A DNA stretch of 39,289 nt from a virus (IMGVR_UViG_3300031965_001344:1-39289); one strand, 5' to 3'; shown: positions 1 through 39,289, counted from the first letter of the stretch. The notes: generated by a model not told the origin, from the sequence alone. Translations and numbers: made by a program.

Positions 1-525
1 ATGACGGACGACGGCACGGGCGCGGTTGACCTCCCACCAAGGGCGCGGGCGCGGCTTGAGATACTTGAACGCTTCGAAGCATTTGTGACCGGGCCGCTGG
101 TGCCGGGCGCCAAGGAGTTCGCCCTCCGGTACAACGCCGGAGAGGTCATGGTTTCGGAGGGCACGCGACGGCACTGCCGGACAGTCTCCGGCTCGACCGT
201 GATGCGCTGGCGGCGCGCATATATCACCGGCGGGGCATGGGTGCTGGCCGACCGCTGGGGCGCCGGGCGGTCCCGAAGCCGCATTCTGGACAGAGACATG
301 GAGGTGGCCGACGCGATCCTTGCCTGCATCGAGGCGTATCCGAGCGCCTCGGCGCCGGCCGTCCGTGGAGAGCTCATCGCCAGGTTCGAGGCGCGGCGGG
401 TGCCGTCGCCGCGCAGCCTCGCGCGGTTCATCGCCGCCCATTTCGCGGCCAGGGGCGCGCCAAGACCGCTGATCGCGCGGGGTTTGGGGCACCGGGCCCA
501 ACCGCCGGCGGCCGGCCGCCGATGA
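1..525 (+). CDS. Stand-alone HTH protein paralogous to the DNA-binding (I-beta/I-gamma-like) region of this phage's transposase; no catalytic domain
   Basis: LEILERFEAFV..VPGAKEFALRY..TVSGSTVMRWRR..PSASAPAV..ARF..PSPRSLARF aligns by eye with transposase LDILAAFEAFV..VPGADAFADRY..TVSGPTVLGWRR..PHASAKHV..ARF..PSYRTVQRF. Confidence 0.8.
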   Translation: MTDDGTGAVDLPPRARARLEILERFEAFVTGPLVPGAKEFALRYNAGEVMVSEGTRRHCRTVSGSTVMRWRRAYITGGAWVLADRWGAGRSRSRILDRDMEVADAILACIEAYPSASAPAVRGELIARFEARRVPSPRSLARFIAAHFAARGAPRPLIARGLGHRAQPPAAGRR

Positions 526-537
526 AGAGCGGCCGGC
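511..537. terminator. GC-rich hairpin where two convergent genes meet
   Basis: GCCGGCCGC-N9-GCGGCCGGC stem; no U-tract. Confidence 0.3.
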
Positions 538-562
538 GGCGGGGACGATGGCGGCGCCGTCG

Positions 563-2041
563 TCACGGCGACGGCGTCGTGCCGGGGAGCATGATGGCGA
601 CGCCGTCCATGCCCTCGAGGTCGGCCGGTGCGACGATCTCGAGCCGTTCGCCCGCGTCCCAGGCGACCTCCGCGCCGGTCGTGGCGCAGGTCGCGGTGTT
701 GGAGCTGTCGGCGAAGGTGACCGTGCCGACGGTCGAGCCCTCGACGTCGACGTTGAACACGACGTTGCCGCCCGACGGCGCCGTGAGGGCGTAGCCGTGG
801 CACCCCGCGAACTCGTCGGCGAAGGTCACGTCGGCGCCGGCGAGCGCGAGGTGCATGGTCGACGAGATCGTCAGCTTGTCCCCCGTCGTCGCCCAGGCAT
901 CAACCCGGTAGGGGAGCGCGGGGTTCGCGGCCCTGAGCCCGTAGAGGCTCACCCGCCCCAGGGCGATATTCCCGCTCGTGAAGACCAGGCGCAGCGCGTC
1001 GTGCGCGGCGGCGGCGGCCCTCCAGCCGCCCCCGACCTTCGTGGAGGGGGCACCGGCATTACTGCCATGGGTCGCCGCTATCGTGACCGCCGTGTAGCGG
1101 CTGTCGGCGGCATTGAACACCGTGATCTTGAAGGCATTCGTGTGGTTGGCGCTCCCCGAGTCGAGCCCGAAGCCGAAGACGTTGATGCCCGTGGTCGGGC
1201 CGTTGGCGTCGGCGGTCACCCCGCTGACGGAGCCGCCATCGCTCAGGTTCACCAGCTGCCAGTCGTAATCCCCGGCGCCGGCATCGAAATTGCTCCCGCC
1301 GTCGGCGGAGACGCGCAGCAGGAGGTCCGCGTCGTCGGTCGCGGGCTGGACCCAGCCCGTGAGGACGTATTGCTCATAGCCGTCCGGCAGAACGAAATCC
1401 AGCGCCGCCGTGGCACTGGCGACCTGTGTCTCGATGAAGCGCCAAGGGCCCGATTCCCCGCCGCCGCCGCCGCCTCCGGCGATAGTCGAGAACGAAAGGC
1501 CGGTCTCCCCGCCATTGACGACGACGGCTTTGCCGGCCTGGGAGACATAGCTCGATGGGGTGTCCGACAGCCCGAGGAAATCGAAGGCCGTGGTCGCCAC
1601 GGTCAGCCCATTGGCGGTGCCATCCGTGTAGAACACCCGCGTCTCCCCGGGTCCGACCGGCACGGTGGTGGCGCCGCGCGTCACCGTCACGGTGTCGCCG
1701 GCGTCGGGGTTGTGGACCACGAAGAGCCGCTTGAGCTGAGGCACGGTGAGCGCCTGGTCGGCGCCGAGGTTGGCCGCCCGGAACAGGATGTGCTCGCGGA
1801 ACTGGGCGGAGGTGAGCGTCACGTCGCCGGCGGTGAAATCCACCGCCAGGAAATCGGTCAGCGCGACGTCGAGCGCGTCGGTGGCGGCGTTGGCGGTCAC
1901 CTCCTTCTGGGACTGGGATTGCTCGATGTGGGTGATGCCGAGATTGGGCGAGGACTGAGCCCGGGCCGCGCCGGTCCAGGCCGCGGCGGTCACGGCGGCC
2001 AGGACGGCGCTGAGCAGGGTCTTAAACGGGTGTTTAAACAT
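563..2041 (-). CDS. Tail fibre / receptor-binding protein (DUF2793-like N-terminal anchor) with a signal-peptide-like leader
   Basis: SPNLGITHIEQSQSQKEVTANAA resembles GTA-type fibre anchors; FLGLSDTPSSY..GKAVVVN motif and Gly linker; last tail gene; RBS AAGGAG. Confidence 0.75.
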   Translation of the reverse strand: MFKHPFKTLLSAVLAAVTAAAWTGAARAQSSPNLGITHIEQSQSQKEVTANAATDALDVALTDFLAVDFTAGDVTLTSAQFREHILFRAANLGADQALTVPQLKRLFVVHNPDAGDTVTVTRGATTVPVGPGETRVFYTDGTANGLTVATTAFDFLGLSDTPSSYVSQAGKAVVVNGGETGLSFSTIAGGGGGGGESGPWRFIETQVASATAALDFVLPDGYEQYVLTGWVQPATDDADLLLRVSADGGSNFDAGAGDYDWQLVNLSDGGSVSGVTADANGPTTGINVFGFGLDSGSANHTNAFKITVFNAADSRYTAVTIAATHGSNAGAPSTKVGGGWRAAAAAHDALRLVFTSGNIALGRVSLYGLRAANPALPYRVDAWATTGDKLTISSTMHLALAGADVTFADEFAGCHGYALTAPSGGNVVFNVDVEGSTVGTVTFADSSNTATCATTGAEVAWDAGERLEIVAPADLEGMDGVAIMLPGTTPSP

Positions 2042-2068
2042 CGTGTGATTCTCCTTTTTAGGCCGATT

Positions 2069-5000
2069 TCATGCCGCCTTGCTCAGCGTCGCCGCGCCGG
2101 GGAAGCCGCGGCCGATAAAGGCGCTCATCTGGTGGATCGCGACGTGGACGTCCTCGCCCGGCGTCAGCCCGTCCCCGGTCTGGGCCGCGGCGGAGTAGGC
2201 GAAGCTCTCGCTCGAGCTCGAATAGGTGTTGATGACGTCGCCCCCCGGCGCGTCGAGAATGTCGATCTCGTAGGCCTCGCTGGCCTCGCCGAGCGGCACG
2301 TCCACGAAGTCCGCCCACCGCCCGCCGAGGCGCGAGCGGCGCACCCAGGTGATGGTGAGGTTGTCCGACCCGTCCCAGGCGCCGGCGATGTGGACCGGCG
2401 AATAGGGCTTCTTGTCGTTGCCCTGATAGGCGAGCGTCTCCACAGTCGCGTCCTCGGGGAGCGTCCCGAAGGTGACCGCGCGGTACTGCCTGGCCACCCC
2501 CACGTCCGATGCCGCCGGCAGCCGGCGCACCCAGTCCGCATGCAGCAGCACGACGCGCTCGCCGACCGCGTGGGCGGCCGTGTGCTGCTCGGTGCCGCGC
2601 CGGCCCCTGAGCAGGCCCGAGAACCGGAAGCGCCGCCCGCCCAGCGCCGTCGCGGTCTTGTATTGGACATATTCGTCGCCGATCAGCATCGCGTTGGCGC
2701 CGTTCAACACGTCGATCTCCGCCGCGCTCTCGGGCGTGCCCTGGAACAGCACCGCGTCGACCGAGCCCACCTCGTCGAACACCGTCGTCGGCCCGTCGCC
2801 CAGCGCCGTGGCCGCCCGCCCGGCCGGCGCCGGGTCGAGGATGTCCATCACCCGCGTCCAGCGCCCGTCGCCGTCGGATTTCTCGATCGCGGCCCCGGTG
2901 GCGTTGCCGAACCAGGTGGCGGCGACGTAGATGCCCGCCACCGCGTCGTCCTCGTCGCGCAGCAGCGGCGCGTCGATCAGGTAGAGGACGGCCGGCACCC
3001 GGACGGCGATGGTCTGGTCGGTCGCGGGGTTCGCGGAGCCCGCCAGCGCCGAGACGTAGACGCTGGCCTCGTCCCGGGCGCCTTCCAGCGTCACCCGGCC
3101 GCCGGCGCCGAGGCCCCAGCGCTCGACCCGGAAGGTGACGCTGCGGCCTTCGTTCACGGCCGTCACCACGTCGGCGGGGTCGAGCCGGCGGTAGCGCGGC
3201 AGGGTGGAGATCTCGTAGCCCTCGATCCCGAGCCACTCGGTGAACAGCCAGCGCTCGGCGATGCGCCGCCCCTGCTCGCGGGAGAAGGCGATCGGCGCCT
3301 CGAGCCGGGCCGTGGCGCCGATGGCGACGGCGCCGCCCTCGCGCTGCGCCGGGGCCGCCGCCGGCTCGTAGTCGCGCTCGCGGTCGTTGTGGACGAACAG
3401 CAGCCGGCGGGGGAGCGCCCCGGTGTCCCCGCGGCGGGCGGTCAGCGTCGGCACCCGGGCCCGGCCGCCGGCGCGCACCCCCAGATGCGCCTCCGGGATG
3501 GTGGCCACCGCCGCGCCGCCGCGCTTCACGAATTTGATCTTGTGGTCGGACTCCACCCCGTCGAAGAAGAAGCCCGCCGCCCATTGCTCGAGCGCCGATT
3601 TCGCCGACGCCGCGCCGACCTGGGTGCCGGGCATGACGTCGCCCACCAGGGCGGAGACGTCGAGGTCCCCCGCCTGGAGCCCGAGCTTGGGGTGGGTGCA
3701 GAGCTCCGTCACCGCCTCGTCGAGCCCCATGCCGGCGTCGGTCACGCGGTCGAGGTAGAGGCGGTGCGCGCCGTTGTCCGTGGCCACGTTCATGGCGTGC
3801 GCCCCGGCGTCGTAGACGCCCGCCCCCACCGTGCCCGGCCCGCCGCCGGCCCAGGCCGTCGCGTCATGGGTCGCCGCCAGCTCCATGTCGGCGAGGTCGA
3901 CCTTGTAGATCTTGGGCTGGCCGCCGCCCTCGAACAGCCACAGGATGCCGTCGGCGGGTCCCTGGATCATCGCCGCGCGCCAGCTCTCGAGCCGCCCGGC
4001 GCCCGAGCCCCCGAACAGCCCGCCGACCGTCGCCACCACGGCGCGGCTGGCGATGTCGAACTTGATGAGGTTGGAATTCACGGTCCCGCCGATCAGCAGG
4101 GCGTGGGCGTCGGCATCGTAGCCGAGCGCCCGGGCGTTCCCGCCCGCCTGCGTGATCGCGAAGTCCTCGACCTTGAACAGGTTCTCGCCGCCAGACGCCG
4201 GCTCCCCCGTGCCCTCGAGCCGCATGAGATGGGCGTGGGTCGCCCCCTTCGAGAGCGCCCACACCTGGCCCTCGGCATCGATCGCGACCTGGGCGCCGAA
4301 ATCGTAGAGCGTGCCGCCCGGGGCGTTGCCGTTGGCGATCGCCAGCAAGGCCATGGTCTCGGGATCGAACAGCCGGACCAGCGCCCCCTGCACGCTGTCC
4401 GCCCGGATGGTGGAGAGGATCCTGGGCTGGGTCAGCGCCGTCGCCTGGCCGACGAAGGCGCCGAGCTCGAGCGCCAGGCGGCTCCGCGCCGCCTCGGTGA
4501 GATCGTGGTGGTAGACCCAGGATTCCGGCCCCGGCGCCGAGGCCGTCGCCGCCACGGCGCCGCTCAGCAGCTCGACCTTGCGCACCGTCGCCGGGTTGGC
4601 GCCCACGTCGTCCTGGGCGTAGAAGAACCCCCGCCCGTCGAAGGCCGCGTTGGGGAAGGAGGCGGCGTAGGAGGCGACCTTCTGGTTGGTCACCCGGTCG
4701 TAGACGTCCATCGTGTCCGGGATGCGGTTGAGATAGGCGACGAGCGGCGTGCCGGGGATGTTGGCGACCGTGCTCGCCCCGCCCGCGCCGAGGGAGACGG
4801 CGGGGTTCGCCCCGGCGCCGGACCGCAGGACCTCGGCGGCGATCACCGGCGGCGCGTTTCCGAAATCCGCGAGCGGCAGGCTCTTGAAGCGGATATAGGC
4901 GGTGCCCAGGAAGGCCGGCGTCGCGCCCACGCCCTTCGCCGCCTCGATGACGTCGTCGGGCGCCTGGTCCTCGGTGCCGAGATGGATTTTCATGGTGCCG

Positions 5001-5455
5001 GGGTATTTCTCGATCGGCCCGGTGTTGGTGGACCTCACGTCGTAGATGATCTTGTTGTTGGCCCACACGCGCAGCACCGCGTCGATCGGCCCCTGGCACA
5101 GCTTGACGGCCCATGTCGCGAAATAGGTGGACGTGCTCGCCGACGGCCCCCCGCCCTTGAGCGACTGGGTCTGGCGCCGCTCCTCGAGATCGAGGCTGCG
5201 CGGCCAGATCGGCGTGCCGGCCACCTTGTCGGTGCCGAACACCAGCGGGATCGGCGCCCCCTCGCCGGACTGCGGCACGTGGGTGTCGGCGAGGCGCGGG
5301 CCCTCGGAATGCGGGCCCGGAAGCAGGGCCTGGGCCGCGAACCCGGCGACGGCGGAGCCGAGGCCGGCGCCGGACACGCCGAGGAAGGTCCACCCCGCCG
5401 GCGCGATCGCGCCGCCGATGGCGGCGCCGCCCAAAGTGATCGCGAGCGAGGCCAC
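2069..5455 (-). CDS. Tail tip / host-specificity protein (GTA megatron-like, Phage-tail_3)
   Basis: EGPRL..GAPIPLVFG, PAFLGTAY, LLRGRRGTE, W.RRSR.GG.W and VPLGEASEAYEIDI motifs; GTG start abutting the NlpC gene. Confidence 0.88.
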   Translation of the reverse strand: MASLAITLGGAAIGGAIAPAGWTFLGVSGAGLGSAVAGFAAQALLPGPHSEGPRLADTHVPQSGEGAPIPLVFGTDKVAGTPIWPRSLDLEERRQTQSLKGGGPSASTSTYFATWAVKLCQGPIDAVLRVWANNKIIYDVRSTNTGPIEKYPGTMKIHLGTEDQAPDDVIEAAKGVGATPAFLGTAYIRFKSLPLADFGNAPPVIAAEVLRSGAGANPAVSLGAGGASTVANIPGTPLVAYLNRIPDTMDVYDRVTNQKVASYAASFPNAAFDGRGFFYAQDDVGANPATVRKVELLSGAVAATASAPGPESWVYHHDLTEAARSRLALELGAFVGQATALTQPRILSTIRADSVQGALVRLFDPETMALLAIANGNAPGGTLYDFGAQVAIDAEGQVWALSKGATHAHLMRLEGTGEPASGGENLFKVEDFAITQAGGNARALGYDADAHALLIGGTVNSNLIKFDIASRAVVATVGGLFGGSGAGRLESWRAAMIQGPADGILWLFEGGGQPKIYKVDLADMELAATHDATAWAGGGPGTVGAGVYDAGAHAMNVATDNGAHRLYLDRVTDAGMGLDEAVTELCTHPKLGLQAGDLDVSALVGDVMPGTQVGAASAKSALEQWAAGFFFDGVESDHKIKFVKRGGAAVATIPEAHLGVRAGGRARVPTLTARRGDTGALPRRLLFVHNDRERDYEPAAAPAQREGGAVAIGATARLEAPIAFSREQGRRIAERWLFTEWLGIEGYEISTLPRYRRLDPADVVTAVNEGRSVTFRVERWGLGAGGRVTLEGARDEASVYVSALAGSANPATDQTIAVRVPAVLYLIDAPLLRDEDDAVAGIYVAATWFGNATGAAIEKSDGDGRWTRVMDILDPAPAGRAATALGDGPTTVFDEVGSVDAVLFQGTPESAAEIDVLNGANAMLIGDEYVQYKTATALGGRRFRFSGLLRGRRGTEQHTAAHAVGERVVLLHADWVRRLPAASDVGVARQYRAVTFGTLPEDATVETLAYQGNDKKPYSPVHIAGAWDGSDNLTITWVRRSRLGGRWADFVDVPLGEASEAYEIDILDAPGGDVINTYSSSSESFAYSAAAQTGDGLTPGEDVHVAIHQMSAFIGRGFPGAATLSKAA

Positions 5456-5959
5456 CTACCCGACTCCCGGCACCGTCCACACCGAGACGATCCGCGCCCG
5501 CCATTCGCCGGTGATCCCGTGCTCGATCACCCGGCCCTCTCCGGCGGTCCCCGGGTCGCCCGCCGCGGCCGCGTGGATGAGGGTGAGCCGGCCGCGCCCG
5601 TCCTCTCCGACCCAGGCGAGGTGGCAGGGACGCGACCGCCCCGCCGGCGGGGCGGCGCGGATCAGCGCCACGTCCCCGGGCCGGGCGTCGGCGGTCCGCG
5701 GGCGCTGCACCAGGTGCTCCGCCAGGACCCGCCTCAGCGCCGCCCCGTCGGGCCGCTTCGGGTAGTCGGGCCCGGCGATCCCGGGAATATCGGGCGCGGG
5801 CAGGCCCACCGCCCGGGCCACCACGACGAGGAGACCGGCGCAGTCGACGCCCTCGCGGCTCCGCCCCTGGTGGCGGAAGGGGACCCCTACCCAGCTCCGG
5901 GCCTCGGCCACCAGCGCCGCGCGGCTCACCACATGGAGTGCGTCGCGGCGTGACGTCAT
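5456..5959 (-). CDS. NlpC/P60 tail-associated peptidase (GTA gp14-like)
   Basis: ARSWVGVPFRHQGRSREGVDCAGL, PGDV, catalytic-type His (PCHLA), LIHA; ATGA overlap. Confidence 0.9.
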   Translation of the reverse strand: MTSRRDALHVVSRAALVAEARSWVGVPFRHQGRSREGVDCAGLLVVVARAVGLPAPDIPGIAGPDYPKRPDGAALRRVLAEHLVQRPRTADARPGDVALIRAAPPAGRSRPCHLAWVGEDGRGRLTLIHAAAAGDPGTAGEGRVIEHGITGEWRARIVSVWTVPGVG

Positions 5960-7023
5960 GACGCGTCCGGGGTCTTGAGCATCTCGCCCCCCGTCGGCAC
6001 GTCCGGGAAGCCCCGGAAGCGCAGGATGTTGTCGAGCTCGAGGCAGCGCGCCTCGGTGCGGTCGCACCCCGCGATCAGGCTGAGCGTGTCGCCGACCTCG
6101 ATGTCCCTGGGCGCCGGCAGCTTGAGCACGATGGCAGAGGTTGACAGCGTCCAGGTCTTGACCTCGATCGTGCGCCCGGCGTTGGCGCCCGAGGTGAACA
6201 TGGCCTTTCCGCCGGCAAAATGCCCGTCCGGCGCGTCGGGCGCGGGGTTGCCCCCGTCGGCCCCGACCGTGAAGGTGACGCGGTCGGTGACGGTCGCGAC
6301 CGCCGCCAGCTGCGTGAGCGCCTGCGCGCAGAGGAAGCTCGCGGTGCCGTCCACCGTCGTCTCGCCCACCGTGGTGTCATAGGACGGTTCCGCCACGGCG
6401 GTGATGCCGGCGACGGTGCACGTGTAGCGCCGCCCGTCATAGGCCGGCAGCTTGATCGCGTCGCCGACGGCGTAGGCGGTCTCGTCCTGCCGCACCGGCG
6501 GGTCGATGACGATGCCGCAACGCGAATCGCCGAACTCATCGACGTCGCAGTAGGGCATGACGTGGCGGACCGGGCCGCGCTCGAGGCGCTTCGACATGGA
6601 CTCGAACTGCATCGTGTAGCGCCCGTCGGCATAGCTCGCCTCGCCGAGCCAGCCGCGGAGGACCTTGATGACGCCGTCGCCGGGCGCGTCCCAGTTGACC
6701 TCGTAGACCCGGATCTCGGCTTCGTCGTAGAAGCCGTCGCGGAGCTCGTCCGCGTCGATCGCGTCCGAGGAGAGCTCGATGGTCGGGCCGGAGGCCTCGA
6801 GGTCGTCGGCCCCGAACCCGGCGCCGGCCTCGATCGCCGTGCGCAGCGGCGCGCCGCCGGGATGGAAGGTCTCCGCCCCGAAGCCGACGTCGAGGGTCAG
6901 CGGCGCGTCGTGGTTGGTGAACCGCCTCACCTCGCCGTCGGTGCGGGCGATGCGATAGAGCCAGCAGGTGGTGGTCGCCTCGCCCTCGATATGGGCGATC
7001 AGGTTGGCGCTCGCCGATTTCAT
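5956..7023 (-). CDS. Baseplate hub protein, DUF2163/BR0599 family (GTA gp13-like)
   Basis: R.DG....FTNHD, C..FGDSRC and AGCDR....C...NILRFRGFPDVP motifs; ATGA start at 7023. Confidence 0.9.
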   Translation of the reverse strand: MKSASANLIAHIEGEATTTCWLYRIARTDGEVRRFTNHDAPLTLDVGFGAETFHPGGAPLRTAIEAGAGFGADDLEASGPTIELSSDAIDADELRDGFYDEAEIRVYEVNWDAPGDGVIKVLRGWLGEASYADGRYTMQFESMSKRLERGPVRHVMPYCDVDEFGDSRCGIVIDPPVRQDETAYAVGDAIKLPAYDGRRYTCTVAGITAVAEPSYDTTVGETTVDGTASFLCAQALTQLAAVATVTDRVTFTVGADGGNPAPDAPDGHFAGGKAMFTSGANAGRTIEVKTWTLSTSAIVLKLPAPRDIEVGDTLSLIAGCDRTEARCLELDNILRFRGFPDVPTGGEMLKTPDAS

Positions 7024-7637
7024 GGCCTGAGCTCCTGGAACTCGAGCCCCTCGTAGCTGCCCACGCCGGGCGCGCGGATGCGCCCCGGGTTGTAGTCGCG
7101 GTCGAGCCGGACCTTCCAGTCGTACTCCCCCGACCAGGTGAGGGCGACGCCGATGCCCGGCGGCGCCGGCGCGGTGGCGATGCCCGTGTCGGGGTCGACC
7201 GTGTAGCCGCCGTCGGGCACGCCGTCCTCCTTGAGCACGGGCGTTCCCGCGACGATCTTGGTCTGCGGCTTGAAGAAGGTGACGCCGCCGAAATCGTAGA
7301 GCTTGCCGAGCTGGAACTGGGTCGTCGCGCCGTCGCCGATGCCGATCGGCTCGTCCACGGCCTGGTAGTCGTGCCAGAATTTCAGGCGGAAGCCCACGAA
7401 GCGGCCGAACGGCACGGCGTTGATGAAGTCGCGGATGGTGAGCAGGAAGTCCGCGCCGTCGAAGGCCGCCGCCTCGCCGAGATCGAGGGCGAAGCGCCAC
7501 AGCGGCACGGCGTGGGGGTTGTTGCGCTGCTCATAACCCGCGCCCGCGCGCTGCACGTCGATCTCCGGCGCCGGGCCGCCCTCGATCAGGCGCGAGACGC
7601 TTTCGGGGAAGCGGACCTCCTGGAAAGGGCTGGCCAC
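7020..7637 (-). CDS. Distal tail protein, DUF2460 family (GTA gp12-like)
   Basis: FQEVRFP, GYEQRN, GFRLK.WHDY and IGIGDGATTQFQL.K.Y motifs. Confidence 0.9.
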   Translation of the reverse strand: MASPFQEVRFPESVSRLIEGGPAPEIDVQRAGAGYEQRNNPHAVPLWRFALDLGEAAAFDGADFLLTIRDFINAVPFGRFVGFRLKFWHDYQAVDEPIGIGDGATTQFQLGKLYDFGGVTFFKPQTKIVAGTPVLKEDGVPDGGYTVDPDTGIATAPAPPGIGVALTWSGEYDWKVRLDRDYNPGRIRAPGVGSYEGLEFQELRP

Positions 7638-7640
7638 GGC

Positions 7641-9869
7641 TCAGCCCGGCCGCAGCGCCCGCAGGCTGACCCGCGCCGCGGCGCGGCTCACCTGCTTTTC
7701 CGAGCGCAGGAAATCGTCGGGGCTGGAATTGGGGAAGTTGAAGTTCTGCACGATCGCTCTGCCCCCCGCGCGCCCGCCCAGCGCCTTCATCTGCTCGGGC
7801 GTGAACACGCCCTCGTCGCGCTTGAGGATCGCGGCGACCTCGTCACCGGCGAGGCCCCCCAGGTGATAGCGCGGCGCGGCGATGAACAGCCTCGGATCGA
7901 CCGGCCGGCGCGCCCCCTCGGCGCCGGCGATGCCGCCCGAATGCAGGAAGATGTCTTCGGTGAAGGTCTGGCCGAGCGGAATGTCCGCGGTGCGGCGTAA
8001 GTCGCCGAAGGTGATGGCGTTGGGCCCGGTGGCGTGGCCGCCGAACAGCGAGCCCACCAGGTTGGTGAGAATTCCCCCGAGGCCGCCGCCGGCGCCCGAT
8101 TGGCCTTTCGTCGTGTTTCCCCCGACTATGCGCTTGGCCTGCTCCTCGACGAAGTCCTCGAACGGATTGGTGACCAGCGTCCTCAGCACGATGCGTTGCA
8201 AGGTCTCGTCGAGGGCATTGAGGGTGTCGATCAGCTTCTCGCCGCCGACGATCGCGTCCTCGAAGGCGGTCGAGATCGGCTGGGCCGCGTCCTTGATCGC
8301 CTCGGTCAGCGCGTCGGTGCCGGCCGCCGCGCCCTCGAGCTCCTTGCGCGCCTTGGCCGTCGCCCGGAGGAAGGTGTCCTGGTCGATGGCGCCGATGCGG
8401 TAGAGCGCGTGCAGCTCCTCGAGCTCGGCGCCGTAGCGCTCGGCCGCCGTGCGGGTCTCCTCGAACACCCGCTTGGCGGCGGCGAGCTGGGCCTTGGTCG
8501 CCTCCGGCCCCGCGGCCGCCGCCGCCGGCGCCGCCGTCGGCGGGAACACCTCGGTCAGCTTGCTCAAGCCCCGGAGCTCGGCGTTGGCCAGCAGCTCGCG
8601 CATCCGCGCCCCGAACCCGCCGGCGGCGTCCGCTCCCGTCTCGCGGCCGAACAGCGAGACCGTCTTTAGATCTATGCCCACACCTGTGGCGGTGCTGTTG
8701 ATCGTGTCGAGTAGGCCTTTAGCCGCGGCGGCGGGGTCGGGCATCGCTACAAGGTCCTGGCCGCGCAGCGTGCGCACGAAATTAATCCAGGCGCCGATAG
8801 ATTTGACGATGTCGTCCCAGAAGGCGGCGATCGCGACGATCCCCGCCTTGCCCCACGCGCCGAGGAACAGGAAGCCGAGCAGGCCGATCTCCTGGATGAT
8901 CGGCGGCAAGCTGTTGAACGCCGTGAAAAGGTTGTTCACGCCGCGGACCGCGGTGTCGAAGATGGGCGCGAGGAAATCCGCCGTGTCGGCGAGACCGATC
9001 AGGACGCCCTTGATCGCGCTCACGATGCCGTCGGCGAGCTTCTGGGCCAGGGCGTCGAGGCCGCCGGCGTTGGCCTCGAGGCCCGCCAGGACCTCGGCGC
9101 CGATGTTCTTGATGAACTCGAAGGGGCCGCGGTCCATGACGTTCTGGCGGAACTGGAACCATCGGTCCGAGAACATCGACATCAGCCCGTCCCAGGTGGT
9201 GGCGAGGTCGCGGGCCGCGCCCTTGAACTGGCTTCCGGCCTTGTTCCACTCCTCGAACAGCTTCTTGCGGGTGTCCTCGGCCGAGGTGCTGACCCCCGCC
9301 TGGAAGCCCAGCATCGCCAGCACGCCGCGCTCGCGGAAGAGGTCGGCCGAGGCGGCGCCGGCCGAGACCATGCGCACCACCTGCTCGGTGGTCTCCTGGA
9401 AGGTGAGCCCGGTCACCGCGGCGAGGTCGGCGATCAGCGGCAGGAACTCGAGCACCTCGTCGGCCCCGCCCCGCAGCACGCCGGAGAGCTGCGTCGCCGA
9501 GGCCATGACCTCGCGGTACTCGAAGGGAAGGTTGCCGGCGAGCTTCGCCGCCTCCTCGAACAGGCGGTTGGCCTCGGACTGGCTGCGCAGCAGCGCCACC
9601 AGCCGCAGGCGGTAGCCCTCGGCCTCGCGGGAGGGCGCGATGAACGCCATCCCGACCCGCACCGCGGCGAAGGCCGCCGCGCCCAGCGCCGCGGTGAGCA
9701 CGAGCACGCGCCGGCGGACGCGCTCCAGCCCGTCGCCGAAGCTCCGGGCCCGGCGGCCGGACCGTTCCGCCCGGCGCCCGAAGCGGTCGAGCTCGCCGCC
9801 GGCCGAGCGGACCTCGCCCCTGAGCCGGCCGGAATCGGCGTCGATCTCGACGAACAGCTTCAGCGCCAT
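7641..9869 (-). CDS. Tail tape measure protein
   Basis: Long Ala/Gly/Leu-rich protein; C-terminal HSGG/PRYHLGG/DEVAAIL motifs; follows chaperones; start MALKL with AGGAGG RBS. Confidence 0.9.
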   Translation of the reverse strand: MALKLFVEIDADSGRLRGEVRSAGGELDRFGRRAERSGRRARSFGDGLERVRRRVLVLTAALGAAAFAAVRVGMAFIAPSREAEGYRLRLVALLRSQSEANRLFEEAAKLAGNLPFEYREVMASATQLSGVLRGGADEVLEFLPLIADLAAVTGLTFQETTEQVVRMVSAGAASADLFRERGVLAMLGFQAGVSTSAEDTRKKLFEEWNKAGSQFKGAARDLATTWDGLMSMFSDRWFQFRQNVMDRGPFEFIKNIGAEVLAGLEANAGGLDALAQKLADGIVSAIKGVLIGLADTADFLAPIFDTAVRGVNNLFTAFNSLPPIIQEIGLLGFLFLGAWGKAGIVAIAAFWDDIVKSIGAWINFVRTLRGQDLVAMPDPAAAAKGLLDTINSTATGVGIDLKTVSLFGRETGADAAGGFGARMRELLANAELRGLSKLTEVFPPTAAPAAAAAGPEATKAQLAAAKRVFEETRTAAERYGAELEELHALYRIGAIDQDTFLRATAKARKELEGAAAGTDALTEAIKDAAQPISTAFEDAIVGGEKLIDTLNALDETLQRIVLRTLVTNPFEDFVEEQAKRIVGGNTTKGQSGAGGGLGGILTNLVGSLFGGHATGPNAITFGDLRRTADIPLGQTFTEDIFLHSGGIAGAEGARRPVDPRLFIAAPRYHLGGLAGDEVAAILKRDEGVFTPEQMKALGGRAGGRAIVQNFNFPNSSPDDFLRSEKQVSRAAARVSLRALRPG

Positions 9870-9870
9870 C

Positions 9871-9972
9871 GTGCCTCCTGGCGCGCATCCGCGCGTCGCG
9901 CCGGCAGGCGCGCACCCGCACGTCGTGCTTTGCACGCTTGCGCGTGACGTGCTTTGCACGCTTTCGCGTGAC
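9871..9972 (+). repeat. Array of four micro-repeat units (27+27+24+24 bp)
   Basis: GTGCCTCCTGGCGCGCATCCGCGCGTC, GCGCCGGCAGGCGCGCACCCGCACGTC, GTGCTTTGCACGCTTGCGCGTGAC, GTGCTTTGCACGCTTTCGCGTGAC. Confidence 0.9.
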
Positions 9973-9975
9973 GCA

Positions 9976-10365
9976 TCACCGCCTCTCGTTGAGGATGGGC
10001 AGCGCCGCCGCCTCCATCACCCGGACGCCGCCGAAGAGATCCTCCGTGATCCGCAGCCCGAGCGCCCGGGCGGCCGGCGGCAGCGCCGCGTAGTCGAGCC
10101 CGGTGTGGATCGCGGCCCCGCCGCCGAGGCCCGCCACCACCACGACCCGCCACTGGGTCGCCAGCGCGCAGAACAGGCGCACGGCATCGGCGTTGTCCGG
10201 CCACACCGCGAAGGGCTCCGCCTCCGCGTCGCGGTTCAGCATGGCCGGATCGATCCCGAAGAAGGCGAGATCCTCGGCCAGCGGGTCGTTCTCCGGCTCG
10301 TGCCCGGAGGCGTTCGGTGTCGAGCCGCCGCGCGCCCAGTGGCGGGCGGCGGCCTTCAGTTTTTT
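9976..10365 (-). CDS. DUF1799-like tail chaperone extension (gpT of a G/GT pair), reached by -1 frameshift
   Basis: VWPDN..AVRLF..L.TQWR, GLDY, GVRVME.AAL; begins at the slippery site. Confidence 0.8.
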   Translation of the reverse strand, partial: KKLKAAARHWARGGSTPNASGHEPENDPLAEDLAFFGIDPAMLNRDAEAEPFAVWPDNADAVRLFCALATQWRVVVVAGLGGGAAIHTGLDYAALPPAARALGLRITEDLFGGVRVMEAAALPILNERR

Positions 10366-10712
10366 GCCTGCCCACCCCGCATCACCTCCGCGAAGGCCGT
10401 GATCACGGCGTTGAGGACGTCGAGGCGGTTGAGGGCCGCGGCCAGGACCTCGGGGCCGAAGGGCAGCGCCTGGTCGTTGGCGTCGACCACGTCGCGCCAG
10501 CCCTTGACGCGGCTCGCCAGGAACTCCCGCACCTTGGCGAGGTCGTCGGCGCCGGCGGCCATGAGGTCCTTGCCGCCGAGCTCGCCCAGCATCTCGTCGA
10601 TGTCGGGCACGTCGAAGGTCATGTGGAAGGTCTGCAGCCGGCTCTTGCCGGCCTCGGCGACGCGGACCTTGACCGGCCACTCGACCAGCCGTTCCTCGGT
10701 GATCTTGAACAT
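10356..10712 (-). CDS. Tail assembly chaperone (gpG-like)
   Basis: MFKI..WPVKV..VKGWRDVVD..LPF..AKN; lies between tail tube and tape measure; GGAG RBS. Confidence 0.85.
   Translation of the reverse strand: MFKITEERLVEWPVKVRVAEAGKSRLQTFHMTFDVPDIDEMLGELGGKDLMAAGADDLAKVREFLASRVKGWRDVVDANDQALPFGPEVLAAALNRLDVLNAVITAFAEVMRGGQAKN
10359..10365 (-). other. Programmed -1 frameshift heptamer A AAA AAC
   Basis: GCA AAA AAC TGA ends the chaperone gene; the -1 frame continues into the DUF1799-like ORF. Confidence 0.85.
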
Positions 10713-10735
10713 GGGGTCTCCCTGCTTGCCGGTGG

Positions 10736-11668
10736 CTACTTGGTGGTGATCTTGAACTCGTCGTCGCCCGCGGCCGAGGGGATCAGCTTGAGCGGGACGT
10801 TCAGCATGACGACGCCCTGGCTGTCCTCGTAGCTCGGCCGGCCGACCTCGCAGGTGGGCCCGTCGAGGACCACGATGTTGCCCGCCACGGTGCCGTGCTG
10901 GCAGCTGAAGGCGACCTTGGTCCGGGCCCGGGCGAGGGCGAAGAAATCCTTGGTCGCCAGGGTCTCCATCTCGATCTTGGCCTGGCCGGTCGCCTCCCGG
11001 CCCGAGACGATGATGCTCTCGGCGCCGATCAGGAACCGCCCCTCCACGGTGTTTCCGAGCTCGAGCGTGAGCTCCTGGAGCACCGCCGAGATCCCGGCGA
11101 GGGTGAAGACCGGCGTGTTGGCGTCGGAGGCCACCAGCGGCGTCTGGTAGGCCGACGTGTCCGGCGCCGGCAGGGCGTCGTCGGTGGCGGCGACGAACAG
11201 CCCCATCATGCGGAAGCGGTAGCGCGGCAGGGCGCTCGGCCCGAGGGTGACTCCGACGGTGCCCCTTGCGCCCAGCAGCGCGTGAAGGATGCCGTCGTAA
11301 TTGACGTAGATGGTGACCGATTCGAAGCTCTCGCTGACCGGGTCGTACTCGACCGGCCCGGTCGTGGGCGTGATGGTCTCGGCGAGCCCGCAGGCGCGCA
11401 GCAGCGGCCCGTAGCCCGGCGGTGTGTCGACGGCGCCGCCGCCGGCGATCTCGACCTCGAAGTCGAGGCCGACATGGGTGTCGACCAGGATGTCGCCCCG
11501 GGCGCCCATGTAGGGCTGGATGGTCTCGCGGTTGACCTCCCCGCCCTCGAGCGGCCGCAGGCTGACGTTGGCGGCCAGGATGGCGTTGGCCGCGCCGGTC
11601 GGCGTCGGGTCCACCCCGTAGTCCGCCTCGATCTTCGCCAGCAGCGTCTTCTTGCGCCAGAATTTCAT
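10736..11668 (-). CDS. Major tail tube protein
   Basis: LLAKIEADYGVDP, P.YGPLLRACG, H.LLGARGT and HGTVAGN motifs of Mu-like siphovirus tube proteins. Confidence 0.88.
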   Translation of the reverse strand: MKFWRKKTLLAKIEADYGVDPTPTGAANAILAANVSLRPLEGGEVNRETIQPYMGARGDILVDTHVGLDFEVEIAGGGAVDTPPGYGPLLRACGLAETITPTTGPVEYDPVSESFESVTIYVNYDGILHALLGARGTVGVTLGPSALPRYRFRMMGLFVAATDDALPAPDTSAYQTPLVASDANTPVFTLAGISAVLQELTLELGNTVEGRFLIGAESIIVSGREATGQAKIEMETLATKDFFALARARTKVAFSCQHGTVAGNIVVLDGPTCEVGRPSYEDSQGVVMLNVPLKLIPSAAGDDEFKITTK

Positions 11669-11886
11669 GACTTGGTCTCCTCATCCGCCGGTCCCTTGCC
11701 GGCGGCCGTGTCCTTGACCTTCGGTGCCGGAGGGGCCGCGGGCGCTTTCTCTCCGGGCGTCGTGCCGCCAGGCGCGCCTCCGCGCGTCGTGCTTTGCACG
11801 CTTGCGCGTGACGGTGCCGGCCGCGTGAACTCCACGCGCCTGGGCTCCTTCCCCTTCTCCACGATGTATCGGCCGCCCTGTCTCAT
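11665..11886 (-). CDS. Small hypothetical protein containing a 51-bp in-frame repeat pair
   Basis: MRQGGRYIVEKG; RBS and ATGA coupling to the tube gene. Confidence 0.65.
   Translation of the reverse strand: MRQGGRYIVEKGKEPRRVEFTRPAPSRASVQSTTRGGAPGGTTPGEKAPAAPPAPKVKDTAAGKGPADEETKS
11762..11812 (+). repeat. Micro-repeat pair (27+24 bp)
   Basis: GTGCCGCCAGGCGCGCCTCCGCGCGTC + GTGCTTTGCACGCTTGCGCGTGAC (second unit identical to 9925-9948). Confidence 0.9.
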
Positions 11887-11898
11887 GATGGGTCCCTC

Positions 11899-12348
11899 CT
11901 AGATGGCCGCCCGGATGAGCCAGTCGGTGCGGAAGTCGATCTGCATGAACCCCGCGCCGCCGGCGATCCCGACCAGGCGCGCGCGGGCCTCCTCGAAGGG
12001 GCCGTAGCCCGCCCCGGGCTGCCAGCCGGCCAGAGCGACGCGCACCGAGGTCTTGAGCGGCTCGAGCCCCGCCCGCGTCCTGTCGCCCGAGCGGTCGCCG
12101 GCGCGCTTGTCGACGATCAACACGCCGATGGTCTCCACCACCCGCTGGCTCAGCAGGCCGGTGAGGATGTTGCCGCTCTCGGCGTCCTCGCCCACCGACA
12201 GGATGAAGGCGTGGGGGAATTGAGGCGGCAGGATGTTGCGGCCCAGCAGGTCGGCGAGCTCGAGCGCGCCCTCGACGCCCTTGAGCGCCGCCACCTCGGC
12301 CGTGAGCCGGTCGATGACCGCCTGGGCGAGATCGATCGGCGGGCTCAT
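11899..12348 (-). CDS. Tail terminator protein (Mu gp37-like)
   Basis: VIDRL, P.AF, V...LAGWQP, DF.T motifs; position before tail tube. Confidence 0.75.
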   Translation of the reverse strand: MSPPIDLAQAVIDRLTAEVAALKGVEGALELADLLGRNILPPQFPHAFILSVGEDAESGNILTGLLSQRVVETIGVLIVDKRAGDRSGDRTRAGLEPLKTSVRVALAGWQPGAGYGPFEEARARLVGIAGGAGFMQIDFRTDWLIRAAI

Positions 12349-12848
12349 CTTCCAGCCTCCGGTCCCGCCCGCTCGGCGAGCCAGTCCTCGATCTCTGTGA
12401 GCGCGATCCCTTCCTGCTCGTCGTCGATCCCGAGGAAGGGGCGGGCGGGGATGGAAACCCGGCTGGGCGACCGGAAGCCCCCGTCGGCGAGGCGGAAGCC
12501 GAGCCGGCCGCCGCCTTTCGCCCGGATCGTGCCGCCGAACTGGTGGATCGCGGCGTAGATCACGTTGGTGCCGACCCGCACCGACCGGGCCCCGGCCTCA
12601 TAGGTGATCGAGTCCGAGAGGCGCCCCCGGTCGACCAGCGTACGGCCGCCCTGGAGCGTGGCGCGGAGCGAGGGCGGCCAGCGCGTGCCGCCCGGCCCCG
12701 CGCCCTCCTCGAAGCGGCGGCCGGTGTCGGCCTCGATGGCCGCGCCGACGCGCTTCATCGCCGGGGCCAGATCATCGGCGGCGGCGCCGAGGCGGGCCAG
12801 CAGGGCGCGGACCTCGCGGTCGTCGATCCTCAACTGGGCGCCCGCCAT
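12345..12848 (-). CDS. Phage virion morphogenesis protein (Mu gpG-like)
   Basis: RF....GP.GTRW, L.D.GRL..SI, VGTNVIYAAIHQFGG, IPARPFLGI. Confidence 0.92.
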   Translation of the reverse strand: MAGAQLRIDDREVRALLARLGAAADDLAPAMKRVGAAIEADTGRRFEEGAGPGGTRWPPSLRATLQGGRTLVDRGRLSDSITYEAGARSVRVGTNVIYAAIHQFGGTIRAKGGGRLGFRLADGGFRSPSRVSIPARPFLGIDDEQEGIALTEIEDWLAERAGPEAGR

Positions 12849-12851
12849 CGC

Positions 12852-13268
12852 CTAGAACCCCTTCATGCTGTCGCGGCTGAAGGTGCGCTCGGGGCCCTCG
12901 GTCTCGGGCCGCTGGCCCGGCGCGTCGGGCTCGGCGCCCTCGACGTCGAGCCGGATGGTGCCCTTGGACAGGCCCTCGAGCATGCGGATGGAGCGGTCGT
13001 AGTTGAGCCGCGCCTCCTCCGGCGCGCCGTGGGGGTGGAGCTTGTAGAAAACGATGTCGGCCGCGATCGGGGTCAGCATCGGCGGGGTGGAGGCGAGCGG
13101 CAGCTCGTAGCGGGCGCCCAGGTACCCGTCGATCACCGCGTCGGCGTCGGCGATCGCGCGGTCGGCCACGTCGGCGTCGATGACGTCATCGCCGTCGCGG
13201 TCGGCGAGCTGCTGCATGGTCGGCTCGCCGAAGCGCTCGATCAGCTCCGTCAAGGTGATATAGGCCAT
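12852..13268 (-). CDS. Head-tail adaptor, Mu gp36/DUF1320 family
   Basis: MAYIT..ELIERFG, AIADADAVIDGYL..RY.LPL, F.RDSMKGF. Confidence 0.92.
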   Translation of the reverse strand: MAYITLTELIERFGEPTMQQLADRDGDDVIDADVADRAIADADAVIDGYLGARYELPLASTPPMLTPIAADIVFYKLHPHGAPEEARLNYDRSIRMLEGLSKGTIRLDVEGAEPDAPGQRPETEGPERTFSRDSMKGF

Positions 13269-13280
13269 CGGGCCCCTCTC

Positions 13281-13309
13281 AAAAAGTGGGGCGGCGGGGT
13301 CGGCCCCAC
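13281..13309 (-). terminator. Intrinsic terminator after the capsid genes
   Basis: Minus strand GTGGGGC-N10-GCCCCAC-TTTTT. Confidence 0.6.
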
Positions 13310-13366
13310 GGCGGTGACTTCACCTCGCGCCGCGGCCCCCGCCGCCCCCGTGAATTCCGCCCGGGG

Positions 13367-13633
13367 CTACTTCCGGCCGCCGCCCGTCTTGCCTGGCGGC
13401 TTGGCGGCGGGCCCGCCCGGGGGCTTCTTATCGAGGTCGGCCTCCTGGGGCTCCTGCACTTCCGCGACATCACGGACGACGAGGGTGGGCTCGGCCAGGA
13501 TCTGCGCGAGCTGCGCCGCGGTGAAGCTGCCCGTCTCGTGGAGGACGGGCTGGTCGGGGTGTTCGATGCCGCCGCGCCGGAAGCCGGCGCGCTTGGAGAC
13601 GATCTCGATGTACTTCTCTTTTCCGGTCGCCAT
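13367..13633 (-). CDS. HI1506-related protein (Mu gp35-like)
   Basis: I.SKRAGFRRGG..H, QILAEP.L.V; AGGAGG RBS; follows MCP. Confidence 0.8.
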   Translation of the reverse strand: MATGKEKYIEIVSKRAGFRRGGIEHPDQPVLHETGSFTAAQLAQILAEPTLVVRDVAEVQEPQEADLDKKPPGGPAAKPPGKTGGGRK

Positions 13634-13644
13634 GTCGGGCCCTC

Positions 13645-14742
13645 CTAGGCGAGCCACGGCGTGACCAGCAGGTCGGCCGTGTTGCGGTAGACGTTGGTGG
13701 CGCCGGCGGCGTCGCGCTCGGCGTTGAGGAGCTCGAGCGCCTGGCCCTCGAGGCCGGGCGGCACCGCCAGCAGGTCCGGCATGATGCCGAGCGGACGGCC
13801 GTGGTCGCCCTTGAACGCCATCATCGATTCGCGGGCCAGCTTGTAGGTGGTCTTGGAGAGCGCCTGCTTCGAGCCCCAGGCGAACTGCCAGAAGCCGAAG
13901 CCGACGTTGGAGCGCCCGTCGACGCCGTAGATGAATTCCTTCTTCATGAAGACGTTCTGATCGTCCTCCTTGTCCAGCGCCACGAACATCGGCTCCTTGC
14001 GCACCTGGCGGAGGATCGGCTTGAGCGCCCGCTTGGTGGCGAGGAGGAACCACGGGGTGCCGCCGCCGCCGTCGGTGTTGGCGACCGAGGCGACCGAGCC
14101 GTCGGCCTGGATCACCGGGTGGTCGGTGTCGAAGAAGGGTTGGCCGTCATAGGCGAGCCCGGTGAAGCCGGTATTCAGCAGGCCGAACACGAGCTCGTTG
14201 GGATGGGCGCCGGTGGCCTGGCCCATCTCCTCGAAGAGCGGCGCGTAGACCCCGTACTGGTCGTCGTCGAGGTCGTCGCGGTCGACCCCGACGGTGAGCT
14301 CGTGGTGCTTATTCACGATCGTGTAGTCGTGGGCGGCGAGGTTCTGCACCACCCGGTCGCCGATCCACTCGCGGATGCCGGGGACCTTGCCGATCCAGCC
14401 GTATTTCTCCTCGCGGGTGGAGGACGGCACCCGGGTGGCGATGCGCTCGTGGTCCGAGGGCGCCATGCCGAGGCCGCTCTGGAACGCCGTCTTGAAGCCC
14501 TGGAAGACGATGCCGAGGTTGGCCTGGTTGATCATGATGCCGGCCAGGCCGATGACGCTGAAGGGCGCAGCGTCCGCCCCGAACGTCACGCCCAGGGGCG
14601 TGCATCCGCACAACGGCGCCGCGGCGAGCAGCGCGCCGGTGGACCCGCCGGCCGGCAGGCCCGCGCCGAGGACGGCCAGCCCGGCCAGGCCGAGGACCAT
14701 CAGCCCGGCGAGGCCGGGGAGGATGAGAGCTTTGAGGATCAT
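13645..14742 (-). CDS. Major capsid protein (Mu gpT family) with a hydrophobic N-terminal leader
   Basis: GFKTAFQ, YGWIG..P..REWIGDR, YDGQPFFDTDHP, GFWQFAWGS; AAGGAG RBS precedes 14742; alternative core start at 14535. Confidence 0.93.
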   Translation of the reverse strand: MILKALILPGLAGLMVLGLAGLAVLGAGLPAGGSTGALLAAAPLCGCTPLGVTFGADAAPFSVIGLAGIMINQANLGIVFQGFKTAFQSGLGMAPSDHERIATRVPSSTREEKYGWIGKVPGIREWIGDRVVQNLAAHDYTIVNKHHELTVGVDRDDLDDDQYGVYAPLFEEMGQATGAHPNELVFGLLNTGFTGLAYDGQPFFDTDHPVIQADGSVASVANTDGGGGTPWFLLATKRALKPILRQVRKEPMFVALDKEDDQNVFMKKEFIYGVDGRSNVGFGFWQFAWGSKQALSKTTYKLARESMMAFKGDHGRPLGIMPDLLAVPPGLEGQALELLNAERDAAGATNVYRNTADLLVTPWLA

Positions 14743-14753
14743 GTCGGGGCTCC

Positions 14754-15614
14754 TTACACGAAGGTGATCGCGCCGGACGCGACCAGCTTGCCGTCGGGCA
14801 TCACCAGGATCAGGAACCAAGTGTCGGCGCCGGACTCGGTGATGGTGATGTCGATGTCGCCGTCGGCCTCGCTGACCAGCTGGAAGGCCTTGCCGGCGAC
14901 TAGCGGGATGGCGAGCCCGTCGGCGCCGATGGCGGCGCCGCCGTCGGGCGCGATGCCGGCGATGGAATCGCCGTTGGCGTCGTCCGACAGGTAGGCGAGG
15001 ACGTGGCCGCGGACCGCGAGGTCGGCGCCGGCGGAATCCTTGAGCTGGATCGTGACGTTGATGTCGGCGCCGGCCTGGGCCCCGACCACGATCGCCGGCG
15101 TGCCCATCTTCTCGTAGACCCCGAGGTTGGCGCGCGAGGTCGGCTTGCTGGCGACGTCCGACAGGTTGTTGGCGGCGGCGAGGCTGCCCGAGAGCGGCCC
15201 CTCGACATGGCCGGTCAGCACCCAGACCCCCTGGGCGTCGACGTCCACGACGGTGCCGGCCGGGCTGCGGGTGCCGGTGCCGTCGGTCTTGGCGACGGTC
15301 TGGTCGTCGACGATGTAGGCCGTCGAGCCGACGTTGGCGATGGTGATCTCCTCGCCGCCCTCGGAGTTGCCCCAGCGGAAGATGCCGCGGTCGACATCGA
15401 CGCTGAGGTCGCCGTTGGCGCCGGCCGAGTTGTCGACCTGCCCGGCGGCGCGGCCGAGCGCCCGCTTGGCCACCGCGGTCGCGCCTGGCTTGGCCACCGC
15501 GCCGTCGAGCATGACGAGCGAGCCCGCGAAGATCTTCGTCGCCGCGGCGACAGGCACGGTGATGCGGTCGCCGCTGCGGGCGGCGGTGTTGCGGTCTGTG
15601 GTGAGGGCGGTCAT
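14754..15614 (-). CDS. Capsid decoration/cement protein with C-terminal extension
   Basis: MTALTTDRNT, KIFAGSLV, VDNSAGANG, YIVDDQTVAKTDG.GTRS.AG, GVWV; LAAANNLSDVA linker. Confidence 0.8.
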   Translation of the reverse strand: MTALTTDRNTAARSGDRITVPVAAATKIFAGSLVMLDGAVAKPGATAVAKRALGRAAGQVDNSAGANGDLSVDVDRGIFRWGNSEGGEEITIANVGSTAYIVDDQTVAKTDGTGTRSPAGTVVDVDAQGVWVLTGHVEGPLSGSLAAANNLSDVASKPTSRANLGVYEKMGTPAIVVGAQAGADINVTIQLKDSAGADLAVRGHVLAYLSDDANGDSIAGIAPDGGAAIGADGLAIPLVAGKAFQLVSEADGDIDITITESGADTWFLILVMPDGKLVASGAITFV

Positions 15615-16288
15615 GCGGCGTCTCCTTCCTCGAGGTCTTCGTCACGGGTCTTGCGGAAGGCCGCCTCGTCGAGCCCCATGGCGCGGCAGACGGCCTTCTC
15701 GTCGTCGCTGAGCGCCGCACCCTTCTTCGCCGGGGCGGCCGCGCCGGCCGCGCCGGGGGCGAGCACCACCGGCTGCTTGGAGACGAAGGCGTTGAAGCCG
15801 TCCGGGTCCTTGGCGGCGAAGCCGATGGCCCACTCGCGCTGGGCGGGGACGATCTTCCCCTCCTTCACGGCGGCCTCGACCTTGGCGGTGGCGCGCTCGG
15901 TCGCCTGGGCGCCGAGCACCTCGCCGAGCTGCCTGTTCACCTTGTCGAACTCCTCGCGGGAGACGGACGTGCCGGAGTCCTTGGTGCCGCCGTCGCCCTT
16001 CTTGGCCAGCGCCGTCTCGACCGCCTTGGCATCGGCGTCGTCTGGGAGCGCCAGCGCCTCGCGCGTGGCCTTGGCGATGGCGGCGTCGCCGGCGGCCGCC
16101 TCGACCGCCGCGACAACGTCGGCGGCCTTGGTGTCCCCCTTGAGCCCGAGGGCCTTGCGGATCGAGGAGAAGGAGTCGCCCGCGAGCGAGTGATCCGCCT
16201 CGCGCTCCTTGAGGCGAGCGATGACCGCGTCCTCGTCGGCGTCGGCCTCGAGGAGCAAGATCTCGCGAAGCTTGGCGATGAGATCCAT
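15611..16288 (-). CDS. Internally initiated scaffold protein (Mu gpZ-like)
   Basis: AAGGAAAACGAC-ATG (MDLIAKLRE) immediately after the protease domain. Confidence 0.6.
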   Translation of the reverse strand: MDLIAKLREILLLEADADEDAVIARLKEREADHSLAGDSFSSIRKALGLKGDTKAADVVAAVEAAAGDAAIAKATREALALPDDADAKAVETALAKKGDGGTKDSGTSVSREEFDKVNRQLGEVLGAQATERATAKVEAAVKEGKIVPAQREWAIGFAAKDPDGFNAFVSKQPVVLAPGAAGAAAPAKKGAALSDDEKAVCRAMGLDEAAFRKTRDEDLEEGDAA

Positions 16289-16744
16289 GTCGTTTTCCTT
16301 TCGCGCCAGCGCGGTGAGATCCTCCAGCGCCGGGTTGTTGGTGAGGGCCGCGCGCAGCAGGCGGGTCACGGCCTTGGTCGCGCGGCTGAACTGGAAGACG
16401 GGGGAGAGGAAGCGGTATTCCTTGTCGCGGATCATCCCGGCCGCCCGCTCGGTCCACTCGACCCGGCCCCAGATGCCGTCGGCCCGGGCCTGGAGCTCCT
16501 TGATCCACCCCGCCGCCGGCGCCGGCTGGCCGTTCCTGGGCGCGTTGTCGGTCTGGTGCTCGAAGTCGAGCACGAGATCCCGCCCGCCGGCCGCCCGAAG
16601 CAGGGTCTCCGCGTCGCGCAGGTGGAAGGGGCCGCGGCCGTCGTTGGTCGTGAACGTCCCGGAGGGCAGAAGGTGGACCCACTCCGGCGGCTCGCCGCCG
16701 GCGGCGACGATGGCGAAGGTCATGTGGGCGGTGCCGAACTCCAT
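15611..16744 (-). CDS. Prohead protease/scaffold (Mu gpI)
   Basis: WVHLLP.G...DGRGP, DFEHQ, APAAGWI, VEWT, EYRFLSPVF, ALTNNPAL; start placed just after the late promoter. Confidence 0.92.
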   Translation of the reverse strand: MEFGTAHMTFAIVAAGGEPPEWVHLLPSGTFTTNDGRGPFHLRDAETLLRAAGGRDLVLDFEHQTDNAPRNGQPAPAAGWIKELQARADGIWGRVEWTERAAGMIRDKEYRFLSPVFQFSRATKAVTRLLRAALTNNPALEDLTALARKENDMDLIAKLREILLLEADADEDAVIARLKEREADHSLAGDSFSSIRKALGLKGDTKAADVVAAVEAAAGDAAIAKATREALALPDDADAKAVETALAKKGDGGTKDSGTSVSREEFDKVNRQLGEVLGAQATERATAKVEAAVKEGKIVPAQREWAIGFAAKDPDGFNAFVSKQPVVLAPGAAGAAAPAKKGAALSDDEKAVCRAMGLDEAAFRKTRDEDLEEGDAA

Positions 16745-16752
16745 GGCGGCGG

Positions 16753-16801
16753 AGGATAGCCCCGCGCCCGGGCGTTGGGCAGCGGCCCCGCGGTTCGGGG
16801 A
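16753..16801 (-). promoter_or_regulatory. Putative Mor/C-activated late promoter of the head operon
   Basis: TCCCCGAACCGCGGGGCCGCTGCCCA-N17-TATCCT; identical 26-mer with the same spacing at 27970-28018. Confidence 0.75.
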
Positions 16802-16995
16802 AAACCGCCCGGAGCGCGGCGAATTTCGACGAATTTCGACGCCTCTCGACGCCGGACGCCGCCGGGAGGGGCGAGGACGCCCCGAAACATCGCCGTTAAA
16901 CGGGGTTTTAAACACGAGGACGGGCGTCCCGCCCGCGCCGGTAGGTGGGGCGCTCCCCGGGCGCCGATGCGCCTCCTCGACGCTCCTGGCGCGTC

Positions 16996-17043
16996 GTGCC
17001 CGGCACGCATCCGCATGACGTGCCGGGCACGTATCCGCATGAC
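16996..17043 (+). repeat. Micro-repeat pair (2x24 bp)
   Basis: GTGCCCGGCACGCATCCGCATGAC GTGCCGGGCACGTATCCGCATGAC. Confidence 0.9.
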
Positions 17044-17063
17044 AGGTCAGGATGGAGTAGAAA

Positions 17064-17092
17064 TTGACCGGCGCGGCGTCCGGGGCTATCGT
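17064..17092 (+). promoter_or_regulatory. Sigma70-like promoter pointing against late transcription
   Basis: TTGACC-N17-TATCGT with A-rich upstream GTAGAAA. Confidence 0.6.
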
Positions 17093-17097
17093 GGTGT

Positions 17098-17176
17098 CCG
17101 TGATTTCGGCACACGCCGCTGGCGCGCTTCAACGGCCGGGATCCGAAGCCCGGCGGCCCGCGCGCCGGGCTTCATT
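17098..17176 (+). ncRNA. Candidate ~80-nt structured small RNA convergent on the gpF-PBECR2 gene
   Basis: Lies between the promoter and an 11-bp hairpin GAAGCCCGGCG/CGCCGGGCTTC (17145-17173); several internal stems; no convincing ORF. Confidence 0.4.
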
Positions 17177-18434
17177 CGTTGGGCGCGCGCCGCCAGGCCA
17201 GGGTGCCGCCGCGCTGCCGCATGATGTAGGATGCCCGTTCGGGGTCGAACGCGGTGACCCCCGTCCACCCGTTGGGACCGACGTCGAACAGCACGAAGGC
17301 CGGCACGTCCTCCCCCGCCACCCGCCAGCGCGCCATGTAACGGCGCAGCAGGGTGAAGCGGCCGGGTGGGTGCTCCTCCCACTGCCACCAGATCTCGTCC
17401 GGGCTCTTGATGGTGTCGGCCAGCAGCAGCAGCGCGCGCTCCCGGCCGCGCACCGTGACCTTGAGGCCGCCGCCTGGCCGGCGGAAGAGCGCGTCGCCGA
17501 TCACCACCGGCTCGCCGATGACGTCGGTGAACACCGCAGGGCGCTCCGCGGTGGCGCCGAACTCGGCGAGGAAGCGCGCGACGTAGGAGTCCGGGCTTTG
17601 CCCCCGCGGCAGCAGCCGGGACGCCGGCGCCGTGCGCGGTGCCGGCATCGCGGACCCGGCCGGCGGGCCGGAATAGGGGGTGGGCAGCGGACCGCTGCGC
17701 GGCGGCGGCGTGAGGCCGTCCATGCGCCCCTTGCCGATATTGTGGCCCCAGCCCGGGTCGATGCCCTCGGGCACCTCGACGGTCTCCCCCGTGCGGGCGT
17801 TTCGGTAGGGCCGGGTCTTGACCTCCGGCCGGTCGGTGACCTCGAGGTTGCGGCGCTCCAGGTCCCGGTCCGAGAGCTGCTGGACTTGGCAGCGGCAGCT
17901 CCAGCCGTTGGGCGGGAAGTGGGTGTCCCAGAACGGATCGTCGTGGGGCAGGATCGTGCCGTGCCAGGCGCGGTGCTCCGGCCGGGTGCGGGAATCCAGC
18001 ACGGCGACGTAGCGCAGATAGGGCCGCCGGTCCTTGGTGCGCTCCATGCGCTCCCACCGCCCGGCCGCCACCGCCGAGCGCAGGTTGGCGTCGAACATCA
18101 CCCGGAGCCGCCGCGGGCTGCCGAGCTGGGCCGCGACGCTCTCCCCGGTCCTCGGGTCGATGACGGCGCGCCGCCCCCACCAGCCCTTCTCCTGGAGCAC
18201 CGGCGTGAGCTTCTTGGCGAAGTCCTGGAAGGTCTCGCCCTTGGCGATCGCGTCGTCCAGGGCCGTGCGGATGTCGGCCAGGATGTCGAGGCGCATGGCC
18301 TTGGCGACGGTGAATGCCCTGGCGTGCTCCTGGCCCCACACCTCGCGCCAGTCGAAGCCGATCCGGAACCCCTTGTCGCGGAAGAACCGGACGGCTTCCG
18401 CCGGCGGCAGGGCGACGAGATCGACACCGGCCAC
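17172..18434 (-). CDS. Mu gpF (gp30) minor head protein fused to a C-terminal PBECR2-like nuclease-fold domain
   Basis: HARAFTVAKA, GSPRRL, D.RTRPEH..WHG, FPPNGWSCRC, GIDPGW..N.G; C-terminal LLADTIKSPDEIW..RRY..W.GVTAF. Confidence 0.9.
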   Translation of the reverse strand: MAGVDLVALPPAEAVRFFRDKGFRIGFDWREVWGQEHARAFTVAKAMRLDILADIRTALDDAIAKGETFQDFAKKLTPVLQEKGWWGRRAVIDPRTGESVAAQLGSPRRLRVMFDANLRSAVAAGRWERMERTKDRRPYLRYVAVLDSRTRPEHRAWHGTILPHDDPFWDTHFPPNGWSCRCQVQQLSDRDLERRNLEVTDRPEVKTRPYRNARTGETVEVPEGIDPGWGHNIGKGRMDGLTPPPRSGPLPTPYSGPPAGSAMPAPRTAPASRLLPRGQSPDSYVARFLAEFGATAERPAVFTDVIGEPVVIGDALFRRPGGGLKVTVRGRERALLLLADTIKSPDEIWWQWEEHPPGRFTLLRRYMARWRVAGEDVPAFVLFDVGPNGWTGVTAFDPERASYIMRQRGGTLAWRRAPNE

Positions 18435-18447
18435 GGCTCAGGCCCTC

Positions 18448-18474
18448 TTGCCGCCCGGCGCGCATTCGCACGTC
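18448..18474 (+). repeat. Micro-repeat unit (27 bp) at a gene junction
   Basis: TTGCCGCCCGGCGCGCATTCGCACGTC. Confidence 0.75.
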
Positions 18475-18790
18475 ATGCGATGCTGCCCGTGTCGGTCACC
18501 TTGAGCTCGGGGGTCTCGACCATCTCCTCCCCGGCCGAGGTGGCGACCTCGCAGTAGATGACGTAGATGCCGGCCGGCTGGTCGGCGGCGCCGGCGGCGT
18601 CGTCCAGGGTGAACTCGACCCGGGGCCCGTTGATCGCCCCGGCGGGGCTGCCGAACTGCGCCGAGACCACCGCGCCATCCTTCTGGACGCGGAGCGCCAG
18701 CACCGAGTCGAGCGTCTCGCCCGCCTCGAGCCGGGCGGTGAAGTCGATGGCGAAGACCTCTTTTTCGTTGCGGTGCTTCAACAGGCGCAT
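18473..18790 (-). CDS. Putative fibre adaptor / small virion protein
   Basis: K...E...FAIDF..RL..GETL.S and Y.I.C.V.TS.GE pattern seen in phage fibre-adaptor proteins. Confidence 0.6.
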   Translation of the reverse strand: MRLLKHRNEKEVFAIDFTARLEAGETLDSVLALRVQKDGAVVSAQFGSPAGAINGPRVEFTLDDAAGAADQPAGIYVIYCEVATSAGEEMVETPELKVTDTGSIA

Positions 18791-18815
18791 GGCTGATCCC
18801 TTTCACTGGCCCCTT

Positions 18816-20858
18816 TTACTGGCCCCTTTTCCTGGCGACGTGGACACGCGGCCGCCTCCGCGCGCCGGCGGCGGCCACCCGGTCGCGCGCCCTGGCGATC
18901 GCGACCTGGCTGATGGCCGCCGGACCGCCCGCGGTGGGCGTGAGCGCCAGCGCCGCGCTCGCTTCCCGCGCCTGGCCCAGCGCGAGAGCGATGGCGCCGG
19001 CGGCCGGCATGACCGCCGGCGCCGCGTCCGTCTCCTGCGCCCGGCCCAGGCCCACGGCGGCGAGGGCCGCCAGGATGACCGGCAGGGGGAGGGAGATCTC
19101 CGAGGCGATGCCGAGGGCCAGCGCGACGGCGCCGGGTTGCGGCGCGATCGCAAGCGCCGCGTCGGCTTCCTGGGCCCGGCCGAGGGTCACCGCGATGGCG
19201 CCGGCGGCCGGCGCGATGGGCAGGGCCGCGTCCGTTTCCCCCGCCTGCCCGAGCACCGCCGTCTTGGCACCGCTCGACGCCGCGATCGCCAGGGCCGCGT
19301 CGGTCTCCTGGGCCTGGCCGAGGACCACCGTGGCCTGGGCCGCGGCCGTCACCGGGAGGGCGGCGTCCGCCTCGGCCGCCGGGCCGAGGGGAACGCTGGC
19401 GGCGCCGGCCTGGGGCGCCGCCGGCAGCGCCGCGTCGGCCTCCTGCGCCCGGCCGAGGGCCACCGCGAGCGCGCCGGCGGCCGGCGCGATGGGCAGCGGC
19501 GAGTCCGTTTCCCCCGCCTGCCCGAGCACAACCGTCTGGGCGCCGCTCGTCGCCGCGATCGCCGGTGCCGCGTCGCTCTCCTGGGCCTGGCCGAGGATTA
19601 CCGTGGCCTGGGCCGCGACCGTCACGGGGAGGGCGGCGTCCGCCTCCGCCGCCTGGCCGAGGGCCAGCGTGACGGCGCCGGCGGCCGGCCCGATGGGCAG
19701 CGGCGAGTCCGTTTCCTGCGCCTGGCCGAGGACCACCGTGGCCTGGGCCGCGACCGTCACGGGGAGGGCGGCATCCGCCTCGGCCGCCTGGCCGACGGGA
19801 ACGGTGGCGGCGCCGGCCTGCGGCGTTGCCGGGAGCGCCGCGTCGGCCTCCTGCGCCCGGCCGAGGACCACCGTGGCCTGGGCCGCGGCCGTCACGGGGA
19901 GGGCGGCATCCGCCTCGGCCGCCTGGCCGAGGGGAACGGCGGCGGCGCCGGCCTGCGGCGTTGCCGGGAGCGCCGCGTCGGCCTCGGCCGCCTGCCCCAG
20001 ACCCACGGCGGCGAGGGCCGCCATGGTGACCGGCAGGGCGAGGGAGATCTCCGGGGCGATGCCGAGGGCCAGCGTGACGGCGCCGGGTTGCGGCGTCGCC
20101 GGCAGAGCCGTATCGGTCTCCTGGGCCTGGCCGATGGCGAGGCTCGCGGGGCCGCCGGCGGGGGCGATGGCGAGGGCGCTGTCTGCCTCCGCCGCCTGGC
20201 CGACCTCGACGGTGCCGCCCCCGCCCGCTGCTCCAGCGGGCTTGATGGCGACGGTGGCGGCACAAGAGCCGAGATCGCCAGACACCCCACCGCAAATTCC
20301 AGGGTCTTCCGCGCCCGCCGTGGGAATGGACTTGGACGCCGCGATCACGCCTGCTTTATAGGTATCCACCCCCGCGTCGTCTTCGAGATTTCCATACCCG
20401 GAGGGTGCGGTTGGTGCCCAAGAGCCCGAATGACCAACGCCCGCAAACATCAGCACGACGGCATCGTCGGTGTTGGTGGTGATGGCCGGTGCGTCCCAGG
20501 TTGCCACGACCGTGGTGGTCGTGGCGTCCTCGGGCGTCGTCGTATCAGCGCCGGTCCAGATATGAACTAAGCCTGCGACACCAAAATCCGAGCCCCCATG
20601 CCCATTAAACTGCACGGAACTATCCGGCGTTGACCCCATAACCTTTCTGTAAACACCAATATCAAGCAATGCAGAGTTGAGATCGGCAAGCTCTGTATAA
20701 CCTGATGTGATAGGCGCCATGTCTTGATCAGAGAATGATGTCTCGGCATAAGCCGCATAAACAACATCATCCTCGGCCACGCCAGCCGGAAAGGTGACGG
20801 TGATGTCGGCACCGTTCGCCCCATTATTAGAGGCGGTGCCGCGAAGCGAGAGCGCCAC
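18816..20858 (-). CDS. Putative fibre protein: low-GC N-terminal globular domain plus ~19 Ala-rich 20-21-aa repeats
   Basis: Repeated LGQAxExDAALP; Gly hinge AAGGGG; GTG start. Confidence 0.75.
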   Translation of the reverse strand: MALSLRGTASNNGANGADITVTFPAGVAEDDVVYAAYAETSFSDQDMAPITSGYTELADLNSALLDIGVYRKVMGSTPDSSVQFNGHGGSDFGVAGLVHIWTGADTTTPEDATTTTVVATWDAPAITTNTDDAVVLMFAGVGHSGSWAPTAPSGYGNLEDDAGVDTYKAGVIAASKSIPTAGAEDPGICGGVSGDLGSCAATVAIKPAGAAGGGGTVEVGQAAEADSALAIAPAGGPASLAIGQAQETDTALPATPQPGAVTLALGIAPEISLALPVTMAALAAVGLGQAAEADAALPATPQAGAAAVPLGQAAEADAALPVTAAAQATVVLGRAQEADAALPATPQAGAATVPVGQAAEADAALPVTVAAQATVVLGQAQETDSPLPIGPAAGAVTLALGQAAEADAALPVTVAAQATVILGQAQESDAAPAIAATSGAQTVVLGQAGETDSPLPIAPAAGALAVALGRAQEADAALPAAPQAGAASVPLGPAAEADAALPVTAAAQATVVLGQAQETDAALAIAASSGAKTAVLGQAGETDAALPIAPAAGAIAVTLGRAQEADAALAIAPQPGAVALALGIASEISLPLPVILAALAAVGLGRAQETDAAPAVMPAAGAIALALGQAREASAALALTPTAGGPAAISQVAIARARDRVAAAGARRRPRVHVARKRGQ
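18940..20210 (-). repeat. Intragenic tandem 60-63-bp coding repeats (~19 units, approximate bounds)
   Basis: Near-identical blocks such as GGCCGAGGACCACCGTGGCCTGGGCCGCG recur. Confidence 0.85.
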
Positions 20859-20867
20859 GACGCGCCC

Positions 20868-21371
20868 CTACACGAAGATGGAGCGCAGCGCGTCGATGCG
20901 GGCCTGGACGGCCGGGCTCTTGTTCACCGTGACGGTCATGTCCGGGTTCGGCCAGGACCGGTTGACATGGACCAGGGGATCCTGGCTCGTCGGAATATCC
21001 GTCCCCGCGCCGGGAAGGTTCGCCCGCGCCCAGGCCTCGAAGGCCGACGCCGCCGCATACAATCCCTTATAGTCGGCCTCGATCTCCGCGCGGGTCTTCT
21101 CCGGCCCGCCGATCCCGGCCTCCCGCGTGCTCGCGACCAACGCCTCCGTCACCCTGGCGAGGCTGCCGGAGTCCATCCAGGTGTCGGCCTCGGCGACGAA
21201 GCGCTCGCAGTTGGCCGCCAGATCGTAGATCTTTATCACGTCGAGCCGGACCTCCGCCGTGATCTCGTTGCAGCGGCGATAGATCCAGGCCGCGAGCCGG
21301 AACAGCGTCTCCGCGCCCTGGCGCGGGTCGCGCGTCCCCGCCGTGGAGTCGATCGGTGGTGCGAGGGGCAT
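20868..21371 (-). CDS. Hypothetical protein
   Basis: AAAGGAG RBS; plausible composition; packed within operon. Confidence 0.75.
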   Translation of the reverse strand: MPLAPPIDSTAGTRDPRQGAETLFRLAAWIYRRCNEITAEVRLDVIKIYDLAANCERFVAEADTWMDSGSLARVTEALVASTREAGIGGPEKTRAEIEADYKGLYAAASAFEAWARANLPGAGTDIPTSQDPLVHVNRSWPNPDMTVTVNKSPAVQARIDALRSIFV

Positions 21372-21432
21372 GGGCGTTTCTCCTTTCTAGCTTCGGCCCC
21401 GCGGGCCGGCGAACGGGGCGGGCGAACGGGGC

Positions 21433-21912
21433 TCAGGACGCCCTGAACCACCCGTTGGCGTCGATCTGCCCGGTGATGTCGCCGCCGTTCGTGGTGATCG
21501 CGAAATCATAGTGCGCGAGGACGATGATGTTGGCGTCGGTCCCCGCGCCGGTGTCGGCGTCGTAGCAGATCAGCATCTTGACGAGGTCGTTGTTGGCGGC
21601 GCCGCCCGCTTCCACCCAGGTCGGGTCGGGCATGTCCACCTCGTAGCGGTTGTTGGTGTCGTCGGGCGCCGGCAGGACGGCGAGCTCGGCGTCGGTCACC
21701 GTGATGCGCGCATAATTCGTGAAGTCCGCCTCGGTGTTGCCGCCGGCCGCGAGGAGCGCGCCGAGATCGTCGTAGTCCTCGAGGGTGGCGTCGGCCTCGG
21801 CCGCCTTGAGCAGGACCAGGACGAACGCGGAAGCGGCGGGGTCGTTGTTCTCGACCCGGTTGTAGAGCTCGACAATGCGCCCCTTGGCGATATTCATGAT
21901 GCCATCGGCCAT
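21433..21912 (-). CDS. Conserved phage structural protein, probably fibre-module component
   Basis: MAD...NIAKG, EADFTNYAR, DF..TTNGGDIT..I..NG.F; AAGGA RBS. Confidence 0.7.
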   Translation of the reverse strand: MADGIMNIAKGRIVELYNRVENNDPAASAFVLVLLKAAEADATLEDYDDLGALLAAGGNTEADFTNYARITVTDAELAVLPAPDDTNNRYEVDMPDPTWVEAGGAANNDLVKMLICYDADTGAGTDANIIVLAHYDFAITTNGGDITGQIDANGWFRAS

Positions 21913-21927
21913 GATTACTTTTCCTTC

Positions 21928-23502
21928 TCAGTCCGTGGTTGAGTCCGTGGTGTTGGCGCCGGTCTCGCCGGCGAGGCGGGCCGCGAAGCCCGCGCGGGCC
22001 AGCAGCTCGGTGAGCCGCTCGGGCTCGATGGATGCGACGGCCGCGGCCAGCGCCGCGCGCGCGGCCTCCGGCGTCCTGGCCTTCCCGAGGACCTCGCGCA
22101 GCGGCGCGACGACCTCCTCCATGACGGGCTCCCAGCCGTCGGCCTCCAGGAGCTCGAGGATCAGCGCGTCGACCGAATCGGCTTCCACGGCCCCGGCGGC
22201 CGCCAGCGCGGTGCGATCGCGCGGCGGCGCGCCCGGCGGCACGTCGCGCGGAGGCGCGGCCGGCGAGAGCAGCTCGTCGTCGTCCTTGGGGTCCTCGAGG
22301 CCGAGCTTGCCGCGAATCTCGCGCGCAGACACGCGGAGCCCGAGCGGCACCAGCTTGGCCACCGATTCGGTCAGCAGCGCCATGTCGTCCTGCTCGGGCC
22401 GCGCGATCTCGATGTGCGGGTAGGCCGGGCGAGGGCCCAGGTTGAGGTCGATCAGGGGGCGCACCAGGTCGCGGTTGAGGGTGGCGGCGAGCTGCTTGGC
22501 GTCCGAGCGCTCGATGTCGCCGCGCACCCCGTCGTGGACCTTGCCGGCGGCGTAGCTGCCGGAGTCCCCGACCTCGGTGGTCAGCGTCTGCCCCAGCACC
22601 GCCTTGGAGATCTGCTTGTCGATATACTCCGCCATCTCCTTGTAGAGCTGGCCGGTCTCGCGCGAGGCCCCCGTCTCGACGAACTCGATCATCATGCTTT
22701 CGGGGACGATGGCGGCGGCGTCGGTGCCGATGTTGGCGACCGCCCTGAGCAGGATCGCCTTGTCCTCGTCGGAGGCGGAGGGGTGGAACTTGCCCACGCG
22801 CAGCGGCATGCCGTAGACCTCGATGAAGGCGATCCAGTCCTTGAGGTCGTAGTTCTTGAACAGGTATCCCCAGGCCGCCGCCCGGGCGAGCCCGCCCCGG
22901 ATCGGCAGGCCCGACTTAGCCTTGTGGTGGTGGGTGACGAACTTCCAGGCCGGCAGCGGCTGGGGCCCCTCCTCGGTCCTGAGCCGCAGCGTTCGGCCGT
23001 CGACCCGGTCGAGCTCAAACCAGCGCGGGTCGCGCCACTCGAGGCGGGCGGGCATCCACTGGCGCTCCGACATGTCCCAGACGATCTCGGTCGCCGAGTA
23101 GCCCTTGCCCACGGCGTCGAGGATGTCCACCACCTCGTCCTCGAGGCAGTCGCGGCCGAGCGCCGCCTCGACCAGCTCCGCCGCGCGGGCGTCCTCGGGG
23201 GCGTCGGAGGCCGGGACCACGGTGATGTCGAGCTGGGCCACGGCGCGCTTCCGCGTGCCGATGACCGAGAGGTAATGGAGGTCCTTCTCCTCCATCTCCT
23301 CGGCGAGCTCCAGGTAGCGCAGCGGGTCGCCGTCCTCGGCGCCGCGCAGGATCGAGGCCAGGCGCTGGGGCGTGAGCCCCTGGGCCGGGTGGCCGGTCAT
23401 GACCGAGCGCACGCCGGACAGGGTCGGGGCGGCGATCTCCTTCTTGAGCAGCGAGCGGTCGATCGGCCGGTTGTCGGGGCCGTAGAGCGTCACCTCAGCC
23501 AT
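21928..23502 (-). CDS. Portal protein (Mu gp29, DUF935)
   Basis: LAEEMEEKD.H, LDAVGKGYS, FIEVYGMPLRVGK, ISKAVLGQTLT; TGATG overlap with terL. Confidence 0.95.
   Translation of the reverse strand: MAEVTLYGPDNRPIDRSLLKKEIAAPTLSGVRSVMTGHPAQGLTPQRLASILRGAEDGDPLRYLELAEEMEEKDLHYLSVIGTRKRAVAQLDITVVPASDAPEDARAAELVEAALGRDCLEDEVVDILDAVGKGYSATEIVWDMSERQWMPARLEWRDPRWFELDRVDGRTLRLRTEEGPQPLPAWKFVTHHHKAKSGLPIRGGLARAAAWGYLFKNYDLKDWIAFIEVYGMPLRVGKFHPSASDEDKAILLRAVANIGTDAAAIVPESMMIEFVETGASRETGQLYKEMAEYIDKQISKAVLGQTLTTEVGDSGSYAAGKVHDGVRGDIERSDAKQLAATLNRDLVRPLIDLNLGPRPAYPHIEIARPEQDDMALLTESVAKLVPLGLRVSAREIRGKLGLEDPKDDDELLSPAAPPRDVPPGAPPRDRTALAAAGAVEADSVDALILELLEADGWEPVMEEVVAPLREVLGKARTPEAARAALAAAVASIEPERLTELLARAGFAARLAGETGANTTDSTTD
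22216..22269 (-). repeat. Two degenerate 27-bp micro-repeat units in the portal C-terminal linker
   Basis: Encodes LSPAAPPRD VPPGAPPRD. Confidence 0.65.
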
Positions 23503-25061
23503 CACCACGCCCCCCTGATGCCGTGCCAGCCGCCCGCGCGCCGGTCCTCGCCGGGCGGCGGTCGGAGTGGAGAGCGGCCGCCGGCGGGCGTCTCGTAGCC
23601 GTAGGCGGCGATGTCCATGTCGGCGGCGAAGTGAAGCATGGCGCCGGCGATCGCCGCGTCGCCGTGGCGCTGGCCGCCGCGCTCGGAGCGGGACCGCAGC
23701 CCCTCGGGCACGGAGATCACCCCCTTGTCCCGGCGCAGGCCGCGGAGGTCCTGGCGCAGGTCGCCGTCGCGCGGCAGCTCGATGGTGGCGTCCTCGAAGC
23801 GCGCGACGAAGCCCGGCATGGTCTCGCGGTACCAGGCCTGGGTCGCCATCACCTGGGCGACCCGGGTGGCCCCGAAGGTCTGCATCGCCCGCTCGGCGAT
23901 GGTCGCGCCCAGGCCGCGGGCGTCGACCGCGGCGGCGGCGAACCGCGGCACGCGCCGCAAGACGTGGAACAGGATGGTCTCCTGCTCCTTGAACGGGCAG
24001 TTGCGCAGCTCCACCACGAAGGGCACGCGCAGCACCGCCCCCGCCTTCTGGGCCGGCATGAACACCGTGAGGTCGCCGGTGCGGCCGAAGTCGCCGCCGA
24101 GAAAGCTCAGCAGCCCCGGGTCCATCAGTTCGATCAGCGGGTCCAGCGCGTCATCGATCCAGGCCCGCGCCTCGGCGTCGCGCACCGCGTCGGGCTCGAG
24201 CTCGAAGCCGGCCGGGCAGTGCCACCAGACGACGCGGCCGGCGGCGCTCATGCAGCGGTCGATCACCGCGCGCGACAGCACGACGCCGGCGCCCTGGGAG
24301 GGGACGACGTCGAGCTCCTCGGCCGCGTCCTCGCCGTAGATGCCCCGGATACTGGCGACCCATTCGGCCTCGGCCGCCGGCGTCCAGGCCTTGCCCCGCA
24401 CCAGGCAGATGCGCGCATAAAGCCCCTCGGCCACCGCGTCGTCGAAGGTGACCCGCATGAGGCCGTAATCCCTGCGCCCGGCGCGGATGTCCTCGACCAG
24501 CTCGTTGAACGGGTTGTCGGCCCCCTCGTGGGTCGAGAGCACGATGACCCGGCCGCCCCAGATCAGCATCGCCAGCGCCGCCTTCATCAGCCCCGGCAGG
24601 TCGTCGTGGAACGCCGCCTCGTCGATGATCACCAGGCCCTGGCGCGAGCGCAGGCTGCGCGGCTTGGAGCTGAGCGCCTTGATCTCGAAGCCCGAGGGGA
24701 AGGCGACGCGGAAGGCCAGGATCTCGACCTCCTTCCCGCCCACCGTCTCGCGCCAGACCGTGGCCTCGACCTCGGCGGCGAAGCCGTGCAGGGCCCTGGC
24801 CCAGAACGCCGCGTCGTCGATGAACTCCCGCGCCATGTCGAGGTTGTAGCCGATGTAGAGCGCGTCCATGCCGCCGCCCGCGCGCCCCAAGGCGGCCGTC
24901 TCCACCGCGAGGTAGGCGAAGGTCCAGGACGCGCCGATGCGGCGCGACTTCTCGACCACGGTGACCGGATGGAGAGACGTCGTCTCGAGCATCTCCCGCT
25001 GGTAGGGAAGCAGGACCGGGGGCGTGTCGTCGGGGTGGCGGCCGGGCAGGATCTCCGTCAT
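23502..25061 (-). CDS. terL: Terminase large subunit (Mu gp28-like)
   Basis: LLPYQ, EKSRRIG, VIIDEAAFH, STH.G..NPFN, GGDFGRTGD, HGDAAIA. Confidence 0.95.
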   Translation of the reverse strand: MTEILPGRHPDDTPPVLLPYQREMLETTSLHPVTVVEKSRRIGASWTFAYLAVETAALGRAGGGMDALYIGYNLDMAREFIDDAAFWARALHGFAAEVEATVWRETVGGKEVEILAFRVAFPSGFEIKALSSKPRSLRSRQGLVIIDEAAFHDDLPGLMKAALAMLIWGGRVIVLSTHEGADNPFNELVEDIRAGRRDYGLMRVTFDDAVAEGLYARICLVRGKAWTPAAEAEWVASIRGIYGEDAAEELDVVPSQGAGVVLSRAVIDRCMSAAGRVVWWHCPAGFELEPDAVRDAEARAWIDDALDPLIELMDPGLLSFLGGDFGRTGDLTVFMPAQKAGAVLRVPFVVELRNCPFKEQETILFHVLRRVPRFAAAAVDARGLGATIAERAMQTFGATRVAQVMATQAWYRETMPGFVARFEDATIELPRDGDLRQDLRGLRRDKGVISVPEGLRSRSERGGQRHGDAAIAGAMLHFAADMDIAAYGYETPAGGRSPLRPPPGEDRRAGGWHGIRGAW

Positions 25062-25600
25062 GGCGTCCCCACGATCCCCAGAACGCCGCGCCGGAACTTC
25101 TCGATCGTGGCCTTGTCGAGTCCCTGGTCCGTGGCGATCCGCTCGACCTCATCCGCCACCGCCTCGGCGAACTCGTTGCGCTCGCGGATTTGCCGTTCGA
25201 CTTCCTGCTTGGCGGCCGCCGCGAGGTCCCTGAGCGCCCGGGAGAGAAACATCGCCGACTGCGGGTCGAGGGTGATCGGTCCCTCCTCGCCGCCCGACAG
25301 GAGCTGCATCACGCCCGCGTGCATGAGCTCGATGTTGAGCCGCGCGGTCCTGTCCTCGCCGCCCTCGCCGAGCCGCGCCATGATGGCCTCGGCCGCGGCC
25401 CGGCTCTCGCGCACCCGCGCGGCGATGGCATCGATCTTCTGGACATGCTCGCCGAGGGTCGAACGCGCCACCTCGACGTCGAGCTCCAAGAGCTTGTCGC
25501 GGATCTCGTCGATGGTGCGGCCCGCGTCCCGTAGCCGCGCGATCAGGTCGCGGACGTCCGCCGGCAGCCGCTCGATCTTGGTGGGCCTCCGCATCGGCAA
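25058..25600 (-). CDS. Mu gp27 / DUF3486 protein (putative terminase small subunit)
   Basis: R..KIERLP..VR, SRAAAE, ..R..VLGI end; directly upstream of terL. Confidence 0.85.
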   Translation of the reverse strand: MPMRRPTKIERLPADVRDLIARLRDAGRTIDEIRDKLLELDVEVARSTLGEHVQKIDAIAARVRESRAAAEAIMARLGEGGEDRTARLNIELMHAGVMQLLSGGEEGPITLDPQSAMFLSRALRDLAAAAKQEVERQIRERNEFAEAVADEVERIATDQGLDKATIEKFRRGVLGIVGTP

Positions 25601-25609
25601 CGTCCTCGA

Positions 25610-25933
25610 TCAGGCCGGCCGGTGGCGCTTGACACCCGGCGCCGAGGCGCGGCCGGCGGCGACCTCCGCGCCCTGGTCGGTGAGCCGCGCCAGGATCGCG
25701 CCGCCGGGCGCGCCGCCCGGCGACATCCGGTCGCCCAGCTCCTCCAGGGCCAGGAGATCCAGGTCCGCGAGCAGCTGGAAATCGGCGCGCACGACGTCGC
25801 GGCGCACGCCGTGGCCGAGGGCGGCCAGGGCCGATGCCATCACGGAATCGTTGATGGCCTCGTCGCCGTCCTGGGCCAGGAGCTGCAGGATCGCGAGGCG
25901 CCTGGCCTCGTCGAGGAGCGTCTTGAGACTCAT
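25610..25933 (-). CDS. Mu gp26-like winged-helix protein
   Basis: RRLAIL.LL, ND, LT..G.EVAAGR...PGVKR..P. Confidence 0.85.
   Translation of the reverse strand: MSLKTLLDEARRLAILQLLAQDGDEAINDSVMASALAALGHGVRRDVVRADFQLLADLDLLALEELGDRMSPGGAPGGAILARLTDQGAEVAAGRASAPGVKRHRPA
25698..25724 (+). repeat. Degenerate 27-bp micro-repeat unit, in frame within the gp26-like gene
   Basis: GCGCCGCCGGGCGCGCCGCCCGGCGAC flanked by ATC on both sides. Confidence 0.55.
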
Positions 25934-26265
25934 TCCTTGTGACCCCTCAGTTCGTTCTCCATCAGCAGCGCGAGGTGGGCCTCGACCCGCTTGAGCCCGG
26001 CCCCCAACCCGCGGATCTCGGCGGCCGAGGTATGGACGTCGCCGCGGATGCCGGCGAGGTCCTCGCGCAGCTGACCCCAGGACTGGGCGGTCGGCACCGC
26101 CTTGATGGCCTCCTCCATCGATGCCAGCCGCAGATCGAGGTCCCGCACGCGCCGCTCGGTGACCGCCTGGCGGCGCGCGTGCAGGGTGTAGACCCAGGCC
26201 CCGCCCGAGGCCAGCATCGCCAGGGACGACATGGCGAAGCTCGCGGCCGTCCAGTCGATCGTCAT
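25930..26265 (-). CDS. DUF2730-like protein (Mu gp25-like; TM segment plus coiled coil)
   Basis: N-terminal hydrophobic segment, RL..ME....P, LLMENEL end. Confidence 0.8.
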   Translation of the reverse strand: MTIDWTAASFAMSSLAMLASGGAWVYTLHARRQAVTERRVRDLDLRLASMEEAIKAVPTAQSWGQLREDLAGIRGDVHTSAAEIRGLGAGLKRVEAHLALLMENELRGHKE

Positions 26266-26684
26266 ACGCGGCTCATCCCCAAATAGGTCGGCGGTGCCGT
26301 CTCCTTGAACTGGGCATGGACGCGGACGGCGGCCCATACCTTGGCGCGCTTATACCAGCCATCGCCGCTCGCTTTCATGCAACCGATCAACAGGTTGTCC
26401 CCGTCCTTGAGCGGCATGGCATTTTTTTCCCGCACCCAATCGTGAGCGAAACTCCCCCACCTGAGACCGCCCGTCGCCGGCGCGAAGGACCGCAGGAACG
26501 GCGGCACCGAAGGAGCGGCGGCGTAATCGACGGGAACTTCGAGGCGCCACCGACCGCCGTCCCAATCGAAGCTGATGATGAACGGCGCGAGCAGCACACC
26601 CTCGGCCTTCACCCCGTTCTTGCGGACGGCGTCGATGTGCTCCCGCGTGTCGAGCGGGGTCTCGAAAACGACGTTGTCGATCAC
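26262..26684 (-). CDS. DUF1353-like protein
   Basis: VP.DY...SVPPFL, AHDW, D....M, W.AVR. Confidence 0.75.
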   Translation of the reverse strand: MIDNVVFETPLDTREHIDAVRKNGVKAEGVLLAPFIISFDWDGGRWRLEVPVDYAAAPSVPPFLRSFAPATGGLRWGSFAHDWVREKNAMPLKDGDNLLIGCMKASGDGWYKRAKVWAAVRVHAQFKETAPPTYLGMSRV

Positions 26685-26700
26685 GGGGCCAGGCCCCCCG

Positions 26701-27138
26701 TCACGGGAGCGGGACGACGAGTCCGATCTTCAGCAAAAGATTCTGGATTTCCTGCTGGCTGTCGAACGCAAGCGCCCCGCAGGCGATCCGGAACTCGTCG
26801 GTCAATCCGCCGTCCGTCAGGCCGCGCCGCACGTTGCGCACGCGCTGGAACAGATAGACGCCGCCGCCATCGCCCGCCCCGTCGCCCTCGGGCCCCACCA
26901 GCGGCGGGTGCTCGACCAGCCATTTTTCGACGTGGGCGTAGCACCCATAGGCGATGGGATCGGTTTCGGGTGAGGTGATGGACTTGGCCGCCCGCACGTC
27001 GGCGAGGACGGTGTCGTAGCAGCCCTTGCTGGTCTGCACGCAGGCCTTGGCGACGGTCGCGCCCTTCTCGACGACGGCGGCGCAGCCGGTGAGCGAGGCG
27101 GCCAGGAGGATCACGCTGGCAAGAAAGGCTTTACGCAT
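26701..27138 (-). CDS. Lipoprotein in the lysis cluster (possible spanin-type function)
   Basis: MRKAFLASVILLAASLTG-C lipobox; AAGGA RBS. Confidence 0.7.
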   Translation of the reverse strand: MRKAFLASVILLAASLTGCAAVVEKGATVAKACVQTSKGCYDTVLADVRAAKSITSPETDPIAYGCYAHVEKWLVEHPPLVGPEGDGAGDGGGVYLFQRVRNVRRGLTDGGLTDEFRIACGALAFDSQQEIQNLLLKIGLVVPLP

Positions 27139-27448
27139 TGGAGTGTTCCTTCTCGGTTTCACGTTGCACGGCTTTCGCCAGGGCCTTGATCGCGGCCCCT
27201 TCCTCGACGGGCGGCGGGGGGGGCGGGTGTTCGCCGAAGATCACGCGGGCCACCTCCGCCGCGCCGCGCGCCACGATCAGCACGCCGACGATAAAGGCAC
27301 CCATGCGCAGGACGATGGGGCCGATCTCGGGGTGCCAGGGAAGCTGGCCTGTCAGGAGTGCGAGCGCCAAGGCGGCATAAGCGGCGGCGGCGGCGGTCGC
27401 CGGCGTCTTGAGACCGCGCTCGAGGATGCTTTTCGGGTCCATCATCAC
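27131..27448 (-). CDS. Holin-like membrane protein
   Basis: Two hydrophobic segments; directly after the endolysin. Confidence 0.6.
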   Translation of the reverse strand: MMMDPKSILERGLKTPATAAAAAYAALALALLTGQLPWHPEIGPIVLRMGAFIVGVLIVARGAAEVARVIFGEHPPPPPPVEEGAAIKALAKAVQRETEKEHSNA

Positions 27449-27449
27449 C

Positions 27450-27890
27450 TCACCGGACGTCGTTGAAGAACAGGTGCCCCGGGGTCTCGAAGCACGGCCG
27501 GAGCCCCGCGGCCCAGGCGGGCGGCTGGCGCATCGACCTGGCGTGGTAGTGGCCGGCTCCCTCGGTCGGGTCCTGCTCCTTGTCGAGGATGACCGCCAGG
27601 GCGGCGGCCAGGCATTCGAGGTACTCGGGGTGATCGGGCGGCATGATCATGGCGTAGCGGAGGTTCGGATCGCAGGAGTTGAGCCCGCTGAACTGCCAGG
27701 CATCGACGCAGACCGCGGCGATGGTGTCGTCGGGCACGGTGTCGCGCTCGCGGCTCCACCAGCCGGGGTTGGCATGCCTGTTGCGGATCACCCAGCCCAC
27801 CGCCACCTTGCCGATCCAGGGCTCTCCCCGCGCCTCGGCCACGATGGTCGAGGCCATCATGTGGATGTCGTGCTGGCTTACCGGGACCAT
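27450..27890 (-). CDS. Endolysin, SleB/Hydrolase_2 cell wall hydrolase
   Basis: TIVAEARGE...GKVAVGWVIRNR, QFS, DPT.GA.HYH, P.WA, H.FF; probable internal ATG at 27890. Confidence 0.9.
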   Translation of the reverse strand: MVPVSQHDIHMMASTIVAEARGEPWIGKVAVGWVIRNRHANPGWWSRERDTVPDDTIAAVCVDAWQFSGLNSCDPNLRYAMIMPPDHPEYLECLAAALAVILDKEQDPTEGAGHYHARSMRQPPAWAAGLRPCFETPGHLFFNDVR

Positions 27891-28385
27891 CCGCCGTTCC
27901 TGTTCCGCCGTCCTGATGCGCGCCTTCCGGCGCGGCGTGCCGATGCGCGCCTCGAGGCGCGACGGCGCGAGGGTAGCGGGGCCGGCGTCCTCTGGGCAGC
28001 GGCCCCGCGGTTCGGGGAGCCGGCCGGCCCTCCTCGCGGCGCGGCGCACGCGCCGGACGGTCTTGATATGGCAGTTGAGCTCCGCCTGGATCTCGCGGTT
28101 GTCGAGCCCCTCGGCGATAAGGGCCTCGATGCGCGCCCGGGCGTCGCGGTGGTCCCCGGCGGGCCCGAGCGGCACCGTGACGTCGCCGGGACCCAGCGCC
28201 GCGGCGACCGCGCGCGCCGTCTCGAGGCCGAGCGCCCGGGCCAGGGGATGGCCGCCCCGCACCTCGCGCGGGATGTAGATCTCCCGCCCGCCGAAATGCT
28301 TCGCCAGCGCCCGCGCCGCGTCCTCGCCCACCTCCTCGGCGAGCCGCCCGAGCAGGCCGGGGAATTCCGGCCGCCGGCCGCTCAT
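27450..28385 (-). CDS. Mor/C-like late transcription activator, reading in frame into the endolysin
   Basis: L....GEDAA..L..HFGGREIYIP (Mor signature) and C-terminal HTH (NREIQAELNCHIKTVRRV); no stop before the hydrolase domain. Confidence 0.8.
   Translation of the reverse strand: MSGRRPEFPGLLGRLAEEVGEDAARALAKHFGGREIYIPREVRGGHPLARALGLETARAVAAALGPGDVTVPLGPAGDHRDARARIEALIAEGLDNREIQAELNCHIKTVRRVRRAARRAGRLPEPRGRCPEDAGPATLAPSRLEARIGTPRRKARIRTAEQERRMVPVSQHDIHMMASTIVAEARGEPWIGKVAVGWVIRNRHANPGWWSRERDTVPDDTIAAVCVDAWQFSGLNSCDPNLRYAMIMPPDHPEYLECLAAALAVILDKEQDPTEGAGHYHARSMRQPPAWAAGLRPCFETPGHLFFNDVR
27970..28018 (-). promoter_or_regulatory. Putative Mor/C-activated late promoter of the lysis/packaging operon
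   Basis: TCCCCGAACCGCGGGGCCGCTGCCCA-N17-TACCCT, matching 16753-16801. Confidence 0.75.
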
Positions 28386-28900
28386 TCCGCCTCGCTCCCC
28401 GCATGGCGCGGAGGCGCGCCTGACGGCACGACACGTGGCGGGCACGCGTTCCCATGACGCCGGATCATGGCCTTGAGCGCCTCGACGACCTTGTTGGCGG
28501 CGCCGGGCGGCAGCCAGCGCAGGGTGGCGATCCCGGTGACGCGGCGGCAGAAGCGGTCGATCCCCGCGTCGCACGCCCACCAGGGGTCGCGCAGCGCGCC
28601 GTTCTCCCCGAGCCAGCGCCAGGCGGCACGGATCAGCGCCTGCTGGTCGCTCTCGCCGTCCCGCCGGTGGGCGGGGATCGCCGCCTTGACCGCGCGCCAG
28701 GGGTCGTTCACCCCCTGGAACGCCCCGTCCCGCTTCATCGCCTCGATCACCCGCCGGCGCTGCGGCCCGTCGAGATCCGCCGCCGACTCCCTGCCGGTCA
28801 CCGCCAGGAGAAGCGCCCGGTAGGTGCCGTCGTCGAGCCCCAGCGCCTTCTTGCCGACGTGGATCTTCGCGAGCTCGCGGTTGCGCGGCGCATCTGTCAT
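28382..28900 (-). CDS. gemA: GemA / Mu gp16 (DUF1018) regulatory protein
   Basis: LAKIHVGKKALGLDDGTYRALL...TG..S..DL and KVVEALKAM..R. Confidence 0.9.
   Translation of the reverse strand: MTDAPRNRELAKIHVGKKALGLDDGTYRALLLAVTGRESAADLDGPQRRRVIEAMKRDGAFQGVNDPWRAVKAAIPAHRRDGESDQQALIRAAWRWLGENGALRDPWWACDAGIDRFCRRVTGIATLRWLPPGAANKVVEALKAMIRRHGNACPPRVVPSGAPPRHAGSEAE
28403..28458. repeat. Divergently oriented micro-repeat units (27 bp minus, 24 bp plus) at the gemA 3' end
   Basis: Minus GTGCCGTCAGGCGCGCCTCCGCGCCAT; plus GTGGCGGGCACGCGTTCCCATGAC. Confidence 0.7.
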
Positions 28901-29184
28901 GCCAGCGCGAACAGCAGTTGCTCGGGCACCGGCATCCACACCCGCACCCGGTTGCCCGCCGCGTTGAGCTTCCGGCCGGCGAGGGTCACCCGCCCGAGCT
29001 CGACCAGCTCGCCGCGGCGCGGCGTCACCCGGTTGATGGTCCAGCCGAGATGGGCCGCGATGTCGGCGTCGGCCGGCCGCCGCCCCGCGGCGTGGAGCGC
29101 GGCGATCGCCGCGAGCACGTCCGTCTGCCGCGCGGTGAGATCGACCGTGTCGTAGGCGGCCAGCGATTCCGGGCGGACGGTCAT
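28897..29184 (-). CDS. Winged-helix DNA-binding protein
   Basis: RQ..VL, DIAAHLGWTINRVTPRRGELVELG. Confidence 0.75.
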   Translation of the reverse strand: MTVRPESLAAYDTVDLTARQTDVLAAIAALHAAGRRPADADIAAHLGWTINRVTPRRGELVELGRVTLAGRKLNAAGNRVRVWMPVPEQLLFALA

Positions 29185-29549
29185 TCCCGCACGTCACGCG
29201 GATGCGTGCTCCGCACGTCACGCGGATGCGTGCTCCGCACGTCACGCGGATGCGTGCTCCGCACGTCACGCGGATGCGTGCTCCGCACGACGATCAGGTC
29301 GGGGATGCAGTCGTCGCACAGCGCGAAGATCGGCGAGTGGGGGCCTTCGTCCCACAGCGCCACCCCCCTGACGGGGCCGAGGGCGACGACGTGGAGGACC
29401 GCGTCCCGGATTGTGAAGGAGGGCGTCTCGCGGGCGACCGGCGCGTCGCAGTAGGAGCACCGGAGGCGCGGCCCGAGCGGCCTCAAGCGGTGCTCGGGCA
29501 CCGTGAGGCCGAGGACGGGCGTTTGTCTGGGCCTTGCGTCGGGGATCAT
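29181..29549 (-). CDS. C4 zinc-finger protein (ClpX ZnF-like) with a repeat-derived tail
   Basis: LRCSYC...LCDDCI; C-terminal (VRSTHPRD)x4; ATGA overlaps. Confidence 0.7.
   Translation of the reverse strand: MIPDARPRQTPVLGLTVPEHRLRPLGPRLRCSYCDAPVARETPSFTIRDAVLHVVALGPVRGVALWDEGPHSPIFALCDDCIPDLIVVRSTHPRDVRSTHPRDVRSTHPRDVRSTHPRDVRE
29193..29288 (-). repeat. Four perfect tandem 24-bp micro-repeat units
   Basis: (GTGCGGAGCACGCATCCGCGTGAC)x4 on the minus strand. Confidence 0.97.
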
Positions 29550-29800
29550 GCCGCGATCTCCTCCTTGAGTGGAAAGGCCGCCTCCATCACGTCGCCGAGC
29601 GGCGGCAGCGCCGCCAGCCAGGCCCGCGGCAAGGGGCCCCTGGGCAGGCCGGCCCGCGCGGTCGCCGAGCGGTACTCGCCCGCCTCGTCCCGGAACAGGT
29701 AGAGATCCCGCCACGGGCCCCAGAGCGCCACGTGAAACAGCGGTGAGCCCGGCTCGATCAGCTCGATCTCGACCGCCACCGTCATCCTCGTCCGCTTCAT
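29546..29800 (-). CDS. Hypothetical protein
   Basis: GGAGG RBS; ATGA coupling downstream. Confidence 0.65.
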   Translation of the reverse strand: MKRTRMTVAVEIELIEPGSPLFHVALWGPWRDLYLFRDEAGEYRSATARAGLPRGPLPRAWLAALPPLGDVMEAAFPLKEEIAA

Positions 29801-29812
29801 CGCCGTCCTCCA

Positions 29813-30919
29813 TCACGCCCGCTCCCGGCAGTCGGGGCACGCCGTCTCGTCCACCCTGTCCGTTGCGAACACGGCGCCGCAGGCGCAGCGCCGGTTGACC
29901 TTCTTCGGGAGACGCTCCGCGGCCTGCGACCCGTCCCCAAACATGGCCCGCGGCGGCACATAGGGGCCGGGCGCCGGCACCGCCGGCACCCGGTCTAGAA
30001 TCCTTTTCGAGTCCTTGACCGCCGCGGGAGGGGTGCCATCCGCCGCGAGGCGCCCCAGGCCGGCCAGCACCAGCCGCCCGAAGGCGACGAACGTCACCGG
30101 CGCTCGGCCCTGGCCCACCATCTCGCGCGCGCGGTCGAGGCGTTTGGCGTTGGTCTCCTTCCCGAGCCAGGCCGCGACCTCCTGGTCCGTAAGGCCTGCG
30201 CCCTTCGGGTGGCGGAGCGCCCACGACACGCCCTTGACCGCCTCCGAGCGGATCTCCCCCGTTCGGTCGCCGGCGGCGTCGGCGACGAGCGTCAGCACGC
30301 GGACGGCGTGGTCCTCCGAGGTCCTGAGCAGCGCGCGGACGGCGCCGAGCGCCAGGGTCTGGCGCGGGGCCATCTGCCGCGCCTGGATCGTGTGGTAGGG
30401 GATGGTGACGCGGGCCGCGTCGCACACCCGCTTGACCGCGAGCGCCGAAGGCTCGCCGGCGAGGAGCTCGGCCTTGAAGCGCGCGTACTGGTCGAGGTTG
30501 ATGCGGTCGCGGTTGATGGCGACGAAGGCGGTGGCGGCGGCCGCGGCGCTCTCCATGGCGACGATCCAGCACGGCACCCGGGAGATCTCCGGGATCGTCC
30601 TGGCCGCCGCCCAGCGGTGCTGCCCGTCGAGGATCTCATAGCGGCCGGTCCCGTCCGCGGCCGGCGCGTCCTGCGGATGCGCGCCTGCGGCCGCGTCCTG
30701 AGGATGCGCGCCTGCCGGCGCGACCACGATGGGGGCGAAGGCGGCCCAGGAGAAGCGCTCGCCGATGCGCGCGACCAGGCTCCGGCCGCTTCGCGTGTTC
30801 AATTCCCGCTGGTAGTCGCGGTTCACCGTGAGGCTGTCGATGGGGAGCCAGTCGAAGCGGGGCTCGGGCCCGAGATCCCGCGCGGCGCGAGGGCGCGTCT
30901 GACGGGTCTGGGCCGTCAT
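29813..30919 (-). CDS. ParB N-terminal-domain protein with C-terminal Cys4 ribbon
   Basis: L.V...YQR, PIVV, YEILDGQHRWAAA, F..IN..R; CAC..CPDC. Confidence 0.85.
   Translation of the reverse strand: MTAQTRQTRPRAARDLGPEPRFDWLPIDSLTVNRDYQRELNTRSGRSLVARIGERFSWAAFAPIVVAPAGAHPQDAAAGAHPQDAPAADGTGRYEILDGQHRWAAARTIPEISRVPCWIVAMESAAAAATAFVAINRDRINLDQYARFKAELLAGEPSALAVKRVCDAARVTIPYHTIQARQMAPRQTLALGAVRALLRTSEDHAVRVLTLVADAAGDRTGEIRSEAVKGVSWALRHPKGAGLTDQEVAAWLGKETNAKRLDRAREMVGQGRAPVTFVAFGRLVLAGLGRLAADGTPPAAVKDSKRILDRVPAVPAPGPYVPPRAMFGDGSQAAERLPKKVNRRCACGAVFATDRVDETACPDCRERA
30668..30721 (-). repeat. Two 27-bp micro-repeat units in frame inside the ParB domain
   Basis: Encodes APAGAHPQD AAAGAHPQD between PIVV and YEILDGQHR. 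Confidence 0.85.
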
Positions 30920-31269
30920 GCCGTTCCTCCGGCGCGCGGATGCGCGCCTGACGGCACGTCGCGCGGATGCGCGCCTTGCGGCGCGACCACCCGGCCGAGA
31001 TAGGCCCGGCCCGCCTCCGTTACCTCGATCTCCGGCTCGGGCAGGGGCGGCGGCGGCCAGCAGAGGTGGACGCTCCGCGCCGCAAAGCGCCGGCGGGGCG
31101 TGATCCATCCCCGCTCCTCGAGCTTCGCGAGCAGCCACATGACCTGGCGCATCGACATGTCCATCTCGCGCGCCATCTCGACGATCAAGGGCGGGCGGCC
31201 GCCGGCGCGAAACAACTCGGCGATGACGCGCGCCAGGTCCGCCTGCGTCGGCGTGAGGCTCATGGGCAT
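30916..31269 (-). CDS. LexA/MarR-like winged-helix protein
   Basis: LTPTQ, PP...EMAREM, LL.KLEERGWI, I.VTEAGRAYL. Confidence 0.75.
   Translation of the reverse strand: MPMSLTPTQADLARVIAELFRAGGRPPLIVEMAREMDMSMRQVMWLLAKLEERGWITPRRRFAARSVHLCWPPPPLPEPEIEVTEAGRAYLGRVVAPQGAHPRDVPSGAHPRAGGTA
30931..30984 (-). repeat. Two 27-bp micro-repeat units
   Basis: GCGCCGCAAGGCGCGCATCCGCGCGAC GTGCCGTCAGGCGCGCATCCGCGCGCC. Confidence 0.9.
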
Positions 31270-32312
31270 GGGTCGTCTCCCTTTTCGTCGCGCGGATGCG
31301 CGCCCGACGGCGCGACGGCGGCCGGCGCCTCGTTGCCCCAGGCGTCCCAGCCGGGGCGGCGGGTGCGGGCGAAGAGCTCGAGATAGGGGCCGGGGAAAAG
31401 GCGCTCGACGCGCCGGGCGACCTCCTCCGGCTTCTCCGAATGCCGCCCGCGCGGCGCCATGACGACCTGCTGGACGCCGGCATCGAGGCGCTTCGGGCAG
31501 CCCCGCCGCGCATAGATGCAGAACTCCGCCTGCTCGCGTGTCGAATAGCCGAGGCCGCCCGGCGCCGGCGCTCCGCCCGCGTTTGTCTTGACCCAGACGA
31601 AGCCGATCTTGACGTACTCGAAGCCCCAGGCCCGCACGATCTCCCGCGCCGCGTCATACATTTCGTCGAGGAACCACAGGAAGAGCGCGCAGTCATCGGC
31701 GGCGAGATCCGCCACGGGGCGGTCGTCCGGTTCAAGCGCGGCGATCTCCCCGACGTTCATCACCGGATAATGATTGTCGGCCGACCTGTCCCGCCCGCGA
31801 GCCGACCATGTGCGGCAGAGCCAGGGTGGATCCGCCACAATCGCGCGGTACTGGCCGGGGAGCGGGGCCTCGAAGATCGTCGCCGCGTACGTCTGCATCC
31901 GATGATTGGCGAGCGCCCGGCGAAGATCGCTCCGGTGCATGCCGGGGTTGATGGTCCCGTCATCGGCCAGCCGCCCAAGGCAGTCATCGCCGAGGGTCGT
32001 CAGCTGATGGAGCGTGACCCACTCCGGCGGCAGCATCTCCCGACGGGCGAGCACTCTAAGCCGTTGATCCGTTGCGATTTTCATCAGCCGGCCCGCCGTG
32101 GATTGTCCAAACGGCAGGCGCTCGCAGAAGCGCCCCCATTCCCCCTTGGGCACGATCTCGCGGGCCCGCAACAGGGCGTCGCCGGCCGCGAGGATGGAAT
32201 CGACGGCGTAGCGCCAGTGCCGCCAGACGGCGTCGATGCAGTCCGCCGCGGACGTCAGATTCGGCGCTGGCGCCGAAAGTACCAAAATGGAACTATTTCC
32301 CATCGCGCTCAT
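31260..32312 (-). CDS. MT-A70 family adenine methyltransferase with N-terminal DUF3102-like domain
   Basis: IVADPPW, HYPVM, CALFLW, WGF.Y...FVWVK, GLGYSTR..AE, HSEKP, YLELFAR..RPGWDAWGNE. Confidence 0.92.
   Translation of the reverse strand: MSAMGNSSILVLSAPAPNLTSAADCIDAVWRHWRYAVDSILAAGDALLRAREIVPKGEWGRFCERLPFGQSTAGRLMKIATDQRLRVLARREMLPPEWVTLHQLTTLGDDCLGRLADDGTINPGMHRSDLRRALANHRMQTYAATIFEAPLPGQYRAIVADPPWLCRTWSARGRDRSADNHYPVMNVGEIAALEPDDRPVADLAADDCALFLWFLDEMYDAAREIVRAWGFEYVKIGFVWVKTNAGGAPAPGGLGYSTREQAEFCIYARRGCPKRLDAGVQQVVMAPRGRHSEKPEEVARRVERLFPGPYLELFARTRRPGWDAWGNEAPAAVAPSGAHPRDEKGDDPCP
31287..31313 (-). repeat. 27-bp micro-repeat unit at the methyltransferase C-terminus
   Basis: GCGCCGTCGGGCGCGCATCCGCGCGAC. 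Confidence 0.88.
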
Positions 32313-32836
32313 GCCGCCTCCCCGTCCTTCGTGTTTTCATGAGCCGCCAGCAGCGCGTCGACCAGCCTGTCGATCTCGCCGTCGGCGGCGCTCACCAGCA
32401 CCTGGTCGCTGTCCTCCGCCACGGCGACCCCGATCTTCTTGAGCTCGGCGCCGGTGAGGCGCGCCAGCGCCGGCTTGACGGGCGTTTCCGTGGTCCTCAC
32501 CAGCTCGTCGAAGCGTCCGGGAAGGTGCCGGCGGATGAGGGCGACGACGGCGCCCGCGTCCTCGAAGGAGATCTTCCCCTTGGCCTTCATCCAGCCGACC
32601 CGGATGCCGTGCAGGATGCGGGTGCGCGGGCGCTTGAACAGCGCCTTGTCCGTCTCCACGGCCGCTTCGAGCTCGAGTCGCGCATCGGCGGCCTGGGCCG
32701 CGGCGCGCTTGATCCCGGGGAGGTGCCGGCGCTTGATCGCCGCGGTCTCGTCCTCGAGGCCGCCCACGCGGCCGGCGAGCGTCCCCCGCGCCTCGGCGTA
32801 GCCCCTGGCCAGCCGCTCGATCTTCTCCATGCTCAT
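32309..32836 (-). CDS. gam: Host-nuclease inhibitor Gam-like protein
   Basis: Coiled coil, LFKRPRT..LHGIRVGW.K.KG, E.P.K.AL..L...ELKKIGV. Confidence 0.75.
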   Translation of the reverse strand: MSMEKIERLARGYAEARGTLAGRVGGLEDETAAIKRRHLPGIKRAAAQAADARLELEAAVETDKALFKRPRTRILHGIRVGWMKAKGKISFEDAGAVVALIRRHLPGRFDELVRTTETPVKPALARLTGAELKKIGVAVAEDSDQVLVSAADGEIDRLVDALLAAHENTKDGEAA

Positions 32837-33396
32837 TGTCCTTGGTCCTCCTCCTTGGTTGTGGCGGCGGCGCCTTCCGTTGCGCCTGCCGCCCCCTCCG
32901 TTGCATCGGTCTCCTCCCACCCGGCCTCCGCGAGGACCCGGCGCAGCGCCACGATGACCGCCTCCGCCGCCCGGCCGGGGCAGCGGATCGCCGCGGCGCG
33001 GGCGAGGCGGGCGACCTCCCGCTGCAGCGCCGTCATCGTGCCGTCCACGGCGTCCTCGAGGGCCTGGACGGAGTCGAATTCCTCGGCGATGCGGCGCTCC
33101 AGCGCGTCGAGGCGGGCCTCTAGCTCGGGCTCGCGCGCGAGCCTGCAGGCGAGCGAATCGCGGGCGTGCATGACGGTGGTGTGGTCGCGGCCGCCGAGCT
33201 CGCGGCCGATGACGGTGGTCGAGTGGGCGGTCAGTTTCAGCGCCAGATACACCGCCGCCTGGCGCGCCCTGTGGGCGTCGTCGGTGCGGCGCCGGGATTC
33301 GATGGTCATCACCGAGATGCCGAACTCGCGGGCGACGAACTGCTTGATCAGCGCCATCGTCGGGCGGCCCTTGATGCTGAACGACAGGTCCCTCAT
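32833..33396 (-). CDS. DnaA C-terminal (domain IV) HTH protein
   Basis: I...VA..FGI....I.S.RR.....ARQ.A.YL...LT..S...IGRELGGRDHTTVMHA. Confidence 0.9.
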   Translation of the reverse strand: MRDLSFSIKGRPTMALIKQFVAREFGISVMTIESRRRTDDAHRARQAAVYLALKLTAHSTTVIGRELGGRDHTTVMHARDSLACRLAREPELEARLDALERRIAEEFDSVQALEDAVDGTMTALQREVARLARAAAIRCPGRAAEAVIVALRRVLAEAGWEETDATEGAAGATEGAAATTKEEDQGQ

Positions 33397-33896
33397 CGCG
33401 GCTCCCCCGCCCGCCTGCCCGGCGGCCGTCCGGCCGGCGCCGGGCCCACCCCCACGCCGGTTTCGAGCACGCATGTCGTGCCCGCGGAATCGGTGACGGC
33501 GAAGGTCCAGGTCCGGCGACCGCCCGGGCTGACGAAGAGCTCGGCCCTGTGCCCGGCCATGGTCAGCCCCTCCAGCGCCGGCCGCTCGCCCCAGTCCTCG
33601 AGCAGGACCGCCGCGACGTGGGGCCGCGGGCCGCAGACGCGGCCCACGGTGCCCTGGCCCCAGACGGGCGCCAGTGTGGCGGCGAGGCCGAGGAGCACGA
33701 GGGCGGCGGCGGCGGCGTAGAGCCCGGCGAGCGTCCGGCCGCGCAGCACGCGGCGGAAGACGTCCCGGCCGGGGGCCGCGCTCACCGTCCCGCCCAGCGC
33801 CAGCCGCTCGGCGCGGGGGAGCCGCTCGCGCTGCCGCGAGGCACGCATTCGCATGTCGTGCCGAGCACGCATTCGCATGACGTGCCGCGCGCTCAC
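33393..33896 (-). CDS. Hypothetical membrane/exported protein (start uncertain; alternative 33785)
   Basis: Hydrophobic segment then CGPR..L...WGE..G...ELF..P..RTWT......C....G. Confidence 0.65.
   Translation of the reverse strand: MSARHVMRMRARHDMRMRASRQRERLPRAERLALGGTVSAAPGRDVFRRVLRGRTLAGLYAAAAALVLLGLAATLAPVWGQGTVGRVCGPRPHVAAVLLEDWGERPALEGLTMAGHRAELFVSPGGRRTWTFAVTDSAGTTCVLETGVGVGPAPAGRPPGRRAGEPR
33834..33881 (+). repeat. Two 24-bp micro-repeat units
   Basis: CCGCGAGGCACGCATTCGCATGTC GTGCCGAGCACGCATTCGCATGAC. Confidence 0.85.
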
Positions 33897-34153
33897 GCCG
33901 CCGGCCCCGGCGTGTCGACACCACGCCATCCCGCGCGCCCGGCGCGCGGGAACAGCACGATCTTGCCGTCGGCAAGGTCGTGGATCGTCAGCCGGGCCGC
34001 GGGCGCGACCTCGTGCGCCTCGATCTCCGCCACGCCGTCGGCGGCGGCGCGCAGCGCCCGCAGGCAGGCGTAGAAGGCGTCCTCGGTGAGGGTGCCGGCG
34101 CGGTAGCGCTCGTCGATGGTCCAGACGGTGTTCTTGATCGTCTCACTCAGCAT
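33893..34153 (-). CDS. Hypothetical early protein
   Basis: AAAGGAG RBS; GKIVLFPR C-terminal motif. Confidence 0.7.
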   Translation of the reverse strand: MLSETIKNTVWTIDERYRAGTLTEDAFYACLRALRAAADGVAEIEAHEVAPAARLTIHDLADGKIVLFPRAGRAGWRGVDTPGPAA

Positions 34154-34559
34154 GGGTGGCTCCTTTCCGGCCCGGACGCTCGCGGATCAGCGAATGCGGG
34201 CAGCCCGCGCGGCAGGCGCGGTAGAGCTCGACGCGGAAGGGGTTCGTCGAGACGGCGTCGAGCTTCACGGCCTGGTGGCGCAGGCAGGCGTGGCGCGGGA
34301 TTTCCTCGAGCACGGGGCACGTCACCGTCTTGCCCAGGTATCTGCCGCGCACGAGCTGCTCGATCCTGGCGAGGTCGCCGGGATAGCGGTTGCGGATCAC
34401 CTGGCTGATCACCGCGGGGGAATAACCGAGCTCGTCGGCCACCCGGCTCTGGGAGCCGCCGCGGTCGCATTCCGCGGCGAGCGCCGCGATCCAGTCGGGC
34501 GGCGCCCCGTCCCACGCCTGATTGGCGGCGAAGATGTTGACGGTCCCAGCGCCCGTCAT
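34143..34559 (-). CDS. XRE-like HTH protein with Cys-rich C-terminus
   Basis: PDWI..LA..C...SQ..VA.ELGYSPAVISQV...Y.GD, V.CPVL.EI. Confidence 0.82.
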   Translation of the reverse strand: MTGAGTVNIFAANQAWDGAPPDWIAALAAECDRGGSQSRVADELGYSPAVISQVIRNRYPGDLARIEQLVRGRYLGKTVTCPVLEEIPRHACLRHQAVKLDAVSTNPFRVELYRACRAGCPHSLIRERPGRKGATHAE

Positions 34560-35161
34560 GTCGCCGCCTCGGCGCCGCCAGGCGCGCATCGGCGCGACAC
34601 CATCGACCGGCTGTTGGGATCGAACACGCCGCCGCCCTTGATCGTCGGGGCGAGCGGGCCGAGGTCGCGGACGAGGAGGTAGCGGTTGAAGCCCGGGGAC
34701 GTCGGCGCCGCGCCCGGCTCGCGGCGCGCCAGCCTGACGACGACGCCCTTCGCCTCGAGGGCGCGGAGATACTGATACGCGCCACCCTCCGGATCGCGCT
34801 CGTTCCCGGTCGCGGCCACGGTCACCAGGTCCGGGATCGTCGCCTTGGTCATGGACCTGAGCGCCTTCCACACGCGCCCGCGGAAGGTCGATTGCTTCGG
34901 CCGGCGGTAGACGCCGGTGAGCGGGCCGTTCGGCCCGGAGGTGAGGCGCCGCCCCGCCTCGCGGCCGGCGACCCCGGCGGGCGTCAGCCGGAAGCATCCC
35001 GGCCGCACCCGCTCGATGACGTGACGGTCGACGAGGCGCGCGCAGCTCCGCGACACATCCTTCCTGTTGCGCCCGACCGTTCGGGCGAGCGCCGCGATGT
35101 CCATGCAGCGGCCCTCGCCAGGGAGCGCCCGCAGGATCGTGTTGATGAGATCCGCGCTCAT
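34556..35161 (-). CDS. Double winged-helix protein typical downstream of MuB
   Basis: LARTVG, GCFRLT.AG, R.RVWKALR....TIPDL, Y.LVRDLGPLAP. Confidence 0.78.
   Translation of the reverse strand: MSADLINTILRALPGEGRCMDIAALARTVGRNRKDVSRSCARLVDRHVIERVRPGCFRLTPAGVAGREAGRRLTSGPNGPLTGVYRRPKQSTFRGRVWKALRSMTKATIPDLVTVAATGNERDPEGGAYQYLRALEAKGVVVRLARREPGAAPTSPGFNRYLLVRDLGPLAPTIKGGGVFDPNSRSMVSRRCAPGGAEAAT
34572..34598 (+). repeat. 27-bp micro-repeat unit near a gene 3' end
   Basis: GCGCCGCCAGGCGCGCATCGGCGCGAC. Confidence 0.85.
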
Positions 35162-35922
35162 TTAGCCTGTTCCTCCGGCGGGCCGAACGGCAGGAGGTTG
35201 CCCCCGGCCTTGGCCCCGCGGCGCCAGTAGCCGCAGAGCCACTTGCCGCGCAGGTCCTCGACGGTTACCGGGCGGTCCTTCACGCGCCGCGCCACGACGT
35301 CGATCTCCGCCACGGCCTGCATGACGTCGCGGATGTAGCCTCCGGACTGCCGCTGCGCCTCGGCGACGAGCTCGTCGGCCACCTTCCCCTCCACCAGCTG
35401 GTCGCAACACAGGCGCACGTCATCGATGTCGAGGGGCTGGAACTCGGCGACGCCGCCGATGCGGCTCCAGATCTGGCGGTGGCGCTGCAGCTTCTCGCGC
35501 GTGCCCTCGCGGCCGACCAGGATCAGCGGCACCTCGACCAGGTCCACCAGCGACCGGAGGATGTCGAGCGGGCGGGCCTCGTCGGTGAGCGCGTGCTCGA
35601 CCTCGTCGACGACGATCGGGCGGCGGTCGACCCCGAGCGCGCCCACCGCCTGCCCGAACAGCAGCTTGGCGGAGCCCTTGGGCGCGAGGCCGAGCTCGCG
35701 CACCAGGTCCGAGAGCACCCATGTGGCCGAGGCGGTGGCCTTGCAGGTCAGCATGATCGCGTCGTTCTGGACCATCCACCAGCGCGCGGTGCGCGACTTG
35801 CCGAGCCCGGCCTCCCCGGCGACGACGACGATCTGCTTTTCCCGGGCCCCGCGCCGGTCGAGCCGCGCGATGGCGTCGTTCATGCGGCCGACGTTGGCGA
35901 CCTGGACGAATCTGTTATGCAT
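35158..35922 (-). CDS. Transposition AAA+ ATPase (MuB-like)
   Basis: Walker A GEAGLGKS, Walker B IVVDE, LR..VD..P.ILVG, Q..SRI; follows the transposase. Confidence 0.92.
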   Translation of the reverse strand: MHNRFVQVANVGRMNDAIARLDRRGAREKQIVVVAGEAGLGKSRTARWWMVQNDAIMLTCKATASATWVLSDLVRELGLAPKGSAKLLFGQAVGALGVDRRPIVVDEVEHALTDEARPLDILRSLVDLVEVPLILVGREGTREKLQRHRQIWSRIGGVAEFQPLDIDDVRLCCDQLVEGKVADELVAEAQRQSGGYIRDVMQAVAEIDVVARRVKDRPVTVEDLRGKWLCGYWRRGAKAGGNLLPFGPPEEQAK

Positions 35923-38131
35923 TTTTCAGCCTCTCCCACTGATTGACGTTCGCCATGTCCCGCGCGAGCCGGCGCAGGCGGTCGTTTTCCGCCTTGGCGG
36001 CGTCGCGCCGCCGCGCGGCTTTCCGCTCCATCTCGACGCCGGCGGTCCGCGCCGCGGCAAGCTCCTCGGGCGACGGCTCGTAGGGCCGCTCCTTCGGGGC
36101 CAGCGCCCGGGCGGCCTCGTCGAGCGCCGGCGTCTCGTGCGCCTCGCCGGGGCGCGGCAAAGCCACCACCCGGCCCGCCTCGTCGCGGGCGGCCGCGAGC
36201 ACCTCGTCGATGATGGTGTGGGCCTTGATGCGGCGGGCGGTCTTGCGGAGATCCTTCACGCCCTCGCGGACCGTGGCCCGTTGCAGCTCGCGCGCCCGGG
36301 CGGCGATCTGCCGGCGGTCGGCCCCGGTGCGCTCCGGCGCCACCGCCTCGCAGACGAATTCCGAGCTGTCCGCGTCGAACACCCAGATGCGCCCCATGTC
36401 GCAGGGATCGAGGCGCACGTGCACCTTGCGTCCTTCGAGCGCGCCCAGTTCCGGCGCGATGAAGTGGGTCGCCTCCACGGCGATGCCCTTCTTGCCGACG
36501 GTGCGGATGCCGTGGGTGCCCGGCGCCTCGGCCAGCAGGACGTCCAGCGCCCGGGCGTCGCCGATCATGCGCGGCCGCCCGGCCCACGCGGCGGCGGCCT
36601 CGAAGGGACTGCGCCCGCCGAGCCCGCCGTGGCGCTCGCGCTCGTAGACCCCGGACACCCAGGCGTCGCAGGCGGCCTGCAGGTCCGCCGCCTCCATGTC
36701 GGCCGCGCCGGTGAAGAGCTCCGCGCCGCCGAAGCGCTCGGCGAAGGAGCGCCGCGCCTCGATCGACGCGCGGTCGGCGACGGAATGGCCGAGGTAGCCG
36801 GGGAGCTCCTCGAACAGCCCGTGGGTGATGGTGCCGATGAAGCGCTCGACGAAGGGCTTGGCCTCGGGCGTGAAGGGCGGGCAGAGATCGTGCCCGATGC
36901 CGAGGCCGGCGAGCGCCCGGTCCATGTGGGCGGATTTGTAATCCTTGCCCTGGTCGGTCTTGACGATCTCCGGCACACCCCAGGCGAGGCAGCAGCGGCG
37001 CAGCAGCGAGACGATGGCCGCCGAGCGCGAGGACCGGCTGATCAGCACGGCGGCGCGCCGGGAGTAGACGTCGATGCAGGCGATCAGCGCGTGCCGGCCG
37101 CCGGGGAGCATGACCTCGCCCGAGGTGGAGTCCATCTCCCAGAGCTGGTTGAGGCGGGTGACACCCTCGTCGGCGCGGCCGAAGGCCACGCGCTTGCGGT
37201 TCTTCCAGGCGTCGGGATTGGAATGGGCGAGAAAGACGCTCTCGTTGGCGGCCTTCCAGGCGGCCATGAAGCGCTGCACGGTGCGGTAGGAGGGCAGCCG
37301 GGCGTCGCCGTCCCTGAATCGCGCCCTGAGCCCCCGGATCACATGCTTCGCCGAGGCGTGCGGACGGGCGGCGATCATGCCGGTGATGAAGTCGTACAAA
37401 TCGGCGTTGGACTCGATGACGCCCCGGCCCTTGTTGGGGGCGCCCGCCTTCCGGGCCAGCGCCGGGGCGCCCCCTGCGCGGAGCCGGCGGCGCCAGCCCA
37501 GCACGGTCGGGCCGGACACGGTGGGGATGAGGGCCCGGGTCTCCCGGGCGACGTCGCGCGAATGCGCGCCACCCGGCACGACGATGGCCCCCTCCCGGTA
37601 GCGATCTGCGAACGCGTCGGCGCCGGGCACGTCGGGCAGCCGCGCCTCGGCGACGAATGCCTCGAAGGCGGCGAGGATGTCGAGCTTGGCGGCGGCCTCG
37701 GCTGCGAGGCGGTCGTCGCGGGCCACCGCGAGGGCCCGGGCCGCGGCCGCGCCAGCGCCGGGACGGAGGTGGGCGGGGTCGGGCGCTGCGGCCCCCCGGG
37801 AGGAGAGGGCCGAGCCAGCCGGCACCCCACCCCGCCCCCGGTCCGCGAGGACCGGTTTCGCATGAGCAGTTTCCTTACCCCCGTCACGGGCGTCGTCCCC
37901 GCCCTCGTCCTGAGCCTGTCGAAGGACGCGGGACGCCTCGGCGCCGCGCGCCGCCAGCGCGGCCCGGGCCGCGGGCGGCAGGGAGGAGACGTGGTATTCG
38001 CGACCACCACCGCGGCCCTTCCTCGGTCGCGACAGCCAAGCCTCGCGCTGCGCCAAACGCGTGATGGACCGAACGGTCCCCGGAAGGCCCGGCACCCCCG
38101 CGAGCTCGCCCGCCGCGTACCACGCCGTCAT
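35915..38131 (-). CDS. Mu-type DDE transposase (MuA-like)
   Basis: N-terminal Mu DNA-binding domain (WY...ELAG.PGLP..GRGGGREYHVSSLP); DDE residues in WEMDST, KTDQGKDY, KPFVERF; ATGA start at 38131. Confidence 0.95.
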   Translation of the reverse strand: MTAWYAAGELAGVPGLPGTVRSITRLAQREAWLSRPRKGRGGGREYHVSSLPPAARAALAARGAEASRVLRQAQDEGGDDARDGGKETAHAKPVLADRGRGGVPAGSALSSRGAAAPDPAHLRPGAGAAAARALAVARDDRLAAEAAAKLDILAAFEAFVAEARLPDVPGADAFADRYREGAIVVPGGAHSRDVARETRALIPTVSGPTVLGWRRRLRAGGAPALARKAGAPNKGRGVIESNADLYDFITGMIAARPHASAKHVIRGLRARFRDGDARLPSYRTVQRFMAAWKAANESVFLAHSNPDAWKNRKRVAFGRADEGVTRLNQLWEMDSTSGEVMLPGGRHALIACIDVYSRRAAVLISRSSRSAAIVSLLRRCCLAWGVPEIVKTDQGKDYKSAHMDRALAGLGIGHDLCPPFTPEAKPFVERFIGTITHGLFEELPGYLGHSVADRASIEARRSFAERFGGAELFTGAADMEAADLQAACDAWVSGVYERERHGGLGGRSPFEAAAAWAGRPRMIGDARALDVLLAEAPGTHGIRTVGKKGIAVEATHFIAPELGALEGRKVHVRLDPCDMGRIWVFDADSSEFVCEAVAPERTGADRRQIAARARELQRATVREGVKDLRKTARRIKAHTIIDEVLAAARDEAGRVVALPRPGEAHETPALDEAARALAPKERPYEPSPEELAAARTAGVEMERKAARRRDAAKAENDRLRRLARDMANVNQWERLKNA
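37553..37579 (-). repeat. 27-bp micro-repeat unit in frame in the transposase
   Basis: GTGCCGGGTGGCGCGCATTCGCGCGAC (VPGGAHSRD), absent from the paralogue at 1-525. Confidence 0.88.
37906..37928 (+). repeat. Bacterial REP-like palindrome in the transposase linker
   Basis: CGTCCTGAGCCTGTCGAAGGACG, resembling the CTTCGACAGGCTCAG intergenic repeat family. Confidence 0.55.
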
Positions 38132-38571
38132 CGCCCGGCCTCCTTGGCGAGCCGGGCCTCGCGCCGTTCCAGCGCCTCGATCTGCTCGCGGATGCGCCCG
38201 CGCTCGAGCGCCCGGGCTTCCGCCCCCTCGACGACGACGCAGTCGCACTCCTCCGCCAGCACGCCGAGCAGCCAGGGCGCGCGGGCGGCGATCGCCACGG
38301 CGGCGAAACAGTCCGCGGGGATGCGGTGGCTTTCGCGGCTCTCGGCCGTGTAGGCATCGAGCATCGCCTTGGAGAAGGTGGGGCGGTCGAGCAGCTCCGC
38401 GACGCGCCCGGCGATCAGCTCGCGCGAATCGGGGCATTCCTTGAGGGCGCGCGACAGCGCCCGGGCGATGCGGTTGGAAAGTCCCGCCAGCGCCGCCCCG
38501 GCCTCGGCCGGCACGCGCACCGGCGCATGGGTCTCGAACAGGTCTCGTGTGTGGGGATCGCGCCGGGCCAT
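38128..38571 (-). CDS. Phage regulatory protein (CII-like) preceding the transposase
   Basis: DLF, S.AL, SR..IA, SKAMLDAYTAESRE.H.IP motif common upstream of MuA in Mu-like phages. Confidence 0.75.
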   Translation of the reverse strand: MARRDPHTRDLFETHAPVRVPAEAGAALAGLSNRIARALSRALKECPDSRELIAGRVAELLDRPTFSKAMLDAYTAESRESHRIPADCFAAVAIAARAPWLLGVLAEECDCVVVEGAEARALERGRIREQIEALERREARLAKEAGR

Positions 38572-38699
38572 GGATGGGCCCTAAAAAGACGGCCGGGACG
38601 GAGTGCCTGGGGAGGCCCCGTCCCGGCCAGTTAGGGAGGTCGCGGTTCGGTTAACGCTTGCGGGGCACGCGCCCGCCCCGCCGGGCCGGCGGCGGGGTG

Positions 38700-38727
38700 T
38701 TGCGCCCCGACGCCCTTCCCCTAAGAT
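38700..38727 (+). promoter_or_regulatory. Sigma70-like promoter for the plus-strand gene
   Basis: TTGCGC-N16-TAAGAT, then hairpin GATCGGTG/CACCGATC and AGGAGA RBS. Confidence 0.55.
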
Positions 38728-38761
38728 CGGTGGTGTTGAGACACCGATCAGGAGAATACCG

Positions 38762-39028
38762 ATGGATGAGAGAATCGAGCGGCTTGAGGGCCGTGTCGCG
38801 ATGGTCGAGATGGTGGCCGCCCAATCGTTCGCCTTGGCGGCGCTTTCGGCCGCCGACCCCGCCGCGTTCATGGAGGAGACGCGCCGCGCCCTCGTCGCGA
38901 AGATCGAAGGGGCGCGGTTCCCGGGACACCGGCGCGCCGGCGCGGCGGACTTCGTCGAGCGGTTCATGTCCGCGGTCGCCCAGACCCTGCGCGACTGGCG
39001 CCGAACGCCTCCATCTGGCCGCGGCTGA
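38762..39028 (+). CDS. Small helical hypothetical protein transcribed opposite to the early operon
   Basis: Own promoter and AGGAGA RBS; MDERIERLEGR. Confidence 0.7.
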   Translation: MDERIERLEGRVAMVEMVAAQSFALAALSAADPAAFMEETRRALVAKIEGARFPGHRRAGAADFVERFMSAVAQTLRDWRRTPPSGRG

Positions 39029-39152
39029 GCACCCCCTCGCCGGCCCGCAGGAGGGTGGCCGGAGCCACCGCGCCCCGATGTGGATCGAGCCGCCCGGCGA
39101 GCCGGCGCAGCGCCCGCCCGAGGCGGCGGCGAGCGTCCCCCCGACCCATCAT
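38964..39152 (-). CDS. Small hypothetical protein
   Basis: ATGA-coupled to the upstream ORF; L.RALRRLAGRLDP. Confidence 0.4.
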   Translation of the reverse strand: MMGRGDARRRLGRALRRLAGRLDPHRGAVAPATLLRAGEGVLSRGQMEAFGASRAGSGRPRT

Positions 39153-39289
39153 GCCGCCCGGTCGTCGATGACGTGGCGGTCGAGCCATTGCCAGAAGCGG
39201 TGGATCGCCGACTTGCGCGGCGCCCGGACGCCGAATCGGTCCCGCGCCGCCGCCGCGCAGCCCATCACGGTCATCAGGCCGTAGGCGTC
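39149..39289 (-). CDS. Partial gene (3' end), HTH-like C-terminus
   Basis: My translation: ...DAYGLMTVMGCAAAARDRFGVRAPRKSAIHRFWQWLDRHVIDDRAA*; truncated by the window edge. Confidence 0.6.
   Translation of the reverse strand, partial: DAYGLMTVMGCAAAARDRFGVRAPRKSAIHRFWQWLDRHVIDDRAA

Follow-up and report, generated by a model that had tools for sequence, protein, structure and literature searches.

Small dispersed repeats of cyanobacteria (SDR1–8 of the Nostocaceae) were reportedly described by Elhai et al. in 2008 as dispersed, many-copy sequences of 21–27 nt, and they are said to nest in other repeats and in or beside their own copies. Relatives reportedly have empty sites, the structure of the repeats is said to be kept by compensatory changes, and spread through RNA and a reverse transcriptase has reportedly been proposed. 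We know of no enzyme that moves them and, to our knowledge, neither replacement of about three target bases nor invasion of a phage has been described for them. SDRs are not found outside Nostocaceae according to the accessible part of PMC5861425, and are also cited in PMC2884548 and PMC3116915. In Alphaproteobacteria, CGTC- and GTAG-tagged REPs are short hairpins, some of them intragenic (PMC3733652, Di Nocera et al. 2013). The available portions of that paper give CGTC-tagged REPs a CGTC foot, an 8–9-bp stem starting with AT, a 4–5-base loop and a CCA tail, mostly in extragenic inverted dimers; they also report long loop variants of up to 27 bp for Bradyrhizobium GTAG-14 and Thermomicrobium GTAG-23 elements that sit in small palindromes with 3–4-base centres (PMC3733652). 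In extracts of PMC10969869 and PMC3733652, Rickettsia palindromic elements (RPEs) are in-frame palindromic inserts in unrelated working genes, RPE-1 being about 150 bp with a conserved peptide, and MITEs are 50–500 bp with target duplications (PMC10969869). Ssn GIY-YIG nucleases (NTS/SRM repeats) act on single-stranded CGTC hairpins and cut upstream of the hairpin irrespective of loop identity, and the accessible sections of PMC11893778 do not show DNA joining.

We analysed the 39,289-nt Mu-like phage IMGVR_UViG_3300031965_001344 (the window) and found 29 copies of a short unit at 15 loci (Table 1). A first-pass annotation had counted 27 units at 14 loci; all 14 were confirmed in place, the array given at 33834 starting at 33831, and an overlooked array at 27907–27960 completes the total. 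As it had described, units measure 24 bases (12 copies) or 27 bases (17 copies) and occur in both orientations (14 plus, 15 minus), with all phage genes on one strand. A position-weight scan of the kind then proposed recovered 26 of the 29 units; those at 22216, 25698 and 27907 are degenerate and were retained by eye. Two borderline 25-base matches (14590 and 23235) were discarded as chance, since 20 third-order Markov shuffles yield 0–2 at the same score. The predicted excess over shuffled sequence was borne out: a 17-base core with up to 2 mismatches matched 27 times, whereas 100 dinucleotide shuffles averaged 1.31 matches and never exceeded 5. The 42 called genes held 19 matches, compared with a mean of 0.7 after codon-order shuffling and a mean of 5.0 (maximum 9) when synonymous codons were redrawn with proteins unchanged (60 rounds each).

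At least 20 of the 29 copies lie inside reading frames and are translated in frame, and the encoded peptides are unconserved, since the frame and the orientation in which units are read differ from copy to copy. Arrays run head to tail; the 24-mer of the 11759 array is identical to that at 9925, and the left end of the first array in Table 1 overlaps the tape-measure start codon. Units are about 20 times as dense as in the most cassette-rich bacterial genome encountered (18 core matches in 39 kb versus 107 in 4.3 Mb, counted with slightly different patterns). Positions 25918–39289 are identical to a locus (L251) within a 133,878-base contig, and the window is thus likely to be a prophage.

Table 1 Units, an empty site and the transposase gene in the window.
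Feature	Position	Strand	Context
Array of 4 units (27, 27, 24, 24) with leading triplet	9868..9972	+	Between tail chaperone-like gene and tape-measure gene
2 units (27, 24)	11759..11812	+	In frame, reverse orientation, within 73-aa ORF 11665–11886
2 units (24, 24)	16993..17043	+	Intergenic
1 unit (27)	18445..18474	+	Overlaps stop codon of gene 18473–18790
2 degenerate units (24, 27)	22216..22269	-	In frame, variable linker of portal protein
Empty site	23562..23567	-	Near C-terminus of terminase large subunit
1 degenerate unit (27)	25695..25724	+	In frame, gp26-like gene 25610–25933
2 units (27, 27)	27907..27963	-	Open frame joining Mor-like activator and endolysin
2 opposed units (27 on -, 24 on +)	28403..28458	.	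Lengthen GemA C-terminus
4 identical 24-base units	29193..29291	-	In frame, C-terminus of gene 29181–29549
2 units (27, 27)	30668..30724	-	In frame within ParB-like N-terminal domain
2 units (27, 27)	30931..30987	-	C-terminus of HTH gene 30916–31269
1 unit (27)	31287..31316	-	C-terminus of MT-A70 methyltransferase
2 units (27, 24)	33828..33881	+	5' end of ORF 33393–33929 or just upstream of true start
1 unit (27)	34569..34598	+	Reverse orientation, C-terminus of regulator 34556–35161
1 unit (27)	37553..37582	-	In frame, MuA-type transposase
MuA-type DDE transposase	35915..38131	-	Sole recombinase found in window; carries one unit

Comparison of alleles indicates that the units are insertions and not ancestral peptides, in keeping with the original suggestion of an ultra-small mobile insert: relatives have empty sites at ParB, GemA and 16996, and the terminase site is filled elsewhere. 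The 16996 site is empty in a 99.4%-identical contig (L004), where it forms a 5-bp hairpin with a 3-base loop; this one contig provides the only DNA-level empty site in the phage, and its net difference of 49 bases fits neither a simple insertion nor an exact replacement of 3 bases. At the terminase site, an 87%-identical allele (L001; proteins P0040–P0042) has one 27-base unit, which adds 9 residues. Orthologue alignment, as had been advised, gave a ParB allele (P0045, 82% identical) without both units and without two further residues, the valine before the insert being preserved, as well as an exact 9-residue gap at the TnpA unit in five relatives (about 40% identity) and a gap of 9–11 residues at the gp26-like unit; portal relatives are unalignable across the linker. 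GemA alleles P0029–P0031 terminate before the two units. Other loci vary in number, order or sequence. The 27907 array has two units here and three in L005/L083 and P0055/P0056; the 29193 array has four here and three, two or one in database alleles, to which assembly collapse may contribute; the two unit types of the 30931 array are in reversed order in P0048 (79% identical); and the 31287 unit is diverged in the methyltransferase allele P0012. The listed sequencing runs bearing the phage comprise 23 DNA and no RNA runs. Eight runs assembled as contigs broke near several arrays and gave no usable empty/filled joints, and an 80% setting was swamped by unrelated contigs.

Among viruses, multi-copy matches in five pattern scans of viral_contigs were confined to this phage lineage; the same scans gave two single cassettes in hairpins (L539 and L547) and chance matches. 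INPHARED had no cassette match, and no burst was seen in about 3.0 Mb around portal, TnpA, tail-tube and methyltransferase relatives of other phages. A second Mu-like prophage has one cassette in frame in GemA, the sole match in its 2.7-Mb genome.

The unit is not private to the phage: the same cassette resides in bacterial chromosomes, where it is nested within hairpins of the REP type. It is present at about 1–100 copies in scattered bacterial genomes, mostly labelled Alphaproteobacteria (Rhodospirillales, Rhizobiaceae, Acetobacteraceae and others), and identical cassettes occur in hosts without a related prophage. Five host genomes gave 107, 51, 12, 28 and 8 core matches, against 7, 2, 1, 2 and 3 for a reversed control. 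Eight of 41 relatives of the richest genome (G001) were positive, with full-cassette matches of 68, 52, 13 and 8, as were 10 of the 31 genomes in the family of G408 and 11 of 401 class-wide, where only one had more than 3 copies. A DinG-like host gene that contains two units in one species has a single unit in that species' relative. Many genome_contigs matches arose by chance from a recurring coding motif of the VPxGAHPHDV type and were excluded; no Rfam family reached its gathering score. Many host copies may stem from few events through amplification of a filled REP, so that host counts would overstate independent insertions.

The host unit is 27–28 bases long, has no gene and is bounded by inverted GTC...GAC ends of 7 imperfect bases. 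About 20 bases, invariant across genomes of different families, and the fixed ends surround two hypervariable loops. Variants of the stem change together: GCAC is found with GCGT (44 sites) and GCGC with GCGC (11 sites). On one strand, the main host variants close the outer 7-bp helix through standard or G-T pairs. Cassettes are nested in at least five unrelated REP-type hairpin families, in either orientation, and in these hairpins they replace three, sometimes four or five, target bases without target duplication, the loop being located from alignment gaps. One G001 repeat family of 42 rows contains 19 filled copies (9 forward, 10 reverse) and 19 empty ones with AGC or AAC loops; in two further families TGC/TAC/TTC/TCC and TTG/CTTG loops are replaced, with four bases lost from CTTG. 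Within the DNA retrieved for analysis, an empty copy with exactly matching flanks was available for 20 of 96 host flank pairs: three bases were lost in 12, four in 3, five in 4 and none in 1 (a tandem). None of these 20 empty sites has GTC or GAC, which implies that the leading GTC generally belongs to the element, as its end, and not to the target. Flanks close a stem of at least 4 pairs in 57 of 107 host pairs (a set that includes some chance coding matches), against 17% at random, and 77 of the 107 start exactly at GTC with unrelated flanks. Such exact ends across unrelated flanks argue for recognition by a protein.

Phage sites follow a different pattern. Of 16 phage arrays, a single one has flanks that close a hairpin, and the hairpin-loop rule thus fails for phage sites. 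The triplet preceding these 16 arrays is GTC in 9, ATC in 2, CTC in 2 and GCG, TCG and CAC in 1 each; across the phage lineage the left triplet is NTC in 14 of 17, and the right flank starts with GYGC in 3 of 16 (p ~0.008). The proposal that a unit follows a GTC-like target holds in part: several phage junctions (ATC, CTC, TTC) fit entry behind a native NTC, whereas in hosts the GTC belongs to the element and about three bases are lost. ParB and GemA sites resemble cassette ends even before filling. End-like sites of this kind, with the GYGC right flanks, suit homology-driven copying and run against an enzyme model. Slippage and short stretches of homology to the ends seem to play a part at phage sites.

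We hold with high confidence that the cassette is mobile, and it is likely to be one of the smallest mobile DNA elements. For the fuller reading we see an even chance: a gene-less, non-autonomous micro-element of 27–30 bases would be joined into single-stranded DNA by a host enzyme that recognises its fold, and the step that is so finely balanced is the action of an enzyme on single-stranded DNA. The cassette, with its inverted GTC...GAC ends, would take the place of about three target bases; a host-encoded cut-and-join enzyme would recognise the folded cassette, and single-stranded DNA would be the joining substrate. The prophage may have acquired it from a cassette-bearing alphaproteobacterial host and accumulated copies while replicating, and arrays would expand through slippage and when a further cassette enters at, or next to, an end already present. 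A length divisible by three had been offered as the reason for tolerance; this applies to the net gain, and 17 of 96 host sites are 28-mers. Such 28-base forms disrupt the frame and for that reason would have been eliminated from phage genes, net gains of 24 or 27 being kept.

A co-occurring reverse transcriptase (RT), RAYT or GIY-YIG enzyme had been anticipated, but searches for Y1_Tnp, GIY-YIG, DUF559 and RVT_1 with neighbourhood clustering found no consistent partner; in the genomes searched, the cassette does not go together with a RAYT, any class of RT or a nuclease. The window lacks RT, RAYT and integrase, as first reported, and GIY-YIG too; it encodes only MuA. Y1/RAYT genes were present in 2 of the 31 genomes of the G408 family, both cassette-free, and in none of five relatives of G001, one of which has 13 cassettes and is assembled as a single contig; the G002 RAYT has its own flanks, from which the cassette is absent. 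Small GIY-YIG and DUF559 genes were not found in G001, an incomplete MAG, and small GIY-YIG genes are common in cassette-free genomes also. In G004 two Ssn-like small GIY-YIG genes are flanked by a filled CGTC REP; because loop identity is non-essential for Ssn cleavage, a filled REP could remain a substrate. No recurrent gene family, and no IS with cassette-like ends, adjoins 81 host sites.

The absence of a linked enzyme would be expected if loops were swapped without one, an explanation that we consider less probable yet worth serious attention. A stalled polymerase or recombination intermediate would switch template on 2–9 bases of microhomology, from one hairpin to another or from a site to a cassette end resembling it, copy the cassette and return; slippage and gene conversion would afterwards build and shuffle arrays. 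This would account for the lost loop, both orientations, the hypervariable tri-loops and the other loop modules that occur in the same REPs, as well as the end-like empty sites in ParB and GemA, the NTC left triplets of the phage lineage, a slippage scar in G008 and the swapped order in P0048. Enzyme-free swapping or slippage certainly contributes to array growth. However, the boundaries at exact GTC ends do not creep, and a purely structural process would not maintain about 20 invariant bases across families while the loops vary. More speculatively, and in our judgement unlikely, an undescribed loop-exchange chemistry might operate, in which a structure-specific enzyme swaps a three-base single-stranded loop for a 27-base hairpin cassette with neither homology nor duplication. 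The phage lineage would then be a hot spot and inter-bacterial shuttle, and would have evolved a frame-keeping 30-base form of its own that enters sites other than hairpins, the transposase gene included.

We regard as improbable an RNA intermediate, in which the cassette is transcribed in REP-bearing RNA and written back by RT. The G-T pairs tolerated on one strand would fit, both well-assembled cassette-rich genomes have an RT and, in the G408 family (one of three tested), RT occurs in 4 of 10 cassette-positive and 0 of 21 negative genomes (Fisher p=0.007). Yet the RTs of cassette-positive genomes fall into at least three unrelated groups, mostly at 22–36% identity, no cassette lies within the 3–10 kb around each, G001, G002, G009 and G004, in which cassettes are most numerous, yielded either no RT match or one marginal fragment, and both orientations occur within one repeat family. 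Very improbable, and for host sites largely refuted, is the addition of a 24- or 27-base unit 3' of a GTC-like target without loss, IS200/IS605 style, the unit's own end recreating the target. Period-24/27 arrays, the ParB valine kept before the insert, the phage NTC triplets and the native TTC loop with which two host copies start all suit it; against it, no GTC or GAC empty loop occurs in the three aligned repeat families or the 20 matched sites, CTTG loops lose four bases, a host tandem has period 27 with GTC repeated and no Y1 transposase tracks with the cassette. Finally, stoperator-like sites selected for binding of a phage repressor, once offered as the alternative and suggested by the high density along one genome and the several copies at gene junctions, are extremely implausible: stoperators lie in short intergenic spaces and are oriented with transcription in the available text of PMC9283540, whereas these units are split between strands, lie largely inside reading frames, arise as length-changing inserts and recur identically in hosts without a related prophage.

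For the question of how mobile repeats of fewer than 30 bases move, this family offers sharp handles: its ends are exact, it follows a measurable rule (loss of about three bases in either orientation, with nothing duplicated), empty/filled pairs are numerous and one single-contig genome has 13 copies. The phage population is still polymorphic for the cassette, which provides a route for adding 8–9 residues to working phage proteins (transposase, terminase, ParB and portal) and on entry rewrites start and stop codons. Any enzyme responsible would represent a new activity that joins single strands. We found no description of the cassette in the open full-text literature, and earlier publication in subscription papers or figures, which lay beyond that scope, is possible. 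Its core is absent from the four supplementary files of PMC3733652; Figure 1 of that paper may show a related loop.

By analogy, the closest known kinds appear to be the cyanobacterial SDRs and intragenic REP/RPE elements. Compared by description, the cassette resembles SDRs in size and number (27–30 bases, net 24–27; 29 phage copies and up to about 100 per genome), in its empty sites in close relatives, in nesting within other repeats and beside its own copies, and in a structure preserved by compensatory changes; unlike SDRs, which belong to Nostocaceae in another phylum, it has hosts mostly labelled Alphaproteobacteria. It lacks the stem, loop and CCA tail that define a CGTC REP and is instead a passenger that replaces the loop of such REPs and of other hairpins; in the phage it occurs away from REPs entirely, and its head-to-tail arrays within reading frames contrast with extragenic inverted dimers. 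In REP/RAYT systems (REPtrons) the genome that carries the repeat also has a RAYT gene bordered by it, an arrangement not seen for the cassette. Like RPEs it is inserted in frame in unrelated genes, but it is far shorter, is read in both orientations and several frames and encodes no conserved peptide. The CGTC hairpin on which Ssn nucleases act is its commonest host, although it also occupies non-CGTC repeats and the G001 genome, which has no small GIY-YIG match. With MITEs and REP-targeting IS elements it shares inverted ends and a non-autonomous or REP-loop-targeting habit; unlike MITEs, its ends are 7 imperfect bases and 3–5 target bases are lost rather than duplicated.

The window holds 29 units at 15 loci, 14 on the plus and 15 on the minus strand; 12 are 24 bases long and 17 are 27. 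The first-pass annotation had counted 27 units at 14 loci, all of which lie where it placed them; its total rises with an array at 27907-27960. At two mismatches, we saw 27 core matches in the window against 1.31 expected, so the motif is commoner than in shuffled sequence. Within the 42 called genes there were 19; shuffling the codons gave 0.7, and redrawing codons for unchanged proteins gave 5.0, and therefore the unit DNA is conserved beyond its peptide. Twenty units lie in reading frames, six are intergenic and three sit at gene boundaries. None of the 29 has 28 bases, as would be expected if frameshifts were purged.

Related alleles, some with and some without units, indicate that the phage units are insertions, and here the earlier proposal of a mobile insert stood. 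One contig (L004), which matches the window at 99.4% identity across 8.6 kb, lacks both units at 16996. An 87%-identical terminase allele (L001) has one unit, exactly nine residues, where the window is empty, as do protein alleles P0040-P0042. A ParB allele with 82% identity, and no differences next to the site, is missing both units plus two further residues; GemA alleles end ahead of their units. For TnpA, the 13 non-self alignments listed, of 37 spanning the unit site, comprise five with a clean nine-residue gap, four with a slightly shifted one and four that are unclear. Relatives of gp26 have gaps of 9-11 residues at the unit; those of the portal could not be aligned at its linker units. 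The 27907 array has two or three units depending on assembly, and that at 29193 has four, three, two or one in the protein collection, for which assembly collapse could partly account. An HTH gene allele at 79% carries two unit types in reversed order. In a related phage lineage (P0048 and P0012), PND replaces PRD as the final residues of units at two separate loci, which hints at inter-locus copying.

The cassette is, to judge from its distribution, a bacterial element. A scan of 15 of 64 parts of the species-genome collection gave at least 122 loci among the matches listed, which mixed many chance coding matches with repeated true copies in MAGs. Among these matches, true-copy MAGs are labelled Rhodospirillales, Rhizobiaceae, Acetobacteraceae and Magnetospirillaceae; one more is labelled Acidobacteria, yet groups with Alphaproteobacteria. 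Five chosen genomes had 107, 51, 28, 12 and 8 core matches. Cassette-positive genomes numbered 11 of 401 across the class (just one with more than three copies), 10 of 31 in the family of the bacterium G408 and 8 of 41 around G001, the richest genome. The cassette has about 20 invariant bases and two freely varying loops. Phage 24-mers with second loops TTGC and TTTC have counterparts in one bacterial genome (G009), and another (G438) has a 29-base form close to the longer phage type; a true 30-base form was observed in bulk in this phage lineage only. In another Mu-like prophage, GemA contains a single in-frame cassette, the sole match in that prophage's host genome, and a host DinG-like gene has an in-frame pair with period 24 resembling the phage arrays. 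No cassette burst was found in other viruses of the viral collection scanned.

Host copies of the cassette are nested in at least five repeat families that are unrelated to one another. Among the 42 rows of a G001 family, 19 are filled, 9 forward and 10 reverse, and 19 are empty with AGC or AAC loops; in two CGTC-type families the cassette replaces TGC, TAC, TTC or TCC, or TTG or CTTG. For 20 of 96 distinct host flank pairs, the DNA retrieved included an empty copy with exactly matching flanks; three bases were lost at 12, four at three and five at four, and one was a tandem. Filled REPs can amplify whole, so these pairs are not all independent events. No matched empty site was GTC or GAC, so the leading GTC is part of the element; the element is GTC plus the unit first described, with a net gain of 24 when three bases are lost. 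The first-pass annotation's view of GTC as a target was thus not borne out at host sites. Its unit lengths of 24 and 27 hold for the phage; host elements, GTC included, have 27 bases in 79 of 96 and 28 in 17, the latter not a multiple of three.

Flanks that close a hairpin were found at 57 of 107 host sites but only 1 of 16 phage arrays, against 17% at random. The single phage case, 16996, is a tri-loop hairpin when empty, but the net change there, 49, is not clean. An NTC triplet stands to the left of 13 of 16 phage arrays and also of the L001 insert. At ParB and GemA, sites without units look like cassette ends, and GYGC opens 3 of 16 right flanks (p about 0.008). We infer that short homology to the cassette ends, together with slippage, takes part in the phage.

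We give roughly an even chance to a host-encoded cut-and-join reaction on single-stranded DNA. A protein would recognise the folded cassette, because ends are exact across unrelated flanks and bases invariant across families; the substrate would be single-stranded, because the loop is lost, both orientations occur and hairpins are preferred. No RT, HUH, GIY-YIG or IS110 gene was found among the 52 and 30 phage ORFs scanned, which for RT agrees with the first-pass annotation, and no recurrent partner gene was found in host cassette neighbourhoods. Across host genomes, most of them incomplete, the presence of Y1/RAYT did not follow that of the cassette; small GIY-YIG genes are common whether or not a genome has it, and none was found in G001. 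Enzyme-free template switching is the main rival, possible though clearly less probable. A route through RNA seems unlikely: in the G408 family RTs occur in 4 of 10 cassette-positive and 0 of 21 negative genomes, most of them incomplete, but these RTs belong to several unrelated groups, no cassette lies near them and the richest (mostly incomplete) cassette genomes lack them. Insertion behind a pre-existing GTC, the original model, is marginally less likely still given the matched host sites, and that the units are operators is very improbable.

The window, the entire record at 39,289 bases, has 72% G+C, and its minus strand carries a Mu-like transposable phage gene set (MuA, MuB, Gam, GemA, Mor, terminase, portal, head and tail genes). 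A 133,878-base metagenome contig is identical to 25918-39289 and stops where the window does, which makes the window a likely prophage.

Further features of the phage and of related loci
Position	Strand	Feature	Observation
1-525	+	174-aa ORF at left end	Similar to N-terminal part of the phage's own transposase; no unit where TnpA has one; unchanged on 15 contigs
9867-9870		Tape-measure start codon	Overlapped by cassette end
18473-18475		Stop codon of gene 18473-18790	Overlapped by cassette end
18816-20858		680-aa ORF	No family match; long 69/135-bp tandem repeat region at 19110-20203
23498-25367		L001:1-1903, mosaic genome	87%-identical terminase module, 99.98%-identical portal region; P0040 a further recombinant of both terminase alleles
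27450-28385	-	Mor-like late activator and cell-wall hydrolase (endolysin)	One open frame, no stop between; junction crosses 27907 array; three-unit allele keeps fusion frame; stand-alone endolysin call P0058 also exists
L082:9493-9997, L252:1-506		Past the window's right end	Two near-identical copies; differing repressor/promoter regions suggest immunity variants
L524 (G408:C9)		Second Mu-like portal region	60% to the window's portal; no clear cassette
L616 (G429:C178), L617 (G408:C63)		Stand-alone RTs, ~430-450 aa	50% identical mutually; under 32% identity to other RTs seen

Cyanobacterial small dispersed repeats work like the cassette, which also behaves like intragenic REP or RPE inserts. 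On the features tested it does not belong to the CGTC REPs, REPtrons, MITEs, RPE-1 or stoperators. Di Nocera et al. (PMC3733652) note REP variants with long loops in Bradyrhizobium, as well as an element entering small palindromes with 3-4-base centres. One such Bradyrhizobium REP (locus L313) holds a module with the cassette's right-hand core, and that paper's figures may therefore include a relative. Loci L313, L574 and L308 hold other loop modules with this core, or the cassette in their own loops, as modules nested in modules inside REPs. No description of the cassette was found in the text of the literature searched. The cassette is real and mobile and, as far as searched, undescribed; what it adds to the known kind of very small mobile repeat is its replacement rule and its burst in a phage.
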